DNA from: Bacteroidota bacterium
Lineage (GTDB): Bacteria; Bacteroidota; Bacteroidia; 2-12-FULL-35-15
Direction of reading: 5' to 3'
Assembly (NCBI GenBank): GCA_023251835.1
Contig: JAHEXZ010000015.1
Location: 25,568-89,567 of the forward strand
DNA length: 64,000 nucleotides
Shown here: in pieces, positions 1 through 64,000 of the stretch
Position numbering within the stretch: the stretch's first letter is position 1
How the letters are laid out: each line of letters begins with the position of its first letter
Position numbers and translations under genes: made by a program
The notes under the pieces: generated by a model
Databases searched by the model: none
What the model was told of the DNA's origin: nothing
Seen by the model: the letters and a program-made list of their open reading frames with translations, nothing else

Positions 1-715
1 AACAGGTGCTGTAAAAGGAATTGGTGAAGCAATTGCAAAAAAATTAACCAGGGAAGGTTGTTTTGTTGTGGCTATAGATATTGATGAGTTAAACGGAAAA
101 AAACTTATAGCAGAATTTGGAAAAGATAAATTATGCTTTATAAAGGCTGATATTGCCCACGAAAAAGAAGTTTGTCAGTTGTTTGAAAAAGTAATTGATA
201 AATATAAGCAGGTGGATATATTGGTGAATAATGCAGGCGTTATCCGCGATAACATGATTTGGAATATGTCTATTGATGATTTTGATACAGTGATGAATAT
301 AAATTTGAAAGGTACCTGGCTAATGTGCCGTGAGGCTGCAAAACTTATGAAAAAACAAAATTCGGGGCGAATCATTAACATAGCTTCACGTGCATGGCTT
401 GGAAACAGGGGACAATCTAACTATTCAGCATCAAAAGCCGGTGTGGTTGCAATGACAAGGGTGCTTGCTCTTGAGCTTGGAAAATACAATGTTTTGGTGA
501 ATGCTATTGCTCCCGGATTAATCGATACACCTCTCACTAAAAAATTAGAAACAGATGTTTTGCAAAAACTGATTGAAGCACAACCAACAAAATCAATGGG
601 GAAACCTGATGATATAGCAAATGTTGTAGCGTTTCTGGCTAACGAAAAAACACAGTTCATCACAGGACAAACACTATATGTGGATGGAGGGAAAAGTATA
701 GGGGCTGGAATTTGA
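1..715 (+). CDS. Short-chain dehydrogenase/reductase (FabG-like), 5' end cut by window edge
   Basis: The frame starting at nt 2 reads TGAVKGIGEAIAKKL (TGxxxGIG Rossmann motif) and is continuous with ORF 68..715. NNAG, S...YSASK (YxxxK) and PGLIDT motifs are present. Confidence 0.85.
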   Translation, partial: TGAVKGIGEAIAKKLTREGCFVVAIDIDELNGKKLIAEFGKDKLCFIKADIAHEKEVCQLFEKVIDKYKQVDILVNNAGVIRDNMIWNMSIDDFDTVMNINLKGTWLMCREAAKLMKKQNSGRIINIASRAWLGNRGQSNYSASKAGVVAMTRVLALELGKYNVLVNAIAPGLIDTPLTKKLETDVLQKLIEAQPTKSMGKPDDIANVVAFLANEKTQFITGQTLYVDGGKSIGAGI

Positions 716-727
716 TAATTAATAAAA

Positions 728-805
728 TTGGAGAGTTGGAGATTTGGAGAATCCTGACCTGTCGTCAGGACAGGTTGGTGAGTTAAAGATTCTACAATCT
801 CCAAA
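728..805 (+). repeat. Three phased TTGGAGA repeats plus one inverted copy enclosing two mutually exclusive hairpins
   Basis: TTGGAGA occurs at 728, 736 and 744, with an inverted copy TCTCCAA at 798-804. The inner hairpins are tcctgac/gtcagga (752-770) and cctgtc/gacagg (758-774). Confidence 0.5.
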
Positions 806-835
806 TTAATAAATCAATAAATCAACAATTTATGT

Positions 836-3652
836 ATGAAACCAATAACCATCAAAATAAATAAAAGGGAATATCATTTTTTAGCGGATGAACATGAGAT
901 GTTGTCGAATGTTATTCGTAAAAAAGCCGGATTGACTGGAACAAAAATTGGCTGTGAGCAGGGAAGCTGTGGAGCATGCACTGTTTTAATGGATGGAAAG
1001 CCTGTTTTAAGTTGTATTACACCTGCACATCGCTGTAACAATGTAGAAGTAACAACCATTGAGGCACTTTCTAAAAATGGAGAACTTCATAAGTTACAGC
1101 AAAAATTTGTTGAAAAAGGAGCTGTTCAATGTGGGTTTTGTACGCCAGGGATGGTAATGACGGCACTTGATTTTGTCGAAAACACTCCTTCTCCCTCAGT
1201 TGAAGAAATCAAAGGTGCATTGTCAGGAAATCTTTGCCGTTGTACAGGATATAAAAAAATTGTTGAAGCTGTTGCAGAGTATGTGACGGAAGTTAAAAGT
1301 TTAAAGCCCGAAGTTGAAAGTTCTGATAATTGCCGGGAAAAAAAGTTGAAAGCGGTTGGTTTGCCAAGACCTTATATTGAAGCTGAAAAGAAAGTAAAAG
1401 GTGCTGCTGAATATGCTGATGATATTGACTTAAAGAATGTGCTGCATTGCAAGTTCCTGAGAAGTATACACCCCCATGCAAAAATTGAAGATATTGATTA
1501 TTCAGAGGCATTAAAAATTCAGGGGGTGCATTATATTGTTACCGGAAGAGAGTTGCCTGTAAAATTTGGAGTGCTTCCCATTTCACAGGATGAAACAGCT
1601 ATTGCTGTGGAAAAAGTGAGATATGTTGGTGAAATTATTGCAGCTGTGGCAGCAGATACAGAAGAAATTGCTGTTGAAGCATGTAAACGTATCAGGGTGA
1701 AATATACTCCCATTAGGGAATTTCTGACAATAGACGAATCGTTAAATGACATTGGTGCCAACGAAAAGATTCATGAATATGGAAAATTTAATAACAATAT
1801 TCATAAGAAGGCGGAACTTCGTTTTGGTGATCAGCAGCAGGGTATAAAGGAGTCTGACGTTACAAGTAAAATGTTTTTTGAATTTGAAGGCATTAATCAT
1901 GGTTTTACAGAGCCTCATGCTGCAACTGCTTATTGGGATGAGAACGGGCTAACGATAATTACAGCTACTCAGGTGCCGCATTATCTGCACCGTGCATTGG
2001 CAAAAGTAATGGAAATACCACTAAGCCGTGTACGTGTTATAAAACCTTATGTTGGTGGCGGGTTTGGCGGAAAAGGAGATCCCTTTCCGCATGAAATAAT
2101 AATCTCTCATCTTTCCAGAAAAATGGGTTGTCCGGTACGTGTCCGTTTATCACGTGAAGAGGTATTTTTAACAAATCATGGAAGGCATCCTTCCCGAATG
2201 TCTGTTGAAATGGGCATCTCAAAAGATGGTACTTTAAAAGTGCTCGATGCTGATATTGCTATTGATGGTGGTGCTTATGGCAGTTTTGGTGTGGTAACTT
2301 CCTACTATAATGGAGTATTGTTACAGGCCCCTTATAAATTAAATAATTTTGGATTCAGAACTTTTAGGGTTTATACCAATAAACCTCAATGTGGTGCAAT
2401 GCGCGGGCATGGTGCTGTTAATTCGCGTTTTGCTGTAGAATCACTCATAGACGACCTGGCATATAAAATCAACATGGATCCTTGTGAATTGAGGATAAAA
2501 AATTTTCTGGATTCAAATACGCTCACCGTGGGCCAGTATCGGATCACTTCCAATGGAAGCAGGGAATCATTACAGAAAGTGATGGAGCAGTCGGATTGGG
2601 AAAAACGTTTTAAAAAATTGGAGCACGGGCACGGACTGGGTGTTGGCTGCGGCTTTTTCATTAGCGGAAGTGCTTTACCAATTATATGGAATGAATTGCC
2701 TCAATCAGTAGTTCATCTGAAGGTAGATTTTGATGGCCGGGTAGTGATTGCTTCAGGAGCCAGTGATATAGGGCAGGGGAGTGATACAATGCTTGCTATT
2801 ATTGTTTCTGAAGTATTAGGTTTGAGTCTTGACAGGATAGCTGTACTTGCTGCGGACACACTTCTTACTCCCGTTGATTTAGGCAGCTATTCAAGCAGGG
2901 TAACATTTATGGCCGGCAATGCAGCAAAAGATGCGGCCGAAAATCTTAAAAAAGAAATTTCATCTTCAATTGAAAAGAAAAAAGGTATAGCAACAGATGA
3001 ATTGAATTTTTCTGAAAACAGAGTTTTCAGTAATAATAAAGAAGTTGATTTGAGCTGGAATGAAGCTATTGACATTTTAACAGCTAATCGTGGCGCAGTG
3101 AGTGTGAGTGGAAAATATATTTCACCCAAGCTGGGTGGTGATTTTAAAGGTGCTGGTGCCGGATTAAGTCCTTCTTATTCTTTTGGTGCTTGTGTTGCAG
3201 AGGTAAAGGTAGATACTGAAACAGGAATTGTAAAACTGTTAAACGTATGGGGAGCACATGATTGCGGAAAAGCAATTAATCCGCTTGCTGTGGAAGGACA
3301 GTTGGAAGGCTCATGGCACATGGGAATTGGACAGGCAATGTCAGAACAGATGAAATATTACAAAGGTCTTTTGTTGAACAACAATTTTTTAGATTACAAA
3401 ATCCCTACTACTCTTGATACTCCTGAAATACACACTAATATTATTGAATCCAACGACCCGGAAGGCCCTTTTGGTGCTAAGGAATGTGGTGAAGGAGCTT
3501 TGCATCCTGTTATTCCTGCAATAGCAAATGCCATTTATAACGCGGTAGGAGTGAGAATTACAAGGCTGCCAATAAGTGCCGAAGATGTTTTAGGTCTTCT
3601 ACAAATTACGAATAGAGGCGAATTACGGATGCATACAAATGCAGATTCGTGA
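836..3652 (+). CDS. Xanthine-dehydrogenase-family molybdoenzyme with fused [2Fe-2S] (gamma) and molybdopterin-binding (alpha) subunits
   Basis: 938 aa. The N-terminus has CEQGSCGACTV, QCGFCTPGM and NLCRCTGY (two 2Fe-2S motifs). These are followed by the YVGGGFGGK and GAKECGEGA...PAIANAI Mo-subunit motifs. Confidence 0.85.
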   Translation: MKPITIKINKREYHFLADEHEMLSNVIRKKAGLTGTKIGCEQGSCGACTVLMDGKPVLSCITPAHRCNNVEVTTIEALSKNGELHKLQQKFVEKGAVQCGFCTPGMVMTALDFVENTPSPSVEEIKGALSGNLCRCTGYKKIVEAVAEYVTEVKSLKPEVESSDNCREKKLKAVGLPRPYIEAEKKVKGAAEYADDIDLKNVLHCKFLRSIHPHAKIEDIDYSEALKIQGVHYIVTGRELPVKFGVLPISQDETAIAVEKVRYVGEIIAAVAADTEEIAVEACKRIRVKYTPIREFLTIDESLNDIGANEKIHEYGKFNNNIHKKAELRFGDQQQGIKESDVTSKMFFEFEGINHGFTEPHAATAYWDENGLTIITATQVPHYLHRALAKVMEIPLSRVRVIKPYVGGGFGGKGDPFPHEIIISHLSRKMGCPVRVRLSREEVFLTNHGRHPSRMSVEMGISKDGTLKVLDADIAIDGGAYGSFGVVTSYYNGVLLQAPYKLNNFGFRTFRVYTNKPQCGAMRGHGAVNSRFAVESLIDDLAYKINMDPCELRIKNFLDSNTLTVGQYRITSNGSRESLQKVMEQSDWEKRFKKLEHGHGLGVGCGFFISGSALPIIWNELPQSVVHLKVDFDGRVVIASGASDIGQGSDTMLAIIVSEVLGLSLDRIAVLAADTLLTPVDLGSYSSRVTFMAGNAAKDAAENLKKEISSSIEKKKGIATDELNFSENRVFSNNKEVDLSWNEAIDILTANRGAVSVSGKYISPKLGGDFKGAGAGLSPSYSFGACVAEVKVDTETGIVKLLNVWGAHDCGKAINPLAVEGQLEGSWHMGIGQAMSEQMKYYKGLLLNNNFLDYKIPTTLDTPEIHTNIIESNDPEGPFGAKECGEGALHPVIPAIANAIYNAVGVRITRLPISAEDVLGLLQITNRGELRMHTNADS

Positions 3653-3729
3653 TTCGTCTGATATTAGAAAAAAGTAAATGGCAGACAAAGATTCGTAATT
3701 GGTTAAAATTCGTAATTCGTGGTATATAA

Positions 3730-4662
3730 ATGATAAAAGAAAGATTATATCTCCAACCTGAAACTGCTGAAGAAGCGGTTAGAATGGCACATCAATATGA
3801 AAGGGATTTTCGTTTTATTGCTGGTGGAACGGATGTTATTGTAAATAAATTCCAGGGGAATGATTCTACATCCTGCCTCATTGATATTACCGGAATAAAT
3901 GAGTTGAAACAGGTGATAAGAAATGGGAAGCATCTGAAAATAGGAGCTGTTGTTTCTTTGGAAGAACTATACAAACATATTGAAATTAAAAAAGAATTTC
4001 CAATACTGTCGGAGGCTGCCCGTGCGGTGGCTTCACCCGTAATACGCAAAACGGCTACTATAGGAGGTAATTTACTGTGTGAGAATCGTTGTGTGTTTTA
4101 TAATCAGAGTGAATGGTGGAGGGAGGCTGCGGGATATTGTCTGAAGTGCAGTGGTGATGTTTGTATTGCTACCGGAGGGAAGAAAAATTGTTTCTCAAAG
4201 TTTGTTTCGGATATGGCTGTGGCTCTTATTGCTCTGGATGCTTGTTTAGAGGTTGTAGAATATGGGGGAAGCTATATAATCCCCTTGGAAGATATTTATA
4301 CCGGTGATGGAGTAAAACCCCGGAGATTTAACAGAACATCTCTTATTAAAGCAATACATATACCGCTTCACAATGGCCAGCGTTCTGTATTTAAAAAGTT
4401 GCGTCAGCGCGAAAGCATAGAGTTCACTTCTCTTACAACTGTAGTATCGGTAAATAAATATGGAAAAATAAAAATTGTACTTGGCGGTGTTGATCCTAAG
4501 CCAATTATTGTTGAAGGAACGTCAGAGGCTAATGAGCAGGAACTTATCAGGCAGGCTGTGAAAAAGGCCAGGATAATCGATAATGATGTGTTCTCGCGGA
4601 AATACAGAAAGGAAATGGTAACTGTATTTTTAAACAACAGCTTTAAGGAACTAAAACAATAA
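3730..4662 (+). CDS. FAD-binding (CoxM/XdhB-type) subunit with a Cys-rich insertion, HcrB-like
   Basis: Contains FIAGGTDV and ATIGGNL FAD-subunit motifs. An insertion of about 38 aa with six Cys sits between GGNL and SDMAVAL. The gene is 78 nt downstream of the Mo subunit gene. Confidence 0.85.
   Translation: MIKERLYLQPETAEEAVRMAHQYERDFRFIAGGTDVIVNKFQGNDSTSCLIDITGINELKQVIRNGKHLKIGAVVSLEELYKHIEIKKEFPILSEAARAVASPVIRKTATIGGNLLCENRCVFYNQSEWWREAAGYCLKCSGDVCIATGGKKNCFSKFVSDMAVALIALDACLEVVEYGGSYIIPLEDIYTGDGVKPRRFNRTSLIKAIHIPLHNGQRSVFKKLRQRESIEFTSLTTVVSVNKYGKIKIVLGGVDPKPIIVEGTSEANEQELIRQAVKKARIIDNDVFSRKYRKEMVTVFLNNSFKELKQ
4078..4191 (+). other. Cys-rich insertion loop (C117,C121,C137,C140,C145,C154), putative extra [4Fe-4S] site
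   Basis: Sequence is LLCENRCVFYNQSEWWREAAGYCLKCSGDVCIATGGKKNC. The paralogous FAD subunit at 40394..41284 lacks it (GGNLCTASPSGDIACAL). Confidence 0.6.
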
Positions 4663-4685
4663 ATAAATACCAGGCTAATTTTTTT

Positions 4686-5870
4686 ATGCTAATGAAACAG
4701 AAAGGGAAAACAAATCTTATCATAACTATAGGGTTAGCACTTTCCCTTGTCATTTTTTTTATAGATATACATACTCCTCTTGGAATTGCCGATGGCATCT
4801 GTTATATAGCCGTTATGCTCCTTTCTATGTGGTCTGATGATAAAAGGCTGACTATAATGGCTGCTGCAACAGGTACTATTCTGATAATAGCCGGCTATTT
4901 TTTTTCTCCACCAGCACCTCTCATTGCAGAACCTTATATTGCCATTACTAATAGGTTACTTTCTATAGTTGTTGTTATTATATGTGCTTTGGTGATAATC
5001 AAATACAAAAAAGTTGAACAGTTAACTATGGAACAACAGTCGGAATTAGAGGAATTAAATAAAAACTTAAAGGCTACAAATTTGCAGTTAGAAGAACGTG
5101 TCAGAGAACGAACTTCAGTTCTTGAGGGGGCACTTGTAAAACTCAAAAAATCAGAAGAAGAATTACAGAAATTATTAGCGCACGAAAAAGAGTTAAATGA
5201 ACTAAAAACACGTTTTGTTTCAACGGCTTCACATGAGTTCAGAACTCCACTTACAACAATATTGTCTTCCCTTTCTCTTATTTCAAGGTATGGGGAACAA
5301 AACGATAAGGAAAAACAAAACAAACACATTGATCGGATTAAATCTGCTGTTTCCCAACTTACAGAGATTCTAAATGATATGCTTTCTATCAGCAAGCTCG
5401 AAGAAGGAAGAATAATAGTATCGTATGAAAAATTTCATGTAAACACTTTGGTATCCGGAGTTGTCAGGGAAATGCAACTTATAACAAAACCAAACCAAAA
5501 AATTGAATACGATCACTTTGGTGAGGAGGAGGTAGTGCTGGATAAAAAAATATTGCAACATATTTTGTTAAACCTTATCTCTAATTCTATTAAATTTTCC
5601 GATGAAGGCAGCGTTGTTCAGCTTGTTACTGAAGTGAACAATTTTTGTTTTAAACTTAAGGTAAAAGATTCAGGAGTTGGAATACCAGAGGAAGACCAAA
5701 AACATTTATTTAAACGATTTTTCAGGGGCAACAACGTTTCAGCTATACAGGGAACGGGGTTAGGACTTAACATAGTAGCAAAATATGTTGAAACAATGAA
5801 TGGGACGGTTGATTTTACCAGCAAATTGGGCGTGGGAACTACTTTTAATATTGAATTTCAGGTAGCTTAA
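4686..5870 (+). CDS. Membrane sensor histidine kinase with no adjacent response regulator
   Basis: The N-terminus is hydrophobic and is followed by a coiled coil. It has the H-box SHEFRTPL, the N-box LLNLISNSIKF, and G-boxes DSGVGI and GTGLGLNIV. Confidence 0.85.
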   Translation: MLMKQKGKTNLIITIGLALSLVIFFIDIHTPLGIADGICYIAVMLLSMWSDDKRLTIMAAATGTILIIAGYFFSPPAPLIAEPYIAITNRLLSIVVVIICALVIIKYKKVEQLTMEQQSELEELNKNLKATNLQLEERVRERTSVLEGALVKLKKSEEELQKLLAHEKELNELKTRFVSTASHEFRTPLTTILSSLSLISRYGEQNDKEKQNKHIDRIKSAVSQLTEILNDMLSISKLEEGRIIVSYEKFHVNTLVSGVVREMQLITKPNQKIEYDHFGEEEVVLDKKILQHILLNLISNSIKFSDEGSVVQLVTEVNNFCFKLKVKDSGVGIPEEDQKHLFKRFFRGNNVSAIQGTGLGLNIVAKYVETMNGTVDFTSKLGVGTTFNIEFQVA

Positions 5871-5906
5871 ATTTATTTAAGATTGGTTTATACAAAAAAA
5901 TAGAAG

Positions 5907-8900
5907 ATGGCAAACAAAGTAAAAATCATGGATGGCAATGAAGCTGCAGCTTATATTGCATATAAAACAAATGAAGTTTGTGCAATTTATCCGATTACAC
6001 CATCTTCGGCTATGGGTGAATTTTGCGATGAATGGTCGGCTGCCGGAATTAAAAATGTATTTGGCCAGGTTCCAAGAGTGATGGAGATGCAAAGTGAAGG
6101 TGGTGCTGCAGGAGCAGTACATGGTGCCTTACAAGGCGGTACTTTAGCTTCTACATTTACTTGTTCACAAGGATTATTGCTGATGATTCCCAATATGTAC
6201 AAAATTGCGGGTGAACTTACACCTGTCGTTTTCCATATTGCAGCACGTACTTTGGCAACACATGCACTATCCATTTTTGGAGATCATTCCGATGTTATGT
6301 CTGTTCGCCAAACCGGCTGGGCAATGTTATTTAGCCGTAATTCACAGGAAGCAATGGATATGGCTCTGATAGCGCAAGCCGCTACGTTGAAAACCCAGAT
6401 TCCGTTTTTGAATATTTTTGATGGTTTCAGAACTTCACATGAATTAACTAAAGTGGAAATAATACCAGATGAAGTTATTCTGGAAATGATAGACGAAGAT
6501 GAGCTACTTGCATTCAGAAAACGTGCTATGTCAACGGAGAATCCCTCTATCAGGGGGACTGCTCAAAATCCGGATGTGTTTTTTCAAAGTCGTGAAGCCG
6601 CTAATAAATATTATGCTGCTGCTCCCGGTATTGTTTCGGAAACAATGGAGAAGTTTGGGCAACTCACCGGCAGAAATTATAAACTTTACGAATATTATGG
6701 ACATGCAAACCCTGACAGAATAGTTATTATCATGGGATCAGGGGCAGGAGCTGTGAATGAAACTGCTAATTATTTGAATGAACAGGGAGAAGCTGTTGGA
6801 TACTTGTATATACGTTTGTTTCGGCCTGTAGATGTTAAAGAATTGATTCAAAATATTCCCGGATCAGTAAAAAATATTTGTGTGCTCGACCGTTGCAAAG
6901 AACCTGGAGCTATTGGAGATCCTTTGTATATGGATGTTATAAATAGTATAGCTGAAACATGGCAGGGTGAAAAACCTAAAGTTATTGCAGGACGCTATGG
7001 ACTTGCTTCTAAAGAGTTTACTCCTGCAATGGTAAAATCTATTTTTGATGAATTAAAAAAAGGTATCCCTAAAAATCATTTTACAATTGGGATCAATGAT
7101 GATGTAACACATACCAGTTTGGATTATGACAAAACATTCTCATTGGAGAAACAACATTTATTCAGGGGTTTGTTTTACGGATTGGGTGCAGATGGTACTG
7201 TAAGCGCAAATAAAAATTCTATAAAAATCATCGGGGAAACCACTACTAATTATGTGCAAGGCTATTTTGTGTATGACTCAAAAAAATCAGGTTCATTAAC
7301 TGTTTCACATTTACGCTTTGGAAAAAATCCTATTCAATCAACCTATTTAATTAACTCTGCCAATTTTATTGCCTGCCATCAGTTTAACTATATCAATAAA
7401 TATGACATTCTGAAAGATGCTGAAAAGGGTGCTACTTTTTTACTGAATACTCCATATACTATGGAGCAGGTATGGAATAAAATGCCTCAATATGTTCAGG
7501 AACAAATTATTTCCAAAGAACTAAAATTTTATGTTGTAAATGCCTCTAAAGTGGCACGTGAAACAGGTATGGGGTCGCGTATAAATACTATTTTACAGAC
7601 TTGTTTTTTTGCTGTTTCAGGAATACTTACAAGAGAAGATGCGATACAAAAAATAAAAGATGCTACCCAAAAAACATACGCTGCAAAAGGTGAAAAAGTA
7701 GTTCTTAAAAATTTTGAGGCAATTGATAAAACAATAGAAAATCTTCAGCAGATTGATTACTCAAAGTACACCGTAGGAACTGTCAAAACAGAAAAACTTG
7801 TTTCGGATAATGCCCCTGATTTTGTAAAAAATGTACTGGAAAAAATACTTTCTTTTGAAGGAGACAGTTTGCCTGTAAGTGCTTTTCCTGTGGATGGAAC
7901 ATACCCTGTTGGAACTACTCAGTATGAAAAAAGAAATATTGCTGATAAAGTACCTGTTTGGGATGAAGCGCTGTGTTCACAATGTGGTAAATGTTTTCTG
8001 ATTTGCCCGCATGCAGCCATACGCTGTAAAGTATATAACAAAGAGCATCTTGCCGGTACCCCGGAAACATTCAAACATGCGGCTCCTGTTGGTAAAGAAT
8101 TTGAAAAAGAAAAAGAAGCCTATACATTACAGGTTTCTGTAGAAGATTGTACTGGCTGTAATTTATGTGTTGAATATTGCCCAATGACAAGCAAAACGGA
8201 TGTTAAGCATAAGGCAATAAATATGCAGGAGCAACTGCCTTTGAAAAAAACTGAAATAAAAAATTGGGAATTCTTTTTGTCGATTCCCGAAATTGACCGT
8301 TCTCGCGTGAATAAGAATACAGTAAAGGGTACACAGTTGTTACAACCTTTATTTGAATTCTCAGGTGCATGTTCCGGTTGTGGCGAAACACCTTATGTAA
8401 AGCTCTTATCACAACTCTATGGCGACAGGATGGTGGTTGCAAATGCAACAGGATGCTCATCCATTTACGGTGGCAACCTGCCAACAACACCATGGACAGT
8501 CAATAAGGAAGGATACGGACCGGCATGGGCAAATTCATTGTTTGAAGACAATGCTGAATTTGGACTTGGAATAAAAATGGCGTATGATAAAAAAACAGAG
8601 ATTGCAAAAGCAATACTGGAAAACAATAAAGATAGTATTGGTGAAAGTTTTGTAAATGAACTATTAAATGCCGACCAAAGTTCAGAAGCAGGCATTCGTA
8701 AACAACACATGGCCATCAAAGAACTTCGTAATCGTATTACATCAATAAATAGTTTTGAGATGAAGCAATTGAACCTTGTTGCTGACCATCTTTTAAAAAA
8801 ATCACACTGGATTATTGGTGGCGATGGATGGGCTTATGACATTGGTTTTGGCGGTTTAGACCATGTGCTTTCGACAGGGGAGAATGTAAACATTATTGTA

Positions 8901-9434
8901 CTTGATACAGAAGTGTATTCCAATACGGGAGGACAAAAATCAAAGTCGACACCTATTGGTGCAAGTGCAAAATTTTCAGTAAACGGAAAAGAGAATTCGA
9001 AAAAGGATTTGGCATTACAGGCCATAGCACACGGTTCGGCATACGTTGCACAGATAGCAATGGGTGCAAATGATGCACATGCAATTAAAACTATACAGGA
9101 GGCAGAAGCCTTTCCGGGAACATCTATTGTAATAGCCTACAGCCATTGTATTGCTCATGGTTATGATATGGCAAATGGTGCGAATCAGCAGGAAAATGCT
9201 GTAAAATCAGGATATTGGCCGTTGTTCCGTTACAATCCGTTAAAGCCAAAAGGCGAACGTTTCTCATTGGATAGCAAAGAGTCGGCCTTGCCATTGAAAG
9301 ATTTTCTATACAATGAAACCCGCTTCAACACTTTGGTTCGTCAAAATGCGGAACACGCAGCTGATTTACTTTCAAGAGCGGAGAGCGGAGTAATCAGCCG
9401 TTGGGAACGTTTGCTGGCATTGAAGGCATTATAG
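5907..9434 (+). CDS. nifJ: Pyruvate:ferredoxin (flavodoxin) oxidoreductase, single-polypeptide type
   Basis: 1175 aa. It has two ferredoxin motifs (CSQCGKCFLICPHAAI and CTGCNLCVEYCP) and the TPP motif GGDGWAYDIGFGGLDH. The length and domain order are typical of NifJ/PFOR. Confidence 0.93.
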   Translation: MANKVKIMDGNEAAAYIAYKTNEVCAIYPITPSSAMGEFCDEWSAAGIKNVFGQVPRVMEMQSEGGAAGAVHGALQGGTLASTFTCSQGLLLMIPNMYKIAGELTPVVFHIAARTLATHALSIFGDHSDVMSVRQTGWAMLFSRNSQEAMDMALIAQAATLKTQIPFLNIFDGFRTSHELTKVEIIPDEVILEMIDEDELLAFRKRAMSTENPSIRGTAQNPDVFFQSREAANKYYAAAPGIVSETMEKFGQLTGRNYKLYEYYGHANPDRIVIIMGSGAGAVNETANYLNEQGEAVGYLYIRLFRPVDVKELIQNIPGSVKNICVLDRCKEPGAIGDPLYMDVINSIAETWQGEKPKVIAGRYGLASKEFTPAMVKSIFDELKKGIPKNHFTIGINDDVTHTSLDYDKTFSLEKQHLFRGLFYGLGADGTVSANKNSIKIIGETTTNYVQGYFVYDSKKSGSLTVSHLRFGKNPIQSTYLINSANFIACHQFNYINKYDILKDAEKGATFLLNTPYTMEQVWNKMPQYVQEQIISKELKFYVVNASKVARETGMGSRINTILQTCFFAVSGILTREDAIQKIKDATQKTYAAKGEKVVLKNFEAIDKTIENLQQIDYSKYTVGTVKTEKLVSDNAPDFVKNVLEKILSFEGDSLPVSAFPVDGTYPVGTTQYEKRNIADKVPVWDEALCSQCGKCFLICPHAAIRCKVYNKEHLAGTPETFKHAAPVGKEFEKEKEAYTLQVSVEDCTGCNLCVEYCPMTSKTDVKHKAINMQEQLPLKKTEIKNWEFFLSIPEIDRSRVNKNTVKGTQLLQPLFEFSGACSGCGETPYVKLLSQLYGDRMVVANATGCSSIYGGNLPTTPWTVNKEGYGPAWANSLFEDNAEFGLGIKMAYDKKTEIAKAILENNKDSIGESFVNELLNADQSSEAGIRKQHMAIKELRNRITSINSFEMKQLNLVADHLLKKSHWIIGGDGWAYDIGFGGLDHVLSTGENVNIIVLDTEVYSNTGGQKSKSTPIGASAKFSVNGKENSKKDLALQAIAHGSAYVAQIAMGANDAHAIKTIQEAEAFPGTSIVIAYSHCIAHGYDMANGANQQENAVKSGYWPLFRYNPLKPKGERFSLDSKESALPLKDFLYNETRFNTLVRQNAEHAADLLSRAESGVISRWERLLALKAL

Positions 9435-10383
9435 AAGTAGCAGGGGCGTAATGTTTCCCCTGCCACCAGTTTTTCTCAATGAGTTTTTTATCAATCCTGT
9501 CTACCACTTCAAAGTTTTTTATCCCTCCCCAGTAAGGTGCTATTAGCAAGTGTTTTGGCGATTCGCTGGTAAAACGTTCAATGATAATATCGGGACGTAA
9601 GAGGGTGATAAATTCAGCAATCAAATCAACATATTGTTCTAAGGTTGATAAATTAAACATTTCAGGAGTTTCCCTATATTGATGAGCCATTACAGTATGT
9701 TTTACAATCTGTAGCTGATGAAGTTTAAGTGTGTTAATAGGTAACCTGGATAGTTCTTTTGCATGATTCAACAGTTCTTCTTTGCTTTCTCCCGGTAAAT
9801 TTAAAATCATGTGTGCTCCAAGATGCAGCCCTTTGTTGTCTGCCATTTTATAGGCGGCAATTGTTTCTTCAAAAGTATGACACCTGTTAATGAGTTTTAA
9901 GGTTCTGTTTAAGGTGCTTTCCACACCAAATTCAAGCGACACAAAATGGGTTTTGGCAATTTCTGATAGCATATCAATTATTTCCGGATTGATACAGTCC
10001 GGCCTGGTGCCAATTACAAGACCTGTTATATCCGGGTAACGGAGCGCCTCCATGTACATATTCCTTAATAGGTCTACTGAAGCATAGGTGTTGGTATATG
10101 ATTGGAAATAAGCAAAATATTTTTGTGCGGTATATTTTTTTGAAAAAAATAAAATACCCTCTTCTAATTGCTGAGAAATAGTTTTTATTGGTTTACAGTA
10201 ACCGGGGCTGAATGTATTATTGTTACAATAGGTGCATCCACCAATACCTTTTGTTCCGTCTCTGTTAGGGCAGGTAAAACCTGTATTTAAAGAAATCTTC
10301 TGCACACGCTGATTGAAAGTTTTTTTTATAAAAGAACTGTAATCATTGTAGCGTTTGTTGTTTTGAAAAAGCATTGTTTTCAT
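9394..10383 (-). CDS. Radical SAM protein, YhcC/TIGR01212-like
   Basis: Contains FTCPNRDGTKGIGGCTYCN (an atypical radical-SAM Cys cluster characteristic of the YhcC family). 329 aa. Confidence 0.75.
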   Translation of the reverse strand: MKTMLFQNNKRYNDYSSFIKKTFNQRVQKISLNTGFTCPNRDGTKGIGGCTYCNNNTFSPGYCKPIKTISQQLEEGILFFSKKYTAQKYFAYFQSYTNTYASVDLLRNMYMEALRYPDITGLVIGTRPDCINPEIIDMLSEIAKTHFVSLEFGVESTLNRTLKLINRCHTFEETIAAYKMADNKGLHLGAHMILNLPGESKEELLNHAKELSRLPINTLKLHQLQIVKHTVMAHQYRETPEMFNLSTLEQYVDLIAEFITLLRPDIIIERFTSESPKHLLIAPYWGGIKNFEVVDRIDKKLIEKNWWQGKHYAPATSIMPSMPANVPNG

Positions 10384-10526
10384 TTAGCGTAATTAGTCAT
10401 ATTATGCAAATTGATTTTGTGATTAATCTTGTTTCCTGTCTTCTTTTGGCGGAAGACTACTCTTTGGATGCTAAAGATTTATAAATGTGGATCATTGTAA
10501 TTTATGAATGTTTTGGGGGGTATTAA

Positions 10527-12203
10527 TTATTGCTCCACAATTATTTTCTGTATTTGAACGGATTGTTCTGTTTGTATTGTAACAAAATATATCCCCGAAG
10601 GTAAATTGTGCACATCTATTTTTATTTGTTCTCCTTTTTTAAAAATACCTGATGCGATAGTTTCTCCAAAAATATTTATTACAGAAAATCTTGCTGTTTT
10701 ATTTTGAACATCAGTTGCAAGAAAAATAAAATCAGTGGCTGGGTTGGGATAAATCTGCACGTTTGATTCTAAGTCCGTGTTATTGACCGAGTTGGTGTTG
10801 TATTCTATTTCCAAAAATTTAGGCGAATGCTTTGCTTGCAGCGGAATGATCTGGCTTGGAGTTAAATTAGTTACATTTTCGTTGATGTCCGTTAGTGTAA
10901 CGGATATTGGCATAGTGCTTAACGTGATCGTATAATTTAATGTCTGTGCGTCAAAGATGGAGGGTGTTAAGGGTTCGCTTAATGGGTTGAAAAAAATGTA
11001 CAATTCTTTATTATTGCTGCCCGAAATGAATTTTTCAACCCAGATAGTATTAAAAGAATTAAGTGTACCGCTTACGTGTGATGAGTAATTGTACATGTTT
11101 AATTTTGAGAGAAGCAAAGCAGTTGCTTTCATCGATCTGCTTGCCGAACCGTCCGGTTTTAAAGAACCCCATTCCCTTTCTCCTACGGGGCCTCTGGGAA
11201 TAACTTTCAACGGTGAAATACCTGATAGAACAGGAGTCCCATTATATGTCAATGTTTTTTTTATTGTTAATTCCTGAATCATATAAGCAGCGTCTATTTT
11301 ATCAATGGTATCAGAAATTGCTGGCAGGTTATTGCTCGGGGGAGTATGTTCCGTATCAAACATTGGTTTTGACTGCCAGCCAACAGAATCAAGTTTCTGA
11401 CGTATTGATAAAATACCCGGAATGCCAGCATATCTATTGAATATGGGTGCTGTTATCGGGGAATAGCGTGTACTATATTCGTGAAATGCCCAGTAATCAA
11501 ACTTGGCGTGATTGGTTGTGTCTAAAAAATATTCCACCATCTGCATCATCACTTGCATTTGTGGATATCCTTGGCTATTTGGTGGCACATCAAAAAAATA
11601 TTCAAAACCGTGAGTGCCAACCATAATATCAGGATATTTAATTTTTACACTGTCGTAAATATTATTTTGGGTTGTAAGCAACTGGCTTAATGTCAAAGTG
11701 CCAAGAAGCAACTCTGTGGATGGCTCGTTGAACAATTCTATGTATTTTATATTGGCAGCAATTTTATAACGATCTAGAAACCAACCAACAAAACTCACAA
11801 AATCAGTAATATCCTGATTGGTATAAGTATTATTTGCCCCTGTGGGTATTGCCGAAAACATTGGTCTCATGCTCCATCCATTCAGAGTAAATTTATTGAC
11901 AAATGTATCCAAATCATAACTGTCAGAGTTAAGGAAAACGGTAGAGGAAAAATTTCCATTTATGTCTTTATTAGTTCTTATCCGGAATTTTACATTTTTT
12001 TCAAGTTTTAAAGTATCATTAATAGCAGATATTTGTTTTGACCCATCCGTATCAAGAATAGTCATGTATGCTTCTGTACCCCATCGGATGCTGTCGGCAT
12101 CAAAAGAATAGCTAGTTGATTGGGCGAAGCAACCAGCTATGCTCGGAAAGAAATAGGTCCCGATAAAAATCGAGATGAGCAAAAGTTTGTCGTTGCGGTT
12201 CAT
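10527..12203 (-). CDS. Secreted clan GH-A-like glycoside hydrolase with T9SS C-terminal sorting domain
   Basis: Has a signal peptide, an IELFNEPS acid/base-like motif and a DTEH nucleophile-like motif. The C-terminus reads YPNPATDFIFL...GIYFVTIQ...IIVEQ, a T9SS CTD pattern. Confidence 0.55.
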   Translation of the reverse strand: MNRNDKLLLISIFIGTYFFPSIAGCFAQSTSYSFDADSIRWGTEAYMTILDTDGSKQISAINDTLKLEKNVKFRIRTNKDINGNFSSTVFLNSDSYDLDTFVNKFTLNGWSMRPMFSAIPTGANNTYTNQDITDFVSFVGWFLDRYKIAANIKYIELFNEPSTELLLGTLTLSQLLTTQNNIYDSVKIKYPDIMVGTHGFEYFFDVPPNSQGYPQMQVMMQMVEYFLDTTNHAKFDYWAFHEYSTRYSPITAPIFNRYAGIPGILSIRQKLDSVGWQSKPMFDTEHTPPSNNLPAISDTIDKIDAAYMIQELTIKKTLTYNGTPVLSGISPLKVIPRGPVGEREWGSLKPDGSASRSMKATALLLSKLNMYNYSSHVSGTLNSFNTIWVEKFISGSNNKELYIFFNPLSEPLTPSIFDAQTLNYTITLSTMPISVTLTDINENVTNLTPSQIIPLQAKHSPKFLEIEYNTNSVNNTDLESNVQIYPNPATDFIFLATDVQNKTARFSVINIFGETIASGIFKKGEQIKIDVHNLPSGIYFVTIQTEQSVQIQKIIVEQ

Positions 12204-12449
12204 CGATTCTGTTTTACGGTAAAAAACTCACTCGCAAATGTAAATAAAAATCGGTTACTGGATTACAAAACACCAGCTTCACAATACAGGCTTGCCGCTT
12301 GAGTTATGAATATATTAACATATTTCAACAAAAAGAAAAAAAGAAGCAAAAAAAGAAAAATGTACAACAACAAAAACAAACTTAACTTTAACTCTTTTCT
12401 GTCCTAAGGATTGGGTACATTATAGTCTAAAAAATTGATATTTCTCTAT

Positions 12450-14861
12450 TTAGTTACACTTTGTTTTGTTATACTCTTCCTTAACAAAAGGGTTATCAAA
12501 TACCTGGAAGGTTAAATAAGGTGAACCAAATAATTTACAATACCTTTCATGGTTTAATTTTTCTGCTTTTTGCAACGCTGTTACAAAGGTACGTGATTTG
12601 TAAAGTTCAGGCAGTTGGGCACAGTAGGATATATAGGCAAACAAGAGTTGCTCATTTGCTTCGTCTTTTCTGACAAAATCGTTTAACAGGCTGGCTGCAA
12701 ATTTATAATCTTTGAATCGTGCGAATACATAAGATAATTTGAGGTTATTCTGCCAGCTTGATTCTTTTAAATTGTAGAATGATTTCACCCTTTCAGTACA
12801 AGCCTGTATAATTGGTTCTGTACCTTCTTCTGTATTTTTTTCATCAATAACCTTAAACTGCCATTCAATATTTAAAGCATCTACCAGCTTTTTGGGGATA
12901 TCGCTTTTATAAAGTGCATCAATATGACTTTGCATTGCCGATATATCCTTAGAATCGCCAACGCTGGTATCTAATTTTACAGCACAATAAATGGTGTTAT
13001 AGGATGCATAACTATTTGCAGGATCAAGGGTAACAAGCTTTTTTAGCTGTTCGTAATCATTTTCATTGACAGTATTGTTTTTAGCCATAGACTTTAATAC
13101 TATCTGGTTATTCAGTAAACCTGAATATTTAGCTTCGCTTGGAATTTCAAGTTTGTCAAATGCTTCGGGAGTATATTTCTTTTCGCGTACCTGTTTGCCT
13201 ATATAATACTGTATTTTATAGGCCAGTTTAATATCTTTCTTTTTGGCAGCCTGGTTGAATTTACTTACAGAAAATTTTTCCTCTTTTGGTCCGCTGATGT
13301 CGTAAACAACATCCATAACAATTTCACCAAAACGTTGTTTGGATAAAAATGGCTCAAGCTCTTCAGAAAGCCCCGGTTTGGTATTTATTTCATGAATAGC
13401 CTGCTCCTTGCTCATTTTGGTTAGTGTATCATACTGAGTGCCTTCCATGGTCATTTTAAAAAGTTCCCACGAATCATTAGTTTTGATGGTTGTAACAACA
13501 TCCTGCTTTTGCAGCTTTCCGAGAGCCTTAATAATACTTTCTGAGCGTTTTTTTTGAAGTTTTACATTGGATTCAGCGTCACCTTCAATAGAAGAATATG
13601 CGGTGATGTATAATCCATTAATAATAAAATCAGGCTCCTGCAAAGCATTTAAAAAAGGCTCAATATCGGTTTCTTTGTAGTCATATTTGTTTTTTTCAAA
13701 CGGAAGGGTAAAATTCAATAAAGCATCCTCAGCTTTAGGTGAAAATAATGGTTTAAGATAGGCATTCGTATCCGGCATCAACAGCATTTTAAGTGTTGTA
13801 GTGGCATCCTGGTCGCCCTGCTCAATGTATGATTTTACAAGTGTTTTGCATAATTTGCCATTTTGTATAACAAGCAAATTCATTTCGTAAGTTGTATCTG
13901 TTTTAAGTCCTTTGGGGACAATTCCCAGCTGTATATCCAATTTATCAATTTTTGCTTTTTTGTCTGTCTTCTCCGGTTTAACACGATTTTTACTTAACAA
14001 CTTATCTTTTTTAACCGTTTTTGATAATACCCCTTTACTTAATAAGTTGTTGTCCATAATATTATAGTCAGGCTTTTCATATTGGGCACGCTGAATAATA
14101 TCTACAGCAAGGCCATCTGTTGGCTTTGCAATTAGTTTCATGAGTGTTTTCAGATTATCATACTTCAGGAATATTTTTCCATCTTCTACATATAATCCTC
14201 TTACAAGTCCATCGTAATCTTTGAATTTTTCACAATTTTTACAGGCTTTGTCGTCCGGAGCCTTTATCTTTTTGTTTTTCTTGGTATAGCGTACTTTCAG
14301 CTCTTTTCTCTTTTTCACTCCCGGGTTGAATGTATTGAAACTGCCGAACACCACAGAAATAAATGCTTTTTTGCCTGTTTCATCTAATTTTACACTTGGA
14401 CTTGCATATACATAGTTTCCATTTTTTATAATGTTTGGTTCTTTTTTACCCGTTTGCCATTTTGCAACAGCAGTAGCTGCAACTTCCTGGGGAGTCATAT
14501 TCTTTTTATCTTTAGTAATTGGCACAGTTAATACTATTTCTTCGGCATTTCTGGTTCCTCCAATAGAAATTACACGCTTTGCAGTAGTTTTGTATTTGCC
14601 TTTGCTGTTTTCTAAATTAGCTTTTCCCTGTTTTGCAATATATTCAGCCTGAATGGTACTTGCTTTTGCCAGCATGTCATTATATGCAAGTGAATCAATA
14701 CCATTTTCGATACGTACTCTGTTTAATTCATCCAATACAAGTTTGGCTGTGGTTTCAATGTCAAAATCGTTTTTTACTTCTTTATCTAAAGGAGAATTTT
14801 GTGCAGTAACATGAACAGCTATGAGGGTAATAAACAGAATAGAAATGATTCTTTTATACAT
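12450..14861 (-). CDS. Secreted 803-aa protein of unknown function, N-terminal CAP/SCP-like segment
   Basis: Signal peptide MYKRIISILFITLIAVHVTAQ. It is a long uninterrupted ORF. No catalytic motif was recognised. Confidence 0.7.
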   Translation of the reverse strand: MYKRIISILFITLIAVHVTAQNSPLDKEVKNDFDIETTAKLVLDELNRVRIENGIDSLAYNDMLAKASTIQAEYIAKQGKANLENSKGKYKTTAKRVISIGGTRNAEEIVLTVPITKDKKNMTPQEVAATAVAKWQTGKKEPNIIKNGNYVYASPSVKLDETGKKAFISVVFGSFNTFNPGVKKRKELKVRYTKKNKKIKAPDDKACKNCEKFKDYDGLVRGLYVEDGKIFLKYDNLKTLMKLIAKPTDGLAVDIIQRAQYEKPDYNIMDNNLLSKGVLSKTVKKDKLLSKNRVKPEKTDKKAKIDKLDIQLGIVPKGLKTDTTYEMNLLVIQNGKLCKTLVKSYIEQGDQDATTTLKMLLMPDTNAYLKPLFSPKAEDALLNFTLPFEKNKYDYKETDIEPFLNALQEPDFIINGLYITAYSSIEGDAESNVKLQKKRSESIIKALGKLQKQDVVTTIKTNDSWELFKMTMEGTQYDTLTKMSKEQAIHEINTKPGLSEELEPFLSKQRFGEIVMDVVYDISGPKEEKFSVSKFNQAAKKKDIKLAYKIQYYIGKQVREKKYTPEAFDKLEIPSEAKYSGLLNNQIVLKSMAKNNTVNENDYEQLKKLVTLDPANSYASYNTIYCAVKLDTSVGDSKDISAMQSHIDALYKSDIPKKLVDALNIEWQFKVIDEKNTEEGTEPIIQACTERVKSFYNLKESSWQNNLKLSYVFARFKDYKFAASLLNDFVRKDEANEQLLFAYISYCAQLPELYKSRTFVTALQKAEKLNHERYCKLFGSPYLTFQVFDNPFVKEEYNKTKCN

Positions 14862-15069
14862 TGTGTATTTTTGCTATGTAAGTGTGTATGGCAGCAAAAA
14901 TATTTTTTAGGTTCCAAACAGGAAAATATATTGTTAATCTTTTATGAACAAAAAGAATTTTTATTCACGAAATTTATATTGCTTGGGTGTAAGTTTTTGA
15001 AAATCAAGTAATTGATTTTTTTTGTTTTTCGAAAAAAACAATTGCTGCAGGAGGGATTTTTTAATTATT
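14837..15069. repeat. Direct repeat copy A (233 bp)
   Basis: 226/233 identical to 24131-24363 with no gaps by manual alignment. It covers the first 8 codons and the upstream region of the 803-aa gene. Confidence 0.9.
14895..14902 (-). promoter_or_regulatory. Bacteroidota-type -7 box TATTTTTG (TAnnTTTG) upstream of the 803-aa gene
   Basis: The minus strand reads TATTTTTG and ends 33 nt before the ATG at 14861. The upstream TTTG is closer than the usual spacing. Confidence 0.4.
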
Positions 15070-15286
15070 CCCCAAAACTCGCAAACCTTATCAGGGGATT
15101 ATTACCGGCAATGAGGATATGAACGAAAAAGAAGCGATTGAATTTTACAATCAGCGGGGAGATGCGGAGAACTCCAATCGTTATATGCTCAACGATTTTA
15201 ACTTACATCATCTGCCTTTTATGGATATGGATACCAATACCGTTTATATGTACTTTACGGCCATGTGCGCAACTTTGTTTGAGTAG
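15065..15286 (+). pseudogene. 3' fragment of a DDE transposase gene (IS1380/IS4-like C-terminus)
   Basis: Translates to ...GIITGNEDMNEKEAIEFYNQRGDAENSNRYMLNDFNLHHLPFMDMDTNTVYMYFTAMCATLFE*. This fits the YNQRG..E..f..lKndF....LPf......NtV pattern of transposase C-termini, recalled from memory. There is no N-terminal part, and it abuts repeat A. Confidence 0.55.
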
Positions 15287-15309
15287 ATGAAAAAGGTGTT
15301 GGTAAAATT

Positions 15310-16008
15310 TTATCTTGCATCAGCATACCATTTTGCCAACAAGTGAGGCGAAACACCTGTCAGGTATAATTTTTTTATCAGAATCCATTGCATCCTCGTT
15401 TTGAAGAATCCTGTCTCGATGTGCCTTCGAGCTGAAACAATTAGTTTTGGAAATTTTATCTGCTTTACTTTGAACTGTTTTTTCATTCTGATAGAAAAAT
15501 CATAATCCTCCATGATTGGAATTTCTTTGAAGCCGTCTAATATTTCAAAAACATCTTTCTTTACAAATATTCCATTGTCGCCATAAAAAATACATCTGTC
15601 GGATTGTTCACGATTCCTGAAAAACCTAAAATTCAAAATTATTCCAAGCTGTTTTATTTTTTTGTTGTGCGAGTCAAACTCATTGGCGAACCCGCCACCG
15701 TCAAACCCATCTTTCAATTGATTGCATATAGCGGTAAGCGCTCCATCGGGTACAAACATATCTGCATGAACAAAAAAAAGAATGCTGCCTTTTGCGTGCT
15801 TGGCTCCCTCGTTCAACTGTTTCGCTTTTCCTTTTTCGCAATGAATCACTTTAGCGTATTTGCCTGCTATTTCAATTGTGGTATCTGTACTTCCCCCGTC
15901 AGCAACAATGATTTCTTTTTGTGATTTACAGGAAAGTTTATTCAGTTGAAGAAGTGTATTCTCAATAGAAGACGATTCATTGTATGTGGGGATGATTATG
16001 GAAATCAT
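15310..16008 (-). CDS. Family 2 glycosyltransferase, paralogue of the rSAM/selenodomain-associated transferase 2
   Basis: Contains ISIIIPTYNE, VADGGSTDTT, FVHADM, YGDNGIFV, IMEDYDF and SARR. The motif order matches ORF 21686..22375. Confidence 0.75.
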   Translation of the reverse strand: MISIIIPTYNESSSIENTLLQLNKLSCKSQKEIIVADGGSTDTTIEIAGKYAKVIHCEKGKAKQLNEGAKHAKGSILFFVHADMFVPDGALTAICNQLKDGFDGGGFANEFDSHNKKIKQLGIILNFRFFRNREQSDRCIFYGDNGIFVKKDVFEILDGFKEIPIMEDYDFSIRMKKQFKVKQIKFPKLIVSARRHIETGFFKTRMQWILIKKLYLTGVSPHLLAKWYADAR

Positions 16009-17390
16009 TCTTTAGTGCGTAAAAATCGTGTGAATGCCTTTTTTACAATTTCGGAATAAGTGGGGTAAGCAAAAATTGTATCGGCAAAATTTTCAGCGGG
16101 AATTTTATTGTTAATCGCTACAGTTAAGATTTGTATCCATTCTCCCGCATGCGCTCCAATTGCATCAGCGCCAATGACAAGATTTTTAGAATTAAAAATT
16201 ACTTTTAAAAACCCGATTGTATTTCTATCGGTAATAAAACGATCAATGTTTGCGTCCACTTTGAAAACTGAAATTTCATTTCCAAATTTTTCTCGCGCTT
16301 CTTTTTCGGATAAACCTACATGTGCTATTTCAGGTTCAGTAAAAATTGCCCAAGGCAGTGCGCTTAAATCATTTTCTTTTTTATTCCCATTCAGGATATT
16401 TTCAATTACACTATTTGCCTGATAGGACGCGGTGTGAGTGAATTTAGGATAAGTTGCAACATCTCCACAGGCATAAATATGGGGAGTGGATGTCTGCAAA
16501 TAGGAATTTGTTTTGATTCCATTTTCTGAAAATTCCACACCCGATTTTTCCAAATCAAGATCGAAAACATTTGGATGCCTACCAGCAGCAAGAAAAATAC
16601 TTTTGGCAGAAATTTCTTTTTCTTTTCCGTCTTGAAAATATGAAACAAAAGTTGTTGCTATTTCTTTTCTAACACCTTTCAACTCGGCTGAACAAATAAT
16701 TTTAATTTCTTCTTTTTTAAAAATGTCAATGATGATTTTGGCTGCATCATCGTCAACTGGTTTTAAAATTCTCGGATTACGGTCAAGGATGGTAACCTTG
16801 CTTCCGAAACGAGCAAGCGCCTGTCCGAGTTCAGCAGAGATTACTCCCCCGCCAATGAAAATAATTGATTCAGGAAGTTCTCGTATTGACCAGAAATTTT
16901 CATTGTGAAGAAACTCAACTTCTTTTCCCACCGAGACATTTACTTTTTGCGGTGATGAACCAGTGCAAATTACAGCGTATTTAAAATTCAAAACTTCATC
17001 ACCGATGGCAATATTATTTTTATCTAAAAATTTTGCTCCGCTGCTGTTCACATACACATCTATTCCCTGTTTCTCAAAAATGATAGGCGTTTCGTGTTTG
17101 TAAACTTCCTGAACAATGCTGTCAACCTGCTCCATAACAGTTGCAAAATTCAGTTTGCCAGAAACCTGTATTCCACCTAATCCGTAATTTTCTTTCAGAT
17201 GTTTTGTCACCTTATATATTTTTGCACTATGCAGAAACGCTTTGCTCGGAATACAACCGTAATGTGTACACTCTCCGCCAATTTTATTTTTTTCAAGCAA
17301 GGCAACTTTCAATCCTTTTCGGTTGGCAGTAGTAGCCGCAACCAATCCACCCGAACCTGCGCCAATCACAACTAAATCATACTTTTTCAT
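16005..17390 (-). CDS. Class I pyridine nucleotide-disulfide oxidoreductase (MerA/Lpd family) with Tyr replacing the dyad His
   Basis: Contains VVIGAGSGG and the redox-active GGECTHYGCIPSK. A second Rossmann motif is IFIGGGVISAE. The C-terminus reads FAYPTYSE where Lpd/GR have HPTxSE. Confidence 0.8.
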   Translation of the reverse strand: MKKYDLVVIGAGSGGLVAATTANRKGLKVALLEKNKIGGECTHYGCIPSKAFLHSAKIYKVTKHLKENYGLGGIQVSGKLNFATVMEQVDSIVQEVYKHETPIIFEKQGIDVYVNSSGAKFLDKNNIAIGDEVLNFKYAVICTGSSPQKVNVSVGKEVEFLHNENFWSIRELPESIIFIGGGVISAELGQALARFGSKVTILDRNPRILKPVDDDAAKIIIDIFKKEEIKIICSAELKGVRKEIATTFVSYFQDGKEKEISAKSIFLAAGRHPNVFDLDLEKSGVEFSENGIKTNSYLQTSTPHIYACGDVATYPKFTHTASYQANSVIENILNGNKKENDLSALPWAIFTEPEIAHVGLSEKEAREKFGNEISVFKVDANIDRFITDRNTIGFLKVIFNSKNLVIGADAIGAHAGEWIQILTVAINNKIPAENFADTIFAYPTYSEIVKKAFTRFLRTKE

Positions 17391-17473
17391 TTTGGGAATA
17401 ATTAAATATTTTCAGCAGAATTGCTTAAACCATTACAGCGCTTCTTTTTCATTCTTATATCAAAATAACTATG

Positions 17474-17495
17474 TTTTTGTGGAATTAGCAAAAAT
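17474..17495. promoter_or_regulatory. Palindromic motif TTTTTGTGGAATTAGCAAAAAT, copy 1
   Basis: Lies 84-105 nt upstream of the reductase start at 17390. It matches 20500-20521 at 21 of 22 positions. Confidence 0.45.
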
Positions 17496-17515
17496 TTAGT
17501 TGCTTTGGCATACCA

Positions 17516-17899
17516 TCAATGTATGCCATATAATAAAAGTTTTTGTTTTACAAGATTTATGAGCTCAGTAGTGGAAGAACTGTAATTGATTTCATCTGCT
17601 GTAATGATTTGCAAAGTTTTTAAACCATTTTTCCAAAACACCGCAGGAAATTTTTTCCTCTTGATGTTATAAGCATTTTCAAATTCATCTCTGTGAAAGA
17701 ACAGCGATTGTATTTTGAATGAAGAAATGAACTCTTTCCATTCTTTCTTCTCAGTAAAATTTCCGTATGACAGTTTGCATAAATTACAGTCATAAGTTTT
17801 CGGAGAAAGTATTTTGTGGGTGAAGTCAACGAGCGAATTATAGAATCCTTCATCAGCATTATAGACGAATATTAAAGCGTGTTCGGTATCATTTTTCAT
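17516..17899 (-). CDS. Small CxxC protein, possible thioredoxin/glutaredoxin-like fold
   Basis: 127 aa with a CNLC motif and FPAVFW (a cis-Pro-like element). Its start overlaps the stop of the upstream small ORF by 4 nt. Confidence 0.45.
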   Translation of the reverse strand: MKNDTEHALIFVYNADEGFYNSLVDFTHKILSPKTYDCNLCKLSYGNFTEKKEWKEFISSFKIQSLFFHRDEFENAYNIKRKKFPAVFWKNGLKTLQIITADEINYSSSTTELINLVKQKLLLYGIH

Positions 17900-18105
17900 T
17901 TTAACCCTAATTGTTTTCGCAAAAGAGAATCGGCAACAGAATCTTTCTTCCTGTAATCAGCGATAACAGTTTCTGATTTCGTTCCTTTGCTTGTAAGTAC
18001 GTTGCTTTTTGGCCGAAACCATCCCCCCCGTGCCCATGATCCGCCAGCATTTGAATAAATTGTGACCAAACAAAACATTAGTGCATAAAATAATTTTTCT
18101 TTCAT
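17896..18105 (-). CDS. Small secreted or membrane-anchored hypothetical protein (69 aa)
   Basis: The N-terminus is hydrophobic (FYALMFCLVTIYSNA). It is tightly packed between the methyltransferase and CxxC genes. Confidence 0.4.
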   Translation of the reverse strand: MKEKLFYALMFCLVTIYSNAGGSWARGGWFRPKSNVLTSKGTKSETVIADYRKKDSVADSLLRKQLGLK

Positions 18106-18114
18106 TAAAAAAAG

Positions 18115-19086
18115 TTAACAACAACCACCGCCATCATAAAACCAAGTTGATTCAGAAATAAAAATATCCTTTCTTCCGAGTGATTTCAAGGCATTGGCTG
18201 TTTTATCGCAGACAGAAAGTGGCTGATTGAAATTCAGAATATGACGTTTATTATCATCATAAAATCCTTTCGTTCCGAAATAAATCGCTGTTTTTCCAGT
18301 GAACACACAGGGTCCGTCATCAGGCATCGGGTCTTTAACAGCGCACACTTCCACACTTTCAATAAAAATATTTTTTAGAGTATCATAATTTTCTGGGTCA
18401 AGAATTCTGTAAGGGCGTTTCGCTCTTACTTCAACAGTTCCGAAACCTACATCGGTAATCATTTTTATGTATTCCTTCAACGGCATCGCTCCGCTTAAAC
18501 ACATTGCTCTCAATACCTCGTCATTCTTGAGAGAATCAGAAATATTATCTTCACAAACAGGGTCGGATAAAACTAATCTGCCATTCGGTTTAAGCACACG
18601 ATACATTTCCTTCAATGCTTTTTTCAAATCTTCTTGTTTGAAAATATTGAATAAACAATTTTGAGCGGCAACATCTATACTTTCATTTTCAATGGGCAGA
18701 TTCAATGCATCCCCCTTTCTTACATCAATAAATTCCGATTTAAACCAATTGTTTTGCTTCATTGCATCAAGGAAGTTACTTTTACAAGCATGAAGCATTT
18801 CATCTACTACATCTATTCCAATCACTCCATTTTTCTTCCTGCTGAAATAGGAGAATTGCAAAAGTTCCATTCCTCCTCCAACTCCAACATAGAGTATGGT
18901 TGGTTCATTCACTAAATCTCGCGGATGGACCGTGCTTCCACAGCCGTAATTCATTTCCAACATTTTTTTTGGAATTTTCAATCCCGGTAATTGCCATACT
19001 GGTGTCGTGGTGCAGCACAATCCTACATTGGGCGTTTCAGCCGCTTCTTTATAAACATTTTTTGCTGTTTCAAGATAGGTTTCCAT
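18115..19086 (-). CDS. arsM: ArsM-like SAM-dependent (metalloid) methyltransferase
   Basis: The N-terminus has an LCC pair and YGCGST. The SAM motif is VGVGGGMEL. QNCLFNIF, VLKPNGRLVLSD and RAMCLSGAM parallel the conserved ArsM Cys-containing blocks. The protein ends in GGGCC. Confidence 0.65.
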   Translation of the reverse strand: METYLETAKNVYKEAAETPNVGLCCTTTPVWQLPGLKIPKKMLEMNYGCGSTVHPRDLVNEPTILYVGVGGGMELLQFSYFSRKKNGVIGIDVVDEMLHACKSNFLDAMKQNNWFKSEFIDVRKGDALNLPIENESIDVAAQNCLFNIFKQEDLKKALKEMYRVLKPNGRLVLSDPVCEDNISDSLKNDEVLRAMCLSGAMPLKEYIKMITDVGFGTVEVRAKRPYRILDPENYDTLKNIFIESVEVCAVKDPMPDDGPCVFTGKTAIYFGTKGFYDDNKRHILNFNQPLSVCDKTANALKSLGRKDIFISESTWFYDGGGCC

Positions 19087-19088
19087 AT

Positions 19089-20198
19089 TTAAAAATTAAT
19101 TTTAGTTAGAAGTAAATAAATTAATGCACTTATAATTGCTGCAACAGGAAGTGTGAGTAGCCACGAAAGAAAAATTTCTGAAATAACTTTTGTGTTTGCC
19201 TTTTTTGTTATTGTCCCGATTCCAAATAACGAACCCACCGAAACGTGTGTGGTAGAAACCGGAAGCCCATTTACACTTGCTGTTGAAACAAGAAGCGCAG
19301 TTACAAGATTTGCTGTGAATCCTTGTCCGTGATTCATGGTAGTAATTTTTTTACTCATTGTTTCTCCCACTTTTTTTGCATTGAGTAAACCGCCAATGAC
19401 AATAGCAACAGCAACGGCTCCTGCTCCGATATGCACGTCAAGTGCAGTGATTAGAAGCAAAAGTCCAACCATCTTCGGTGTATCATTCACCCCCCTTGCA
19501 AAACTTACTGCGCCTGCGCTGATGAAATGAAAAGCATCTAAAATTTTCTGCGCTGAAATTCCAACGATAGTTCCATTGTATTGCTCTACACATTGATTAA
19601 CAGTCCCTATTTTTATTGCTATTGAATTTTCTGCAATCGCAGTTTTATCTCCAAAAGCGTAAACTTTTTGTTCCTGCACCACACAAGCACAGGATTCTTT
19701 TGTGATGCCTGATTTTTTTCTTGCTGAAGCGAAAACAAAATACAAGAACATACTTGCGACAGCAGCAATGAGTGGACTTAAAATGAGAGGGAGAAAAAAT
19801 GTTCCTCCGAGTTTTCCGAAATTAAATTGTGAACCAACTGCAATCAATCCGGCTCCTGTAAGCGCGCCTACCAATCCATGTGTAGTGGAAATAGGCATTC
19901 CTATTCTTGTAGCGAGAAAGACGGTGACCGCTGCACCGAGAGCAACTGCAATGGCAAACGAGGGAGAAGCAATCAGTGAATCGGGAACTAACCCTTTTCC
20001 TGAAAAATTTTTTACGAGAGATGAAGCAAGAAAAATAGAAGCCACCGAGCCGAGCAAAGTGGTAATAGTTGCCCAATTGATCGCCTTTTTGTAATCTGTT
20101 GTCCCGCTGCCGAATAAAGTGGCAACTCCTTTGAAGTTATCGTTTGCACCGTTGGAATAAGCGAGAAAGATAACAGCTGTGAAAATTAAAAATGGCAT
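19089..20198 (-). CDS. Inorganic phosphate transporter, PiT/PHO4 family
   Basis: Contains NGANDNFKGVATLFG and a second repeat, RGVNDTPKMVG. The protein is polytopic. I prefer the internal ATG at 20198, because the 23 extra N-terminal codons of the track ORF read through the trx remnant. Confidence 0.85.
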   Translation of the reverse strand: MPFLIFTAVIFLAYSNGANDNFKGVATLFGSGTTDYKKAINWATITTLLGSVASIFLASSLVKNFSGKGLVPDSLIASPSFAIAVALGAAVTVFLATRIGMPISTTHGLVGALTGAGLIAVGSQFNFGKLGGTFFLPLILSPLIAAVASMFLYFVFASARKKSGITKESCACVVQEQKVYAFGDKTAIAENSIAIKIGTVNQCVEQYNGTIVGISAQKILDAFHFISAGAVSFARGVNDTPKMVGLLLLITALDVHIGAGAVAVAIVIGGLLNAKKVGETMSKKITTMNHGQGFTANLVTALLVSTASVNGLPVSTTHVSVGSLFGIGTITKKANTKVISEIFLSWLLTLPVAAIISALIYLLLTKINF

Positions 20199-20229
20199 CG
20201 CATTATTTTTTAAGCATAAATTTGTGTAT

Positions 20230-20435
20230 TCAATACTGGCTGGAAATTTCCGGGTTGCCATCCACATTCAATTTCCCGATAACCACTTTCCCTTCGCATT
20301 CCTTTGAAAGTTCATCTACAATGGGACCAACCATTTGGCAAGAACCACACCATTCTGCCTAGAAATCTACCTATACCGGTTTTCTGATTTCATTACCACT
20401 TCATTGAAGTTGGTATCTGTTAATTCTGTTGACAT
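20230..20435 (-). pseudogene. trxA: Thioredoxin pseudogene (frameshift, two in-frame TAG codons, 3' truncation)
   Basis: Reads MSTELTDTNFNEVVMKSE, then a 1-nt shift, then [48 protein letters not shown]. The WCGxC active site is recognisable, and the last ~35 aa of a normal Trx are missing. Confidence 0.8.
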
Positions 20436-20499
20436 AGTTTTAATTTTTTTGATCACTAATTTTTCTTTTACAATGCTAAATTATACGAAAGGAACTAAT

Positions 20500-20521
20500 T
20501 TTTTGTGGAATTAACAAAAAT
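20500..20521. promoter_or_regulatory. Palindromic motif TTTTTGTGGAATTAACAAAAAT, copy 2
   Basis: Has perfect TTTTTGT-N7-ACAAAAA symmetry. It lies 65-86 nt upstream of the trx remnant start. Confidence 0.45.
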
Positions 20522-20584
20522 ATTTTGATAACTAATGGCGAGTTCTTATTTTTGAGATAAAAAAATGGGATAATTGTATTATCA

Positions 20585-20830
20585 AACAGCCGGAGAAATA
20601 TTTTCTAACCAGGCAAGAGACACTTGCAATCATCCTTGCTCATCGTCAGCAGAAGGATAAGAGTATAGCAGATAGACTAAAACAATCTTATTTTTAATAA
20701 GGGATTTAGTTATGTAGAAGTATCGGAGTTATTATTATTGGACGAGAATACCATACGTAACACATACGAAATTTTTGTTCGTGAAGGAAAAATTTTTCAA
20801 AACCTAAGTTGGTTTGGTATAGTTTACTGC
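20585..20830 (+). pseudogene. Degenerate helix-turn-helix remnant (IS630-like transposase N-terminus?)
   Basis: Two broken frames read ETLAIILAHRQQKDKSIADRLKQS and KGFSYVEVSELLLLDENTIRNTYEIFVREG. No intact ORF remains. Confidence 0.3.
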
Positions 20831-20872
20831 ACAATGAAAGAGTGTCAGATGAATGACATAGAGTTACATTTC

Positions 20873-21676
20873 CTAAATCGCATCCGCAAAAATCTTTGAT
20901 AATTTTTTATCAGCTTTTCCTGCAACTTCGATTATTTCCTCAATGCTTATGGGTTTTAGATTATCGGGGTCGCACTCATCTGTTATAACTGACACTGCCG
21001 CACATTGCAGTCCCAAATGGTTTGCAGCAATCACTTCGGGCACAGTGCTCATTCCTACCATATCTACCCCTATATTTTTCAGCATCCGATATTCAGCAGG
21101 GGTTTCCAACATGGGGCCCGCCACAGCTGCATAGACACCTTTTTTCAAAATCACTTTTTCAGATAAACCACATTTTTTCAATTGCTGTTGAAGTTCCAAT
21201 GAATAGGGCTGACTCATGTCGGGGAATCCCGGACCGAATGAATCTTCGTTTTTTCCGATAAGAGGATTCCCTGGAAGAAGATTGATATGGTCGTCAATCA
21301 AAACCAAATCTCCCTTTTTAAAATCTAAATTGATTCCACCTGCCGCGTTGGAAAGAAAAAGATTTTTCACGCCAAGCATTTTCATAACACGAATGGGAAA
21401 AACGATTTGCTGAAAAGAATATCCTTCGTAGAAATGAAATCTTCCCTGCATCGATATCACTTTCTTTTTTCCTATCTCACCATAAATTAAATTCCCCTTA
21501 TGAAATTCCACAGTTGAAACTGGGAAGTGGGGGATTTCAGAATAAGGAATAGTTGAAATAATTTTTAAATGAGTGATGAATTGGTTAAGCCCTGTGCCGA
21601 GAACAATTCCATAATCAGCATTCCCCATCCCCTTGCCTCTGAGAAAATTTTCTGTTTCTTTGATTTTTTCGTACAT
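20873..21676 (-). CDS. Purine nucleoside phosphorylase, PunA/MTAP (trimeric PNP) fold
   Basis: Contains GIVLGTGL, GRFHFYEGY, SNAAGGIN, VAGPMLETPAEYRML and GMSTVPEV. 267 aa. Confidence 0.85.
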   Translation of the reverse strand: MYEKIKETENFLRGKGMGNADYGIVLGTGLNQFITHLKIISTIPYSEIPHFPVSTVEFHKGNLIYGEIGKKKVISMQGRFHFYEGYSFQQIVFPIRVMKMLGVKNLFLSNAAGGINLDFKKGDLVLIDDHINLLPGNPLIGKNEDSFGPGFPDMSQPYSLELQQQLKKCGLSEKVILKKGVYAAVAGPMLETPAEYRMLKNIGVDMVGMSTVPEVIAANHLGLQCAAVSVITDECDPDNLKPISIEEIIEVAGKADKKLSKIFADAI

Positions 21677-21685
21677 ACAATTCTC

Positions 21686-22375
21686 TTATTGAATGTGATT
21701 CTGATAATACCTTACAATTTCCTCCTGTGAAAAACCGAGATAGTAAAGAATATTTATCACTGTATAATTCCATTGCAGGCGGAGCATCCCGTTCTTACGG
21801 TATCTTCTTGCTGATGTAACAACATAATCCGGTATAACGGAAAATTTTCCCTGTTTTGTAATTCTTCTCACAATATCATTATCTTCCATTATTTCCAGAT
21901 TAATGTCGAAGCCGTTTATTTTTCCAAACAAATCACGCTTCGCAAATAATGACTGGTCTCCGAAGCGACATAGATTATTATTGAACCTTGTGAACCAACT
22001 GAAAAATCTGAAGAAAGGATGTTTGCTGTCAAATTTCATTCTGAAACAACCGGCATCATTACCGTCTTTTATGGATTGAAGAATCCGCTCATCAAATTTT
22101 TTGGGTGGAATAGTATCCGCATGAAGAAAATAAAAAATGTCTCCCGTAGCAAGATTTGCTCCTGTATTCATTTGAAGTGCCCTGCCTCTTCGCTCTGTTA
22201 GAAAAACTTTTGCACCAGCCCGTTTCGCAATTTCAGCGGTGTTATCTCCGCTACAAGCATCCACAACAATAATTTCCTGAATATTTCTCTCGGAAGAATT
22301 ATTTTTCAAGGTATGAACAAGTTTTTCAATTCTCTCAGATTCGTGGCAAGTCGGTATGATAATGCTGATTTTCAT
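21686..22375 (-). CDS. Family 2 glycosyltransferase, TIGR04283-like (transferase 2, rSAM/selenodomain-associated)
   Basis: Contains ISIIIPTCHE, GRALQMNTGA, FLHADT, FGDQSLF, IMEDNDI and SARRYRKNG. Confidence 0.75.
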   Translation of the reverse strand: MKISIIIPTCHESERIEKLVHTLKNNSSERNIQEIIVVDACSGDNTAEIAKRAGAKVFLTERRGRALQMNTGANLATGDIFYFLHADTIPPKKFDERILQSIKDGNDAGCFRMKFDSKHPFFRFFSWFTRFNNNLCRFGDQSLFAKRDLFGKINGFDINLEIMEDNDIVRRITKQGKFSVIPDYVVTSARRYRKNGMLRLQWNYTVINILYYLGFSQEEIVRYYQNHIQ

Positions 22376-22989
22376 TTTTTTATTTGAATTTTTCCTAATT
22401 CACCGATGTTATCTTCTGTATCAATATCAGATAATGCAGGGAGCAAGTGATATTTCAGTTGTAATTTTTTAAGAATGTTAATACTGTCAAGCAAAACATT
22501 TTCCGTGCTCCAGGGAATATTTTCAAATAATTCTTTGTGGAGCGATTTCATTCCAAGAAGATAATATCCTCCGTCTATCGCTGGACCAATTACCACATCA
22601 TTATTATCGAGTGTTTCAAATGCTTTTTGAAGCATTTCTGTTTTCAATTCATGGCAATCTGTACCTATTATGAGAACCTTTTCATATTTATTTTGAAATT
22701 CAAAAGCAAAAGCATTTTTCATTCGCTCTCCTAAATCGCTTCCGTCTTGTACATATTTTTGATAAAAATCCTTGTCCCACATATCATTTTTGTCAATAAA
22801 ATCAGAATAGAAAATTGCTTTGTCGCAATTTTTTAATTGTGCGACAATATTTCCGGTATAGTGAAGAAGCATCTTATAAATTTGAAGTGCCTTCTCGTTT
22901 CCAATGCTTTTTGCAAGACGGGTTTTAACTTTCCCTTTGACAGGGTTTTTCATAAAAACCATAAGCAAGTATTTGTTTTTTTCTTTCAT
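22372..22989 (-). CDS. DUF2064 / TIGR04282-like (transferase 1, rSAM/selenodomain-associated; CofC/MobA-like nucleotidyltransferase fold)
   Basis: Contains VFMKNPVKGKVKTRLA, QDGSDLGERM, IIGTDCHEL, GPAIDGGYYLLGM, IPWSTENV and LSDIDTEDN. Confidence 0.75.
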   Translation of the reverse strand: MKEKNKYLLMVFMKNPVKGKVKTRLAKSIGNEKALQIYKMLLHYTGNIVAQLKNCDKAIFYSDFIDKNDMWDKDFYQKYVQDGSDLGERMKNAFAFEFQNKYEKVLIIGTDCHELKTEMLQKAFETLDNNDVVIGPAIDGGYYLLGMKSLHKELFENIPWSTENVLLDSINILKKLQLKYHLLPALSDIDTEDNIGELGKIQIKK

Positions 22990-22992
22990 CTT

Positions 22993-24039
22993 TTATTTTG
23001 TAATTGCTCCCTGACAACTTGAACCTGCCCCGGCAGTACATCCGAAACAATGCTGATTAACGATAATATTTCTTTCAGAAAGATTTTTGGTATTGAATTC
23101 GCTGATATGCTGAGGCGCATTTTTCTGAACTTTTAGTTCAAGCATCTGGTTAAAATCACAGTCGTATAAATATCCATCCCAACTGACTGAAATCGTATTT
23201 CTGCACATCACGCCTTGTGCGGCTGTTGCATTAAAAGCATTCACAAGCGTCTCCATATATTTTTCGTATTTCCCGAGCATGAGCAAGTAATCTAAAAACC
23301 TGCTGATAGGAAGATTGTTTATTGTATAAAGGTTATTAAAAGCGATTCCAAATTTTTCTCCAAGTTCATGTTTATAATCTGAGTGAAGTTTTTCCTGCGA
23401 ACCGGCTAACGAAGCTCCGATAGGATTAAAAACAAGATGTAACTCCAATCCTGTTTCTTCTTTTCCATAGCCAATTTTATTCAACATTTTTAACGATTCA
23501 ATCGAATGATTAAAAACTCCTTCTCCTCTTTGCTTATCTGTATTTTCTTTTGTGTAACATGGAAGAGAAGAAATCACAATTACTTTATGCTTTTTAAAAA
23601 ATTCAGGATACATTTTGAATTTTTTATTTGAAACAAGAATTGTGAGATTGCTTCGCACTATAATTTTTTTCCCGAGTTTGAAAATTTCCTCAACAAACCA
23701 TTGAAATCTTGGATTCATTTCAGGTGCGCCACCAGTTAAATCAATAGTATTCACCGAAGATTTCTTAATCGCTTCTAAACACAACTGCATTGTTTCGCGT
23801 GTCATAATTTCTTTTCGGTCAGGTCCTGCATCCACATGGCAATGCGCGCAGGTTTGATTGCACATTTTTCCAAGATTGATTTGCAGAATATCAAGAGAAA
23901 TTGGTTTTAAAGGATAAAGACCGATGTCTTTCAATTTTTCCGAAAAGGCAGGGACTAAAGCTTTGCTATCCTCAAGAATTGAAATTTGGTTCTCTGCAAC
24001 TGAGATTTTGTTGCCGCTTGATTTTAATGACTTTAACAT
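22993..24039 (-). CDS. arsS: Radical SAM/Cys-rich-domain protein, ArsS-like (TIGR04167 family)
   Basis: Contains CNQTCAHCHVDAGP (CxxxCxxC) and a C-terminal HCFGCTAGAGSSCQG Cys cluster. The track ORF starts at a TTG (24066), but the first ATG is at 24039. Confidence 0.75.
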   Translation of the reverse strand: MLKSLKSSGNKISVAENQISILEDSKALVPAFSEKLKDIGLYPLKPISLDILQINLGKMCNQTCAHCHVDAGPDRKEIMTRETMQLCLEAIKKSSVNTIDLTGGAPEMNPRFQWFVEEIFKLGKKIIVRSNLTILVSNKKFKMYPEFFKKHKVIVISSLPCYTKENTDKQRGEGVFNHSIESLKMLNKIGYGKEETGLELHLVFNPIGASLAGSQEKLHSDYKHELGEKFGIAFNNLYTINNLPISRFLDYLLMLGKYEKYMETLVNAFNATAAQGVMCRNTISVSWDGYLYDCDFNQMLELKVQKNAPQHISEFNTKNLSERNIIVNQHCFGCTAGAGSSCQGAITK

Positions 24040-24130
24040 AGTGTTGTTTTTATTTTCATAGTACAAAGTAATCTATTAGCAATGTATAGAAATGTCATTT
24101 TACGCGACAAACAAACTTTCGGATAGTTGT

Positions 24131-24363
24131 GAATAGAAATAATTCTTTTATACATTGTGTATTTTTGCTATGTAAGTGTGTGTGGCAGCAAAAATATTTT
24201 TTAGGTTCCAAACAGGAAAATATATTGTTGATCTTTTATGAACAAAAAGAATTTTTATTCACGAAATTTATATTATTTGGGTGTAAGTTTTTGAAAATCA
24301 ATTAATTGATTTTTTTTGTTTTTCGAAGAAAACAATTGCTGCAGGAGGGATTTTTTAATTATT
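24131..24363. repeat. Direct repeat copy B (233 bp)
   Basis: 226/233 identical to 14837-15069. It carries a duplicate ATG plus 8 codons and a duplicate -7 box, now lying upstream of arsS. Confidence 0.9.
24189..24196 (-). promoter_or_regulatory. Duplicated -7 box TATTTTTG, positioned to drive the arsS-side operon
   Basis: Same motif as 14895-14902, within repeat B. Confidence 0.35.
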
Positions 24364-24371
24364 ACAGTTTA

Positions 24372-25016
24372 TTAGTTCATAATACAACGTACAGAGAGGC
24401 CACTTCCCATGCTGCCATCGTCTCTTCCTATATCACTAAAACTGGAATGTAAAGTTCTTCCCCAGGCTTTATTTTTATTTTTTGATTCCGTAGCAGTCCA
24501 AAAGCATGCATTATTTCCTGCATACAGAAAAGAACCTACACTGTAACGGTAACCGCCCGGTAAGCCGGAAAAGCCGGTTTCATTGGTTGCATTTCCATTG
24601 TGTTTCCAGCCTCTTTTGGCTTTAATTTTCGCCCCGGCTTCTTCTCCACCAAGGTTATTAATCAGTTGATCCCATTCTTCGTCTGTAGCGATGTGAAATC
24701 CCTTGGGTGCTAACCCACGAGGGTCATTGACAGCATACCAGTTGTATAGCTTTCCATATTTGGCACCGTTTTCTTCGTCATTATCATAGTAACACCAGGC
24801 TCCTGTTTTCATTTTTGACCATAATGTAGGATTTTTTACCTGGGGAATGGTATCTCCGTTGCGGTAAGTACAAACGTCTAAATTTTCAGCCATCCATACT
24901 TGTTCTTTAATTTTTATTATTTTAAAAATATGTTTATCCTGGTCAGTGCCTTTTTCATTTGAAGTAAATAGTACTAGTGCGAGTAACGCAGTGATACTAA
25001 TAATACCTTTTCTCAT
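24372..25016 (-). CDS. FISUMP-domain (Fibrobacter succinogenes major paralogous domain, TIGR02145-like) lipoprotein
   Basis: Contains WMAENLDV, YGKLYNWYAV, LAPKGFHIATDEEW, TGFSGLPGGYR and FWTATE. Confidence 0.75.
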   Translation of the reverse strand: MRKGIISITALLALVLFTSNEKGTDQDKHIFKIIKIKEQVWMAENLDVCTYRNGDTIPQVKNPTLWSKMKTGAWCYYDNDEENGAKYGKLYNWYAVNDPRGLAPKGFHIATDEEWDQLINNLGGEEAGAKIKAKRGWKHNGNATNETGFSGLPGGYRYSVGSFLYAGNNACFWTATESKNKNKAWGRTLHSSFSDIGRDDGSMGSGLSVRCIMN

Positions 25017-25464
25017 TGGGATTACAAATTATTTAATTTTTTATTTCAGTAATAAAAAGTGATACCCCTGAAATAACCCACTATTCCAGTATAGATAAGT
25101 GCAAAAATGAGCTATTTTTTATAGTTAGCGTACTATTTTTTAGAGATGTTATAAACAACCGAAAGTTAATAGTGGAGGTTATTAGAGGTGGTATATATAA
25201 TTTTATTATATATCTCCGTAGGCTGTTGAGCGAATTTCAGATTCCGTCCGCTCTTTGGCAATTACCTTATTGAATGCATCTGTGTCCGGTTCGAATAAAA
25301 CTCACGATAGTATTATAAATTATGCCTGTTAGCTCGTAGAGATAACAACTCAAACGAGGAATATAATACTCAGCTTTTATAGTAAAGTCAACGGGTATGA
25401 AGTTTGAAAAACCGGTGAAATAATATATACCTATTTTCTAAAACATTTAAAATTCAACTCAATT

Positions 25465-26022
25465 ATGAAAACAGCAAGTAAAACAACAGGAAAAGTAAAA
25501 AGCACATCAGAAGAACCCGGTATGGAAGAATCAAAATTGATGAAGCTATTCGAAGATGAACTAAAAGATATTTATTGGGCTGAGAAAGCGTTGGCAAAGG
25601 CATTTCCAAAATTTGTCAAAAATGCAACTTCGGATGAATTAGCAGATACCATTGAAAATCACCTCAATGAAACAGAAACGCATGTGCAAAAAGTGGAGCA
25701 GGTATTTGAGACGTTAGATAAGAAGGCGGTAGCTAAAAAATGTGAAGCTATGGTAGGATTGCTAAAAGAGGCTGAAGATATTATTAAAAGCTGTGATAAA
25801 GGAGCAATGTGTGATGCGGGAATTATCTCTGCAGTACAAAAGATAGAACATTATGAAATTGCTACTTATGGTACTCTTAGAACGTTTGCCCAGGAATTAA
25901 ATTTAACGGAAGCTGCTACTTTACTGGAAGAAATTCTAAATGAAGAAAAAAATGTTGATGAAAAACTAACTCAAATAGCTAAATCAACCATTAATGTTCA
26001 GGCGTTGGAAGAAGTAGAATAA
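25465..26022 (+). CDS. Ferritin-like DUF892 (YciE/YciF family) protein
   Basis: Contains LKDIYWAEKALAKAFPKFV...HLNETETHVQKVEQVFE and EHYEIATYGTL. Confidence 0.7.
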   Translation: MKTASKTTGKVKSTSEEPGMEESKLMKLFEDELKDIYWAEKALAKAFPKFVKNATSDELADTIENHLNETETHVQKVEQVFETLDKKAVAKKCEAMVGLLKEAEDIIKSCDKGAMCDAGIISAVQKIEHYEIATYGTLRTFAQELNLTEAATLLEEILNEEKNVDEKLTQIAKSTINVQALEEVE

Positions 26023-26029
26023 TTTATAA

Positions 26030-26055
26030 CTCGTCCCGATAGCTATCGGGACGAG
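26030..26055. terminator. Bidirectional hairpin (26-nt perfect palindrome) between convergent genes
   Basis: The sequence ctcgtcccgatagctatcgggacgag lies between the stops at 26022 (+) and 26060 (-). Confidence 0.6.
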
Positions 26056-26059
26056 TTGA

Positions 26060-26701
26060 TTATTTCTTTCTTACGATCACTAAACCATCCCTCACAGGTA
26101 ACAACATATGTTCTATACGATGATCAGAATGGATCTTTTTGTTAAAGGCATCTATTGCTTTGGCATCAGCATCCATTTTTTCAGGAACATTTAACACTTT
26201 ACCACTCCATAGCACATTATCTGCGATGATGTAACCGCCTTTACGTACTTTATCAAATACCAGGTCATAATATGCAGAATAGTTTTTTTTATCGGCATCA
26301 ATAAAAACCAGATCAAATGTTATTTCTATAGTTGGAATAATGGTAAGAGCATTACCTATATAATAATTGATATTATTAGTTAATCCGGCCTCGTTAAAAA
26401 AGGTACGTACCTTATCTTCCAACTCCTCATTTATATCGATGGTGTAAAGTTTACCATTTTCTTTTAATCCATGAGCAAGGCAAATAGCGGAATACCCTGT
26501 GAATGTTCCTATTTCCAGTATTTGTTCCGGTTGAATCATAGTGCTTAGCATGCTCAATAAATTACCCTGCATGTGTCCGGAAAGCATACGAGGCATCAAT
26601 ACATTGGCATATGTATCCCTGTTAATTTTTTTTAAAATAGCTGATTCCGGTTGTGAATGTGCCAATGCATACGTTTCGATTTGTTCATCTATAAATTCCA
26701 T
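26060..26701 (-). CDS. Class I SAM-dependent O-methyltransferase (family 3, caffeoyl-CoA OMT-like)
   Basis: Contains ILEIGTFTGYSA, IDADKKNY and ADNVLWSG. Confidence 0.75.
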   Translation of the reverse strand: MEFIDEQIETYALAHSQPESAILKKINRDTYANVLMPRMLSGHMQGNLLSMLSTMIQPEQILEIGTFTGYSAICLAHGLKENGKLYTIDINEELEDKVRTFFNEAGLTNNINYYIGNALTIIPTIEITFDLVFIDADKKNYSAYYDLVFDKVRKGGYIIADNVLWSGKVLNVPEKMDADAKAIDAFNKKIHSDHRIEHMLLPVRDGLVIVRKK

Positions 26702-26861
26702 TTTATTGTTTTTTATTGATACGAAAGTACATATTTATATAATTGTTAATAAAATCATAATGAACGAATCTATCTGTAATATATCCAATAATTTCACGAT
26801 ATTTACATTCCCAAATTCAAAAAAGAGCAATTTCTCTAAACTTAATATTGATACATAAATA

Positions 26862-28538
26862 ATGTCAGAAGGAAGACAAATTATTTTTTCTATGGTAAAC
26901 GTAAGCCGTACGTTGCCAACAGGTAAAACCATTTTAAAAGATATTTATTTATCATTTTACTACGGTGCTAAAATTGGAATTTTAGGTTTAAATGGTTCTG
27001 GTAAATCTACATTGCTAAAAATTATAGCCGGAGTTGAAAAAAATTATCAGGGAGAAATACACTTTTCTCCCGGATATAAAATTGGTATGCTTGAACAGGA
27101 GCCGCATTTAGACAACTCAAAAACGGTTATTGAAGTAGTTCGCGAAGGTGCTCAGGAACATATCAACATTTTGAAAGAATATGAAGATGTGAATAATAAA
27201 TTTGCTGAGGAAATGACGCCTGAAGAAATGGATAAACTTATCAACCGGCAGGCAAAATTACAAGATCAAATTGATCAGCTTGATTTGTGGAACTTAGATA
27301 ATCGTTTGGAGCAGGCAATGGAAGCATTGAGATGTCCTGAAAGTAATACTCCCGTGGAACAGCTGTCAGGTGGTGAACGCAGAAGGGTTGCTTTGTGTCG
27401 TTTACTGATACAGGAGCCTGAAATTTTATTATTGGATGAGCCTACCAACCATTTGGATGCGGAGTCGGTTGATTGGTTGGAACAGCATTTACAAAATTAT
27501 AAAGGAACTGTTATTGCAGTTACACACGACCGTTATTTTCTTGATAATGTTGCCGGATGGATACTTGAACTCGACCGTGGGGAAGGCATTCCATGGAAAG
27601 GCAACTACTCTGAATGGCTGGAACAAAAACAAAAGCGTTTGGCCCAGGAAGAGAAAACAGAGAGCAAACGCCAGAAAACATTATTACGGGAATTAGAGTG
27701 GGTACGTCAGGGAGCTAAAGGTCGTCAGGCGAAGTCAAAAGCCCGTTTGGCAAATTATGAAAAAATGTTGGGTACTGATGTAAAAGCAGTAGAAGAAAAA
27801 CTGGAATTATTTATCCCTAACGGCCCGCGTTTGGGTAATGAAGTGATTGAAGCTATTGATGTTTCAAAAGCATTTGGCGATAAGCTTTTATATGAACATC
27901 TTAATTTTAAATTGCCACCTGCAGGAATAGTTGGCATTATTGGACCAAATGGTGCTGGTAAAACTACTTTGTTCCGAATGATTATGGGACAGGAGAAACC
28001 GGATACAGGGGAATTTAAAGTAGGTTCTACTGTTAAAATTGCTTATGTAGATCAGTCGCACACGGAGATTGATCCTAACAAAACGGTATATGATGTATTG
28101 ACCGGTGGGCATGACAATATTGTTATTGGCGGGCAAACATTTAACTCCCGTGCGTATGTTTCCAAATTTAATTTCAACGGTTCCGATCAGGGAAAAAAAT
28201 GCGGAGTGTTATCAGGCGGTGAACGCAATCGTTTGCACTTAGCCATGACATTAAAGAAAGAAGCCAACGTTTTGTTATTAGACGAGCCAACCAATGATTT
28301 GGATGTAAATACACTTCGGGCATTGGAAGAAGGTTTGGAGAATTATGCCGGCTGTGCAGTTATTATTTCCCATGACCGTTGGTTCTTAGACAGGGTATGT
28401 ACTCATATACTTGCTTTTGAAGGCAATTCGCAGGTATACTATTTTGAAGGCGGCTATTCCGATTATGAAGAAAATAAGAAAAAACGCCTTGGAAATGTAG
28501 AACCTAAGCGTGTTCGATATAAGAAACTAGTGATATAG
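26862..28538 (+). CDS. ettA: ABC-F translational throttle protein EttA
   Basis: 558 aa with two ABC cassettes: GLNGSGKST/LSGGERRR/LLLDEPTNHLD and GPNGAGKTT/LSGGERNR/LLLDEPTNDLD. The N-terminus is EttA-like. Confidence 0.9.
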   Translation: MSEGRQIIFSMVNVSRTLPTGKTILKDIYLSFYYGAKIGILGLNGSGKSTLLKIIAGVEKNYQGEIHFSPGYKIGMLEQEPHLDNSKTVIEVVREGAQEHINILKEYEDVNNKFAEEMTPEEMDKLINRQAKLQDQIDQLDLWNLDNRLEQAMEALRCPESNTPVEQLSGGERRRVALCRLLIQEPEILLLDEPTNHLDAESVDWLEQHLQNYKGTVIAVTHDRYFLDNVAGWILELDRGEGIPWKGNYSEWLEQKQKRLAQEEKTESKRQKTLLRELEWVRQGAKGRQAKSKARLANYEKMLGTDVKAVEEKLELFIPNGPRLGNEVIEAIDVSKAFGDKLLYEHLNFKLPPAGIVGIIGPNGAGKTTLFRMIMGQEKPDTGEFKVGSTVKIAYVDQSHTEIDPNKTVYDVLTGGHDNIVIGGQTFNSRAYVSKFNFNGSDQGKKCGVLSGGERNRLHLAMTLKKEANVLLLDEPTNDLDVNTLRALEEGLENYAGCAVIISHDRWFLDRVCTHILAFEGNSQVYYFEGGYSDYEENKKKRLGNVEPKRVRYKKLVI

Positions 28539-28559
28539 AAGAAAGCTATAATGAAAAGG

Positions 28560-28598
28560 AAACCCGGATGGTTTGTTAGCCATCCGGGTTTCTTTTTT
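28560..28598 (+). terminator. Rho-independent terminator of ettA
   Basis: A 12-bp stem aaacccggatgg/ccatccgggttt with an 8-nt loop, followed by cttttttat. Confidence 0.8.
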
Positions 28599-28626
28599 AT
28601 CTTGTTTTAATCAATCTGACAATTAT

Positions 28627-29118
28627 TCAAGGTTTACTCTTTTTCCTCGTAGCTATAAAAATAATCAAGGCAATAACCAGCACTATTGGTGTGATTATAT
28701 ACCATAATGATATGGGGGTAATAGGATGTATGTAGCTAAATTCTTCGGTGTATATTGTTATTGCCTTCTCGGCAGTAGAAAATCGTTTCTTTATATTACA
28801 CTCGCCATTGACAAAGGATAGCATAGTGTCTTCGCCATTAATAATAAAATTGATTTTATTGTTATTAAATAAAAGCCGTGTATGCTCCGGATTTTTGAAT
28901 TTTAATTTAATATCCGTATCTGTGAAGGTAAAAATAACGGAGGGAACGGTAACTTCAATATCTTTGCTGTTTATCCGGGCAATGATAACCGAATTATCGG
29001 TATTGTCATTATTTTCAATTGTACTATGCTCTAATCCAGCGTATGCATTTATATATAGTAGATTTAATACTGAATATAAAATTAAAAGGTGTGCTTTTCT
29101 CATTAGTAAATATTTCAT
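28627..29118 (-). CDS. Hypothetical protein with signal sequence and C-terminal TM anchor
   Basis: 163 aa. The N-terminal leader is hydrophobic, and the C-terminal helix reads LWYIITPIVLVIALIIFIA. No motif was recognised. Confidence 0.45.
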   Translation of the reverse strand: MKYLLMRKAHLLILYSVLNLLYINAYAGLEHSTIENNDNTDNSVIIARINSKDIEVTVPSVIFTFTDTDIKLKFKNPEHTRLLFNNNKINFIINGEDTMLSFVNGECNIKKRFSTAEKAITIYTEEFSYIHPITPISLWYIITPIVLVIALIIFIATRKKSKP

Positions 29119-29405
29119 AAAACAAATATAACTGTTTTTGAGATGTCTGGGGGCTTTCTTACAAAGAAAGAAAATTAATTGAACAGCCTCTATAAGTGTT
29201 CATATTATTTACAGTTTAAATTTCTGTAAATAGAAACGCCTGTTTTCCAAACATGAATTGAAAACAGGCATTTTATTATTAATTATTAGAGAATACGTTT
29301 TAGCTATAGATAAGCTTATAGTCGAGCCATATTAAGGGGTATGGTTTATATTTTTTAAGATAAATATTACGGTGCGATGCACCTTAAAAAAAACTTACTC
29401 ACTAA

Positions 29406-29493
29406 TACTACTACAAATATTTCGCGGCTCTGCCGCTCTTTAAAGCTGCAAAAATAGTTGTGGCGGCAGAGCCGCGAAATATTTGTAGTAGTA
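29406..29493. repeat. 31-bp perfect inverted repeat with 26-nt spacer
   Basis: The arms are tactactacaaatatttcgcggctctgccgc (29406-29436) and gcggcagagccgcgaaatatttgtagtagta (29463-29493). Each arm contains its own small gcggc/gccgc palindrome. Confidence 0.85.
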
Positions 29494-29632
29494 GATAAAA
29501 AATAAAAAAATATTCAGGTGCGGAACACTGGCATATCCGTTGTGTTAATGCAGTCTCTTACAGAATAATAGAATGAAAATTATGTTTTTTTACAAATTTT
29601 ATTCGATATAAACTCTATTATTTAACTGTTTT

Positions 29633-32269
29633 TTATTTTGCACGTTCCATTTTAGGAGATTTTTTATCGCTTTCAATCGGATTCCGGAAAACAAATTCTT
29701 TATTGAATAGGTCCAATACAATCTGTGTTTCCTTTTGTACTTTACCGGCTAACATTTGTTTTGAAAGCTCATTCAATACACGTTTTTGCATAACCCTTTT
29801 TACCGGACGGGCACCAAACTGAGGGTCAAAACCGAGTTGTGACAACCAGTCAATAGCTTCAGATGTTGCTGTAAGATAAACAGCATTTTCTTCCAGCATT
29901 TTGGCAATGTTATTAAACTGCATTTCAACAATGCGATGAACATCTTCTCTGTTAAGAGGTGTAAACATAATAGTTTCGTCTATCCGGTTTAAAAACTCCG
30001 GACGTATATTCTTTTTCAATAATTCAAACACTTCTATTTTTGTTTTAGCTATTATCTCATCCTTATTTTTCTCAGTCATACCTTCAAAATTTTCTTGAAT
30101 CAGATGAGAACCCATGTTGGATGTCATAATGATAATTGTATTCTTGAAGTTCACTACGCGTCCTTTATTGTCAGTTAAACGTCCGTCATCCAAAACTTGC
30201 AGAAGTATGTTGAAAACATCCGGATGTGCTTTTTCAATTTCATCCAATAATATAACGCTATACGGCTTTCTGCGAACGGCTTCGGTTAATTGACCGCCTT
30301 CATCATATCCAACATAGCCGGGAGGTGCGCCTACCAAACGACTCACAGAATGTCTTTCCTGGTATTCGCTCATATCAATACGCGTCATACTGTTTTCATT
30401 ATTGAATAAAAATTCGGCTAAAGCCTTTGCCAGCTCTGTTTTTCCAACACCGGTTGTTCCCAGAAATATAAATGAACCTATTGGGCGCTTTGTATCCTGT
30501 AAACCGGCTCTGCTTCTGCGTATGGCATCACTGATAGCTTCAATAGCTTCATCCTGTCCAACAACCCGCTTATGCAATTCATCTTCGAGATGTAATAATT
30601 TTTCCCGTTCACTTTGTAACATACGGGCAACAGGAATTCCTGTCCAACTGGAAATAACACTTGCAATATCTTCATTGTCTACTTCTTCTTTGATAAGCTG
30701 AGAGCCGTTTTGCTGCATCTCGGCCAGTTTGCTCTCGTATGACTTTAATTGCATTTCTGCTTCTTTAACCCGTCCATAACGAATTTCTGCTACTTTTCCA
30801 TAATCACCGCTGCGTTCAGCCTGTTCTGCTTCAAATTTCAGGTTTTCAATTTGTTCTTTTACTTTTTGAATTCCTTCCACTACTTCTTTCTCACTTTGCC
30901 ATTTTGCTCTTAAATCACTACGCTGGTCAGCTAATTCAGCAATTTCTTTATTCAGGTCTTCTAATTTTTTCTGGTCGTTTTCACGTTTTATGGCTTCACG
31001 TTCAATTTCTAACTGACGGATTTTTCTTTCCAGTACATCCAGCTCAATAGGCATTGAATTGATTTGCATACGTAGTTTTGAAGCCGCTTCATCCATCAGG
31101 TCAATTGCCTTATCCGGTAAAAAGCGGTCATTGATATAACGTTGTGATAGCTCTACCGCTGAAATGATAGCTTCATCTTTAATACGTACTTTATGGTGAG
31201 TTTCGTATTTCTCTTTTATACCACGCAAAATAGAAATAGCATCTTCTGAACTTGGCTCATCTACCATTACTTTCTGAAAGCGTCTTTCCAATGCTTTGTC
31301 TTTCTCAAAATATTTCTGGAACTCGTTAAGTGTGGTAGCACCTATTGCACGTAACTCACCACGAGCCAATGCTGGTTTAAGTATATTGGCAGCGTCCATG
31401 GCTCCCTCGCCACCACCAGCTCCCACAAGCGTATGAATTTCATCAATAAACAAAATGATTTCACCTTCTGCAGCAATTACTTCTTTTACAACAGATTTTA
31501 AACGTTCTTCAAATTCTCCTTTGTATTTAGCGCCTGCAATTAAAGCACCCATATCTAAAGAATAAATTTGTTTTGTTTTAAGGTTCTCCGGTACATCCCC
31601 GTTGAGAATACGGTGTGCTAAGCCCTCTGCAATAGCTGTTTTACCAACACCTGGTTCGCCCACTAAAATGGGATTGTTTTTGGTTCTGCGGGATAATATT
31701 TGTAACACCCTGCGTATCTCTTCGTCACGGCCAATAACAGGGTCCAACTTTCCTTTTTTGGCCTGTTCATTCAGGTTAATCGCATATTTATTAAGCGAAT
31801 TATAAGTGTCTTCTGCCGTTTGGCTGGTTACTTTTGCTCCTTTGCGGAGTTCATTAATGGCTGCTTTTAAATCTTTTTCTGTAACACCATTATCTTTCAA
31901 CAATTGTGAAATGGTATCTTTTGCCGAATGTATACCTAACAACAAATGTTCGATAGAAACAAACTCATCACCAAATTCTTTGAGATATGTAGAAGCCTTT
32001 GCTATTGCTTGATTTGCACTATTTGACAAATAGGGCTGGCCACCCGAAACTTTAGGATAACTTTCTGTAATTTTATTCAATGCTGCTGTAAACATCTGGG
32101 TATTTACATTCAGCTTTTTCAGGATAAAAGGCGTTACATTTTCATCTATTTCAAGTATACCTTTTAGAATATGACCGTTTTCGATAGCCTGCTGACCATT
32201 GACTGTTGCAATTTGAACAGCTTGCTGAACGGCTTCCTGTGATTTAATTGTAAAATTATTCAGATTCAT
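29633..32269 (-). CDS. clpB: ATP-dependent chaperone ClpB
   Basis: 878 aa with two AAA+ modules (GEPGVGKTA and GTTGVGKTE), a long middle coiled coil and a Clp N-domain. Confidence 0.95.
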   Translation of the reverse strand: MNLNNFTIKSQEAVQQAVQIATVNGQQAIENGHILKGILEIDENVTPFILKKLNVNTQMFTAALNKITESYPKVSGGQPYLSNSANQAIAKASTYLKEFGDEFVSIEHLLLGIHSAKDTISQLLKDNGVTEKDLKAAINELRKGAKVTSQTAEDTYNSLNKYAINLNEQAKKGKLDPVIGRDEEIRRVLQILSRRTKNNPILVGEPGVGKTAIAEGLAHRILNGDVPENLKTKQIYSLDMGALIAGAKYKGEFEERLKSVVKEVIAAEGEIILFIDEIHTLVGAGGGEGAMDAANILKPALARGELRAIGATTLNEFQKYFEKDKALERRFQKVMVDEPSSEDAISILRGIKEKYETHHKVRIKDEAIISAVELSQRYINDRFLPDKAIDLMDEAASKLRMQINSMPIELDVLERKIRQLEIEREAIKRENDQKKLEDLNKEIAELADQRSDLRAKWQSEKEVVEGIQKVKEQIENLKFEAEQAERSGDYGKVAEIRYGRVKEAEMQLKSYESKLAEMQQNGSQLIKEEVDNEDIASVISSWTGIPVARMLQSEREKLLHLEDELHKRVVGQDEAIEAISDAIRRSRAGLQDTKRPIGSFIFLGTTGVGKTELAKALAEFLFNNENSMTRIDMSEYQERHSVSRLVGAPPGYVGYDEGGQLTEAVRRKPYSVILLDEIEKAHPDVFNILLQVLDDGRLTDNKGRVVNFKNTIIIMTSNMGSHLIQENFEGMTEKNKDEIIAKTKIEVFELLKKNIRPEFLNRIDETIMFTPLNREDVHRIVEMQFNNIAKMLEENAVYLTATSEAIDWLSQLGFDPQFGARPVKRVMQKRVLNELSKQMLAGKVQKETQIVLDLFNKEFVFRNPIESDKKSPKMERAK

Positions 32270-32491
32270 GATTTATAATTTTTACGGGATTTGGGGTATA
32301 TACAAATCGCCAATTTCACTACGAATTACAAAATATATTCCAGTGGAAAAAATGATCTCAAATAGGGCTGTAAATGATTTTAATCAGGACGAAATGACGG
32401 TAATAATTGATTTTGAATGACTTTTTGACTTTAGTTAGTGATATAATTATGGCTAACTGGCAGCGATAATCCTTTAAGAATTTAATAAATT

Positions 32492-32528
32492 AAAAAGGGT
32501 TCAATTCCTTAAAAATTGAACCCTTTTT
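32492..32528 (-). terminator. 15-bp perfect hairpin terminator after the 1140-aa gene
   Basis: The arms are aaaaagggttcaatt / aattgaacccttttt with a 7-nt loop. A/T runs flank both sides. Confidence 0.75.
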
Positions 32529-32544
32529 TAATAACAGAGGTATG

Positions 32545-35500
32545 TTATTCGATTACTAATTTAGTAGTAATCACTTCAGTTCCCAAATTTACTTTCACAT
32601 AATAAATACCTTTTGCCAAATACTCAAGGTTGATTTGTTTATTGTATTCGGTTGTAATGTTGTCTGATATCTTAAGAATTTCTTTCCCTAATATATTTAC
32701 TACATAAATACTCATCTTATTGGTAGTTGCGTTTTTGATAGCTATTGTAAATCCTGAATTGTTGGTTGGGTTAGGATAAACCAATACTTCAGGCATATTA
32801 ATTTTTTCGATACCGGTACAGGTTTCAACAGTTACTACTTGTGATAAGGTATCACTGCAGCCAGTTGCAGTAATAGTTCCTGTTACAAGATAGCTTGCCG
32901 TGGTTGAGGGAGTTATAGTGTATGTTGCTGTTGATGGACCGTTTGTCCAGACAAAGGTATCGGCACCGCTTGCAGTAAGAGTTGTGGAACCTCCGCTGCA
33001 AATAGTTGTAAGGCCATTGATTGTGAGAGCAGGCAATGGATTTACAGTTACAACAGCCGGTGCAGAAGTGCCTATTAAACCTGCTGAATCTACGGTAACG
33101 GTATAAGCTCCGGAGGAGTCAATAGTAACGGATTGTGTTGTAGCCCCGTTTGACCATAAATAGGTATCACCTAAACTTGAAGTGAGTGTTACTGTATCGC
33201 CTTCACAGAAAGTTAAAGCGTTATTATTTGTTATAGTGGGTGTTAAACCATTTTGTGCCTGTATACATGCAGAAAACTCCGAAGTATTGCCCGATGCATC
33301 GGTAGCAAGAGCTGTGATGTAGTTGCCTGCCGGAACTGCACTACTAAATTGTGTATTAATGGAAGCGTTGCCGGAATTATCCGTTGTAAGGGTTGTTGTT
33401 CCTAAAAGTTGTTTACCTTCTCCGTTTCCCGAGCCATCGCAGGCTATATTAGAAAAATATTGAATGGTGTAAGTGGAATTAGAAGCCGAGTTAAAAGTTC
33501 CTGTAAGAGAAATGGATGAGCTGTTTGAGTATGCTCCCGTTAATACAGGATAATTCTGGTTTCCATTAGGGCCGGTATCTCCGTCTCCGCTGTCATTTAT
33601 GTCTGGTGAATAATCTGCTGACAAATCAATTGCCATTTCTGTATTGTTATAGAATAAGTTAGAAAGCATTGAATTACCATTTCCTGCATTGGAATATAGT
33701 GCAATGCCAAAAACATTATTTGCAATAATATTACCATCTGCTGGGTTTATACCTCCTATTGTGTTGTTAGTACTTCCATTTAACAGCATAATTCCTGCAC
33801 TGAATGTTGAAGGATCGCCATTTCCCATACTTGCAGTTTGAGTTGAATCAGTACCAATGTAATTGGATTGAATGCTTGTACTATAAGCATGGTCTATCCA
33901 TATTCCTGCTTCATCATAAGAATTGTTTGCAATAACATTATTTATTATTGCATTGTCATAGGTGCTGTCACTTAGTAATATTCCGGCATTGGAATTACCT
34001 AATTGGGAAATGCCATCATTGGCAACACCAATATAGTTACCTGTAACAGCATTATCATGGCTATGGGCTCCTGAAATCATAACTCCTCTGTTGCCACCAG
34101 AGATGAGGTTTCTTTCAGTTACAAGGGTGCCTCCTATTGTATTATAAGCAGACGAGTCTGCAATCTGAATTCCATGGGCAGTGGTTCCGCTGCTAATACT
34201 GCCGGAAGCCGCTGTACCAATATAATTACCAATTATTTGATTGCTGTTGGATTTTGTTAAGATAATTCCTCCACCAATTAGATTCCTGGCAGCATTGGTG
34301 CTGCCTCCGATTATATTATTGTTTTGGTTATTAATATTAAGCGCAGAGCCTCCTGGTGTGGTACCATCTGCTTCCATTCCAATAAAACAACCTGTTACAG
34401 TATTATTATCACTGCTTTTTGAATATCCTTCTTCATATAAGAAATCAATAGCACCATTGATAAAGGAAAGCCCTCTTATCATATTATTACCGCAGTGAAA
34501 AGAAATTGCTGCTCCTCCATGAGTTGCATCAACTGCTATTGTGATGGAGGTGTTTAATCCCTGGTCAAAATTATTGGTGTTTGCGCTGGCACCCGTTTGT
34601 GTATACCCATTAATATCTACCGGAAAAAAAACATCGGGATAAATAGCGGAAGGACTTATTGTTTTAACACCTGTTCCGGAAATATTAAATGTGATTGGCA
34701 AAGCAAGTGTATCATAACCATCATAAGGCGGACGCGCATTTGCTTCCTGCAGTGCAGCTCTTAAAGTACATACATTTCCTGTTGTTAGACATATTCCGTC
34801 ACCAGGGGTTTTATCATCGGTATCTAAAGTTGAATTTACTACCAATGATGTAACAATTTCTTTGTTAAATGTTACAGGTACCCTGATTAAATCGCGGTCA
34901 TACGTTCCTGAATTCCATTTGGTATAATACAAATAACAGTTTTGTCCTGCCTGTTCGAAATTTCGTGAAGTATCAGCATGGTCAATAATAGAAGGATAGT
35001 TGGAGCCTCCTGCTGCCCAGGTAGAAGCCGTTTGAAGGATTAATCTTTTGGATGACCAGTTAATCAGGTCATCCGAAAGTGCGTAGTAAAAACCATATTT
35101 TAATGTTCCGTCTACTTCACCAATAGTGTAATCAACCACCATATATTTACCAAAATAAGTATTATAGGTAAGGCTGGCGCACATTTTCCCGATATTGTCA
35201 CGTGAAACAGGTGCAAGTATAATATCAGCAGGGTTATATCCTGATTGTGTATATGGATTAACAAATTGAACATTAAAGCCACTGCCATCCCAGCCTCCCC
35301 AGCTGGTTGGATCGCTCAGATCATTGGTACGTATAATGCCTGCTCCCCAGTCTTGTAACAGATGACTTTCTAATTGCACCATTTTATAATAATAACCATC
35401 TTTAAAAATAATGTTGGAGCCGCCAAAAATCCCAAAAGGAGTATGTGTAGTTGGGTAGGGTGATTGATAAGGCGAAGCTGCTACCAGGTGGCTTGGTGCT

Positions 35501-35967
35501 GTGGTATGGGTGTATGTTTTTCCACTATCAGATGAAGATACGTAGGTGATAGCATTATACCAGCAGTTGTTAGGATTGCCACAGGGCACATATTCATTAT
35601 GAACAAGGGCGTGAATGTTTATACCATCAGTAGTATAAGGAGCCACAATCCACTCATTGTCATTAAAATTGGCCGGATCAGTATCCTGGTGAGAGGTCAT
35701 TACCGGAGTACAATCTTTTGACAGTGAAGTAAAATTTGTGCCGGTCATCCTCCAGGTAGTATAGTGTGATGCAATAAGATTAATAGTGCCTCCGGCATCA
35801 CGGAAGGCGCGTGCCGGAGCATCCGGAATATCTATGGTGTTGCATTTGTCTGATGAATAATCAAAAACTATTTCCTGGGTTCCTGTAGTTGGAGTTCCAG
35901 GATAAGTAATTTGAGAAAAAACTGAAACGGAAGTAAAAGTGCAAATAAGCAGGGTAATTTTTTTCAT
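32545..35967 (-). CDS. Large T9SS-secreted surface protein with a CSLREA motif, parallel beta-helix repeats and Ig-like repeats
   Basis: Has a signal peptide and the CTLRAALQEAN (CSLREA-type) motif, followed by many NN..GG/I.G beta-helix-like repeats. Two Cys-containing Ig-like repeats (TFCEGDTVTLTSS, TICSGGSTTLTASG) follow. The C-terminus reads YPNPTNN...GIYYVKV...LVIE. Confidence 0.75.
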   Translation of the reverse strand: MKKITLLICTFTSVSVFSQITYPGTPTTGTQEIVFDYSSDKCNTIDIPDAPARAFRDAGGTINLIASHYTTWRMTGTNFTSLSKDCTPVMTSHQDTDPANFNDNEWIVAPYTTDGINIHALVHNEYVPCGNPNNCWYNAITYVSSSDSGKTYTHTTAPSHLVAASPYQSPYPTTHTPFGIFGGSNIIFKDGYYYKMVQLESHLLQDWGAGIIRTNDLSDPTSWGGWDGSGFNVQFVNPYTQSGYNPADIILAPVSRDNIGKMCASLTYNTYFGKYMVVDYTIGEVDGTLKYGFYYALSDDLINWSSKRLILQTASTWAAGGSNYPSIIDHADTSRNFEQAGQNCYLYYTKWNSGTYDRDLIRVPVTFNKEIVTSLVVNSTLDTDDKTPGDGICLTTGNVCTLRAALQEANARPPYDGYDTLALPITFNISGTGVKTISPSAIYPDVFFPVDINGYTQTGASANTNNFDQGLNTSITIAVDATHGGAAISFHCGNNMIRGLSFINGAIDFLYEEGYSKSSDNNTVTGCFIGMEADGTTPGGSALNINNQNNNIIGGSTNAARNLIGGGIILTKSNSNQIIGNYIGTAASGSISSGTTAHGIQIADSSAYNTIGGTLVTERNLISGGNRGVMISGAHSHDNAVTGNYIGVANDGISQLGNSNAGILLSDSTYDNAIINNVIANNSYDEAGIWIDHAYSTSIQSNYIGTDSTQTASMGNGDPSTFSAGIMLLNGSTNNTIGGINPADGNIIANNVFGIALYSNAGNGNSMLSNLFYNNTEMAIDLSADYSPDINDSGDGDTGPNGNQNYPVLTGAYSNSSSISLTGTFNSASNSTYTIQYFSNIACDGSGNGEGKQLLGTTTLTTDNSGNASINTQFSSAVPAGNYITALATDASGNTSEFSACIQAQNGLTPTITNNNALTFCEGDTVTLTSSLGDTYLWSNGATTQSVTIDSSGAYTVTVDSAGLIGTSAPAVVTVNPLPALTINGLTTICSGGSTTLTASGADTFVWTNGPSTATYTITPSTTASYLVTGTITATGCSDTLSQVVTVETCTGIEKINMPEVLVYPNPTNNSGFTIAIKNATTNKMSIYVVNILGKEILKISDNITTEYNKQINLEYLAKGIYYVKVNLGTEVITTKLVIE

Positions 35968-36109
35968 ACAATTACATTTAACAATTTATTTTTCTCAAAA
36001 CTACTGTTTTTTGTTCTGTACTGAAGCATTCCCATAAGGGAAATATATTTTTTAAAAATTATTTAAATGCTTAGTTTTGCATATACAAATATGAAACGTT
36101 TGTATTAAA

Positions 36110-36997
36110 ATGAAGACCATCCATCAATATTTACTGTACTCTTTTTTTCTTTGTATTTGCTGTTCAATTAAAGCACAAAATGTTAGGGATGATACACATT
36201 TAAATGTTTTGACATGGAACCTGTATATGCGTCCACGAGCAGTTATGCATGATGGTCAGGTAAGAAGGGCCTATGCTATTGTTGAACAACTGAAAGACAA
36301 GGATTATGATATTATTGTATTTCAGGAAGCGTTTGATAACAAAGCAAGAAATATAGTCTGGAATGGATTAAAAGAAAAATTTCCATACCAGTCAGGTGCT
36401 CCAAAACATAAATATTTTTATAAAGTTAGTACAGGTGTTTTTATTATCAGCAAGCATCCTTTGAAAGTAATTGACGATATTTATTTCTCAGAATGTGGGG
36501 GATCAGATTGTTTTGCCATAAAAGGAGCGGTGTTGGTGAGTTTGATGAAAAACGGCCATAAAGCCCAGATTATAGGAACGCACTTGCAGGCTGCGGACGG
36601 TAAAAAGAAAACGGGAGCAGAAATTCGCAAGACGCAATATGACGAAATCAAAAATAAATTAATGATTCCGTATGCCGAAGCAGGTGTTCCGCAATTTCTG
36701 GTTGGCGATTTAAATACTGAAAAAGACAATAAAGGGGTTTATGAGCAACTGCTTACGGATATGGGGGTAGAAGATGGAGAAATAACCGGAGAATGTCAAT
36801 TTTCTTCCGGAGGGGAGAATGATTTTCGTGAGGCTGGGGATCAGCCTCATTTGATCGATTATATTTTATGCAGGAAAAATGGGGCTAAGTTAAATTTTGT
36901 TCAGCGCTGTGTGAAAATATTTAAGAGCAATTGGTGCGAAAAACACAAAGACCTTTCCGATCATTATGCTGTGTCGGCAACTATTCTTCTTCAGTAA
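36110..36997 (+). CDS. Secreted endonuclease/exonuclease/phosphatase-fold enzyme, sphingomyelinase C-like
   Basis: Has a signal peptide plus LTWNLYMRP, IVFQEAFD, VGDLN and SDHYAV. The pattern resembles Bacillus SMase C. Confidence 0.6.
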   Translation: MKTIHQYLLYSFFLCICCSIKAQNVRDDTHLNVLTWNLYMRPRAVMHDGQVRRAYAIVEQLKDKDYDIIVFQEAFDNKARNIVWNGLKEKFPYQSGAPKHKYFYKVSTGVFIISKHPLKVIDDIYFSECGGSDCFAIKGAVLVSLMKNGHKAQIIGTHLQAADGKKKTGAEIRKTQYDEIKNKLMIPYAEAGVPQFLVGDLNTEKDNKGVYEQLLTDMGVEDGEITGECQFSSGGENDFREAGDQPHLIDYILCRKNGAKLNFVQRCVKIFKSNWCEKHKDLSDHYAVSATILLQ

Positions 36998-37018
36998 TCT
37001 GGTTTTGACGGAGTGTAA

Positions 37019-38284
37019 TTATAACTCTTCAATAGCGAACCCAACGCTTTTTAAATCTTCCCAAAAATCAGGGTAGGATTTTTTTACAACTTCAGGCTGG
37101 TCAATAACAATGCTGTCAAATTGCATTGCAAGAGCTGAAAAGGCCATTGCCATACGATGATCATTGTACGTGTTGATAATTAGATTTGGGGTATTGAGAT
37201 CGGTTGATGCCGGCTTGGGAAATAGTTCTATGGAATTATCATTGATTATTTTTATTTCCGCACCAAGTTTATTTAATTCATTTTTTAACGCTGTAATACG
37301 GTCTGTTTCTTTGATTCGTAAAGTATGTACACCATTAAAAAGAGCAGATGTGCCAAGGGCATTAGCTACTACTGCTATTGTTTGCACTAAGTCGGGGCAG
37401 TCAGAAAAATCGTAGCCAAAGTGTTCTGTTTTGCTTTTTATTTTGGTTAAATGAATACCTCCTGTGACGTACTCTGTTTTTATACCGAAAAAAGTAAAAA
37501 TATCTGCTACAATAGCGTCTCCCTGTAAACTGGGATGTTTTAATCCTTTAATTGTAAAATCAGCATCTTTTGATAGTGCTGCTATTGCATACCAATAGGA
37601 TGCGGAACTCCAATCAGATTCTACTTCGAACGAATAATAAGGGTCATTTTTTTTATGATATTTCTGTTGACTAACTGAGATATATTGGTCGTGCCATTGT
37701 CCGTAAACTCTGAATTCTTCCATCATTTTCAATGTCATATTCACGTACGGTTGTGATGTTACATCTCCTCTGAATTTAATTACGAGGCCATTGGGTAGTT
37801 CTGATGAAATTAGCAGTACAGCAGAAATAAACTGGCTGCTTACATTACCATCCATTTCCACTCCTGTTCCGGTTAATATTTTTCCGATAATTTTTACAGG
37901 CGGGAATCCTTCTTTTTCTATGTATTCTATCTGTGCTCCTAAGTCACGAAGTGCTTTGACCAGAATTCCAACAGGCCGTTCTTTCATTCGTTCTGAGCCT
38001 ATTAGAATATGAGTTCCTGGCTTTGTTGCAAAAAATGCTGTCAGAAAGCGCATAGCAGTTCCCGAATCTTCAACATTATAAACACCTTCTGTTTTCGAAA
38101 CTCTTGCTCTGTTTAATATTTGCTGTAATATTTTAGTGTCATTCGCTGTTGCTAAATTATTTATTGTGAATCCTTCATTGCATAATGCCTGAATAATAAG
38201 TGCACGATTGCTTTCACTTTTGGAAGCTGTAAGTGTTATAGTACCATGTAGTTTTTTCGTAGGGTGTGAAATGCGGTACTTCAT
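37019..38284 (-). CDS. aroA: 3-phosphoshikimate 1-carboxyvinyltransferase (EPSP synthase)
   Basis: Contains LTASKSESNRALI, DSGTAMRFL, NDHRMAMA and KSYPDFW. Confidence 0.9.
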   Translation of the reverse strand: MKYRISHPTKKLHGTITLTASKSESNRALIIQALCNEGFTINNLATANDTKILQQILNRARVSKTEGVYNVEDSGTAMRFLTAFFATKPGTHILIGSERMKERPVGILVKALRDLGAQIEYIEKEGFPPVKIIGKILTGTGVEMDGNVSSQFISAVLLISSELPNGLVIKFRGDVTSQPYVNMTLKMMEEFRVYGQWHDQYISVSQQKYHKKNDPYYSFEVESDWSSASYWYAIAALSKDADFTIKGLKHPSLQGDAIVADIFTFFGIKTEYVTGGIHLTKIKSKTEHFGYDFSDCPDLVQTIAVVANALGTSALFNGVHTLRIKETDRITALKNELNKLGAEIKIINDNSIELFPKPASTDLNTPNLIINTYNDHRMAMAFSALAMQFDSIVIDQPEVVKKSYPDFWEDLKSVGFAIEEL

Positions 38285-38425
38285 AAATTGGAATTTTTTT
38301 CAATGCTACATTGAATTATAAAATCAAAATTACAAAGTATAAGCAGTAAAGACAAAAATCATTTTGATTTATGGTGTTGCATTAAAGCCGGGAAAATTAA
38401 TACCTTCGCAATTGTTATATAAAAA

Positions 38426-39382
38426 ATGAAAATGGAAAATAATAGAATCACACAACTGTTTAACATACAGACCCCAATTATACAAGCCGGAATGATTTGG
38501 TGCAGTGGTTGGGAACTGGCTTCAGCCGTTAGTAATGCTGGTGGACTTGGATTGATAGGCGCAGGAAGTATGTACCCGCATATATTACAGGAGCACATCA
38601 GAAAATGCAAAAAAGTAACTGATAAACCTTTTGGTATAAATGTTCCTATGCTTTATCCGGATATAGATAAACATATGGAAATCATTATTTCAGAGGGAGT
38701 AAAAGTAGTAGTTACATCGGCAGGAAATCCTAAGGTATGGACTCAAAAGCTTAAGGACAATGGAATAAAAGTAATACATGTAATCTCTAATGCTAAATTC
38801 GCAAAGAAGGCTGAAGATGCTGGTGTTGATGCAATTGTTGCAGAAGGCTTTGAAGCAGGCGGACATAACGGACGGGAAGAAACAACTACATTTTGCCTTG
38901 TTCCATTGGTGAAAAAAGCTGTTACTATTCCTGTTATTGCTGCCGGTGGAATTGGAACAGGACGTACTATGCTTGCTGCAATGGCCTTAGGTGCTGATGG
39001 AGTTCAGATAGGAAGCCGTTTTGTTGCATCTGATGAATCTTCTGCAGATATCAATTTTAAAAATAAAGTAATTACATCTAACGAGGGAGATACAAAGCTG
39101 ATGCTAAAACAGTTGACCCCTGTACGTTTGTTAAAGAATAAATTTTCTGAAACTGTTCAAAATGCCGAAAATAACTGTGCCTCAGTGGAAGAATTAACTG
39201 CTTTGCTTGGCCGTGCACGTGCTAAAAAAGGAATGTTTGAAGGCGATATGGATGAAGGAGAATTAGAAATAGGACAAATAGCTGCTTTAATCCGTGAAAT
39301 AAAACCTGCCAAAGCAATTCTTGATGAAATTATCGCGGAATATGAACAGGCAAAGCAAGAGTTAGCCTGTAAGCGGTGGTAA
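38426..39382 (+). CDS. NAD(P)H-dependent flavin oxidoreductase (nitronate monooxygenase / FabK-like)
   Basis: Contains PIIQAGMIW...LASAVSNAGGLGLIGAG, EGFEAGGH, AAGGIGTG and GADGVQIGSRF. Confidence 0.75.
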   Translation: MKMENNRITQLFNIQTPIIQAGMIWCSGWELASAVSNAGGLGLIGAGSMYPHILQEHIRKCKKVTDKPFGINVPMLYPDIDKHMEIIISEGVKVVVTSAGNPKVWTQKLKDNGIKVIHVISNAKFAKKAEDAGVDAIVAEGFEAGGHNGREETTTFCLVPLVKKAVTIPVIAAGGIGTGRTMLAAMALGADGVQIGSRFVASDESSADINFKNKVITSNEGDTKLMLKQLTPVRLLKNKFSETVQNAENNCASVEELTALLGRARAKKGMFEGDMDEGELEIGQIAALIREIKPAKAILDEIIAEYEQAKQELACKRW

Positions 39383-39399
39383 ATTTATAACTGGTATAG

Positions 39400-40404
39400 C
39401 TATTCCAGGCATAAACATATTTTTTCTACTGCTGCTGCATCTCCCACACTAATCCGCAATGACTTATCCTGACCAAAAACTTTCAGGTTACAAACTATCA
39501 ATCCGTTAGTTGTAAATTTACTAAATAGTTCTTCTTTTTTATTTTCCGAATCAAAAAATACATACAAAAAATTTCCCTGTGGTGAAATTACATTTAACCC
39601 TGCCTGTTTTAATTTCTCATATAAAATATTTCGGTATTTAGTATTTTTCTTTATACATGATGAAATAAATCTTTTGTCTTTCAGTGATGCAAGTGCTGCA
39701 TCTTCTGAAAGCGAATTGAAGAAAAACGGAATACGGTTTTGTTTTAAGACGTTTGCCATATCTCCTCTCATTATTCCATAACCGATTCTTAAGCCGGCTA
39801 ATCCATATATTTTGGAAAATGTGCGAAGGATAATCAGGTTGGGATATTTTTTCTGAAGAGAAAATGAATCAGGAAAGGATTTATCAGTTACGTATTCACA
39901 ATAGGCTTCATCAATAACAACAATTATTTTCTCAGATATATTTTTCAATAATTGTTCAAGCTGTGAATGGGTAATGATTGTTCCTGTGGGATTATTGGGA
40001 TTGGCAATGAAAATAACTTTGGTTTTTTTAGTGATGAGTTGGAAAATATTTTCTACATCACAAATAAAATCTGTTTGTTTGGCAAAACTATATTTTCTCC
40101 GGTGAGCAGCAGCGAGTTGTTCGTAAGCAACAAAACTCCGCTCAAAAAGTATAATTTCTTCATCAGGCTCAACAAATGTCTGGATAATTCCATCAATTAA
40201 CCTCACTGAGCCTGCACCTACAACAATATCTGTTGCATCAACGTTAAATTTTTCTGCAAGCTTTTCTTCCAGGCGGACAGGCAGTGAAGGATACAGATGT
40301 ACATTTATTAAGCCTTTTTTAATTGTTTTCTGAACTTCTGGAGAACAGCCATGGCTATTTTCATTTGCGTTCAGACGTATTATTGGTTGTTTTTTATTCT
40401 TCAT
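39400..40404 (-). CDS. Class II PLP aminotransferase (HisC/aromatic aminotransferase-like)
   Basis: Contains LNANENSHG, ANPNNPTG, DEAYCEY and TFSKIYGLAGLRIGY (PLP Lys). I prefer the ATG at 40404 (MKNKKQPIIRLNANEN). The longer track ORF overlaps the upstream gene. Confidence 0.8.
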   Translation of the reverse strand: MKNKKQPIIRLNANENSHGCSPEVQKTIKKGLINVHLYPSLPVRLEEKLAEKFNVDATDIVVGAGSVRLIDGIIQTFVEPDEEIILFERSFVAYEQLAAAHRRKYSFAKQTDFICDVENIFQLITKKTKVIFIANPNNPTGTIITHSQLEQLLKNISEKIIVVIDEAYCEYVTDKSFPDSFSLQKKYPNLIILRTFSKIYGLAGLRIGYGIMRGDMANVLKQNRIPFFFNSLSEDAALASLKDKRFISSCIKKNTKYRNILYEKLKQAGLNVISPQGNFLYVFFDSENKKEELFSKFTTNGLIVCNLKVFGQDKSLRISVGDAAAVEKICLCLE

Positions 40405-41284
40405 TTGATAAAATATCTTCAAAAATTCCTTTGCTGATGTTATATAAAACTTCTTTCCTATACCAGGCAGTAGCACGTATATCTGAAATGGGAGAGGCAT
40501 AACCCACTACTTTCTCTGCAAACTCTTTCTTTTCATTTTCAGAAATTTCAAAAATGTTTTTTCCTGCGAGAAATTTGCAGGCGGAATCGGTGGAACGAAT
40601 AGTAGGTGCTGATGAGCCAATTGCTATTCCTGCATGAATAATTTTTCCTTTAATATCAGTTTGAATATGGTATGCCAGCGACACAACAGAACACTCCATT
40701 GATTTACGTGTGCCTATTTTAATGAATCTGGAAAAAATTCTTTTTTTATTTTTTTCATTTCCGCGAATAGAGATGCTGTAAAGCAATTCGCCTCGTTTAA
40801 GAGCTGTAGCTCTTACTCCTGTGTGGAAATCATGAATCGGAATTCTTCTTCTCCTTCCATTTTCATTAATAATCTCACAGTTCGCACCCAATGTCATTAA
40901 CGCACAGGCAATATCTCCGGAAGGTGAAGCTGTACAAAGATTTCCTCCCACAGTAGCTACCTGCCTTATCTGGGTTGATGCAAGATTTAGTGCTGCCTCA
41001 TGTAAAACAGGAAAATTTCTTTTTATTTCTTCGTTCATAACAATATTGTGTGCAGTAACTCTTGAGCCTATTGTTAAACCCTTGGATGTTTTCTTTATCC
41101 CTGTAAATACAGCATCTTTTACCTGTGTAATATTTATCACAGTCAAATTTTCCTCTGGCTTTTTTCTTAGCTCTAATAATAGGTCGGTGCAGCCGGCTCC
41201 AAAACGAAATTTTTTTCTTTTCAAATTTTTTACGACCGAAAGAAGTTCTTTAGTCGTTGTCGGGTTTATGATTTCAAAACTCAT
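40394..41284 (-). CDS. FAD-binding (CoxM/XdhB-type) subunit of the second XDH-family enzyme
   Basis: Contains FGAGCTDL and ATVGGNLCTASPSGD. It has no Cys-rich insertion. Confidence 0.85.
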   Translation of the reverse strand: MSFEIINPTTTKELLSVVKNLKRKKFRFGAGCTDLLLELRKKPEENLTVINITQVKDAVFTGIKKTSKGLTIGSRVTAHNIVMNEEIKRNFPVLHEAALNLASTQIRQVATVGGNLCTASPSGDIACALMTLGANCEIINENGRRRRIPIHDFHTGVRATALKRGELLYSISIRGNEKNKKRIFSRFIKIGTRKSMECSVVSLAYHIQTDIKGKIIHAGIAIGSSAPTIRSTDSACKFLAGKNIFEISENEKKEFAEKVVGYASPISDIRATAWYRKEVLYNISKGIFEDILSNEE

Positions 41285-41294
41285 TTTATTTCAA

Positions 41295-43604
41295 TTAAAT
41301 ATTTTTATGAATTGCTTTCAATACTTTTTCAGGAGTAATTGGCAGCTCAATAATGTCAATATCAAGTGCATTACACACTGCATTTGCAATTGCAGCGGCA
41401 GTGGGAATCAATGGTGCTTCACCAACACCTTTAGCTCCGTAAGGGCCTTGCTTGTCGTTTGTTTCTATCGGAAAAAAATCTATTTCCGGAATATCCGAAG
41501 CAGTAAGCATTTTGTAGTTATGAAAATTCGGATTCAGAATTTTTCCATCTTTCATCAGTAGCTCTTCTGAAAGCGCATAACCCATTCCCTGCAAAATTCC
41601 TCCGTGAATTTGACCATCGAGTAAAAGCGGATTCAGCACTTTTCCCACATCCTGTGCCACCCACACATTTTTTACACTCACATTGCCAGTATAAGTGTCT
41701 ACTTCCACTTCTATTGCCTGCGAAGCAAAAGCATAGGTTCCCGAAACATTCCCTTTGTATTCCTTATTCTGGACCTGGCTGGATGGCTCATAAAAATAAG
41801 AAGCTATTGCCAGTTCGTTCGGATGGGAGAAATGCATTTCACGAACTACTTTGTCGAGGGCAATGCTGTTACCGGATATGCTGGATTTGATGAATCCATT
41901 TTCGTATTCAAATTCTTCATCACTGGTTTTGAGAAGTTCGTTTGCTTTTTTATTTAATTTCTCTTTCAGAATTTTTATTGCACCAAGCAATGAATTTCCG
42001 GCCACAAAGCTGGTACGTGAGGCATGCACTCCCACATCCCAGGGCTTTATATCGGTGTCGGTATTAATAACTTTAATTTTTTTCAAATCAATTCCAAGTT
42101 CTTCCGAAGCAATCATAGCAAGCACAGTTTCTGAACCCTGGCCAATTTCATTGGAACCGGTAATAATCGTACAATATCCGTACGGGTCAATTTTTAGTGT
42201 GGTTCCACAACCGTCAGAACGGTATATTTTTGCACCACCACCTACATGCAACATTGAAGCATAACCGATTCCGCTTACAAACCTCTTTTGAGTGCTTTTT
42301 TTTGATGAGTGTTTGCTCACTTCACTTTTTTGAGTTTTTAATTTTGATTTAGTTATTACTGTTTCCAAACACTCTTTGTGTCCGCAGGTTTCGTAGTGTA
42401 AACCTTGTCCGGTAGTTTCTCCTTTTTCATTTGCGTTCAGCAGACGGATTTCAGCTTTGTCCATACCAATTTCTTCGGCAAGTAAATCAATCATACGCTC
42501 CAAAGCAAAAGTAGCCTGTGGATTTCCGTATCCTCTGAATGAACCCGCAAAAACATTGTTGGTATAAACGGCCGTTGCGTCAAACATGCAGGCACCAACT
42601 TTATATAGCGATGAAAATGCCTGCATAATTACAAACGGAGTAGTTGCACCCCATGAAGTATAAGCTCCATTGTCTTTCACAATATTTATTTCCCGGAAAG
42701 TAAAATTTCCTTTTTTGTCAACTCCCGCAGTTAAATCAATTATCATTGGTTGGCGTGTGGGGGATGCAATAAATTCTTCCTCGCGTGAATAAATTATCTG
42801 AACCGGTCTGCCGGTTTTCATTGAGAGCAACGCACAAATTGGTTCAAATGGATACATATCTAATTTGCTTCCAAACCCCCCTCCAATCACAGGTTGAATG
42901 ATTCTGATGTCGGAAGGATTCATTTTGAGCGCGTGTGCCATGTCGCGCTGATACAAAAACGGAACCTGTGTTGAACTGTAGAGTAAAAGTTTACCATCTG
43001 TTTTATTATAGGATGCGGTGATATTGCTTGTACCCATACAAGCATGTGTCATTCGCGGAAGCGTGAATCTTCTTTTTACAATAGCTGCACTTTTCTTTTT
43101 TTCTTCTTCAAGATTACCGTGTTCATAATGAAATGTTTCCGCAATGTTTTTATTTTGAAATTTTCCTGAAATAAATTTATTAATCTGCGGAGCATCTTCT
43201 TTCAATGCTTCAAACGGCCCATATATTCCTTTTCGGATTTTATATTTTACCTTGATTAGCTTTAGCGCCTGCTGTGCTATTTCTTTTGTTTCGGCTGCTA
43301 TAGCGGCAATTTCATCACGTATACAGTTCACCTCACCTTTTTTCAAAATGGGATGATCGCGCTTATAGCTGATATTATTGGTATCTATATCATCTGCGGT
43401 GATTATGCAAACAACCCCTGGGATTTTTTTGGCTGCGGAAATATCAATAGTAAATTCTGCCGAAGGATGTTCTGTTCGAAGAATTGCACCGTACAACATA
43501 CCCGGCAAAACAATATCGTGACCGTACACGGCCTTTCCTGTAACACGGATGTGTGCATCGTGTTTTGGAGTGGGTTTGCCAATTATTTTCAATTCTTTAA
43601 ACAT
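41295..43604 (-). CDS. Molybdopterin-binding large subunit of the second XDH-family enzyme
   Basis: 769 aa. Contains VIGGGFGSK and GAKGVGEAPLIPTAAAIANAV. Confidence 0.88.
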   Translation of the reverse strand: MFKELKIIGKPTPKHDAHIRVTGKAVYGHDIVLPGMLYGAILRTEHPSAEFTIDISAAKKIPGVVCIITADDIDTNNISYKRDHPILKKGEVNCIRDEIAAIAAETKEIAQQALKLIKVKYKIRKGIYGPFEALKEDAPQINKFISGKFQNKNIAETFHYEHGNLEEEKKKSAAIVKRRFTLPRMTHACMGTSNITASYNKTDGKLLLYSSTQVPFLYQRDMAHALKMNPSDIRIIQPVIGGGFGSKLDMYPFEPICALLSMKTGRPVQIIYSREEEFIASPTRQPMIIDLTAGVDKKGNFTFREINIVKDNGAYTSWGATTPFVIMQAFSSLYKVGACMFDATAVYTNNVFAGSFRGYGNPQATFALERMIDLLAEEIGMDKAEIRLLNANEKGETTGQGLHYETCGHKECLETVITKSKLKTQKSEVSKHSSKKSTQKRFVSGIGYASMLHVGGGAKIYRSDGCGTTLKIDPYGYCTIITGSNEIGQGSETVLAMIASEELGIDLKKIKVINTDTDIKPWDVGVHASRTSFVAGNSLLGAIKILKEKLNKKANELLKTSDEEFEYENGFIKSSISGNSIALDKVVREMHFSHPNELAIASYFYEPSSQVQNKEYKGNVSGTYAFASQAIEVEVDTYTGNVSVKNVWVAQDVGKVLNPLLLDGQIHGGILQGMGYALSEELLMKDGKILNPNFHNYKMLTASDIPEIDFFPIETNDKQGPYGAKGVGEAPLIPTAAAIANAVCNALDIDIIELPITPEKVLKAIHKNI

Positions 43605-43616
43605 AAATTACAGTTA

Positions 43617-44306
43617 TTAATTTAACATCATATAATATTTCGCCTTTCCAAACTCCTTTCGTTCTCTATCATAAAGAGTAATATCAATTGCGCTATACTT
43701 ATCTTTGGGTTGTTTAAACTCTGTTTGAATAAAATATCCTGTCATACTTTGTTTTCCCGCGTATTCATTTACCTTTTGTATTGAATAAATTTTTAATCGT
43801 TGACCATCTATAGAAACATTTATCTCAACACTATCAATATTTGGAGCTATAGAACGAGTAGTCTCATTTTGTTTCCTGTTATCAAGAAATCTTGTTATAC
43901 TCATGGGCCTCATATAGATTGTATATGCAGGAAAAGCTCCTTGAATCTTAAACACATTAACACCATATATTTCTATCTTTTCAATTTGTATATCTATTGT
44001 CAAGTCTTTATGAGCTGGCACATTCCATGTCCAAAATTCAAGATTACTTTTTGCATAATCACTTTTCTTAACAGCACATAAGGCAAAATAATTATTCTTT
44101 TTTGTCTTAAAAGAGTACAATCCACCCTTAGCAGACATTGCTGAATCAACCGTAATAAAATTGGAATCTTTTAACTCAATGGAAACACTATCCATAGGTA
44201 AATTTTCAAAATCAGTGATTTTACCTGAAATCGTTACATAATCCTGATTTTTACATGGTGAAATCAATAAGACGACTCCTGGAATTATAAAGAGTAAGGG
44301 TCTCAT
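43617..44306 (-). CDS. Lipoprotein with CarboxypepD_reg-like beta-sandwich N-domain
   Basis: Has the lipobox LLISPC. ISGKITDFENLPMDSVSIEL...GGLYSF follows. Confidence 0.5.
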   Translation of the reverse strand: MRPLLFIIPGVVLLISPCKNQDYVTISGKITDFENLPMDSVSIELKDSNFITVDSAMSAKGGLYSFKTKKNNYFALCAVKKSDYAKSNLEFWTWNVPAHKDLTIDIQIEKIEIYGVNVFKIQGAFPAYTIYMRPMSITRFLDNRKQNETTRSIAPNIDSVEINVSIDGQRLKIYSIQKVNEYAGKQSMTGYFIQTEFKQPKDKYSAIDITLYDRERKEFGKAKYYMMLN

Positions 44307-44317
44307 AATTTTTTGTA

Positions 44318-44512
44318 TTAGCAGTTATTAATTTTTTGGTTTATACAAATATCTCTATTATTGTATCTGCAAAAACGTGATGTACAGGGCTTCTGTTCCA
44401 CGGTTTCATCGGAAGTAAATTTTTCAGCATGAAGTTTTTGAAACGAAAAAAATACTGTTCCGACAATTGCTGCTGAACATATTTTCAGAAATTCTCTTCG
44501 TGTTCTGTCCAT
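44318..44512 (-). CDS. 64-aa Tat-signal mini-protein with C-terminal 4-Cys segment
   Basis: MDRTRREFLKICSAAIVG gives a perfect T-R-R-x-F-L-K Tat motif. Its ATG directly abuts the stop of the upstream FAD oxidoreductase gene. Confidence 0.6.
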   Translation of the reverse strand: MDRTRREFLKICSAAIVGTVFFSFQKLHAEKFTSDETVEQKPCTSRFCRYNNRDICINQKINNC

Positions 44513-45940
44513 CTATCTTGACTTTGAAAAATATTTTTTTGTTTCATTAGCGGCATTTATTCCTGTAACAATTGCTCCTTCCATACAAGGCATCTCTATC
44601 TCACTACGTATCCAGTCGCCAGCGAGAAAAAGGTTTCTGAAATGTGTTCTCGTTCTTGGTCTGAATTTTACTGTGCCTGGTTCGGTGAGCAGGTAACGTT
44701 CGTGATTTGCTTTGTTCCTGTTGAAGGATTCATGGATGATTCCAGCTTTTCTCGGGTCTTTTGCACCTGGAACTTTGAGAAACGCATTGAAAATTATTTC
44801 TTTTAGTTCATCATCCGTTTTATTTTCGAAAGATGTTTCCTGTCCTACCCATTCAAGAGCAGAACCAATTCCTGGATTATTTTTATACTCGTCCTTAATA
44901 GTTTTATAATCCGCAACACTTCCCATTGGTTCATCAAGTCCATTAATAGTGACAGTTCCGGTTGGCATCACGGATTCTTTTGTCCATACCTGGTAAGAAA
45001 GTGAAACTACGGTTCGCAGATTTTCTATGCTCTTAAACCCATTCCAGAAAAAAGAATCACCCCAGTTCAGTTCCCTAAAGCAATCAGGAGGAATTGCCAG
45101 GATAAGTGCATCTATATTATTTATCTCCTGAATAGAATCCTGTATAACAGGTACAACATCTTTCCACGGTATTGTTCCATATCCATGAATTTTAGCATCC
45201 GGATCACCGATTTTTATACCTGTTATCTTTTGTCCGTCATGGATAAGTTCTGTAAGTTTTTTTTTAATAAAAATTTTTCCTCCAAGTTTTTCAAAATAAT
45301 CTGTAAGCGGTTTAATAATGTTTTCACCATATGTTCCGTTTATGTAAAAATATTTACCCGTTCCAACCGCTTTTCTCACACCCATCAGGGTTAAATAGGT
45401 AGATATTTCATATGGCCAATTGAATGCGGCATCCTGTGAAAAACGAAACCATCTCATCTTTGTTATTTCTTTGTCCATGCCATGTTCAAGTGCCCAGGCA
45501 GTATAACATATATCATCATATTTTTCAATATCCATATCAAGATAAATTGTTTTCGCATTCTTTATCCCGAAATTAGTTATTTTCCTATAGGTGTTAAATG
45601 GGTAAGGTGGATTGGGAATTCGTAAATCAGGAGCAATGGAATGAACTTTTCCCGTGCTTTCTTCATAACATAAATTTATTCTTTTATTTGAAACCAGAGT
45701 CTTTTTTTCTTTCACTCCAGCTCGTTTCAACATTCTTCTCATATTGGTATACGGAGCAAACAGGCCATGCAAGCCATGGTCAATATTAAAACCTTCCGCA
45801 TCGCGCCATGAAGTCGCGCGACCACCCAGGTGATGCCCCATATTGTATAGCCTTACATCAGCATCTTTCATCTCTTCCAGAATTTTGATTCCGGCAGCAA
45901 TTCCGGCAAGCCCTCCTCCTATGATAACCACTTTTTTCAT
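44513..45940 (-). CDS. FAD-dependent oxidoreductase (amine oxidase / phytoene desaturase superfamily), no own signal peptide
   Basis: Contains KKVVIIGGGLAGIAAG and GGRATSWRD..GFNIDHGLH. The C-terminus has LAGDW. Confidence 0.7.
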   Translation of the reverse strand: MKKVVIIGGGLAGIAAGIKILEEMKDADVRLYNMGHHLGGRATSWRDAEGFNIDHGLHGLFAPYTNMRRMLKRAGVKEKKTLVSNKRINLCYEESTGKVHSIAPDLRIPNPPYPFNTYRKITNFGIKNAKTIYLDMDIEKYDDICYTAWALEHGMDKEITKMRWFRFSQDAAFNWPYEISTYLTLMGVRKAVGTGKYFYINGTYGENIIKPLTDYFEKLGGKIFIKKKLTELIHDGQKITGIKIGDPDAKIHGYGTIPWKDVVPVIQDSIQEINNIDALILAIPPDCFRELNWGDSFFWNGFKSIENLRTVVSLSYQVWTKESVMPTGTVTINGLDEPMGSVADYKTIKDEYKNNPGIGSALEWVGQETSFENKTDDELKEIIFNAFLKVPGAKDPRKAGIIHESFNRNKANHERYLLTEPGTVKFRPRTRTHFRNLFLAGDWIRSEIEMPCMEGAIVTGINAANETKKYFSKSR

Positions 45941-47079
45941 TCGGATTTCAATTTGAATTTATCGAAATAAAAACCTACCAATTCCTGATAACCCTTTCCA
46001 TTTGTACTGTTTTTCCCGGAAGATTTTTCATTTACTACCACTTTGCATGGACCTTCCCAGAAATAATTGTAAAAGAGAATAGGCATCTCGTGGTCGTCCC
46101 ATTGGGGAGAAATATGAAGCTCGTATCCCCATTCCGGAATATCCAGCGTCCATTCGACCGGATATTTAATATTTGTTCTCGGACTTTCCCATATTCGGTG
46201 AGATGATGCGTTAATGGTTTTATACACACTGGTTTTTCCATTCTTGTCAAGTTGTGTTACCGACTGAACAAGAATTTTTCCAGTTAAAATATTTTTAACA
46301 ATATACAGATTCAGCGCGTCACCATTGTCAAGTGTAATTCCCCACCAACACCAGCGTAGGTTTTTGTTGGGCCAGGGCTTTCCCCATTGATGGTCATACC
46401 ATACCACGCCTTTCAAATCATGAAAAGAATCATCCGCTTTGAGTTTTCCGATTGAACCTAATTGCGGGTAAGAATAATAGTAAACATCCTGCGAACGCTT
46501 TATTCCGATGAGTCCGGTACCATCAAGAAGCAGAGGTTTTGAAGAATCGGGAAGCGACATAAGAAGTGAAAGCACAAGTGAATCATTATTGATTACAAAT
46601 GAATAACTTCCTTTTTGTTTTTTCAAAATGCTGTTGTCGTAATTCAAATCAAGCGGTGCTCCCGGTTTTTCATTTGGGCCTTTTGGATACGTAAAAATAT
46701 TTTTCTTTCCTGCTATCGGAAGCGATAGAGGCGACAGTGATTTATCAAAAATATAATTGTAATAATTTTTTCCGGTATTCAGGTTGGTAATCTTGTATGT
46801 GAGGTATCTTTCTCCAAGACCACGGATAAAACTGGCATAAAACGACCAGGCGTATTTTGAAGAATCGGTTTCGTAAAGATACCCGTAGTAATACCACCAT
46901 TCCATAGATTTATAGGTATGAATTTCCTCTTCATCAACGGGAGAAAGAATTCGTTTTCCCTCACTGTTGTAAACTGGTTCTTTTTTATTCAGGAAGTAAG
47001 GATAACATGAAGTCAATAAAATCATAAGCAGGCTTATAGCCAGCAAAAATTGTAAATATATTTTTGAAAATGATTTCAT
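45937..47079 (-). CDS. AttH/CrtC-like (hydratase-fold, lipocalin-like) lipoprotein
   Basis: Has the lipobox LLTSC. MEWWYYYGYL and VVWYDHQWG are motifs typical of the CrtC/AttH family. It overlaps the downstream gene by 4 nt. Confidence 0.6.
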   Translation of the reverse strand: MKSFSKIYLQFLLAISLLMILLTSCYPYFLNKKEPVYNSEGKRILSPVDEEEIHTYKSMEWWYYYGYLYETDSSKYAWSFYASFIRGLGERYLTYKITNLNTGKNYYNYIFDKSLSPLSLPIAGKKNIFTYPKGPNEKPGAPLDLNYDNSILKKQKGSYSFVINNDSLVLSLLMSLPDSSKPLLLDGTGLIGIKRSQDVYYYSYPQLGSIGKLKADDSFHDLKGVVWYDHQWGKPWPNKNLRWCWWGITLDNGDALNLYIVKNILTGKILVQSVTQLDKNGKTSVYKTINASSHRIWESPRTNIKYPVEWTLDIPEWGYELHISPQWDDHEMPILFYNYFWEGPCKVVVNEKSSGKNSTNGKGYQELVGFYFDKFKLKSE

Positions 47080-47088
47080 GAAATTATC

Positions 47089-47619
47089 TTACTCTCTCGA
47101 AATTTTTTCAACTGCGTCAATAATTTTTACGTAACCCGTGCATCTGCACAAATTTCCTTCCAGCCATTTTTTAATTTCATCTCTTGTGGGGATTTCGGAT
47201 TTCGCCTTTCCGGTAGTCTTATGAGAATTCTCGTACCGATTCATCAATCCCTTAATCGACATTGCCATTCCTGATGTACAGAATCCACATTGTACCGCCC
47301 CATTTTGAACAAGTGCATGCTGCACTTCATCTAATGAACCATCGCTTTTTGTCAATCCTTCAATGGTTGTGATTTCTTTTCCGTTTGCATTCACGGCTAA
47401 AAATAAACAGGAGTTTATTGGAGCGCCATTCATAAGCACTGTACAGGCACCACATTCACCTTCATTGCAGCCCGGTTTTGTTCCTTTGAGTTCAAAAACA
47501 TCGCGAATCACATCCAGCAATACGGCTGAAGGTTTTACTTCACAGGAAACTTTTTTTCCGTTGAGCACGAATGAGATTTTATGCAGCGACCCATTTTCCT
47601 TTTTTATTTTCTGTACCAT
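47089..47619 (-). CDS. [2Fe-2S] small subunit (CoxS/XdhC-iron-sulfur type) of an XDH-family enzyme
   Basis: Contains CNEGECGACTV, QCGFCTSGM and NLCRCTGY. Confidence 0.88.
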   Translation of the reverse strand: MVQKIKKENGSLHKISFVLNGKKVSCEVKPSAVLLDVIRDVFELKGTKPGCNEGECGACTVLMNGAPINSCLFLAVNANGKEITTIEGLTKSDGSLDEVQHALVQNGAVQCGFCTSGMAMSIKGLMNRYENSHKTTGKAKSEIPTRDEIKKWLEGNLCRCTGYVKIIDAVEKISRE

Positions 47620-47637
47620 CGTAAATTATACTTTTTA

Positions 47638-48225
47638 TCATTTTGAATAATATTCCCTGCCCATCCTGAATGCTGACATAGTTTTTTCCCTGTGATAATC
47701 CATCACTGTATTCTGAATTGCTTTTTCAATTGTTTCCGCAGTGAACGGAAAATTCATCATCTTTGTGGCTCTTCCAAGAAGGAGAACGTTGTATAAAACG
47801 GAATCAACATTCTCAGGAATAGTTTTAACAAATACAACCTCTTTGCATTGTTCTTTCAGGTAATCTGCAAAAGAATTTACGTCAGGGTATTTAGCAGTTT
47901 CGGAATTTACCGAATAAGGTGCAATTTGATAGTTACAGAAAATTATACTGCTATTTTTATGCAGGTATGGGATACAACGTTGTGTTTCGAGTGGTTCCAG
48001 CCCAATAAGAAAATCAACATTGGCTTTTCCGATAAATCCAGTATTGTATTTCCCTAACCCAATGCCGGCAGTTACAATTCCTCCGCGCTGTGAAAGTCCA
48101 TGAATTTCGCTCACACTAACAGGAATATCTGAAATAACTGCCGCCTCTGCCAGAATGTTTGTTAGATATACTATTCCCTGCCCACCTACACCAGCCACAA
48201 GAATCTTATTTATTTTGTTTTTCAT
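47638..48225 (-). CDS. iorB: Indolepyruvate:ferredoxin oxidoreductase beta subunit
   Basis: 195 aa. Contains ILVAGVGGQGIV and GLSQRGG. Confidence 0.8.
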   Translation of the reverse strand: MKNKINKILVAGVGGQGIVYLTNILAEAAVISDIPVSVSEIHGLSQRGGIVTAGIGLGKYNTGFIGKANVDFLIGLEPLETQRCIPYLHKNSSIIFCNYQIAPYSVNSETAKYPDVNSFADYLKEQCKEVVFVKTIPENVDSVLYNVLLLGRATKMMNFPFTAETIEKAIQNTVMDYHREKTMSAFRMGREYYSK

Positions 48226-48296
48226 GTAAACTTTTTAAGCCAGGTTAATGCATTGCGTTCATTACTAAAAATCATTGAAGGATAATATTTTTTTTC

Positions 48297-51200
48297 TTAT
48301 CGTTCCACTATTTCCCATCGTATCGCATTATTCGGACAAACATCTATACATAAACCGCACAATGTACAGCGGCTATAATCTATTTTTATTTTTCCGTTCA
48401 CTTTTACCATTGCAGGACAACCGAAATTATCTATGCAGTGATTACATTTCATACAGGATTGGTATAGATTAAAACGTTCAAGAGCTCTTCCTAAATTCTG
48501 CCCTTCTGAGAGAACATTAACACGTGTCTCTCCCCACTTTGTCCGAAAGGACTCGTTCGGAGGGGAGAGCTGGAGAGGGGTGTTATTCAATTTCTCTAAT
48601 GCTTTTTCTCCTTCATAATCATGCTGATAATTCTCCAAAAGTTTTCGTACTCCAACTGCGGCTTTTTTCCCGGATGCAATTGCACCAATTACGCTCATAT
48701 TGTTTCCGGAAGAAATATCTCCGGCAACAAAAATGTTTTTGTATCCTGAAAATCCTTTATCATTTTTAATTCTTCCCTGCATATCTATTTTTTCTTTTCC
48801 TATCTTTTCAAAAACAGGTTGCTCGCTTTGTTGTCCAATAGCAGTGATTATATAATTACATTCTAATTTTTTCAGAAATTCCTTTTTGACGAATGAGTGA
48901 AGGTTGATTTCTATTTTTTTCGAGGAAGAAACAGAACACTCAGTTACAAAACTATCATGAATAAATTCAATATCTTCTGCAATAGCATGATTGACTTCTT
49001 CTGCAAAAGCGGGCATTGTTTCTGCACTTTCAACGCAGGATACTATTACTTTATTATGAGGGTTTAATTTTTTTGCAGAACGTGCGGCATCAATAGCACT
49101 ATTACCTCCACCAATTATAAGAATAACAACACTTTCTATATCATCCCTGAAAGGGAGGGCCTTGGTGTTAAATGCTTTTAAAAATGAGAGTGCATCAAGT
49201 CTTTTTTCAAAGGGAATATTTTTTTCAATAACATCCAAAGTCTTTGACTTGCCCATGCCGATAGCAAGAATAACAGAATCAAACTCATCCGAAAGTTTTT
49301 CCAATGTAAAATCTTTACCGAGTGATTTATTAAAATGAAATTTCACACCTATTTCTTTCAGCTGCATCGCTTCAAAATCAAAGCCCGTTTTGTCCATCCT
49401 GAAATCCGGAATGGCAAATGTTACCATACCTCCTGCTTTGTTTTCTTTTTCAAAAATTTCTATACTGTATCCTGCCTGTGCTAAGTCATAAGCTGCGCTT
49501 AACCCGGCAGGGCCTGCACCAATAATGGCAACTGATTTATTCAGACTTGCCGAATTTTTTGCTCTTGATTTAGGTAAAGTGAAATCGTGAAAATTTTCAT
49601 CAATGGACGAAACAAATTTTTTCAATGCTTTAATAGGCACTGCTTCTTTCTGTAATGAAAATAATTCACATGGACGATGACATATATCTCCACAGGTTCT
49701 CGCGAAAAGCATTTTATCTCTCACAATTTCCACTGCCGATTTGTAATCTCCTTCAAGAATTGAATTGAAAAATCCATGGTTACAAATATTCGCAGGGCAT
49801 AATTGTTCTTCCCCTGCAATGGAAACTTCAGCAAACAATTTTGCGCGGGCGCGTGATAAATTATTTTTTGGAGCATAACCGCGGGAGCAGGCAAGCGAAA
49901 CATCTTCATGATTAGCGCAGGTATTGCAGAGATTTTCATCCACCACAATTTTCATTTTTTTATTTGTTTTTTCCTTGAAATCAGGAAGAAAAATGCAGGG
50001 TGCTTTTGAAATAATTACTGAAACACCCTTGTGCGACATAGCTTTATTTAATTTTACAAATCCATCACGAATATCAAATGGATTGAAGGTCTCTACCACT
50101 TCTATTCCCATACCTTTCAGCAATGGTGCTATTTCTATTTCGTGGTATTTTGGTAAATGTTGTGAAGCTCCGGGATGTGACTGATGTCCTGTCATACCTA
50201 TCGTACGGTTGTCAAAAATCACCACAAGAATATTGGCGCGCGTATAAACGGCATTCACCAGCGAGGTAAGTCCCGAGTGAAAAAATGTTCCGTCACCAAG
50301 CAATGCCACAACTTTTTTCCCATTCTGTGAATGATGAAATGCTTCATATAACCCTTGCGCCATGGAAATGCTCATGCCCATGTGATTGATGGTATCAATC
50401 ATTTTCAGGGGAGGCAGCGCTCCAAGACCGAAACAGCCTATGTCTCCGCACATCAGCAGTTCGCCCTGCTCTCTCGGTATTGCAAGTTTCAGTAAATAAA
50501 AAGTTGCACGGTGCGGACAACCGGAGCATAGAACAGGCGGGCGGGGAGGAAGATTTTGTATATAATTTTCAGAGTTATCTAGAATACGATTTTCTTCCTT
50601 GTTGATAGAAATATTCAGGAAATCTTCTAACACTTTTGTGATAATGTCAATAGAAAATTCTCCTGTTGGAATAAGCACTGAAAATCCTTTACCTAAGATT
50701 TCAGATTTATTTTTATTTTTTTGTGCAAGCGTACGAACAGCATTTTCAATAAAGGGGTCTAATTCTTCCAGCACCAAAATTTTTTTTAAATTTTTTTCCA
50801 GAAAATTCAACACTTCTTGTTCAGGAAAAGGATGAATCATTCCGAGTGAAAGAATATTCACTTTATCTTCAATAGTATGGTGATGTAAAATTTCATTCAG
50901 GTATGCTGTAGAAACTCCGCTTGTAATTATTCCGAATTGGGTTAAATTTCCCCTCTCCAAAGGAGAGTTTTTAAGGGTGAGATGTTTACTGTTCTCAGAA
51001 AGTAAATTTAGAACAGCTTTACTTTTCAGTTTATCAAGCAAACGCGTATGTGCTGTTGCTGTTCTTGCCGGAATATTTATATGTTCGGGAATACGGTCAA
51101 ACTTTGCTGAGTGATTTTCATAATTTATTTTTCCGTAGTTGATAACACTCCTCGAATGAGAAACGCGTGTTGTAGTGCGAACAATAACTGGTAATTTTAG

Positions 51201-51746
51201 TTCTGCTGAAAGTAGAAATGCCTGTTTTGTCATTTCTTTTGCTTCATCAGGTGTAGCCGGATTAAAAACCGGTACCGAAGCCATAGGCCCCCAGTATCGG
51301 GAATCCTGCTCATTTGAGCTGGAGTGACAGCCGGGGTCATCACAAATCACTATTACCAAAGAACCCATAATTGTTTGGTAAGTAATACTCATCAGAGCAT
51401 CACTGGCAACATTCATTCCTACATTTTTCATTACGCACATAGTGCTTTTATGTCCGATGGAAAATGCAATAGCTTTTTCAAGAGCTATTTTTTCATTAAT
51501 ACTGTATTCAAAATAAATTTTGCGAGCAGTTTGTTCTGCGTATTTTTCTTCGTGTTCTGATTTATTCTGAAAATCGTTGACATATTTGAATACTTCCGAA
51601 ATTTCTGTAGATGGAGTTCCTGGATAAGCAAACACACCATTCACCCCTGCTTCAATTGCCCCGCGAGCAATTGCTACGTTTCCCATCACACAACGTTTTT
51701 GAGGGTGACTATGCGATGTAAGTATTTCAATGGTTTGACGAAGCAT
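48297..51746 (-). CDS. iorA: Indolepyruvate oxidoreductase alpha subunit carrying an internal GltD-like NAD(P)H flavoprotein module
   Basis: 1149 aa. Residues 1-600 are the IorA TPP core (GDIGC, GDGTFFHSG). Residues 640-1040 are GltD-like (CPANICNHGFF...CGDICHRPCE, VAIIGAGPAGLSAA, IIGGGNSAIDAA, FVAGDI). Residues 1098-1140 are a 2x[4Fe-4S] ferredoxin (CMKCNHCIDNFGCP, CTLCGLCIDVCP). Confidence 0.85.
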   Translation of the reverse strand: MLRQTIEILTSHSHPQKRCVMGNVAIARGAIEAGVNGVFAYPGTPSTEISEVFKYVNDFQNKSEHEEKYAEQTARKIYFEYSINEKIALEKAIAFSIGHKSTMCVMKNVGMNVASDALMSITYQTIMGSLVIVICDDPGCHSSSNEQDSRYWGPMASVPVFNPATPDEAKEMTKQAFLLSAELKLPVIVRTTTRVSHSRSVINYGKINYENHSAKFDRIPEHINIPARTATAHTRLLDKLKSKAVLNLLSENSKHLTLKNSPLERGNLTQFGIITSGVSTAYLNEILHHHTIEDKVNILSLGMIHPFPEQEVLNFLEKNLKKILVLEELDPFIENAVRTLAQKNKNKSEILGKGFSVLIPTGEFSIDIITKVLEDFLNISINKEENRILDNSENYIQNLPPRPPVLCSGCPHRATFYLLKLAIPREQGELLMCGDIGCFGLGALPPLKMIDTINHMGMSISMAQGLYEAFHHSQNGKKVVALLGDGTFFHSGLTSLVNAVYTRANILVVIFDNRTIGMTGHQSHPGASQHLPKYHEIEIAPLLKGMGIEVVETFNPFDIRDGFVKLNKAMSHKGVSVIISKAPCIFLPDFKEKTNKKMKIVVDENLCNTCANHEDVSLACSRGYAPKNNLSRARAKLFAEVSIAGEEQLCPANICNHGFFNSILEGDYKSAVEIVRDKMLFARTCGDICHRPCELFSLQKEAVPIKALKKFVSSIDENFHDFTLPKSRAKNSASLNKSVAIIGAGPAGLSAAYDLAQAGYSIEIFEKENKAGGMVTFAIPDFRMDKTGFDFEAMQLKEIGVKFHFNKSLGKDFTLEKLSDEFDSVILAIGMGKSKTLDVIEKNIPFEKRLDALSFLKAFNTKALPFRDDIESVVILIIGGGNSAIDAARSAKKLNPHNKVIVSCVESAETMPAFAEEVNHAIAEDIEFIHDSFVTECSVSSSKKIEINLHSFVKKEFLKKLECNYIITAIGQQSEQPVFEKIGKEKIDMQGRIKNDKGFSGYKNIFVAGDISSGNNMSVIGAIASGKKAAVGVRKLLENYQHDYEGEKALEKLNNTPLQLSPPNESFRTKWGETRVNVLSEGQNLGRALERFNLYQSCMKCNHCIDNFGCPAMVKVNGKIKIDYSRCTLCGLCIDVCPNNAIRWEIVER
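48464..49946 (-). other. Inserted GltD-like module within iorA (about residues 601-1095)
   Basis: Lies between the end of the TPP domain and the C-terminal ferredoxin domain that normally follows it directly. Confidence 0.65.
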
Positions 51747-51828
51747 TGTTCTTTTTGTGCAAGATTTAATTTGTGCTATACTTCGACTGAATGACCCCGA
51801 TAGCTATCAGGGCAGCAAACGCATTCGC

Positions 51829-52800
51829 TCAGTATAAATTAGTAAAATTTGGTACTTTGTTACCCAAAAAAACAGTTTCCTGTTGTATAATTTTCAATAT
51901 TGTTGACAGAATTTTATCCCCACCAGAATTTCCATCCACCCAGTGAATTTTAAATCCGTTTTTTTCCATCCTACGAAACCATGTCATTTGTCTCTTGGCG
52001 AATTGATGAATGGCTGTATTTAATAAGGAAAACATTTCATTGTATTTTAATTCTCCCTGTAGAAACATAGTCAGAAATTTATATTCTAAACCGTAATTTT
52101 TGAGTTGATTTGATGAAATACCTTTACCAAGTAATTCTTTCACTTCATCAATCATTCCTTGTTCAAATCTTCTCTTTAATCGCTGCGTAATCTTTTGCCT
52201 GAGAAGATTTCTTTCCATATGAATACCGATAACTCTACTGTTTATCTTAGGAAAATCATTTTTTAAATTGGGGTTGTTGATATTATAATGTTCAATCTCA
52301 ATTGCCCTGAGAACTCTGTTGATATCATTTGAATCAGTTGCATTATGTAGTTTGCGCATTCCTGATAGTATTATTACAAGTTCTTCCAGACTTTTCCCTT
52401 GCAGATGCTCCCTTAATTGAGAATTTACAGGAACATCAACTAACTTGTATCCTTTTAAAACTGCTTCAAGATACAGTCCTGTCCCTCCACACAGAATCGG
52501 TACATTACCACTTAAAGTGATTTTCTGATAAGCCGACAAAAATTCATTTTGATATTGATAAACACTAAATTCTGTTCCTGGGTCAGCGATGTCAATCAAG
52601 TGAACAGGAATTTTTTTGTTGTGAACTATATAATCATCAAAATCTTTTCCGGTACCAATATTCATTTCTCTGTAAACCTGGCGGGAATCTGCGCTAATGA
52701 TTTCACCATTTATCCGGTATGCCAGACCGGTCGCAATTTTTGTTTTCCCGGAAGCCGTGGGGCCAAGAATGGTTATCATATTGGTAGTTGGTGAAATCAT
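51829..52800 (-). CDS. miaA: tRNA dimethylallyltransferase
   Basis: Contains ILGPTASGKT, ISADSRQVYREMNIGTGK, HLIDI and CGGTGLYLEA. Confidence 0.85.
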   Translation of the reverse strand: MISPTTNMITILGPTASGKTKIATGLAYRINGEIISADSRQVYREMNIGTGKDFDDYIVHNKKIPVHLIDIADPGTEFSVYQYQNEFLSAYQKITLSGNVPILCGGTGLYLEAVLKGYKLVDVPVNSQLREHLQGKSLEELVIILSGMRKLHNATDSNDINRVLRAIEIEHYNINNPNLKNDFPKINSRVIGIHMERNLLRQKITQRLKRRFEQGMIDEVKELLGKGISSNQLKNYGLEYKFLTMFLQGELKYNEMFSLLNTAIHQFAKRQMTWFRRMEKNGFKIHWVDGNSGGDKILSTILKIIQQETVFLGNKVPNFTNLY

Positions 52801-52804
52801 GTAT

Positions 52805-54100
52805 TTAAATTATTTTTTTTTCTTTCAGAATTACCATTTCTTCTTCGGTAACACCACATGATTTATATACTGCATCGTTATGTTCACCTAAACGAGGAGC
52901 TCCTTCTACCTGAAAATTATTTTTTATCAGAAAATCGGTATGGTGTGAAGGCGGAGAAAGTTTTGCTTCTTTTCCATCAGGAAGTTTTGTTTTTACCATT
53001 GCATTGCATACATATTCAAGAGCGGCAACTTCTTTGATGGAATTTACCGGGGCAACGGAGAGATTCAGCGAGATGCATAAATCATAAAATTCTTTGGTAG
53101 TATAATTTTTTGTGAGCGTACCGATTTCTTTATAGATATTTTCTTTGTCTTTCATTCGGCCTTCGTTTGTTTTACGCATTGGTTTTGCCAATGACTCAAA
53201 TCTTTCCAACGAAGTGAATTTTGCCCACTGGGAATCATTTCCTATTGCGAGATAAATAAAACCGTCTTTTGTAGGATAGGCATTGCACGGAATAAAACTG
53301 CGATGTTCGTTTCCACTTCGTTGAAAAAGTTCGTCATCGCTTTTTACAAAATTCAATTGTGGAAGAGCGGTAATCAGCCAGCTTGCTGCACATTGCGCCA
53401 TTGATATGTGAATTTCTTTGCCAGGCTCTTCTAAATCTTCTACATAGGGAAAGACTTTGTTGTCCGGTACTTTTTTGAGTTCTGAAATTTCCTCTCTATC
53501 CTTTGGAGGCGGGGTGGGGGAGAGGTATTTTTGTTCCAGCATTGCAAGTAACACCTGTGTAAAAGCTTCTTCACCCGCTTTCAAATCAATGATGGGTATT
53601 CCACATGGAACAGGTTTTCCGCTGGGTTCGCCCGTGAGAAAGGTGTAGCCAAGTAATGCCTGCAATGCGGGGTCGTAGCCAGCGCGTTCAGGATGTGCAG
53701 GACCCATCGCTGAAATACCGCACCATATTAAGTTGGGATTTGCTTCGCGCAATGTTTCAAAATCAATTCCCAGTTGTTTGTATCTTTTCGGAAGCGTATT
53801 GCACATAAATACATCAACTCTTAGTTCCCGGATAATTTTTTTCAGCAGTTCCTGCCCTTCTTTTTTCTTAAGATTAATTGTGATAGCTTCCTTCCCAACA
53901 TTTGGGGCGATGTAGTAAGAATGTAAATCATGAAATCCTAAGTTTGCACCGATATAGCGGTTTGGGTCTCCCGCATTTTCATCTCCTTCGGCAGGCGATT
54001 CAATACGAATCACTCTCCATCCCAACTGCACAAAGCGTTGAGTGGCATAAGGCAAAGCCAGAGCCTGTTCAAGTGATAATATTGTTTTCTTTTCCAGCAT
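52805..54100 (-). CDS. Family III (CaiB/BaiF) CoA-transferase with an acidic insertion
   Basis: Contains LPYATQRFVQLGWRVIRIESP..GDPNRY. 431 aa. The start lies 2 nt after the mutase stop. Confidence 0.75.
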   Translation of the reverse strand: MLEKKTILSLEQALALPYATQRFVQLGWRVIRIESPAEGDENAGDPNRYIGANLGFHDLHSYYIAPNVGKEAITINLKKKEGQELLKKIIRELRVDVFMCNTLPKRYKQLGIDFETLREANPNLIWCGISAMGPAHPERAGYDPALQALLGYTFLTGEPSGKPVPCGIPIIDLKAGEEAFTQVLLAMLEQKYLSPTPPPKDREEISELKKVPDNKVFPYVEDLEEPGKEIHISMAQCAASWLITALPQLNFVKSDDELFQRSGNEHRSFIPCNAYPTKDGFIYLAIGNDSQWAKFTSLERFESLAKPMRKTNEGRMKDKENIYKEIGTLTKNYTTKEFYDLCISLNLSVAPVNSIKEVAALEYVCNAMVKTKLPDGKEAKLSPPSHHTDFLIKNNFQVEGAPRLGEHNDAVYKSCGVTEEEMVILKEKKII

Positions 54101-54102
54101 TC

Positions 54103-55749
54103 TTAAAAGAAAATCGGTTCGTTATATTCTCCATAAACTTCTTTCAGCACACCTATGATTTCTCCAACAGTTGCATATTCCTTTACTGCGGAAATAATGG
54201 ATGGCATGAGGTTATTGTTTTTCTTTGCATCCTCTCTGACAGCATCAAGTAGTTTTTTCATTTCGTCATTATTTCTTTCTGCGCGTTTCTTTTTCAGTTT
54301 TTCCACTTGCTTCTTTGCCGCTTCTACATTATATGGATGAAATTCTACAGAGTGCTTCTCTTCTTCTTTGCGATAACAATTCACGCCTACTTTTAAAATT
54401 TTTCCTTCCTGGGTTGCTTTTTCACGCTCATATGCCTGGTATGAAACGGCTTCCTGAATTTTTCCGGTTGCAACTGCATTGATGATTCCTCCCCACTTAT
54501 CCACTTCCTTCATGGATTCACAGATTGCGTTTTCAAACTGATTTGTGAGCGTTTCAATATAGTACGAACCACCAAGTGGGTCAACCGTATCGCAAACTCC
54601 CACTTCGTGCATCATTATTTGCATAGTGCGTAGTGCAATTTCCGCAGCTTTTTCGGTGGGAATGGTGAATGCTTCATCATAAGTGCAGAGTGCCATGGTT
54701 TGAGTTCCTGAAAGCGCACTTACGAGCGCATAGTAAGCTGTTCTCACAATATTGTTTTCTGGCTGCTCCTTGGTCAGGCCCGCCCCACCGCCTCCTGCAA
54801 TCATTCTTAACCAGCATGATTCATCTTTCTTAGCATGATATTCTTCACGCATAATTTTTGCCCACAACCTTCTTCCGGCACGGAACTTTGCAATCTGCTC
54901 AAATAAATTTCCGTAGATATCAAAATTGTAAGAGAGGCGGGATGCAAATTCGTCAATATCAATTCCGCGTTTCATTGTTTCATCAGAATATGCTTTCGCG
55001 ATGCAAAATGCATATGCCATTTCCTGAACAGGGTTTGCTCCTGATTCACGGATATGATAACCGCACACGCTTACAGGCGAGTATTTTGGGACATGTTTTG
55101 CACAGTATTCAATTGTATCTACAACTAATTTTACCGATTTATCAACGGGGAAAATCCAGGTTCCGCGGCCGATAAATTCTTTAAGAATATCATTCTGTGC
55201 CGTACCCCGGAGATTTTTTAAATCATATCCGCGCTTTTCAGCAAGAGCAAAATACATTGCCATCAGTACAATTGCAGAACCGTTGATAGTCATTGACACG
55301 GTAATTTTATCCAAATCAATTCCTTTAAATGCAATTTCAAAATCTTCTAGTGTATCAATCGCCATTCCCACCCGACCTACTTCGCCAAGTGCACGTGAGT
55401 CGTCTGAATCCAACCCACATTGCGTAGATAAATCAAATGCTACATTCAAACCGGTTTGCCCGTTTTTAATCAGAAACTGAAAACGTTCATTGGTCTCTTC
55501 AGGCGAAGCAAAACCTGCATATTGCCTGATAGTAAATGGACGCTTACGGTACATCAGTGGGTGGATGCCTCGTGTAAATGGGTATTGACCAGGAAGTTCT
55601 TCCTCCGTATTGAGATTTTTTCCGTAAGCATCTTTGAAAGTATAGACAGGCTTAACCTCAAAACCCGATTCGAGAAATACTTTTTTTATTTCTTCACTTC
55701 GGCTCTGCTCAGTGCAGGCTTTCTTTTTATCTGTGGTCTTTTTTTCCAT
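54103..55749 (-). CDS. Methylmalonyl-CoA mutase-family catalytic (large) subunit
   Basis: Contains FTIRQYAGFASPEETN, GLNVAFDLSTQCGLDSD and NDILKEFIGRGTWIFP. Confidence 0.85.
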   Translation of the reverse strand: MEKKTTDKKKACTEQSRSEEIKKVFLESGFEVKPVYTFKDAYGKNLNTEEELPGQYPFTRGIHPLMYRKRPFTIRQYAGFASPEETNERFQFLIKNGQTGLNVAFDLSTQCGLDSDDSRALGEVGRVGMAIDTLEDFEIAFKGIDLDKITVSMTINGSAIVLMAMYFALAEKRGYDLKNLRGTAQNDILKEFIGRGTWIFPVDKSVKLVVDTIEYCAKHVPKYSPVSVCGYHIRESGANPVQEMAYAFCIAKAYSDETMKRGIDIDEFASRLSYNFDIYGNLFEQIAKFRAGRRLWAKIMREEYHAKKDESCWLRMIAGGGGAGLTKEQPENNIVRTAYYALVSALSGTQTMALCTYDEAFTIPTEKAAEIALRTMQIMMHEVGVCDTVDPLGGSYYIETLTNQFENAICESMKEVDKWGGIINAVATGKIQEAVSYQAYEREKATQEGKILKVGVNCYRKEEEKHSVEFHPYNVEAAKKQVEKLKKKRAERNNDEMKKLLDAVREDAKKNNNLMPSIISAVKEYATVGEIIGVLKEVYGEYNEPIFF

Positions 55750-55768
55750 CGGAATTATTTAGTCGATC

Positions 55769-56152
55769 TTAAATTCTCCCTTTTAAATCCTTAATATAAC
55801 CTACCACTGTTTCAATGGTTGTTCCTGTGGCAAATGCTTTTTTTGCTCCTGATTTTTCAAGAGAAGAAACATCTTCGGCTGGAATATTTCCTCCCACTAT
55901 CCAGGGAATTTGCAAACTACTTTTTTTCATTTCCTCATTCATCTTTTCGCAAAGAATCTGGTGAGTTCCTGAAAGAATAGATAACCCAATCACAGCCGGA
56001 TTTTCTTTTTTCGCGCGTGCTACAATATCTTCAATAGATTTTCTTAAACCTGTATAAACCACTTCATGTCCTGCTTCTTTCAATGCGTGCGCCAGCACTT
56101 TTACACCTACATCGTGGCCATCCAGTCCGGGTTTTGCTAAAAGTATTTTCAT
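55769..56152 (-). CDS. Cobalamin-binding small subunit of the mutase
   Basis: MKILLAKPGLDGHDVG carries the DxHxxG B12 motif. I prefer the ATG at 56152 over the track start at 56218. Confidence 0.8.
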   Translation of the reverse strand: MKILLAKPGLDGHDVGVKVLAHALKEAGHEVVYTGLRKSIEDIVARAKKENPAVIGLSILSGTHQILCEKMNEEMKKSSLQIPWIVGGNIPAEDVSSLEKSGAKKAFATGTTIETVVGYIKDLKGRI

Positions 56153-56243
56153 TCTTGTTGTGATTACGAATGTTATAATATACTGAACGAATGGGTTTAC
56201 TGGTTTTTGCAAACTCATTCAGTTGAAGTATAAATTACAGAGA

Positions 56244-58325
56244 TTAATTACTCATTACTTTATCATATTCACTTCCCACTCTTCCTTTCCTGCATAGTTT
56301 GGTGACCATAAAATCAGCAGAGTGTTTTGCCTGAATGCTTACGGCTTTATCCAGAGTGGTATTGCACGCTGCTTCCACACAATCGGTTATGGCTTTCATG
56401 GCTTCCCTCATTCCATTTGCATTAGCAAGTAATTTTTCATCAAAAGGAAGTTTTCCTAATGGTTTTTCATCTACTTTTCTCAGAGGCAGAACCGAAGTTC
56501 CTTTCTGTATAATTTGCCATGCTTTCTTCAAACAGTTTTCAAGTGAATCAGAATAATCAGCCAGCCAGCCAACAGTTTCTTTTGCTTTGATTTGTTTTCC
56601 CTGCAACAACATATTCAGCAAATACTTTCTGTCTTCTTTTTTTGCTTTCCGGATTGCCCAATGGCAGCCCTCCATTCCTGGAACTACAGGAAGTGTTACT
56701 TCAGGCATGGAGAAAACTGTATTTTCATCTGCGATAAGATAATGACAATGCATCATTAACTCCAGCATTCCACCCATGCACCGTTTACCGTTTACAAAGC
56801 CAATTGAAATTTCAAATTCGTTATATAATCTCCGTGCAGTTGCCGACCATGTGGAGGCAATGCGTTCGCCTTCTTTCACTTCAGTAATGGCAGGGAAAAA
56901 TTCATTCGTATCAGCACCTACCATTTGGGTGGAAAGATGAAAATCGCTTGTAACAATCACGCGCCTTATTTTATTTTTCTTCAGCCAGTCAATGGCACGG
57001 TTTATTTCGTCATTCACATCGCTGTTATAGCTCTCGCGGGAGATAGTAATCACTCCTGCTTTTCCATCATGTTCAGCATTTACATAAAGCTGCTGCCATT
57101 CGGGCGAATTTATCTTTTTAAATTCTTCAGGATACCATTTTGTTTTTGCTGATTCGGGATGAAGTTTGTGATATTTTTTTACGGTATTAATTACCTCATC
57201 GGTACCGAGGTTTCTTGCCATAGCAAGAAGTCCTTTTGTAAACTGCGCGCAGAGCTCTGCAATGGCATTCATCGAAGAAAGATTGGAGCGCTTTTCTTTC
57301 AGCATAATGGAAGTCATCTGGAAAAGCGGACCAAGAATCATAGTTCGTAAAATTTCATCATCATCTTTATCCTTGCTCCAGTTCACCATTGGTCGGAAAT
57401 GGTCAAGAGGATACCAGTTTTGTCCACTGTCTTTGTGTTCATCTAAATCTTTCGTAGGTGTGAAAAGAGCTCCATAATTTTTGCTTAAGTGGTACAGGCA
57501 GGACCAAGTCAGAAAATTTGCGCCTTTAGCTCCGATAGCATCATGTGCACGGAAAGGATTAGGGCCAACGAGCTGACGGATGTATTTATCTGCTTTCCAG
57601 AAAGGTGTATTAGTTTGTTCGTGATAACGTAAGCCTGCGAGCATGAGCCCACAGAAGAATACATCGAGCACAAACGACCAGTCATCGCTCACTTCAACAG
57701 GAATCAACCCAAGCGACCAAAGTAATTGAGTAGCTGCTGATGGTTTGTCTTCAACGATTTCAAAAATTTTATTGATTTCGTGTGGGAAAGCAGGATGAGC
57801 GATGTTCACTCCCAGTTGTGATGAAGGAAAACCGGAAGTAACAGAATAAATGGTGATACCGGGAAATTTTTTCCTAAAAAGTTCATAGTGTCCTTTTTTC
57901 AATTCAAGAATTTCAGGAATTGCTTCTAAAAGGAATTTTGGTTTATAAGCTGCCAGAGAATCAGGAAGTGTTTTTCCATCATAGGTGAGACGGATAATAT
58001 TTTTCATGATATTATCCGCATCTTCTTTTCCGAATGCTTTTTGCAAACCACTATATTGCTTTCCTATTCCATCGGGAGCACCAGGCAAATCGAGTGCGAT
58101 GATTGGGATATTGTAAGGCAAAAGTCGTGAAGCAAATTGCATCACTTTTCCTGCACCTACAATTCCGTTGGCTCCGGAAATTACTATGGCTCCTCTGTTG
58201 TTTGGTTTCCCGAAAACTTTGTCAACTAACTCTGAAGTATTCACTGGAAGTTTTCCGTTCTGAAATATTTCTAACACTGTTCCTAATCCTAGGGTTTCAA
58301 GTGTTGATTGTCGCATTGAATTCAT
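56244..58325 (-). CDS. Bifunctional 3-hydroxyacyl-CoA dehydrogenase (N-terminal) / enoyl-CoA hydratase-fold (C-terminal) protein
   Basis: The N-terminus has GANGIVGAGKV and EAIPEILELKK..TSG...HPAFP. The C-terminal half is crotonase-like (GVITISRESYN...). Confidence 0.65.
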   Translation of the reverse strand: MNSMRQSTLETLGLGTVLEIFQNGKLPVNTSELVDKVFGKPNNRGAIVISGANGIVGAGKVMQFASRLLPYNIPIIALDLPGAPDGIGKQYSGLQKAFGKEDADNIMKNIIRLTYDGKTLPDSLAAYKPKFLLEAIPEILELKKGHYELFRKKFPGITIYSVTSGFPSSQLGVNIAHPAFPHEINKIFEIVEDKPSAATQLLWSLGLIPVEVSDDWSFVLDVFFCGLMLAGLRYHEQTNTPFWKADKYIRQLVGPNPFRAHDAIGAKGANFLTWSCLYHLSKNYGALFTPTKDLDEHKDSGQNWYPLDHFRPMVNWSKDKDDDEILRTMILGPLFQMTSIMLKEKRSNLSSMNAIAELCAQFTKGLLAMARNLGTDEVINTVKKYHKLHPESAKTKWYPEEFKKINSPEWQQLYVNAEHDGKAGVITISRESYNSDVNDEINRAIDWLKKNKIRRVIVTSDFHLSTQMVGADTNEFFPAITEVKEGERIASTWSATARRLYNEFEISIGFVNGKRCMGGMLELMMHCHYLIADENTVFSMPEVTLPVVPGMEGCHWAIRKAKKEDRKYLLNMLLQGKQIKAKETVGWLADYSDSLENCLKKAWQIIQKGTSVLPLRKVDEKPLGKLPFDEKLLANANGMREAMKAITDCVEAACNTTLDKAVSIQAKHSADFMVTKLCRKGRVGSEYDKVMSN

Positions 58326-58346
58326 AGCTGAACTATTTTTTTGTTA

Positions 58347-59546
58347 TTAACTTACATGAAAAATTGATGCAATACCCACATCGCCTGCTGCGCAACCGAA
58401 AACCAGCACATAACCACCTCCTAAATCAACCGCTTCTTCCAATGCTTCCATCAAAATTCTGGTCAGAGTTGGTCCCTGTGGGTGCCCAAATACGAGTGGG
58501 CTTCCTGTGTTGTTCATTTTATGCCAGTCATAATTCATCACTTTGGCAAAGATGGCATCATTCACTGCAAACGGATTATGATCCTTTACCACTTTTATTT
58601 CTTTCATGGTTAACCCTGTTTGCTTTAGAAGTTTTTGTACTGCAAGTGCTGGTGCTTCAGGCATTAGTGAAGGGTTAGTACGTACTTCTGTTTTTGCTAT
58701 GAATGAAATTTCTATTTCAGGTTTTTTGCTTAATTGCTTAGCTTTTTCTTTTGTTGTCACAAGCAATGTTGCCATTCCATCTGCTGCGTGAGTTTGAGTT
58801 CCGCCAGTTACGCAGGAATCTAGTTCCCTCATGGCACGTAAAGCGTCAATGGAAATTTTCTTTACACCTGCATCTTCGGTAACCCATCCTGCAGATTTAC
58901 CCTGCACATTTAAGATTTCGAAAGGGAAAGCAACCCTGTTAAGGAAACCTGATTCTTTTGCGTTGAAATATTGTTCATAACGATAACAAGTAAGTTCATC
59001 CACTTCTTTTTTAGCAATCTTGTATTTTCTTGCAGCGAACCCTGCGGCATTCAGCATGGCTTTTCCGGTGGAGGGGTCGAACCCGAAGTTGTCCCATACA
59101 TCAGCGAGAACTTCAGTGCGTTTGTAACTTCTCCTTTCAGGAAAAACTCCCACGGGAGAATCGCTTGTGCGGTCAAAAGTGAGAACGCCAACGGCCTCGC
59201 TCGCTCCGCTCTGTACTTGCGCCCCGGCAAGAATCACTGCCTGTAATCCGGTTGCACATGCTTGTTCCATCTGAAAGCCGGGCAAACGTTTTCCCATACA
59301 GTTCGCAACTACAGTTGCGTTCCAGAATTTAAAATGCCACGGAACAGTTGAGCCTATAATCAGATAATCCAGATTGCTCACCGGAACTTTTCTTTTGTTC
59401 ATAATGCGTGCCATAGCCTCACCTGCAAACTGGCCTATATTTACCTCCGCCAGTGGAGACGTTTGCCATGCAGGAAAATAACTGCATCCCCATGTGCCGT
59501 AAGGAATATAGGCATTGGGAAACATTTTTTGAATTTTGTTTTTCAT
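58347..59546 (-). CDS. Thiolase-family acyltransferase
   Basis: Contains EQACATGLQAV (nucleophile Cys), GHPQGPT and FGCAAGD. Confidence 0.75.
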   Translation of the reverse strand: MKNKIQKMFPNAYIPYGTWGCSYFPAWQTSPLAEVNIGQFAGEAMARIMNKRKVPVSNLDYLIIGSTVPWHFKFWNATVVANCMGKRLPGFQMEQACATGLQAVILAGAQVQSGASEAVGVLTFDRTSDSPVGVFPERRSYKRTEVLADVWDNFGFDPSTGKAMLNAAGFAARKYKIAKKEVDELTCYRYEQYFNAKESGFLNRVAFPFEILNVQGKSAGWVTEDAGVKKISIDALRAMRELDSCVTGGTQTHAADGMATLLVTTKEKAKQLSKKPEIEISFIAKTEVRTNPSLMPEAPALAVQKLLKQTGLTMKEIKVVKDHNPFAVNDAIFAKVMNYDWHKMNNTGSPLVFGHPQGPTLTRILMEALEEAVDLGGGYVLVFGCAAGDVGIASIFHVS

Positions 59547-59558
59547 ACTCTGTTTGTT

Positions 59559-60689
59559 TTATAATCCGAGTTCCTTTGCAATATTTATTTTAAGAATTTC
59601 TGAAGTGCCTCCTCCAATAAGTGTAAAGCGTGAATCGCGGAGGTATCTTTCAATGTTGTATTCTGCTGCATAGCCGTAAGAAGCAAGTATACGACTGGCT
59701 TCATCGCAAATATGCACTGCACATTCTGAAGCATAAAGTTTTGCAATCATTGCTTCTTTTTGCCGGGGAAGATTTTTGTCGCTCAATGTTGCGGCATATA
59801 AAACATAATGCTTTGCGGTTTCTAATTGAACAGCCATGTCAGCAAACTTCATTTGTATTGCCTGAAATTTTCCAATCGGTTTTCCGAACTGTACTCTGGT
59901 TTTGGCATATTCAATCGTATCTTCGTAAGCTGCAGTAGCAACACCAATGGCAAGCGCGGCAGTCATAACCCTTATTTCTGCAAGAATTTCACGCAAACAT
60001 TTTGTTCCTTCACCAATCCCTCCGAGCAAATAATTTTTCGGAAGTTCCACATCTATAAAACCAACTTCACTGGTAACCGAAGCGCGAACACCCATTTTAT
60101 CAATACTTTTTCCAACCATTACACCTTTAATATTGGATGGAACAAAAAAGATAGAGAGTTGCTCGTGGTTATCTGTTCGAGCAAGTACGGTGAAGAAATC
60201 TGCAACAGGAGCTGATGTAACCCAGGTTTTTTGTCCATTAAGAATAAATCCGCTATCGGTAACTTTTGCTGTGGTTTTGATGGACATCAGGTCACTTCCT
60301 GCATTTGGCTCGGTCATACATATACCGCCAATCTTGTTTCCTTTTAATGCTTCTGAAAAGTATTTCTCTTTGATTTCATTATCTCCGAAACGATACAGAA
60401 AATAAGTTCCCATTAGCGATTGCATGGTACAGGCGGCAGCAAGTGAAAGCGAACCTTTTGCTAATTCAATAACGGCAAGCGAATATGAAACAATATCCAA
60501 CCCACTTCCTCCGGCACTTTCAGGGTAACGCATTCCGAAAAATCCAAGTTCGCCAACTTGTTTGAAAAGTTCTTTTGGGAATTTTTTTTCTTCATCCAAT
60601 GTTGCGGCAACAGGTTTCACTTTCTTCACGGAAAATTCACGGAAGGTTTGTTGAATTTGTTTTTGTACGTCTGTTAACTCAAAATCCAT
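59559..60689 (-). CDS. Acyl-CoA dehydrogenase
   Basis: Contains MTEPNAGSD and GQKTWVTS. The C-terminus has GGGTSEI. 376 aa. Confidence 0.88.
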   Translation of the reverse strand: MDFELTDVQKQIQQTFREFSVKKVKPVAATLDEEKKFPKELFKQVGELGFFGMRYPESAGGSGLDIVSYSLAVIELAKGSLSLAAACTMQSLMGTYFLYRFGDNEIKEKYFSEALKGNKIGGICMTEPNAGSDLMSIKTTAKVTDSGFILNGQKTWVTSAPVADFFTVLARTDNHEQLSIFFVPSNIKGVMVGKSIDKMGVRASVTSEVGFIDVELPKNYLLGGIGEGTKCLREILAEIRVMTAALAIGVATAAYEDTIEYAKTRVQFGKPIGKFQAIQMKFADMAVQLETAKHYVLYAATLSDKNLPRQKEAMIAKLYASECAVHICDEASRILASYGYAAEYNIERYLRDSRFTLIGGGTSEILKINIAKELGL

Positions 60690-60760
60690 TTTTCTTTTTT
60701 ACAGCTGCGATACTAAAGCACTACGTTATCTTTATGGTTTTATGGTTTCGCGATAAACAA

Positions 60761-61162
60761 TTATTCCGGTATTACAGCTATCGCTTCAATTTCAATTACC
60801 GCAGGGTGGTCCAATAAATCAACCACGAAAATCATACTCATACAGGGATAATGGCTACCTATAATTTCTTTCCACACTTTTCCAAGTTCTTTGCGCGAAG
60901 CAAGATATTGTTCACGGTCTTTGCAGAAGCAGGTCATCTTGCAGATATGCTCTGTTTTTCCACCTGCTTTTTTTACAATTGCCACAATATTTTTCAGAGC
61001 TTGTTCAAACTGCGGAACAAGTTTGTCGCTGGCGAATTTTTCTTCCGGAGTCCAGCCCACCTGTCCGGCCATATATAGCGTTTTCCCTTTTGCGGCAAGA
61101 ATACCGTTAGAATATCCTTTCGGAACAGGCCAGCCATCGGGTAATATAATCTCGTGAACCAT
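60761..61162 (-). CDS. RidA/YjgF-family protein
   Basis: 133 aa. The pattern is YMAGQVG...C.....VEIEAIAV. Confidence 0.75.
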   Translation of the reverse strand: MVHEIILPDGWPVPKGYSNGILAAKGKTLYMAGQVGWTPEEKFASDKLVPQFEQALKNIVAIVKKAGGKTEHICKMTCFCKDREQYLASRKELGKVWKEIIGSHYPCMSMIFVVDLLDHPAVIEIEAIAVIPE

Positions 61163-61187
61163 TTGCTTTGCTTTTACCGCAAGGTTG

Positions 61188-62915
61188 CTAAGACGCTAAG
61201 CTCTCTTTGCGTCTTGGCGACTTTGTGGTGAATTTTGTTTTAACACCATAAAATTTTGCTGCCATTTTTGCTGAAACCACTTCATTCTTCACATCCCACA
61301 GAACTTTTTCTTTGTTGCGTTTTTTCGGGTTTCCATAACCGCCTCCACCGCCTGCAATCTGACGATATAATGTTCCATCAGGGATTCCGTAAATCATATC
61401 CTTGCTCATCGGAACAATTTTTTTTCCGTTCTTGTATTTTAATCCAATTGTATTTAGCACACTTCCTTTGCCTCCGAAAAGTCCGTAATTTTTTTCCACA
61501 TCTCCATCACCGAAAACAACCATTGTAGTATCACCGCCACGCAGTAAAATTTTTGTTTCTGTTCCCAAACCACCCCGCCATTGTCCGGCACCTCCTGAAT
61601 CACACAAAAATTCATGCTGCAAAATAAGGTGAGGAGTTTGCTGTTCATACATTTCGTAATCCTGGTCGAGCACACCTCCTGAAGCGTCAATCATGCCGAT
61701 ATGGTCATAACCGTCATCGTCTTTGAGAGCTCCGCTTCCGCCTTTTAGGCCCATAAAGCAGATGTCGACATATTTTTTTTCTGTGCGTGGATGAATACCC
61801 GTAAAGAGTGAACACAAAAGATGATTCCACCCGGCAGTGATTCGGTCAGGAATAGCAGGCCCTAATGCTTTGAAAATAGAATCAGCTACCTGTGGGCATA
61901 AATGATTTCCGAAAGTGGTGGCAGCAGGATATGATGCATTGAGAATTGTTCCTTCGGGTACAATGTATTTCAGTGGCTTAATCATTCCTTCATTGTGTGG
62001 GATGTTCGGATTCACCATTTGCAGAAAGGTGAGCGTAATGGCAGAGCAGGTAGATGTATATGTTCCGTTTACAAATCCCTTTGTTTGAGGAGATGATTTT
62101 GAGAAATCAAAAGTGATTTCTTCATCTTTTACCGTGATTTTTGCGCGAATAGGAAATTTACTGCCCTTGTGTTTTCCATCATAATACACCATGCTTTTTC
62201 CTTCGTATATGCCGTTGGGGATATTTTTTATTTCGGCACGCATCATTTTTTCGGTAGAGTTGAACAATGCCTGCTTGTGTGTTTCAAATTTTTCCAGTCC
62301 GTATTTTTCAACGAATGCACTCAATCTTCTTTCACCCAGCGTACATGCGCCAATTTGCGCCTTTATGTCTTCCTGCACCATCTGCAAACGAATATTGGCA
62401 AAAATCAGATTCCAGACATCTTTTCTCAGTTTTCCTTTTTCATACAATTTCACTGCGGGAATGCGAATTGCTTCCTGCCATACTTCAGTAGCATTCGGAT
62501 TGTAACCACCTTGTACTGCACCACCAATATCGGCCTGGTGACCTTTGGCTGCCGACCATCCAACTAATGTGTTTTTTAAAAAAATGGGTTTGAAAATCGC
62601 TACATCATTGTTCTGATTTCCCATAGAGAAAACATCGTTGTGAATGATTACATCGCCTTCGTGAATATCATCACCGTATTGTTTCAGAATTTCTTTACAG
62701 ACGGGCCCGAGTGAAAAAGAAAGAATAGGAAGGTTTTCGGTTTGTTCCAGCATTTGTCCTCTTGCATCATACAAGCCCGTTACAAAATCCTTCGCTTCAC
62801 ACAAAATGGGCGAACGTGTTGTTTTGGTGAGTGAAATGCTCATCTCATCCGTGATAGACTTGAATGCGCGTTGGAAAATTGAAACCAATATTTTGTCAAT
62901 CTGCATTTGCTTCAA
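61188..62915 (-). CDS. Hydantoinase B/oxoprolinase-family (HyuB-type) subunit
   Basis: 575 aa. The N-terminal FQRAFKSITDEMSISLTKTTRSPILCEAKDF pattern is typical of HyuB. Confidence 0.8.
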   Translation of the reverse strand: MKQMQIDKILVSIFQRAFKSITDEMSISLTKTTRSPILCEAKDFVTGLYDARGQMLEQTENLPILSFSLGPVCKEILKQYGDDIHEGDVIIHNDVFSMGNQNNDVAIFKPIFLKNTLVGWSAAKGHQADIGGAVQGGYNPNATEVWQEAIRIPAVKLYEKGKLRKDVWNLIFANIRLQMVQEDIKAQIGACTLGERRLSAFVEKYGLEKFETHKQALFNSTEKMMRAEIKNIPNGIYEGKSMVYYDGKHKGSKFPIRAKITVKDEEITFDFSKSSPQTKGFVNGTYTSTCSAITLTFLQMVNPNIPHNEGMIKPLKYIVPEGTILNASYPAATTFGNHLCPQVADSIFKALGPAIPDRITAGWNHLLCSLFTGIHPRTEKKYVDICFMGLKGGSGALKDDDGYDHIGMIDASGGVLDQDYEMYEQQTPHLILQHEFLCDSGGAGQWRGGLGTETKILLRGGDTTMVVFGDGDVEKNYGLFGGKGSVLNTIGLKYKNGKKIVPMSKDMIYGIPDGTLYRQIAGGGGGYGNPKKRNKEKVLWDVKNEVVSAKMAAKFYGVKTKFTTKSPRRKESLAS

Positions 62916-64000
62916 TTAAATTTTTATTTAATGAAAATCCGTTTGGAAACTTTACTTTATCATACACGATGAACGACCCGAAATCATCTACCACACAATC
63001 ATAACTTTCACTTACAAAAACTGAAGTAGTAATTTTTTCAATTATACAAGGGCCTTTGAGATGCGTTCCGAAAATCGGTTTGTCGCCATCGTATACAGCA
63101 ACTTTTTTCATTTGATTTTTTTCAGGGATATAAACTTCGCGATGCTCTTTTATAGCTGATTCTGCTGAAACCGATTTTGTGGAGGATGATAAAAATTTGG
63201 GTCGCTCTGTTTTTCCTGTCACTCGTAGACGTACATTAATCAATTCCAATTCTGTTCCTTCTTCCTTCAGCGAATAACCAAACTGGCGGTTGTGTTCTTT
63301 GTGGAATTCTTCAAAAATAGCTGAGAGATTGAAATTCATCACATCATCCCATTCACACTCCAACTGTACTTCGTGATATTGCCCTAAATAGCGTAAATCC
63401 AGAATGGGATAAAAAGAAATGTGTTCACGCGAAACACCTTCTTCTACAAGCAGTGCATGAATTCCTTCCTCTTTCATTCCATTGAAAAGCGAAAGAAATT
63501 TTTTTCGGTCGAGATTTTTGAAAGAAGTAAAATACGAACGGATATAATCGTGTTTCAAATCACCAAGAAGCATTCCTGCAGCACAGAAAATGGAAGAAAC
63601 ATTCGGAACAAGGAACATTGGTATTTCCAGCTCCTTACAGATTTCGGAAGAATGAATAGAACCGGCACCTCCTGCTACAATGAATAAAAATTCTCTTGGG
63701 TCGTAACCGCGCTCTACAGAAATTTCTCTGACACCCTGAGCCATATTGCTGTTAATGACGCGGTACATCCCCGCTGCGGTTTCCAGAACAGATAGTCCGA
63801 GCCTGGAAGCGAGTTCATTTTTGATTGCTTTCTCAGCTTTCGATTTATTAAGTTTTAATTTTCCTCCGGCAAAAAAATCAGGATTGAGGTAACCAAGCAT
63901 CAAGTCGGCATCGGTACATGCGGGAATTTTCCCTCCGCGTTCGTAGCACACTGGTCCGGGCAATGCGCCTGCGCTTTGTGGCCCCATCTGCAGCAACCCT
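62896..64000 (-). CDS. Hydantoinase A/oxoprolinase-family (HyuA-type) subunit, 5' end beyond window
   Basis: Contains GPQSAGALPGPVCYERGG..PACTDADLMLG. The reading frame is open to the window edge. It overlaps hyuB by 20 nt. Confidence 0.8.
   Translation of the reverse strand, partial: GLLQMGPQSAGALPGPVCYERGGKIPACTDADLMLGYLNPDFFAGGKLKLNKSKAEKAIKNELASRLGLSVLETAAGMYRVINSNMAQGVREISVERGYDPREFLFIVAGGAGSIHSSEICKELEIPMFLVPNVSSIFCAAGMLLGDLKHDYIRSYFTSFKNLDRKKFLSLFNGMKEEGIHALLVEEGVSREHISFYPILDLRYLGQYHEVQLECEWDDVMNFNLSAIFEEFHKEHNRQFGYSLKEEGTELELINVRLRVTGKTERPKFLSSSTKSVSAESAIKEHREVYIPEKNQMKKVAVYDGDKPIFGTHLKGPCIIEKITTSVFVSESYDCVVDDFGSFIVYDKVKFPNGFSLNKNLIEANAD

Follow-up and report, generated by a model that had tools for sequence, protein, structure and literature searches.

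Which enzymes remove adenine from the arsenic nucleoside of arsenosugar synthesis, and which form the riboside bond to the glycerol-type aglycones? The question is raised by three genes downstream of arsS in the 64,000-nucleotide stretch of Bacteroidota DNA analysed here (the window), which provide directly testable candidates for both reactions. Arsenosugars are the chief arsenic species of seaweeds and many seafoods, and the Edmonds-Francesconi pathway was reportedly put forward in the 1980s. [quoted passage not shown] Full-text literature searches returned nothing on the late steps, or on DUF2064 or purine nucleoside phosphorylase (PNP) in arsenosugar synthesis.

The genes lie on the minus strand in the order arsS (22993..24039), DUF2064/TIGR04282 gene (22372..22989, 205 aa), GT2 gene of the TIGR04283 family (21686..22375, 229 aa) and PNP gene (20873..21676, 267 aa). 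The original prediction had placed the latter three directly downstream of arsS, and their open reading frames were recovered at these positions. The predicted spacings of -4, +3 and +9 nt are also correct and read +3, -4 and +9 in order from arsS: 3 nt separate the arsS stop from the DUF2064 ATG (30 nt should translation begin at the internal ATG chosen in the public gene call), the DUF2064 and GT2 reading frames overlap by 4 nt, and PNP follows GT2 after 9 nt. The longest arsS reading frame starts with TTG at 24066 and encodes 357 aa; the ATG at 24039 gives 348 aa, the length found in relatives and in the public gene call. Promoter and terminator scans yielded no signal above the shuffled expectation.

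All four family assignments are far above chance, and for each member of the trio both fold and family are established. ArsS, which uses radical SAM chemistry to adenosylate dimethylarsenite, scores 451.5 bits against the equivalog model TIGR04167 (cut-off 300), matches Pfam Radical_SAM and carries the C-terminal DUF3641 domain; its CxxxCxxC cysteines are invariant in the ArsS family alignment. The DUF2064 protein, flanked by arsS and the TIGR04283 gene, scores 117.9 bits against Pfam DUF2064, 220.2 bits against TIGR04282 (cut-off 134) and, at the domain level, 36.2 bits against Pfam CofC (cut-off 22), and falls short of the CofC equivalog TIGR03552 (26.8 bits against 105). The GT2 protein belongs to an inverting family and scores 84 bits against Glycos_transf_2 (PF00535) and 241.8 bits against TIGR04283 (cut-off 182). 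The PNP is of the trimeric type and falls in the 'TDECDP' subclade; it matches PNP_UDP_1 (PF01048, E = 1.2e-50), belongs to the trimeric PNP-I/PunA group by NF006054 (338.7 bits, cut-off 218) and narrowly exceeds the cut-off of TIGR01700 (PNPH; 301.5 against 293.35 bits). With 91.5 bits against the MTAP model TIGR01694 (cut-off 274.85) it does not belong to the MTAP family by sequence.

Their joint recurrence in many Bacteroidota genomes makes the PNP, the DUF2064 protein and the GT2 good candidates for the late steps of arsenosugar assembly. Most likely the trio takes 5'-deoxy-5'-dimethylarsinoyl-adenosine (DDMAA), which ArsS makes, through three steps to a beta-riboside, a reading that we hold with moderate confidence. 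PNP would phosphorolyse DDMAA to adenine and 5-deoxy-5-dimethylarsinoyl-alpha-D-ribose 1-phosphate; the CofC/FbiD-like DUF2064 protein would join this arsenosugar 1-phosphate to NMP, giving an NDP-sugar; and the inverting GT2 would move the arsenoribosyl group onto a glycerol derivative or a lipid as acceptor, in beta linkage. We infer all the substrates and the order of the steps, and the gene order of the module differs from the proposed reaction order. GT2 enzymes are configuration-inverting, and the proposed route would therefore yield the naturally occurring beta-ribosides; it is coherent and consistent with the stereochemistry of natural arsenosugars.

The first step resembles a reaction of the FlA/FlB fluorinase pathway of Streptomyces cattleya; the chlorinase SalL and the phosphorylase SalT of salinosporamide biosynthesis are a second example. 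FlB and SalT are MTAP-type enzymes, whereas the window PNP falls in the PunA/PNP-I branch, and both pathways go on to isomerise and cleave the sugar phosphate instead of activating it with a nucleotide and transferring it. As a pathway phosphorylase, FlB takes a 5'-substituted 5'-deoxyadenosine to a 5-substituted 5-deoxyribose 1-phosphate and acts selectively on SAM-derived 5'-fluoro-5'-deoxyadenosine (PMC8694150), which sets a precedent for a PNP acting on DDMAA. MtnP/MTAP salvage and the 5'-deoxyadenosine shunt likewise involve phosphorolysis of an adenine nucleoside without a 5'-OH, as proposed for the window PNP, and MtnP/MTAP shares with it a base-recognition Asp and a hydrophobic 5' pocket. 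The window PNP is nevertheless not a sequence member of that family, and its partners are a nucleotidyltransferase and a GT2 instead of an isomerase and an aldolase.

The second step depends on the nature of the DUF2064 protein. NCBIfam names both TIGR04282 and TIGR04283 "arsenosugar biosynthesis glycosyltransferase" (formerly 'rSAM/selenodomain-associated transferases 1 and 2'). The window's ArsS, DUF2064 and GT2 proteins pass all cut-offs of the TIGR04167/TIGR04282/TIGR04283 neighbourhood and show the expected adjacency, but where the names imply two glycosyltransferases, the TIGR04282 protein resembles a nucleotidyltransferase in fold and motifs. It matches PDB 3CGX (E = 6e-30), and its AF2 model has a pLDDT of 93. 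The Foldseek neighbours that follow 3CGX are CofC, FbiD, 3-phosphoglycerate guanylyltransferase, IspD, glucose-1-phosphate cytidylyltransferase and GlmU, and the first glycosyltransferase appears at rank 29; for CofC/FbiD, the 3-phosphoglycerate guanylyltransferase of F420 biosynthesis and the sugar-1-phosphate nucleotidyltransferases the TM-scores are 0.65-0.74. The family has two invariant motifs, an N-terminal K..P..G.VKTR and a C-terminal D-x-D-T; in the comparison with CofC/FbiD and the other nucleotidyltransferases the former takes the general form K..G.(V)K(T/S)R(L). The predicted model, the motifs and the Pfam CofC match uphold the CofC/MobA-like fold of the original prediction, and the protein looks like a nucleotidyltransferase, not a glycosyltransferase, although its TIGR03552 score sets DUF2064 apart from CofC/FbiD as a separate family.

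The closest characterised structures to the DUF2064 protein (2I5E, 6BWG/6BWH and 7P97) are guanylyltransferases of 2-phospho-L-lactate, PEP and 3-phosphoglycerate, and its nearest characterised relatives adenylate or guanylate C3 phospho-acids, not sugar 1-phosphates. Considered alongside the CofC domain match and the nature of arsenosugar aglycones, which are C3 glycerol derivatives (PMC10456119), this lends some weight to a CofC/FbiD-like activation of the aglycone or of a C3 phospho-compound such as glycerol phosphate, phosphoglycerate or phospho-lactate. The resulting NDP-C3 unit might, for example, supply the phosphodiester of 'phosphate' arsenosugars or arsenosugar phospholipids, with GT2 and PNP playing roles outside a linear route. 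We regard this as unlikely: it leaves unexplained both the tight pairing of DUF2064 with PNP, often through a stop/start overlap, and the fusion of DUF2064 to GT2 described below, it accords poorly with a GT2 that requires an activated sugar donor and with a PNP whose sole special product is a sugar 1-phosphate, and the score against the CofC equivalog is far below the cut-off.

The proposed first step calls for a phosphorylase that accepts an adenine nucleoside modified at the 5' position. In an alignment with human PNP the phosphate-binding and catalytic residues R84, H86, Y88, E201, M219 and S220 (human numbering) are conserved, S33 is replaced by Thr, and the window PNP carries the further changes N243D, F200L and H257I. 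Asn243 and His257, the signature of inosine/guanosine-specific PNPs, are accordingly represented by Asp and Ile. In the human enzyme Asn243 governs 6-oxopurine specificity, and N243D raises the kcat for adenosine by ~5000-fold (PMC6128611). His257 is the ligand of the 5'-OH, and its replacement by Ile counts in favour of a 5'-deoxy adenosyl substrate; jointly, Asp, Leu and Ile at the three positions would fit an adenine nucleoside without a 5'-OH. Asp243 was considered as a marker of arsS-linked PNPs and rejected, as it is found in nearly all sampled bacterial relatives, including enzymes with F200 and H257. Unlinked PNPs, PDB 4LNA and 4M1E among them, can likewise carry Asp243, Leu200 and a hydrophobic residue 257. 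These substitutions are therefore not peculiar to the arsS-linked PNPs.

The combination of Asp243 and a hydrophobic residue 257 suits 5'-deoxy and 5'-thio adenosines as well as it suits DDMAA, and the trio can exist apart from arsS. Its function might consequently lie in clearing 5'-deoxyadenosine and methylthioadenosine, which radical SAM and SAM chemistry leave behind as inhibitory by-products, with PNP producing 5-deoxyribose 1-phosphate for further conversion; the older radical SAM name of TIGR04282 points in the same direction. Such a role seems very unlikely. The productive ArsS reaction places the adenosyl group on arsenic and releases no 5'-deoxyadenosine (PMC13598754), known disposal routes do not combine a nucleotidyltransferase with a glycosyltransferase, and the module's linkage is specific to arsS and does not extend to the window's other radical SAM gene.

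Conversion of DDMAA by the trio would lead one to expect its genes near arsS in other genomes. We surveyed 59 arsS loci from other genomes, each followed by 5 kb or more of sequence. DUF2064 is present at 39 of them, and the PNP of this type lies within 10 kb at 27; if the gene were unlinked, chance would place it inside such a span of ~10 kb at ~0.5% of loci, taking a genome of 4 Mb. DUF2064 accompanies PNP at each of the 27 loci, at 25 of them no more than 300 nt away. Six close homologues of the PNP (67-84% identity), picked with their surroundings unknown, all proved to lie in arsS clusters. Co-occurrence of PNP with arsS elsewhere, which the original prediction had offered as its check, is strongly positive by both counts, and the loci surveyed do not display the lack of co-occurrence that was to speak against it.

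The linkage of PNP, DUF2064 and arsS outlasts gene rearrangement. The order is arsS-DUF2064-GT2-PNP in Saprospiraceae-like loci, arsS-(arsM)-PNP-DUF2064-u127-GT2 in Chitinophagaceae-like loci, where PNP and DUF2064 overlap by 4 nt, and arsS-DUF2064-PNP-arsM in Flavobacteriaceae-like loci; in two further loci (L069 and L082) the DUF2064-PNP pair is kept intact although it lies 9 kb from arsS. In the closest relative (L005), a frameshift breaks DUF2064 and a stop at the Glu201 codon cuts PNP short, while arsS, GT2, PHO4, arsM, the reductase and the second GT2 are intact. The two genes have decayed together into pseudogenes beside intact neighbours. In one distant locus (L090) GT2 and DUF2064 are fused into a single protein of 463 aa. 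The best 120 homologues of DUF2064 include no DUF2064-PNP fusion, and the fusion partners of ArsS in 20 multidomain homologues (Pfam) are ArsM, flavin reductase, CMD and VTT, with no PNP, DUF2064 or GT2 among them.

Linkage also follows the PNP phylogeny. In a PNP-first metagenome sample the arsS-linked PNPs form one clade. Every one of the 15 classifiable members of its Flavobacteriaceae-like subclade is linked, and no linked sequence falls in the classical F200/H257 clade or in the 'CxPD' clade. Among PNPs of the 'TD.CDP' type with long flanks, 7/14 have no arsS or DUF2064 nearby at a 38% identity cut-off, and in the complete genome CP073749.1 the trio forms an operon of its own, arranged DUF2064-GT2-PNP as in the window, and arsS is absent within 10 kb. 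Since PNP fits the generic PNP equivalog model, it may double as a housekeeping enzyme. A PNP that is the ordinary purine-salvage enzyme and just happens to lie in or next to the cluster, for instance recycling adenine or adenosine arising from heavy SAM use while a different enzyme, perhaps an MtnN-type nucleosidase, takes adenine off DDMAA, would agree with the scores against NF006054 and TIGR01700, with the active-site changes shared by unlinked PNPs, with the lack of a second PNP in the 64-kb window and with the lack of a nearby PNP at about half of the arsS loci. This reading is hard to reconcile with the near-universal DUF2064 adjacency across three gene orders, accompanied by translational coupling, with a DUF2064-GT2-PNP operon standing alone, with the joint pseudogenisation of PNP and DUF2064, or with the complete linkage of the classifiable Flavobacteriaceae-like sequences, which is unexpected for a housekeeping gene that genomes have whether or not they have the pathway. 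We consider salvage improbable as the sole function of this PNP, and a dedicated role in the conversion of DDMAA remains the preferred reading.

The module is not uniform across ArsS lineages. Three distant, non-Bacteroidota arsS clusters (L088/L089 and L090) contain GT2, DUF2064 and a reductase, but PNP and arsM are absent; they come from two of four distant ArsS representatives, the other two of which have no informative neighbours. A genome scan with a diverse ArsS alignment returned loci nearly all from Bacteroidota, with no confirmed cyanobacterial locus among them. The three-step route anticipated by the original prediction gains from the module linkage, the DUF2064 fold and the beta stereochemistry, and loses from the absence of PNP in the distant clusters.

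The arsenosugar cluster of the window extends past the trio down to 15310, all on the minus strand. A thioredoxin pseudogene (20233..20435), delimited by tblastn with the intact thioredoxin at the corresponding position of L002 and by translations, is interrupted by one frameshift and by two in-frame TAG codons that replace Leu and Trp, and is missing its C-terminal third. It is followed by a PHO4/PiT-family phosphate, possibly arsenate, transporter (19089..20198; Pfam PHO4, 211 bits), whose likely true start gives 369 aa against 368-369 aa in the orthologues of L002 and L003, and by an arsenosugar-type arsenite methyltransferase ArsM (18115..19086), with 559 bits against NF038099 (AsSugarArsM, cut-off 400). 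A conserved protein of 127 aa (17516..17899), in which a CNLC motif is invariant, matches neither Pfam nor NCBIfam; a fold search gave just weak, non-significant thioredoxin-like matches, and homologues occur in five arsS clusters (L002, L004, L018, L053 and L091). The FAD-dependent pyridine nucleotide-disulfide oxidoreductase (16005..17390) is MerA/lipoamide-dehydrogenase-like (Pyr_redox_2, 207 bits, and Pyr_redox_dim) and is found again in other arsS clusters, the distant L088 and L090 among them. Its gene overlaps by 4 nt that of a second TIGR04283-family GT2 (15310..16008; 196.5 bits, cut-off 182), which is 38% identical to the first.

This inventory bears on an arsenolytic function of PNP, in which ribose 1-arsenate, arising from arsenate and a nucleoside, would be reduced by thiols to provide arsenite for ArsM, PHO4 would import arsenate, and thioredoxin and the disulfide reductase would regenerate the thiol. 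The cluster does contain the transporter, the reductase and a thioredoxin (intact in L002), and dithiol-dependent reduction of arsenate by PNP has been seen in vitro (PMC12608789, which cites Gregus and Nemeti 2002 and Radabaugh 2002). The same source doubts the relevance of the reaction in vivo, mammals included. PHO4 is found at 3/50 arsS loci against 21/50 for PNP, and the pairing with DUF2064 and GT2 would go unexplained, which makes arsenolysis extremely unlikely.

In Bacteroidota the trio forms a conserved module of the arsM/arsS arsenosugar cluster, linked to arsS. That DUF2064 and GT2 go with arsS is already on record in NCBIfam and JGI names and is less new than the original prediction supposed; no curated model or name covers PNP, and new here is its place as a regular fourth member of the Bacteroidota arsS module. 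If the proposed route is true, the TIGR04282 name would have to be corrected from glycosyltransferase to nucleotidyltransferase, and a phosphorylase would join the arsenosugar pathway.

The trio is present in marine and soil Bacteroidota of the Flavobacteriaceae, Chitinophagaceae and Saprospiraceae. Among bacteria, arsenosugars have been reported just from cyanobacteria (PMC12159101), and the literature searched contained no report of a Bacteroidota producer and nothing relevant on Bacteroidetes and arsenosugars. We suggest, tentatively and with more doubt than for the route itself, that PNP, DUF2064 and GT2 make and use NDP-5-deoxy-5-dimethylarsinoyl-ribofuranose, a type of donor new to biology, and that heterotrophic Bacteroidota are substantial producers of arsenosugars or arsenosugar lipids. 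We know of no NDP-ribofuranose donors of this kind. If this is true, substantial arsenosugar producers would not be limited to algae and cyanobacteria, and the abundant heterotrophic Bacteroidota might contribute organoarsenicals to arsenic cycling in the sea and in soils.

The radical SAM gene arsS (22993-24039, minus strand; TIGR04167 451.5 bits, cut-off 300) is followed on the same strand by genes for a 205-aa DUF2064 protein (22372-22989; TIGR04282 220 bits, cut-off 134), a 229-aa GT2 glycosyltransferase (21686-22375; TIGR04283 242 bits, cut-off 182) and a 267-aa nucleoside phosphorylase, PNP (20873-21676; NF006054 339 bits, cut-off 218). Three nucleotides separate arsS from the DUF2064 gene, the DUF2064 and GT2 genes overlap by 4 nt, and 9 nt lie between GT2 and PNP; re-reading of the open reading frames returned the same spacings (-4, +3 and +9 nt) as the original prediction. 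With the DUF2064 start of the public gene call, 27 nt inside this frame, the first spacer would widen to 30 nt. This trio very probably forms part of the arsS pathway. The operon-like array runs on downstream of PNP to 15310, and the genes flanking the cluster on both sides are unrelated to it. The nearest ArsS relative in a one-genome-per-species scan (77% identity) comes from a Saprospiraceae metagenome-assembled genome, which makes this Bacteroidota family the probable source of the window.

Co-occurrence of PNP and arsS elsewhere, which the original prediction had set as a check, was recovered in three independent samplings, started from ArsS, PNP and DUF2064. The ArsS-first scan, which covered a single genome per species, yielded 80 loci, nearly all from Bacteroidota with a few from Ignavibacteriota, Balneolota and Verrucomicrobiota, and counts were made on the 59 arsS loci with at least 5 kb of downstream sequence. 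DUF2064 is present in 39 of these 59 loci and PNP in 27; every one of the 27 PNP-bearing loci also carries DUF2064, and the pair lies no more than 300 nt apart in 25 of them. Gene order varies by lineage, as arsS-DUF2064-GT2-PNP, arsS-(arsM)-PNP-DUF2064-u127-GT2 or arsS-DUF2064-PNP-arsM, where u127 is the family of a 127-aa protein described below. Two Winogradskyella genomes keep the DUF2064-PNP pair together, 9 kb away from arsS. Culturable species that carry such clusters include Flavisolibacter nicotianae (L004), Polaribacter porphyrae (L079) and Winogradskyella thalassocola (L082). The distant clusters L088/L089 and L090 contain GT2, DUF2064 and a reductase, with PNP and arsM absent.

Six PNP homologues (67-84% identity) were chosen with their context unknown, three of them solely for long contigs, and all six are housed in arsS clusters, several with 4-nt overlaps between PNP and DUF2064. 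A PNP-first metagenome scan gave 80 PNP loci (46-68% identity); 31 of these have 4 kb or more on each side, and 8 of the 31 are linked to DUF2064 or arsS, all eight falling in a subclass with the motif TD(E)C(D/N)P. No linkage was seen in the eight 'CxPD', four classical F200/H257 and four other PNPs with such flanks in the metagenome sample. Seven TD.CDP-type PNPs with long flanks likewise gave no linkage at the 38% identity cut-off; one of them, at locus L128, adjoins a DUF2064-like gene whose 36% identity to that of the window falls just short of the cut-off. A neighbour-joining tree places the linked PNPs in what is essentially a single clade, with TDECDP(D/E/K)NL.P(V/I).I..II as its hallmark; within the Flavobacteriaceae-like part of this clade, linkage holds for every one of the 15 PNP-first sequences that could be classified. 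The sole DUF2064 homologue examined, in the complete genome CP073749.1, belongs to a stand-alone DUF2064-GT2-PNP operon in the window's order, with no arsS within 10 kb. In the cluster of the nearest relative (L005, 6170-7830), DUF2064 carries two frameshifts and is spread over three reading frames, and PNP, stripped of its first 150 codons, retains residues 151-263 and has a stop at the codon of the catalytic Glu201 (human PNP numbering); six neighbours (arsS, GT2, PHO4, arsM, reductase and second GT2) are full length. About half of the arsS neighbourhoods are without PNP. A housekeeping phosphorylase that merely happens to lie next to arsS is an unlikely account.

Aligned with human PNP, the window PNP retains the phosphate and catalytic residues and carries the replacements N243D, F200L and H257I. 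His257 of the human enzyme is a ligand of the 5'-hydroxyl. Asn243 is a determinant of 6-oxopurine specificity, and N243D raises kcat for adenosine about 5000-fold (PMC6128611). On account of Asp243, Leu200 and Ile257, the window PNP is predicted from its sequence to use adenine nucleosides as substrates and to be permissive for a 5' group other than hydroxyl. Asp at position 243 is near-universal among the sampled bacterial PNP relatives, and unlinked PNPs, PDB 4LNA and 4M1E among them, share the pair of Leu and a hydrophobic residue at 257; being common to unlinked PNPs, the active-site changes were ruled out as an arsS-specific marker. In a profile search the PNP falls below the cut-off of the MTAP model TIGR01694 (91.5 against 275 bits). 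Processing of 5'-deoxyadenosine or MTA by the trio is very unlikely.

The CofC/MobA-like fold proposed at the outset for the DUF2064 protein is borne out by Pfam CofC (36 bits, cut-off 22), by its structure neighbours and by its motifs. The protein matches PDB 3CGX (E = 6e-30), and the neighbours of its predicted model (pLDDT 93) after 3CGX are CofC, FbiD, 3-phosphoglycerate guanylyltransferase, IspD, glucose-1-phosphate cytidylyltransferase, GlmU and KdsB, the first glycosyltransferase appearing at rank 29. Invariant over 74 homologues are K..P..G.VKTR, Q.G..LGER, G.D(C), GP..DGGYY and a C-terminal D.DT, a pattern that we take to be that of CofC/MobA-type nucleotidyltransferases. Given these fold neighbours and motifs, the label "glycosyltransferase" attached to TIGR04282 is probably wrong in kind. 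The window GT2 is an ordinary small member of GT2, an inverting family.

The substrates that we infer for the three proteins make up a single route. With phosphate, PNP would split the ArsS product 5'-deoxy-5'-dimethylarsinoyl-adenosine (DDMAA) into adenine and the alpha-1-phosphate of 5-deoxy-5-dimethylarsinoyl-ribose; DUF2064 would use an NTP to form the NDP-alpha-sugar, and GT2 would transfer the sugar with inversion onto a glycerol-type or lipid acceptor to yield a beta-riboside. This order of steps is proposed because the only distinctive product of the phosphorylase is a sugar 1-phosphate, because the most constant neighbour of PNP is a nucleotidyltransferase that is elsewhere fused to GT2 (463 aa, 2400-3791 in the distant lineage of L090), and because the net stereochemistry agrees with natural arsenosugars. 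A direct precedent for the first step is FlB of the fluorometabolite pathway, which prefers SAM-derived 5'-fluoro-5'-deoxyadenosine (PMC8694150); the logic in common leads from a SAM-derived nucleoside through a pathway phosphorylase to a sugar 1-phosphate. The closest characterised relatives of DUF2064 take C3 phospho-acids as substrates, and that the protein activates such a compound is unlikely beside its tight pairing with PNP. The full route of phosphorolysis, NDP-sugar formation and inverting transfer has, in our judgement, an even chance of being correct as written.

Between PNP and a PHO4-family transporter gene (longest open reading frame 19089-20267, minus strand, 392 aa) lies a thioredoxin pseudogene (20233-20435, minus strand). 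Its reading frame is shifted near 20382, two in-frame TAGs interrupt it at Leu and Trp positions (KPV*VDF*AEWCGSC), and the C-terminal third is gone. The 84%-related locus L002 has an intact 107-aa thioredoxin in the matching place. From the PNP stop to the remnant (20436-20872), about 440 nt are apparently non-coding, against 76 nt in L002; short stop-bounded frames without proper starts on the plus strand may be what is left of a gene inserted there. The longest PHO4 frame begins within the thioredoxin remnant, and its true start is likely the Met at residue 24 (20198, 369 aa), in agreement with orthologue length. Downstream of PHO4 lie an arsenosugar-type ArsM (NF038099 559 bits), a conserved 127-aa CxxC protein without Pfam or NCBIfam match (17516-17899, minus strand), and a MerA/lipoamide-dehydrogenase-like disulfide reductase with a second TIGR04283 GT2 (15310-17390, minus strand). 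Reduction of arsenate by PNP through arsenolysis, with PHO4 and the redox genes as partners, would have a parallel in the in-vitro activity of mammalian PNP (PMC12608789), but PHO4 occurs in only 3 of 50 arsS loci and we consider this extremely unlikely.

The 127-aa protein has invariant FVYNA, HK..SP.TY.CNLC and F.H.DE. Its family is small (59 homologues found, the source-named ones all from Bacteroidota), is called 'GTPase' in some NCBI records and recurs in arsS clusters; Chitinophagaceae-like loci carry it between the DUF2064 and GT2 genes. A fold search gave weak thioredoxin-like matches only. The second GT2 is 38% identical to the first and its gene overlaps that of the reductase by 4 nt. 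A similar reductase also accompanies arsS, GT2 and DUF2064 in the distant L088 and L090, both without arsM. The GT2 of L088/L089 reaches 632-664 aa (L088:11108-13006), with an extra N-terminal region that faintly matches the membrane glycosyltransferase family MptA_B. Since the L088/L089 and L090 clusters are without arsM and PNP, their ArsS-family enzymes may use a substrate other than dimethylarsenite. A 111-aa CMD/AhpD-like protein adjoins arsS in 49 of 50 related loci (L005-L084) and, in the representative P0157, forms a fusion with ArsS; its gene is absent from the window (24067-24371) and from the closest relatives, L002 and L003. Other ArsS fusions involve ArsM (in both orders), a flavin reductase domain and a VTT/DedA membrane domain (P0134, P0142, P0144, P0156, P0192, P0195, P0270, P0139, P0250). 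Chitinophagaceae-like arsS clusters (L004, L171, L173, L175) repeatedly end with a fatty-acid-hydroxylase-family membrane enzyme (PF04116), which is found in 13 of 50 arsS loci, sometimes alongside an FMN reductase or HAD hydrolase; its recurrence may mean that the end product is lipid-linked.

TIGR04282 and TIGR04283 both bear the NCBIfam name "arsenosugar biosynthesis glycosyltransferase" (in JGI, the older "rSAM/selenodomain-associated transferase"), so the association of DUF2064 and GT2 with arsS is already on record as annotation, and arsenosugar-related annotation pre-exists for the cluster itself and for two of the three genes. None of the curated models covers the PNP, and a literature search turned up no paper that deals with DUF2064, with what follows ArsS in the pathway, or with a phosphorylase acting in it. 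Proven arsenosugar producers include the cyanobacteria Synechocystis PCC 6803 and Nostoc PCC 7120. ArsS is known to convert dimethylarsenite to DDMAA (PMC13598754), arsS and arsM are co-transcribed in Synechocystis (bioRxiv 10.1101/2022.09.23.509062), and the bacterial arsenosugar producers of a 2025 review are cyanobacteria only (PMC12159101). New here are the phosphorylase as a regular member of the module, the re-reading of TIGR04282 as a nucleotidyltransferase, and the testable route built from both. This candidate route bears on a question that is decades old, and suggests that common heterotrophic Bacteroidota are makers of arsenosugars or related lipids.

Follow-up and report, generated by a model that had tools for sequence, protein, structure and literature searches.

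A conserved operon of uncultured Bacteroidota probably encoding a tryptophan-fed variant of the anaerobic indoleacetate pathway

Introduction

The anaerobic indoleacetate (iaa) route leads to 2-aminobenzoyl-CoA. In Aromatoleum, the iaa cluster reportedly carries a molybdenum hydroxylase of the xanthine dehydrogenase (Xdh) type, a hydantoinase, a hydratase/dehydrogenase fusion and a thiolase. A further iaa-type locus, which contains the enzyme IaaF_Fp, is found in Ferroglobus placidus DSM 10642 (CP001899.1: 1992453-2013595). The roles of Aromatoleum IaaB, IaaL, IaaGH and IaaF are taken here as described (PMC8360864). A GGG motif defines the IaaF subclass, and IaaF enzymes of this type accept malonyl-CoA derivatives with aryl-sized substituents (PMC8360864). 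In addition, a subclade of Hyu proteins has been termed '2-oxoindoleacetyl-CoA gamma-lactamases' (PMC5214803).

We analyze here a stretch of 64 000 nucleotides from a Bacteroidota bacterium (contig JAHEXZ010000015.1), referred to as the window, one end of which is occupied by a long array of catabolic genes. A preceding sequence-only reading could match this combination of genes to no described pathway. That statement does not hold, as the combination fits the iaa route.

Layout and gene content of the array

From position 39400 to the end of the window, 20 ORFs are all encoded on the minus strand, to which every gene coordinate given below for the array refers. Both the one-strand run of twenty genes and its tight spacing, as proposed from the sequence, were thus confirmed: 16 of the 19 junctions show gaps of at most 25 nt, within a range of −20 to 25 nt, and only three are larger, IorB/IorA (71 nt), ACAD/RidA (71 nt) and IorA/MiaA (82 nt, the maximum). 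An apparent gap of 206 nt is occupied by an ORF of 64 codons (44318-44512). The array is bounded at its far end by a convergent gene (38426-39382). HyuA, the first gene of the operon, is truncated at the window edge (62896-64000), the full gene occupying 62896-65082 on the contig and encoding 728 aa; the last gene encodes a HisC-type aminotransferase. Gene identities were assigned by Pfam and NCBIfam profile matches, with which all the families named earlier agree, apart from four refinements. Transcripts of the region were not found among metatranscriptome contigs of the same groundwater sample, which does not prove the region silent.

Conservation and insertions

The 50 nearest relatives of IorA among 185,579 species genomes define 50 loci in 49 other genomes. 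All 50 share the order HyuA-HyuB-RidA-ACAD-(beta-oxidation)-MutS-MutL-CoA-transferase-IorA-IorB-Xdh (2Fe2S, Mo, FAD)-HisC, the IorA being the fused form described below. The carriers are MAGs labelled Chitinophagales, Flavobacteriales, Saprospiraceae and Cytophagales, together with one Ignavibacteria genome (CHB1), and therefore span two classes/phyla. HyuB of relatives is 76-89% identical to that of the window; in about 30 loci RidA comes next, either immediately or with an inserted gene in between. The CoA-transferase gene adjoins the mutase in at least 45 loci, almost all relatives have the genes of the [2Fe-2S] and Mo subunits side by side, and the aminotransferase keeps the last position in about 42 loci. 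Outside this group the cluster is rare: among 401 evenly sampled Bacteroidota genomes, the host genome included, an orthologue of HyuB is encoded by the host alone, and a sampled genome of the same genus (G363) has neither this orthologue nor the cluster. Dispersal of the orthologues in relatives, which had been named as evidence against a functional unit, was looked for and the linkage proved to be kept. The gene linkage far exceeds chance, and the array is a real, conserved operon of uncultured Bacteroidota.

Two segments depart from this common order. A paralogue of the tRNA dimethylallyltransferase family (MiaA, 51829-52800; TIGR00174, 196 bits for a cut-off of 149) occupies this position in 3 of the 50 loci, and a second MiaA, 31% identical to it, is encoded on another contig (C95). 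The other segment was described earlier as an exported cassette and occurs in a single related locus (L007). It comprises a CrtC-like lipoprotein of the lipocalin hydratase family (45937-47079; PF07143, PF17186), a flavoprotein of the amine-oxidase/phytoene-desaturase family (44513-45940; PF01593, NAD_binding_8), a 64-aa protein (44318-44512) and a 229-aa lipoprotein (43617-44306). Export is consistent with two lipoprotein signal peptides (those of the CrtC-like and 229-aa proteins) and one twin-arginine (Tat) signal, read from the sequence of the 64-aa protein (N-terminus MDRTRREFLK, 4-Cys tail); it does not extend to the flavoprotein, which has no signal peptide and whose N-terminus is the FAD-binding fold. 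The 64-aa protein matches no family and is possibly a Tat 'hitch-hiker' partner of the flavoprotein. The 229-aa lipoprotein has no Pfam or NCBIfam match and no homologue in the 50 loci. Given these frequencies, both segments lie outside the core pathway: MiaA is a lineage-specific insertion and the four-gene cassette was likewise inserted locally, later. An isoprenoid degradation begun by the periplasmic hydratase, one of the readings proposed earlier, is left unsupported by a cassette present in 1 of 50 loci.

Core enzymes of the iaa type

Orthology to iaa enzymes was judged by comparison with the F. placidus locus. The acyl-CoA dehydrogenase (ACAD, 59559-60689) carries GGG where a YEG motif is usual, as do 25 of 25 full-length orthologues. 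It is 53% identical over the full length to F. placidus IaaF (confirmed by its accession, WP_012966786.1), of which it is the reciprocal best hit, the next-best ACAD of the host genome reaching 38.6%. Its closest relatives found outside the Bacteroidota (43-47% identical) adjoin Hyu, mutase and CoA-transferase genes. By these sequence comparisons the ACAD is a decarboxylating enzyme of the IaaF type. The motif itself is not exclusive, since GGG also occurs in a 39%-identical protein whose gene context is unrelated.

The large subunit of the split B12 mutase (54103-55749; PF01642, 645 bits) is 59-60% identical (595-640 bits) to the F. placidus iaa mutase, again as a reciprocal best hit, and the small, B12-binding subunit of the IaaG/H type (55769-56218; PF02310; TIGR00640, 107 bits) is 43% identical to its counterpart in that cluster. 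The paralogue of the host genome, a second split mutase, is only 46-47% identical. The enzyme retains the Tyr (RQYAGF) and Arg (EFIGRG) typical of methylmalonyl-CoA mutase (MCM), which bind the free carboxylate, and neither a MeaB nor an epimerase gene stands beside it. We assign it as orthologous to the arylsuccinyl-CoA/benzylmalonyl-CoA mutase that iaa clusters encode, not as a propionyl-CoA/succinyl-CoA enzyme.

HyuA (Pfam Hydant_A_N, Hydantoinase_A, Hydant_A_C), the alpha subunit of an ATP-dependent lactamase and the sole such gene of its genome, shows 38% identity with its counterpart in the F. placidus iaa locus; the beta subunit HyuB (61188-62915; PF02538, 481 bits; caprolactamase-beta-like, 411 bits) is 31.5% identical to its F. 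placidus homologue. HyuAB is predicted to be a 2-oxoindoleacetyl-CoA gamma-lactamase. The neighboring RidA-family protein (60761-61162; PF01042) could help the enol/keto (enamine-type) tautomerization of 2-hydroxyindole-/2-oxoindole-acetyl-CoA or quench a reactive intermediate. It had been proposed that HyuAB, next to RidA, opens a lactam using ATP and that propionyl-CoA is then routed to succinyl-CoA; the first part agrees with these assignments and the second fails, because the mutase and the ACAD are of the iaa type.

The IaaL-type family III CoA-transferase (52805-54100; PF02515, 199 bits) is 38% identical to the transferase of an archaeal iaa-type locus (L056). The three-subunit molybdoenzyme of the Xdh family consists of a [2Fe-2S] subunit (47089-47619; Fer2_2, Fer2), a molybdopterin subunit (41295-43604; Ald_Xan_dh_C, MoCoBD_1, MoCoBD_2) and a FAD subunit (40394-41284; FAD_binding_5, CO_deh_flav_C). 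Among NCBIfam models, the Mo subunit scores best with 4-hydroxybenzoyl-CoA reductase alpha (546 bits, short of the cut-off); that reductase acts on a CoA thioester. The thiolase (58347-59546; Thiolase_N, Thiolase_C; TIGR01930, 156 bits) is replaced in most relatives by an HMGCS-like::DUF35 protein and an SCP-x thiolase. The remaining gene (56244-58325) had been labelled 3-hydroxyacyl-CoA dehydrogenase (HADH)/enoyl-CoA hydratase. Its C-terminal crotonase half (residues 430-610) is recognized from sequence and its divergent N-terminal half is not, beyond a Rossmann motif, GANGIVGAG. In an AlphaFold model of mediocre quality (pLDDT 61), Foldseek matches the fusion to FadJ/FadB/MFE1 and to stand-alone HADHs, so that the N-terminal half is modelled as a 3-hydroxyacyl-CoA dehydrogenase.

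Probable entry from tryptophan

The IaaB-type ligase, IaaM-type binding protein, ABC transporter and GntR regulator are absent from the operon and its borders. Instead of IaaB, the operon encodes the HisC-type aminotransferase (39400-40404; TIGR01141, 298 bits for a cut-off of 277) and an indolepyruvate oxidoreductase (IOR), which makes tryptophan, via indolepyruvate, the likely feed. The aminotransferase, whose start is probably the ATG at 40404, is the sole such gene of its genome, which lacks hisD even though this 'HisC' passes the NCBIfam cut-off; it is predicted to convert tryptophan, as an aromatic amino acid, to indolepyruvate.

Next to IorB (47638-48225; PF01558; NF005323, 147 bits), IorA (48297-51746; TIGR03336 IOR_alpha, 592 bits) carries a GltD-like FAD/NAD(P)H module (PRK12771, 285 bits) at residues ~620-1040, ahead of a C-terminal 2x[4Fe-4S] domain (Fer4, 1096-1143). 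This fused architecture is found in all 50 nearest relatives, always within this operon, and no described IOR with such an insertion was found in the literature searched. The insertion suggests that electrons may be passed directly to NAD(P)+. The surroundings of the operon also point to tryptophan: eight related genomes have TrpB2 (729 bits) next to the operon or within it, and two tryptophanase-family genes adjoin it in another. Neither TrpB2 nor tryptophanase is encoded by the host genome.

The benzoyl-CoA pathway as a proposed sink

Oah (TIGR03200) is encoded by 45 of the 49 cluster genomes and by 7 of the 401 sampled Bacteroidota, the host counted; set against the other sampled genomes (6/400), this enrichment gives p = 2e-50 in Fisher's exact test. 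BcrB exceeds its cut-off in 44 of 50 cluster genomes, and Had-Oah-Dch directly follow HisC in eight loci. The contig of the window encodes BcrC (473 bits, cut-off 421), BcrB (694, cut-off 487), BcrA (440, under the cut-off of 578), BcrD (311.7, marginally under 312.85), Had (451, cut-off 339) and a fused Oah-Dch (Oah 618, cut-off 464). Such near-obligate co-occurrence with genes of the benzoyl-CoA pathway implies a benzenoid product. Heme-copper oxidases, also encoded by the host genome, are to be expected in facultative anaerobes.

Proposed pathway and alternative readings

The array is most probably a single catabolic operon for an oxygen-independent, tryptophan-fed variant of the iaa pathway feeding the benzoyl-CoA pathway, into which MiaA and the cassette were inserted. 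In this scheme, enzyme families come from sequence and substrates from the characterized Aromatoleum enzymes. The aminotransferase would convert tryptophan to indolepyruvate, from which IorAB, supplanting the IaaB ligase, would form indoleacetyl-CoA and CO2 with CoA. The molybdoenzyme would hydroxylate the pyrrole ring at C2, using water, to give 2-oxoindoleacetyl-CoA, RidA possibly assisting the enol-to-lactam tautomerization. HyuAB would then open the gamma-lactam at the expense of ATP, yielding (2-aminophenyl)succinyl-CoA, and the CoA-transferase would shift CoA from one carboxyl of (2-aminophenyl)succinate to the other. The mutase would rearrange (2-aminophenyl)succinyl-CoA to (2-aminobenzyl)malonyl-CoA, which the GGG-type ACAD would oxidize and decarboxylate to 2-aminocinnamoyl-CoA. 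Through the HADH/hydratase fusion and the thiolase, 3-oxo-3-(2-aminophenyl)propionyl-CoA would finally be cleaved to acetyl-CoA and 2-aminobenzoyl-CoA, the latter a candidate substrate for the class I benzoyl-CoA reductase and the Dch/Had/Oah enzymes of the same contig. The sequence-only reading in which an aminotransferase and an IOR deliver an arylacyl-CoA to the molybdoenzyme was essentially right.

IORs usually accept all three arylpyruvates, and the first two enzymes of the operon may thus not be specific for tryptophan. It is conceivable, if less probable, that aminotransferase and IOR serve Phe, Tyr and Trp alike, the Mo enzyme, Hyu, transferase, mutase and ACAD alone being indole-specific; the operon would then be one hub in a larger island also taking Phe/Tyr to benzoyl-CoA, which extends the tryptophan-fed reading more than it replaces it. 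The contig indeed encodes an enzyme resembling 4-hydroxybenzoyl-CoA reductase (805 bits), another of the PFOR type, an EbdAB/PadBCD-like enzyme of the type II DMSO-reductase family, an HGD-D dehydratase-like gene accompanied by an ApbA::activase fusion, and an AMP ligase; relatives have these genes immediately upstream of the operon. However, the 4-hydroxybenzoyl-CoA-reductase-like enzyme also occurs in 5 of 6 sampled genomes that have Oah and lack HyuB, and so tracks the benzoyl-CoA pathway, not the operon. The confinement of the fused IorA to this operon among its 50 nearest relatives and the TrpB2 and tryptophanase neighbors, which indicate tryptophan and indole specifically, also speak against a shared function.

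A pathway that really starts from free indoleacetate (auxin), or from another indole-3-alkanoate, taken up by the cell and activated by the CoA-transferase, with IOR and aminotransferase as accessories, is unlikely. The characterized pathway does begin with free indoleacetate and IaaL also performs intermolecular CoA transfer with succinate/succinyl-CoA (PMC8360864), and the operon encodes no amino-acid transporter; against this stand the missing ligase, binding protein, transporter and regulator, the conservation of IorAB and HisC in practically every locus, with short gaps or overlaps, and the frequent vicinity of TrpB2 and tryptophanase.

Another N-heterocyclic 2-oxoacid (histidine-derived imidazolepyruvate, or a kynurenine-/quinoline-type compound) handled by the same logic, in which hydroxylation leads to lactam opening and rearrangement, is very improbable: the aminotransferase scores as HisC and Xdh-family enzymes hydroxylate many N-heterocycles, but the reciprocal best hits that link ACAD and mutase to the F. 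placidus iaa locus, the aryl-sized substituents suited to GGG-type IaaF, the benzenoid product implied by the benzoyl-CoA genes and the TrpB2/tryptophanase neighbors all argue otherwise. A chance run of co-directional housekeeping units (hisC, miaA, methylmalonyl-CoA mutase, generic beta-oxidation, xanthine dehydrogenase) of no common function is barely credible: HisC and MiaA pass NCBIfam equivalog cut-offs and the mutase keeps MCM-type residues, yet comparative genomics finds the order conserved in 49 genomes of two classes/phyla and the cluster missing from 400 of 401 sampled Bacteroidota, including the same-genus genome, while the host lacks hisD, encodes a further MiaA and another split mutase elsewhere, and spaces these genes tightly.

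Comparison with known systems

The window operon shares with the iaa cluster of Aromatoleum aromaticum EbN1/A. evansii KB740 an IaaL-type transferase, a split IaaGH mutase, a GGG-type IaaF and the predicted product 2-aminobenzoyl-CoA. The Xdh-family Mo hydroxylase, ATP-dependent lactamase, hydratase/dehydrogenase fusion and thiolase are reportedly common to both as well. The Aromatoleum cluster has the IaaB ligase, the IaaM binding protein with ABC transporter and the GntR regulator, none of which is present here, whereas the window operon would be entered by the aminotransferase and by IorAB with its inserted flavoprotein module, and adds RidA. The hosts belong to the Betaproteobacteria and the Bacteroidota, respectively, and gene order differs; the two were compared by enzyme set, not directly by sequence.

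The F. placidus locus is alike in HyuA, HyuB, IaaF, MutS and MutL (38, 31.5, 53, 43 and 59-60% identity), and its SCP-x thiolase and DUF35 arrangement is common to most of the Bacteroidota relatives. It differs by an AOR-family enzyme and a ferredoxin where the window has the Xdh-family enzyme, by a V4R protein instead of RidA, by a separate HADH gene and by the absence of IOR, aminotransferase and family III CoA-transferase within the 21 kb examined.

The class I benzoyl-CoA pathway of the Thauera aromatica type (BcrCBAD, Dch, Had, Oah) has the same components as the contig, where, however, Oah and Dch are fused and the subunit genes are scattered over ~24 kb amid secreted-protein genes; they form the downstream context, outside the 20-gene array. 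With methylmalonyl-CoA and 2-hydroxyisobutyryl-CoA mutases (PDB 4r3u, 2xij, 1req), the mutase shares the fold and the split large/small layout, HcmA being the closest solved structure (489 bits), then human MCM (430 bits), but it is predicted to act on an aryl-substituted succinyl-CoA. Phenylglyoxylate:NAD+ oxidoreductase (PadEFGHI) and pyruvate:NADP+ oxidoreductase are 2-oxoacid oxidoreductases coupled to pyridine nucleotides; IorA resembles them in combining a 2-oxoacid:ferredoxin-oxidoreductase core with an FAD/NAD(P)H module, a general likeness only, and differs in that its GltD/NfnB-like module is inserted between the TPP and C-terminal ferredoxin domains. The operon would thus represent a known kind of pathway in an unexpected phylum, a variant set apart by its tryptophan feed and its hand-over to the benzoyl-CoA pathway.

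Organization and conservation of the operon

The sequence-only reading had described twenty consecutive genes on the minus strand, and the ORF listing bears out an unbroken run from position 39400 to the end of the window; every protein family it had named was recovered by Pfam and NCBIfam scans. In the order of transcription, these genes encode HyuA, HyuB, RidA, an acyl-CoA dehydrogenase (ACAD, 59559..60689), a thiolase, a 693-aa crotonase-domain protein (ECH693, 56244..58325), the B12-binding and large subunits of a mutase, a family III CoA-transferase, MiaA, the 1149-aa IorA and the IorB of an indolepyruvate oxidoreductase (IOR), a [2Fe-2S] subunit, a CrtC-like protein, an amine-oxidase-family flavoprotein, a 64-aa ORF, a 229-aa protein, the Mo and FAD subunits of a xanthine-dehydrogenase-family (Xdh) molybdoenzyme and a HisC-type aminotransferase. 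The count of twenty is reached with the 64-aa ORF, which fills an apparent gap of 206 nt at 44307-44512; once it is included, all junctions overlap or measure at most 25 nt, save three of 71, 82 and 71 nt. The window covers C166:25568-89567, and HyuA (728 aa) extends past its end to window coordinate 65082 on that contig. The 5 kb upstream of HyuA carry genes for an OmpR-type response regulator and a histidine kinase, and the array is closed on the other side by a convergent gene at 38426-39382. The source genome, of groundwater metagenome origin, comprises 4.1 Mb in 171 contigs and is 96.6% complete. No contig with transcripts of the region was found in three metatranscriptomes from the same study, and scans for sigma-70 promoters and terminators, which are uninformative for Bacteroidota, returned no excess.

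The linkage of these genes was assessed by a synteny search in which the fused IorA served as query against one genome per species (185,579 species). The 50 nearest loci come from 49 genomes, namely Bacteroidota MAGs labelled Chitinophagales, Flavobacteriales, Saprospiraceae, Cytophagales, Vicingaceae or Crocinitomicaceae, and Ignavibacteria bacterium CHB1. When the window proteins were mapped onto them, the order HyuA-HyuB-RidA-ACAD-(beta-oxidation)-MutS-MutL-CoA-transferase-IorA-IorB-2Fe2S-Mo-FAD-HisC proved common to the loci wherever contigs reach. Among 401 Bacteroidota genomes drawn evenly across the phylum, a HyuB orthologue was found in the source genome only and is absent from the sampled genome of the same genus (G363). 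A cluster so rare and yet so strictly syntenic across orders cannot be a co-directional run produced by chance. Dispersal of the orthologues in relatives, the observation that the earlier reading had named as speaking against a single unit, was looked for, and conserved linkage was found in its place.

The related loci differ in a number of small additions. ORFs occupying intergenic gaps of the operon (L014:3720-4097, L021:1974-2387, L039:11517-11945, L047:3572-3997, L048:564-983, L004:9588-9962 and 13528-13893, L028:388-801, L044:8379-8738) encode in some cases GxxExxY-motif family proteins and in others proteins resembling the four-helix-bundle products of 23S-rRNA intervening sequences; both types look like selfish insertions, and none lies within the window operon. 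Five relatives carry between IorA and IorB an ORF of about 138 aa (WPYxIKPxE...DGILVM; L003:13320-13787, L007:13260-13781, L008:13365-13781, L032:13381-13803, L040:1935-2342), for which no family was assigned and which does not occur in the window. Three relatives (L003:5481-9878, also L006 and L007) have, inserted between the CoA-transferase and IorA genes, a gene for a 1465-aa protein containing a pair of acyl-CoA-dehydratase-activase ATPase domains. In Ignavibacteria CHB1 (L067, G412:C11:106027-108132), the HyuA orthologue contains one in-frame TGA that could be a sequencing error, a pseudogene mutation or a recoding event.

Correspondence with the anaerobic indoleacetate pathway

The combination of enzymes had been said to match no described pathway. 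Judged by sequence, with orthology measured against a locus of the archaeon Ferroglobus placidus, it is the set of the oxygen-independent indoleacetate (iaa) pathway of Aromatoleum. The early steps of that pathway, according to what Ebenau-Jehle is said to have reported in 2012, consist of an Xdh-family Mo hydroxylase reaction followed by a hydantoinase-like ring opening. The IaaB ligase yields indoleacetyl-CoA, IaaL is a CoA-transferase whose substrate is (2-aminophenyl)succinyl-CoA, the B12 mutase IaaGH leads to (2-aminobenzyl)malonyl-CoA, and the unusual ACAD IaaF oxidises and decarboxylates the latter to 2-aminocinnamoyl-CoA, which is then shortened by beta-oxidation (Schuhle et al. 2021, PMC8360864). 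The same study reports that GGG substitutes for the catalytic YEG in all IaaF orthologues and that their genes reside in iaa operons (PMC8360864).

The window ACAD ends ...RFTLIGGGTSEIL and its motif region, LIGGGTSEIL, displays GGG for YEG, as do 25 of 25 full-length ACAD orthologues of the related loci. It is 53% identical over its full length to F. placidus IaaF (WP_012966786.1, confirmed by accession as the IaaF_Fp of PMC8360864), which was found by a search seeded with an archaeal GGG-type ACAD, and the two proteins are reciprocal best matches, the next ACAD of the source genome reaching 38.6%. The F. placidus locus also encodes a 3-hydroxyacyl-CoA dehydrogenase (HADH), an SCP-x thiolase, a DUF35 protein, HyuA, HyuB, both mutase subunits and an AOR-family enzyme; the window proteins are 59-60% (mutase large subunit), 43% (small subunit), 38% (HyuA) and 31.5% (HyuB) identical to their counterparts there. 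The nearest relatives of the ACAD outside Bacteroidota also include proteins (43-47% identical) from Nezhaarchaeota-like and Dormibacteraeota contigs, where HyuAB, mutase and family III transferase genes once more lie around the ACAD gene. A homologue search with the window ACAD itself returned near-identical Bacteroidota orthologues only, and tblastn against plasmids retrieved generic ACADs of at most 42% identity, the best on a Massilia plasmid and not in an iaa cluster. The GGG motif as sole diagnostic of the pathway was rejected, since two GGG proteins of 38-39% identity (P0164 and P0322) occur in other contexts and the motif is thus not sufficient alone.

The remaining enzymes of the central set are consistent with this assignment. 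HyuA and HyuB, recognised by Pfam and NCBIfam, form a hydantoinase/oxoprolinase-type ATP-dependent lactamase pair, a subclade of which has been named '2-oxoindoleacetyl-CoA gamma-lactamase' (PMC5214803). The family III CoA-transferase, a putative IaaL, is conserved beside the mutase and is 38% identical to the transferase of an archaeal iaa-type locus (L056). Both subunits of the split B12 mutase are present, in one gene set with the ACAD and the CoA-transferase. The sequence-only reading had offered, as one speculation, a routing of propionyl-CoA to succinyl-CoA, and a canonical methylmalonyl-CoA mutase in such a role was rejected: overall, the mutase is matched best by that of the iaa-type locus, its large subunit and that of F. 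placidus being reciprocal best matches, with the paralogue in the source genome 46-47% identical. The closest solved structure is HcmA, neither a MeaB nor an epimerase gene adjoins the mutase genes, and the Tyr and Arg residues that bind a free carboxylate are retained, as expected for a putative arylsuccinyl-CoA substrate. Sequence and cross-genome comparisons show the ACAD, the mutase and HyuA/B to be orthologous to proteins of the iaa-type locus, and by transfer from the work on Aromatoleum the substrates of each step would be the iaa intermediates. Elsewhere in the source genome, a second split acyl-CoA mutase (C157:47-3523, 47% identical) adjoins a HisC-like aminotransferase gene (TIGR01141, 121 bits) and may constitute a second aminotransferase-mutase module.

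Side-chain shortening would fall to the thiolase and ECH693, the beta-oxidation set of the operon, the latter probably a dehydrogenase-hydratase fusion. By sequence, its crotonase half alone is recognised, the N-terminal domain matching nothing in Pfam, NCBIfam or a PDB sequence search. Its AlphaFold model, of moderate confidence (pLDDT 61), matches FadJ, FadB, MFE1 and stand-alone 3-hydroxyacyl-CoA dehydrogenases in Foldseek, and the N-terminus displays the dinucleotide-binding motif GANGIVGAG; for these two reasons ECH693 is read as a HADH-hydratase fusion. Most relatives possess another set, made of an HMGCS-like::DUF35 protein, an SCP-x thiolase and a canonical 672-aa HADH::ECH fusion encoded upstream of HyuA.

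Probable entry from tryptophan

The operon contains its own candidate route from an amino acid to the arylacetyl-CoA ester. The aminotransferase scores 298 bits against TIGR01141, above the equivalog cut-off of 277, and its gene is fixed at the end of the operon in about 42 loci. A housekeeping role in histidine biosynthesis, which this score would suggest, was rejected: the 96.6%-complete genome holds neither hisD nor any other HisC-grade gene, so the enzyme does not serve histidine biosynthesis here. HisC-family enzymes are established as aromatic aminotransferases, for example HisC of B. subtilis.

IorA matches the IOR-alpha model over residues 17-612, continues from about residue 620 to 1040 with a GltD/NfnB-like module (Fer4_20 and FAD/NAD(P)H domains) and ends with a 2x[4Fe-4S] domain. 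This fused architecture is found in 50 of the 50 nearest relatives, always within this operon, and it suggests that the IOR is coupled to NAD(P). IOR gives arylacetyl-CoA directly, which renders an IaaB-type ligase dispensable.

Neighbouring genes provide independent support for a tryptophan or indole feed. In eight genomes, a TrpB2 gene (NF009057, 729 bits) immediately precedes HyuA or separates HyuB from RidA, and one genome carries two tryptophanase/tyrosine-phenol-lyase-family genes beside the operon; the source genome has neither TrpB2 nor tryptophanase. Upstream of the operon in two relatives (L086:55-1041, L087:12-1079) stands a fragment or subunit of an ADP-forming acyl-CoA synthetase, reminiscent of the arylacetyl-CoA synthetases with which archaea conserve ATP from the products of IOR.

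The openly accessible literature that we searched mentions no IOR-fed iaa operon, no IorA of this architecture, no iaa pathway in Bacteroidota and no mineralisation of tryptophan or indole without oxygenases in that phylum. RidA would presumably assist a tautomerisation. A wider reading, which we offer tentatively and consider rather doubtful as a whole, joins a new class of IOR with RidA as tautomerase in an oxygenase-free mineralisation of tryptophan and indole. The module placed between the TPP and C-terminal ferredoxin domains of IorA would hard-wire the IOR to pyridine nucleotides or, alternatively, would partition electrons between NAD(P)+ and a low-potential ferredoxin serving the ATP-dependent benzoyl-CoA reductase. 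RidA would have been recruited as a 2-hydroxyindole/oxindole-acetyl-CoA tautomerase, and facultatively aerobic Bacteroidota would thereby mineralise tryptophan, as well as indole via TrpB2, without oxygenases.

Probable fate of the product

The iaa pathway leads to 2-aminobenzoyl-CoA, which a class I reductase would dearomatise. Upstream of the window, contig positions C166:399-25567 (L052 and L053) form an anaerobic aromatic island interspersed with genes for T9SS-tailed secreted proteins. It encodes a fused Oah-Dch (TIGR03200, 618 bits, cut-off 464), Had (TIGR03201, 451 bits, cut-off 339), BcrD (311.7 bits, just below the cut-off of 312.85), BcrA (440 bits, below the cut-off of 578), BcrB (TIGR02260, 694 bits, cut-off 487), BcrC (TIGR02263, 473 bits, cut-off 421), the Mo-cofactor cytidylyltransferase MocA and an EbdAB/PadBCD-like enzyme of the type II DMSO-reductase family. 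Oah is found in 45 of the 49 cluster genomes and in 7 of the 401 sampled Bacteroidota, the source genome included (45/49 vs 6/400 other sampled genomes, Fisher exact p = 2e-50), BcrB scores above its cut-off in 44 of 50 cluster genomes, and in several genomes a single contig carries the operon within about 40-60 kb of sequence that also holds Had/Oah/Dch and the benzoyl-CoA reductase genes. In eight loci, a thiolase, a Zn-alcohol-dehydrogenase-type and two crotonase genes directly follow HisC; in the source genome, the counterparts of these genes are found on the contig of the window. The co-occurrence fits a benzenoid CoA-thioester product, 2-aminobenzoyl-CoA, and the three heme-copper oxidase genes of the source genome fit a facultative anaerobe.

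A second Xdh-family enzyme, resembling 4-hydroxybenzoyl-CoA reductase (4-HBCR), is encoded on the plus strand at 836-4662 by genes for a 938-aa fused [2Fe-2S]+Mo subunit and a FAD subunit (TIGR03194, 805 bits, cut-off 995); in L076 and L078, the operon is immediately preceded by the orthologous genes. It was considered as a deaminating 2-aminobenzoyl-CoA reductase specific to the operon. The enzyme occurs in 45 of 49 cluster genomes; its presence in five of the six Oah-positive sample genomes devoid of HyuB weakens that proposal and indicates that it tracks the benzoyl-CoA pathway generally. Adjoining it and a histidine kinase gene, a plus-strand gene at 5907-9434 encodes a single-chain NifJ-type PFOR of 1175 aa that could supply reduced ferredoxin to the benzoyl-CoA reductase.

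The contig also carries an unusual gene set at L052:5143-10017. It codes for a single HGD-D dehydratase/reductase-like subunit of 410 aa and for a protein of 601-615 aa in which an ATPase 'activase' is joined to an ApbA/PanE-type 2-oxoacid reductase domain, along with an AMP ligase; the last ~145 aa of this ligase correspond to an ORF of 155 aa that stands by itself in relatives. The same set stands directly upstream of HyuA in four relatives (L086-L089) and may represent an aryllactate-type dehydratase branch.

The molybdoenzyme and the insertions

The operon encodes all three subunits of an Xdh-family hydroxylase, a candidate for the C2 hydroxylation of the iaa pathway, which would act on indoleacetyl-CoA; its best-scoring model is 4-hydroxybenzoyl-CoA reductase, itself a CoA-thioester enzyme. 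Its genes are split by a four-gene minus-strand cassette (43617-47079) coding for a CrtC-like lipoprotein, an amine-oxidase-family flavoprotein of cytoplasmic type, the 64-aa Cys-rich peptide, which begins with a twin-arginine signal (MDRTRREFLK...), and the 229-aa orphan lipoprotein. The small Tat-signal protein could carry the flavoprotein across the membrane. The earlier reading had speculated on the degradation of an isoprenoid substrate begun by a periplasmic hydratase. An isoprenoid or carotenoid role of the CrtC-like cassette is not retained as the core function: of the 50 related loci, one has the CrtC-like/flavoprotein pair and none has the 229-aa protein, and the cassette is not conserved with the pathway. 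MiaA (51829-52800, minus strand) is one of two paralogues, the other, 31% identical, being on C95; it occupies the same position in three of the 50 loci (the distant L039, L047 and L049, 53-55% identity), which suggests an old association repeatedly lost. Both the cassette and MiaA are regarded as insertions because few or none of the 50 loci contain them.

The junction downstream of the Mo-subunit gene, neighbouring that of the cassette, is occupied in relatives by other genes. Eight loci (L004, L005, L007, L010, L011, L014, L021, L029) encode a CysK-like PLP enzyme of about 291 aa between the Mo and FAD subunits, and a SufS-like cysteine desulfurase lies within the Mo-enzyme gene set at L008:17285-18760. 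These enzymes may assist sulfuration of the Mo cofactor as donors of the sulfido ligand.

Comparison with known indoleacetate systems

Studies of the iaa route have dealt with Aromatoleum, and sulfate reducers and one archaeon have been predicted to possess iaa operons. The same chemistry appears here to be wired directly to tryptophan. At least 49 further species, all uncultured Bacteroidota/Ignavibacteria of groundwater, lakes, soils or engineered systems, carry the operon, nearly always alongside the ATP-dependent benzoyl-CoA reductase pathway. This would enable a phylum known mainly for polymer degradation to take an aromatic amino acid all the way to acetyl-CoA without oxygen. Automatic annotation mislabels the key genes as 'histidinol-phosphate transaminase', 'methylmalonyl-CoA mutase', 'xanthine dehydrogenase' and 'butyryl-CoA dehydrogenase'. 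For enzymology, the operon supplies compact candidates for iaa steps that are biochemically uncharacterised, those of the ATP-dependent lactamase and of the Mo hydroxylase on indoleacetyl-CoA, and the unusual IOR-flavoprotein fusion is a further target.

Compared with the Aromatoleum iaa cluster, the stretch 39400-65082 and the 5 kb upstream of it are devoid of an IaaB ligase, of the IaaM binding protein and its ABC uptake system and of a GntR-type regulator, and for this reason the operon is counted as a variant of that cluster. The archaeal iaa-type loci differ in another respect, encoding an AOR-family enzyme where the window operon has an Xdh-family one.

Follow-up and report, generated by a model that had tools for sequence, protein, structure and literature searches.

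The window, that is, the whole stretch of 64,000 nucleotides analyzed here, contains a minus-strand operon in which four genes lie between the gene for the 2Fe-2S subunit of an XDH-family enzyme and the genes for its molybdopterin (Mo) and FAD-binding subunits. The features of the operon are:

39400 to 40500 (likely start Met at 40404), minus strand: HisC-like aminotransferase, the operon's last gene (TIGR01141)
40394 to 41284, minus strand: FAD-binding subunit, XDH-family enzyme (Pfam FAD_binding_5 and CO_deh_flav_C)
41295 to 43604, minus strand: molybdopterin subunit, XDH-family enzyme (Pfam MoCoBD_1, MoCoBD_2, and Ald_Xan_dh_C)
43617 to 44306, minus strand: 229-aa protein, secreted or lipid-anchored, its N-terminal domain weakly CarboxypepD_reg-like (passenger)
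44318 to 44512, minus strand: 64-aa twin-arginine peptide with a C-x4-C-R-Y motif (MDRTRREFLK...CTSRFCRY), third gene of the trio, predicted to serve the flavoprotein as Tat carrier or small subunit
44513 to 45940, minus strand: FAD-dependent oxidoreductase, plant PDS-like, 475 aa, second gene of the trio (Pfam PF01593, residues 11-466)
45937 to 47079, minus strand: AttH/CrtC-family lipoprotein, 380 aa, first gene of the trio, predicted hydratase (Pfam PF07143 and PF17186)
47089 to 47619, minus strand: 2Fe-2S subunit, XDH-family enzyme (Pfam Fer2_2 and Fer2)
47638 to 51746, minus strand: IorB and an IorA-GltD-like fusion (indolepyruvate oxidoreductase), upstream in the same operon (Pfam, NCBIfam)

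The preliminary description of this DNA had proposed that the four genes at 43617-47079 split the operon, and all seven open reading frames of the block and the XDH-family enzyme were confirmed at the coordinates above. The tight packing it reported (9, -4, 0, 11, and 12 nt) was exact on checking the sequence; the stop of the AttH gene overlaps the start of the flavoprotein gene by 4 nt, and the ATG of the peptide directly follows the flavoprotein TAG. Because one Logan contig from a groundwater metagenome, spanning 43528-48162, covers both junctions, an assembly chimera is ruled out. The order in six orthologous operons of relatives is IorA-IorB-FeS-Mo-(variable gene)-FADsub-HisC, and these operons do not contain the block; the AttH gene was absent from all 24 of the same-genus genomes sampled. 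The block was inserted between the 2Fe-2S and Mo subunit genes, which normally lie side by side, and the splitting of the XDH subunits would simply follow from its entry into short intergenic spacers, leaving the enzyme unaffected.

Absence from orthologous operons together with foreign composition had been named beforehand as marks of an unrelated insertion. About half of the orthologous operons examined do lack the trio, whereas its composition is native: the GC content is 0.374 for the AttH gene, 0.379 for the flavoprotein gene, and 0.374 for the window. No mobility genes or flanking repeats were found at the block junctions. In relatives this operon holds unrelated inserts: defence-like ATPase genes separate IorA from IorB, and different genes again lie between Mo and FADsub. 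Since it tolerates them, location within the operon is weak evidence by itself. One metatranscriptome from the same sample contained no transcripts over this stretch; judged from spacing alone, the trio is probably co-expressed with the indole operon as an accessory.

The XDH-family enzyme is part of an iaa-like, oxygen-independent tryptophan/indoleacetate (auxin) degradation cluster. This host cluster encodes a family III CoA-transferase, a split B12 mutase, an acyl-CoA dehydrogenase, beta-oxidation genes, hydantoinase A/B, and the XDH-family enzyme, and hydantoinase A/B and an XDH-family enzyme are members of the iaa pathway. The CoA-transferase, split B12 mutase, acyl-CoA dehydrogenase, and beta-oxidation genes are common to the iaa operon of Aromatoleum aromaticum (PMC8360864), but the host cluster has IorAB and the aminotransferase in place of a CoA ligase, and no AttH/flavoprotein/Tat-peptide module has been described for that operon. 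The top NCBIfam match of the Mo subunit was 4-hydroxybenzoyl-CoA reductase alpha (546 bits, below the cut-off of that model), and the HisC-like aminotransferase scored 297.6 bits against TIGR01141, above the cut-off. Mo orthologues with 68-89% identity were found in 21 of 401 genomes of the class; relatives keep both the IorA-IorB-FeS-Mo order and the HisC-like gene after the FAD subunit gene. When the 2Fe-2S subunit was aligned with the PaoA profile, the match began at position 45 of the profile, leaving no Tat leader, and the enzyme is for this reason considered cytoplasmic. PaoABC, a periplasmic XDH-family aldehyde oxidoreductase of E. coli (PMC4273604), likewise has three subunits and is an example of Tat hitchhiking, but its Tat signal is on the 2Fe-2S subunit, whereas the Tat signal found here belongs to the inserted module.

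HMM searches confirmed that the 380-aa protein belongs to the AttH/CrtC family, as PF07143 (47 bits) and PF17186 (82 bits) both exceeded their curated cut-offs, and the fold agrees. It matched the PDB entry 2ICH, an AttH structure, by sequence (E 1.5e-16), and its AF2 model (pLDDT 86) matched 2ICH (TM 0.83) and kievitone hydratase 7A0Q (TM 0.78) in Foldseek. The protein has an LTSC lipobox whose Cys is kept in most relatives, and 18 relatives show no variation at H54, E60, W61, H230, W232, W310, or E366. CrtC has its catalytic Asp268 in the motif YFD-x-NWG, and the corresponding Asp is retained here within WYDHQWG; the most distant AttH partners have Lys at this position. Two of the four CrtC-essential residues are not conserved (His239 is Tyr and Trp241 is Ser): where CrtC has RHxWxP this branch has YYYSYP, and Tyr266 is replaced by Trp.

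The flavoprotein had been described as a CrtD/CrtI-superfamily enzyme. Its kinship with phytoene desaturases was upheld, but it is closer to plant-type PDS/HpnE than to CrtD or CrtI: the best NCBIfam models were HpnE, ZDS, and PDS, all far below equivalog cut-offs, and the CrtD model aligned with its N terminus only (E 0.009). PDS was the only full-length PDB match by sequence (E 3.6e-13), and the AF2 model, with pLDDT above 90 over most of the chain, had rice PDS 5MOG as its best Foldseek match (TM 0.80, E 6.5e-27), followed by LAAO, NicA2, and MAO (E about 1e-20). Full-length relatives form about 70 clusters (29-77% identity) among 5.8 billion proteins. No signal peptide precedes the Rossmann motif of the flavoprotein, which starts at residue 8, and its relatives all begin at this motif except the one in locus L073, which bears a Tat-plus-lipobox signal itself (RREFIAYLSAAGLLAGC) and lacks a separate peptide. 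We infer that the flavoprotein is exported, which is not readable from its sequence.

The Tat-signal mini-protein was also confirmed, since MDRTRREFLK followed by a hydrophobic stretch fits the Tat consensus; this genome encodes TatC and also has a gene for cytochrome c maturation. Its family consists of 60-90-aa peptides with an invariant C-x4-C-[RK]-[YH] motif, the RR and C-x4-C being invariant in the alignment (R5, C43, C48). The family has only 43 representatives among 1.84 billion proteins, and no Pfam family was found for it. In some lineages the peptide carries a lipobox, and in one it forms a fusion with a HEAT/cytochrome c protein, which sister loci encode separately in a downstream gene. 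In an AF2 model of a read-through flavoprotein-peptide fusion, the peptide, for which the alignment had no depth, stayed at a pLDDT below 50 and gave no docking signal.

The remaining product of the block, the 229-aa protein, has a signal-like N terminus and an atypical lipobox (ISPC, with Pro at -1). It had only two homologues among 5.8 billion proteins, one of them adjoining a pectinesterase; its gene was in no other copy of the module and has the lowest GC content in the operon (0.306). This gene is a lineage-specific, unrelated passenger outside the conserved module. Thus, of the proposed four-gene cassette with exported products, the AttH, flavoprotein, and peptide genes stand as a unit and the fourth does not, and the export signals of the AttH protein (lipobox) and the mini-protein (Tat) hold, whereas the flavoprotein has none and the lipobox of the 229-aa protein is atypical.

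The AttH, flavoprotein, and peptide genes occur together in contigs of Bacteroidota, Planctomycetota, Victivallales, and Myxococcota. Among 25 non-redundant loci with enough flanking sequence, the AttH gene adjoins the flavoprotein gene in 20, and 17 have a homologous peptide encoded after the flavoprotein or after the pair; across loci, AttH and flavoprotein genes often overlap at their start and stop codons. One locus (L036) has the flavoprotein gene followed by the peptide in the absence of AttH. The trio is no general companion of XDH systems: outside Bacteroidia it occurs without XDH genes, often with cytochrome c genes next to it, and such genes flank it in loci L027, L038, L039, L043, L045, and L048; in the Bacteroidia clade, no cytochrome c gene was found alongside the module. 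A Planctomycete genome that carries the module contained no Mo orthologue. These data demonstrate that the trio, so far unstudied, is a self-contained and conserved module present in several phyla.

Within Bacteroidia, the trio fills two alternative slots of the same operon, one between the FeS and Mo genes (slot A: the window, L032, and L033) and one before FADsub (slot B: L024 and L034), and the flavoprotein tree groups by slot while the Mo tree does not. In a close Bacteroidia relative (L025), the trio is elsewhere, between unrelated genes. The flavoprotein was found in 4 of the 401 class genomes, all among the 21 with a Mo orthologue, and in three of the four it is unlinked to the operon. 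This co-occurrence gave a Fisher p of 5.6e-6 (1.1e-4 when the genome of the window is left out), values that are uncorrected for phylogeny or habitat and derive from four genomes. The two slots and the genome-level co-occurrence speak for some functional link of the trio with the operon, though not specifically for the feeding of the molybdoenzyme pathway that the preliminary description raised.

The pairing of hydratase and desaturase genes, which the preliminary description had likened to a carotenoid gene pair, has precedents in CrtC/CrtD and in archaeal Ted/Hgs. In CrtC/CrtD (carotenoid 1,2-hydratase and 1-hydroxycarotenoid 3,4-desaturase of purple bacteria), a PF07143 hydratase gene likewise adjoins a gene for an FAD enzyme of the amine-oxidase/desaturase superfamily, but those proteins are not exported and have no Tat peptide, whereas the module here has export signals, a PDS/HpnE-like flavoprotein, and a host genome without phytoene synthase. 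NicA2-CycN of Pseudomonas putida S16 is comparable in that NicA2 structures are fold neighbours of the flavoprotein in Foldseek. NicA2, a flavoenzyme of the periplasm, passes its electrons to a c-type cytochrome instead of oxygen, but it has its own Tat signal, oxidizes amines, and has no hydratase partner. Ted/Hgs, a B12-radical-SAM tetraether desaturase and an AttH-like hydroxy-GDGT synthase encoded by overlapping genes like those of the module, was shown to hydroxylate an isoprenoid lipid without oxygen (bioRxiv 10.1101/2025.10.20.683597); in contrast to the module, it is archaeal, acts in membrane lipid synthesis, uses a radical-SAM enzyme instead of a flavoprotein, and has neither a Tat peptide nor cytochrome c. 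In the FAD-glucose dehydrogenase of Burkholderia cepacia (gamma-alpha-beta; PMC6719666), a signal-less flavoprotein is exported by a small Tat-signal subunit and a cytochrome c subunit is the acceptor, although the catalytic subunit is of the GMC family and the hitchhiker is larger and lacks C-x4-C-R-Y.

On balance, we favor the view that the trio is a periplasmic redox module, a probable desaturase/hydratase exported in part by Tat hitchhiking, that was recruited as an accessory to the indole pathway. The AttH-fold lipoprotein would be exported through its own signal, and the flavoprotein would fold with FAD in the cytoplasm, bind the Cys-motif peptide, and cross the membrane by Tat; the peptide may also tether the flavoprotein or wire it electrically. 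A different arrangement, which we judge improbable, would keep the flavoprotein at the cytoplasmic membrane face, with the Tat peptide an independent, small, exported redox or metal-binding peptide, AttH alone in the periplasm, and only a substrate in common, such as a membrane lipid reached from both sides. The missing signal and the lack of docking in the fusion model are consistent with it, and PDS-type desaturases are normally membrane-peripheral and quinone-using; against it are the Tat-lipoprotein signal of the L073 family member, the place of the peptide gene behind the flavoprotein gene, kept even in L036, which has no AttH, the peptide-cytochrome c fusion and cytochrome c neighbors, and a mature peptide of about 35 aa that would have little need of Tat unless alongside a folded partner.

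A real but minority chance is given to passenger insertion, in which the trio, as a mobile periplasmic module sufficient by itself, would have landed in an operon that is permissive and strongly expressed, borrowing its promoter with no metabolic tie to the XDH/indole pathway. The operons without the trio, the clearly unrelated inserts of relatives, the 229-aa passenger in the block itself, the displaced trio of L025, and the occurrence of the module without XDH genes or, in the Planctomycete, a Mo orthologue all fit this account. Against it, two slots of one operon are filled in related lineages, one clade per slot; the three class genomes with an unlinked flavoprotein all have the operon, compared with 5% overall; the junctions are free of mobility genes and repeats; and the composition of the trio is native. 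Another reading, which is doubtful, makes the flavoprotein a periplasmic amine or amino-acid dehydrogenase (like NicA2, MAO, or L-amino-acid oxidase) for an indolic amine or carbinolamine (tryptophan, tryptamine, or indole-derived), with the AttH barrel as a partner that binds a hydrophobic ligand or hydrates, and the product imported for the iaa-like pathway. Although PF01593 is the amine-oxidase family, LAAO, NicA2, and MAO rank next in fold, cytochrome c neighbors fit the NicA2 precedent, and the trio is associated with the indole-degradation operon at the genome level, PDS is the best match by both sequence and fold, HpnE, ZDS, and PDS lead the NCBIfam models, characterized members of the AttH partner's fold hydrate isoprenoid C=C bonds, and genomes without the indole operon also have the module. 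The same model ranking and the likeness to crtC-crtD could suggest classical carotenoid or hopanoid tailoring (CrtC/CrtD or HpnE type) of the cell's own C30/C40 isoprenoids, but this is largely refuted and very improbable: no SQS_PSY (phytoene/squalene synthase) gene was found in the genome, which is 96.6% complete, every equivalog cut-off was missed widely, neither His239 nor Trp241 of CrtC is conserved, the module comes with export signals, and it is inside a catabolic operon.

If the trio is instead an exported redox module in the service of the indole pathway, then the flavoprotein, followed by the hydratase, would act at the cytoplasmic membrane's outer face on a hydrophobic substrate, at a C-C/C=C bond, and electrons would pass to c-type cytochromes, as encoded beside the module in other phyla. 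Desaturase/hydratase chemistry is probable from fold resemblance only; desaturation followed by water addition would amount to an oxygen-independent hydroxylation. One Bacteroidia clade would have taken this module into the operon of its indole pathway, at two slots.

The block of four genes at 43617-47079 lies within a long array on the minus strand that is headed by miaA and ends with the gene for a HisC-like aminotransferase:

51829-52800, minus strand: miaA, head of the array
48297-51746, minus strand: IorA fused to a GltD-like module
47638-48225, minus strand: IorB
47089-47619, minus strand: 2Fe-2S subunit (FeS), XDH-family type by Pfam
45937-47079, minus strand: 380-aa protein, Pfam CrtC_N and Lipocalin_9 (AttH-like)
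44513-45940, minus strand: 475-aa protein, Pfam Amino_oxidase over its full length (flavoprotein)
44318-44512, minus strand: 64-aa protein, Tat peptide
43617-44306, minus strand: 229-aa protein, passenger gene
41295-43604, minus strand: Mo subunit, XDH-family type by Pfam
40394-41284, minus strand: FAD subunit, XDH-family type by Pfam
39400-40500, minus strand: HisC-like aminotransferase, end of the array

The arrangement reported in the preliminary description, in which four genes split the subunit genes of an XDH-family enzyme, was confirmed by ORFs, by Pfam, and by a single Logan contig from a groundwater metagenome. As this contig covers 43528-48162, including both block junctions, the arrangement is not an assembly artefact. 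The spacings around the four middle genes, 9, -4, 0, 11, and 12 nt, match those read previously exactly, and spacings of -4 to 12 nt with no terminator-like site between genes would fit a putative co-transcription with the XDH genes. A sigma-70 promoter/terminator scan of the intergenic spacers, with a promoter model unsuited to Bacteroidota, found nothing above shuffled expectation, and the sole metatranscriptome of the same sample contained 0 contigs on 39400-52800. The longest HisC-like ORF shares 107 nt with the FAD subunit gene; a start at the Met at 40404 (MKNKKQP...) is more likely. Contigs from two metagenome runs join 48235, just upstream of IorB, to 40530, within the FAD subunit gene, through 33 letters of different sequence, and may come from a related strain or organism with another gene order.

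Mo subunit orthologues (71-86% identity) were found in six relatives, whose operons have the order IorA-IorB-FeS-Mo-(CysK-like and/or class V aminotransferase gene)-FADsub-HisC and only about 20-30 nt between the FeS and Mo genes. In the window, the block between these two genes is an insertion. Three of its genes, encoding the AttH-like lipoprotein, the PDS-like flavoprotein, and the Tat peptide (the trio, or module), are present in 5 orthologous operons (the window and the loci L024, L032, L033, and L034 of relatives), where they occupy two slots, and are absent from 6 others (genomes G031, G008, G019, G006, G024, and G030); the AttH-like gene was found in 0 of 24 same-genus genomes sampled. 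Foreign composition, which the preliminary description had raised as a mark of an unrelated insertion, was not found: GC and GC3 of the block lie inside the range of the operon, and that hypothesis was rejected. The GC content is 0.374 for the AttH gene, 0.379 for the flavoprotein gene, and 0.374 for the window, and the gene for the 229-aa protein (0.306) is the sole block gene below the window. By-eye inspection of the junctions in the window, L024, L032, and L034 revealed no repeats, IS elements, or integrases.

The 380-aa protein exceeds the Pfam gathering scores for both lipocalin-type domains (PF07143, 47 bits, cut-off 22.5; PF17186, 82 bits, cut-off 26.2), which places it in the AttH/CrtC family as proposed earlier. 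Its AF2 model (pLDDT 86) has the double beta-barrel fold, as judged by Foldseek matches to NE1406 (2ICH; TM 0.83, E 4.5e-24) and to kievitone hydratase (7A0Q; TM 0.78, E 4.6e-19), an enzyme that adds water to a prenyl double bond. The lipobox Cys is kept in most lineages. In RgCrtC, four residues are essential (His239, Trp241, Tyr266, and Asp268), and the CrtC motifs read RHxWxP...AYFDxNWG, with the Asp proposed to protonate the double bond. When compared by eye against OCR text of a published alignment, the AttH protein reads YYYSYP...VWYDHQWG, so that His239 is replaced by Tyr, Trp241 by Ser, and Tyr266 by Trp, with only the Asp of the four kept. This rules out a CrtC sensu stricto and identifies a member of the AttH branch, which by analogy is a predicted C=C hydratase. 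PF00494 (SQS_PSY) has no match in the window's genome (96.6% complete); with no phytoene or squalene synthase, a carotenoid or hopanoid precursor made by the cell itself is ruled out as the substrate. Elsewhere in this genome, a 542-aa ORF includes a second, distantly related AttH-like region (25% identity; L002; G000:C137:5738-6439).

The flavoprotein matches PF01593 over residues 11-466 (E 3.6e-24). Rice phytoene desaturase (5MOG) is the sole PDB entry that its sequence matches over the full length, and also its closest fold (TM 0.80); amine oxidases and NicA2 are the next fold neighbours, with E-values about a million-fold weaker than that of 5MOG. Orthology to a named NCBIfam equivalog is not supported, as the protein misses every relevant cut-off widely (91 bits against 283 for HpnE, 85 against 622 for ZDS, 81 against 569 for PDS, and 14.5 against 500 for CrtD). 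The analogy drawn previously to a CrtC/CrtD-like hydratase/desaturase pair holds.

The small ORF that follows the flavoprotein gene, or follows the pair where the AttH gene is downstream, encodes a twin-arginine signal and an invariant C-x4-C-[RK]-[YH] motif. Additional Cys residues are found just upstream (C-x2-C-x2-C-x4-C) or 7-13 residues downstream. In the window's peptide, TRREFLK precedes a hydrophobic region; in the peptide alignment, 17 of 18 relatives have RR and one has RK. This consensus twin-arginine signal and a TatC (233 bits) in the window's genome bear out the Tat signal first read on the mini-protein. No Pfam or NCBIfam family model matched the peptides, one of which had a weak TAT_signal match. 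Since a word-based homologue search with the 64-aa peptide yielded 0 candidates, an exhaustive profile search was used instead, and it recovered 43 representatives in 1.84 billion proteins, nearly all of 58-97 aa.

The flavoprotein carries no signal and its gene is co-conserved with that of a signal-bearing peptide, as in a hitchhiker pair. In all flavoproteins except that of L073, the Rossmann motif lies at most about 12 residues from the start. At L073 (L073:7869-9455), a flavoprotein of about 32% identity has its own N-terminal Tat signal and lipobox (MSRREFIAYLSAAGLLAGC), with no separate peptide and no adjacent AttH gene. Some lineages have a lipobox in the peptide itself, and one lineage has the peptide joined to a HEAT/cytochrome c protein for which sister loci have a separate downstream gene. 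At that locus (L042:4580-6019; P0137, 419 aa), the Tat peptide is in frame with the HEAT-repeat/cytochrome c protein, which has a separate gene in L043 and L045; this could reflect a genuine fusion, or else one contig may carry a sequencing error. Cytochrome c genes directly adjoin the trio in six non-Bacteroidia loci, and the window's genome contains a cytochrome c maturation gene as well as TatC. Taken together, the lipoboxes, L073, the peptide fusion, the cytochrome c neighbours, and TatC make it the best reading that the flavoprotein is periplasmic, exported by Tat with the peptide as its carrier in a complex that we infer, and coupled to c-type cytochromes. An AF2 model of the flavoprotein-peptide read-through (TAG then ATG, in frame), built from flavoprotein homologues and two natural in-frame fusions, gave a well-modelled flavoprotein and a peptide with pLDDT below 50, for which alignment depth was lacking. 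When separate Tat peptides were added as unpaired rows, MAFFT scattered them over flavoprotein columns, and that alignment was discarded.

Searches with both proteins found the AttH-flavoprotein pair, whose stop and start codons usually overlap, in contigs of Bacteroidota, Planctomycetota, Victivallales, and Myxococcota. AttH is adjacent in 20 of the 25 non-redundant loci whose flanks were long enough, and the Tat peptide, by a strict pattern, is present in 17 of them. The cassette of four genes described initially thus stands as a conserved trio, and the fourth gene falls outside it: the 229-aa gene is missing from every other copy of the module, which rules it out as a part, and a search of 5.8 billion proteins yields two homologues of its product, one of which adjoins a pectinesterase. 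The 229-aa protein is a passenger. In some Bacteroidota the flavoprotein occurs without an adjacent AttH gene; at L036:10001-11646 the peptide is present and the flavoprotein-peptide pair adjoins a class III aminotransferase, and in G030 (C52:77985-79421) an AttH homologue with an in-frame TAA is on a different contig. A literature search on AttH with periplasm, lipoprotein, and isoprenoid, and on the structure of kievitone hydratase, returned no description of such a module. The AttH fold, PDS-like flavoprotein, Tat hitchhiking, and cytochrome c partner are all of known kinds, and no description of their combination was found.

Unlike PaoA of E. coli, a 2Fe-2S subunit with a Tat leader, the window's 2Fe-2S subunit has none, because its alignment to PaoA begins only at profile position 45. 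As signals are likewise missing from the Mo and FAD subunits, the XDH enzyme is assigned to the cytoplasm. Among NCBIfam models, 4-hydroxybenzoyl-CoA reductase alpha scores highest against the Mo subunit (546 bits, under the cut-off), a match that fits an enzyme working on a CoA thioester and proves nothing. Upstream in the operon lie the genes for hydantoinase A/B and a RidA-like protein, together with those for an acyl-CoA dehydrogenase, a thiolase, an enoyl-CoA hydratase fusion, a split B12 mutase, and a family III CoA-transferase. Hydantoinase and molybdoenzyme steps belong to the iaa pathway of Aromatoleum. This anaerobic indoleacetate pathway is the one whose gene content the host operon matches (PMC8360864), and the IorAB and aminotransferase of the operon can supply indoleacetyl-CoA from tryptophan. 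The operon is patchy, occurring in 21 of 401 genomes of the class and in 13 genera, and Mo orthologues from other families of the class (G031, G195, and G294) are 83-86% identical to that of the window, with 71-84% within the same genus; the pattern suggests that the whole iaa-like operon has spread horizontally.

Other genes vary within this operon. In G019 (L019:295-3314) and G006 (L021:6387-9428), IorA and IorB are separated by unrelated genes spanning about 4 kb, which encode an AAA-type ATPase with a small partner protein and, on the opposite strand, a 332-aa protein. This content looks like that of a defence island, which makes the operon a recurrent landing site for foreign genes. In relatives, the Mo-FADsub spacer contains a CysK-like PALP enzyme (290 aa), a 491-aa class V aminotransferase, or both (L017:14605-15477, L018:13941-15416, L032:13976-16335, and L024:8942-9814), which may aid molybdenum cofactor maturation (sulfuration); the window has neither gene between its Mo and FAD subunit genes. 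In L033:2584-6516 and L034:2-3912, both with the module, a DMSO-reductase-family molybdoenzyme and a Fer4_11 protein lie between IorA and IorB and are another variable accessory of the operon.

The module is not specific to XDH systems, and the splitting of the XDH subunit genes is incidental; the interpretation in the preliminary description is partly supported, in that the protein families and the hydratase/desaturase analogy stand and the quartet does not. The trio might be a pure passenger without a functional tie to the operon, and copies do occur apart from it; yet in L025, and likewise in one more distant Bacteroidota genome, where the trio is elsewhere, the operon is nonetheless present. 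Against this reading, flavoproteins closely related to that of the window (73-77% identity) occupy two alternative positions within the operon: slot A separates FeS from Mo (window, L032, and L033), and slot B follows Mo and a CysK-like gene and precedes the FAD subunit gene (L024 and L034/L035). Across 401 evenly sampled genomes of the class, the Mo orthologue is present in 21 and the flavoprotein in 4, from three families, all of them within the 21 (Fisher p 5.6e-6, or 1.1e-4 without the window's genome; n=401, few genomes, no correction for phylogeny or habitat). The two slots and this co-occurrence make a pure passenger less likely than an accessory role, which may be substrate pre-processing, detoxification, or an electron outlet. 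In the flavoprotein tree, copies from the same slot group together, whereas in the Mo tree the window pairs with a slot-B operon and carriers and non-carriers are intermixed, a discrepancy that implies recombination or repeated capture of the module.

In archaea, a desaturase and an overlapping AttH-like hydratase (Ted/Hgs) jointly hydroxylate an isoprenoid lipid without oxygen (bioRxiv 10.1101/2025.10.20.683597). The same logic of desaturation then hydration fits the trio, here with a flavin desaturase, and family resemblance would make its chemistry that of a desaturase/hydratase pair. We put forward, as a proposal of low probability, that the trio is an unrecognised extracytoplasmic, oxygen-independent oxidising system in which the PDS-like flavoprotein and AttH hydratase would turn C-H or C=C bonds into hydroxyl or oxo groups with water, with export, and perhaps cytochrome c wiring, through new Cys-motif Tat mini-subunits that may bind metal or Fe-S, and that in Bacteroidia it is dedicated to an anaerobic indole/tryptophan pathway. 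One speculative example would be periplasmic hydration and dehydrogenation of C2=C3 in indole or a lipophilic indolic compound before import.

Should the module prove to be a periplasmic desaturase/hydratase, the bacterial cell envelope would become a further site at which hydrophobic compounds are hydroxylated without oxygen; such chemistry has so far been described for carotenoid enzymes of the cytoplasm or membrane and, very recently, for the archaeal lipid system. Anaerobic hydration of isoprenoid alkenes in sediments has long been observed with no enzyme known to be assigned to it, and the module would, if this is true, provide candidates. The Cys-motif Tat peptides are a compact, conserved, and unannotated family that gene callers often miss, and their recognition would correct the predicted location of the whole flavoprotein family. 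Foreign genes that split the subunit genes of one enzyme need not matter for that enzyme. For Bacteroidia of groundwater and sediment, the strict link at genome level between the module and the iaa-like operon points to a so far unrecognised step outside the cytoplasm, or an outlet for electrons, in the anaerobic degradation of tryptophan/auxin.
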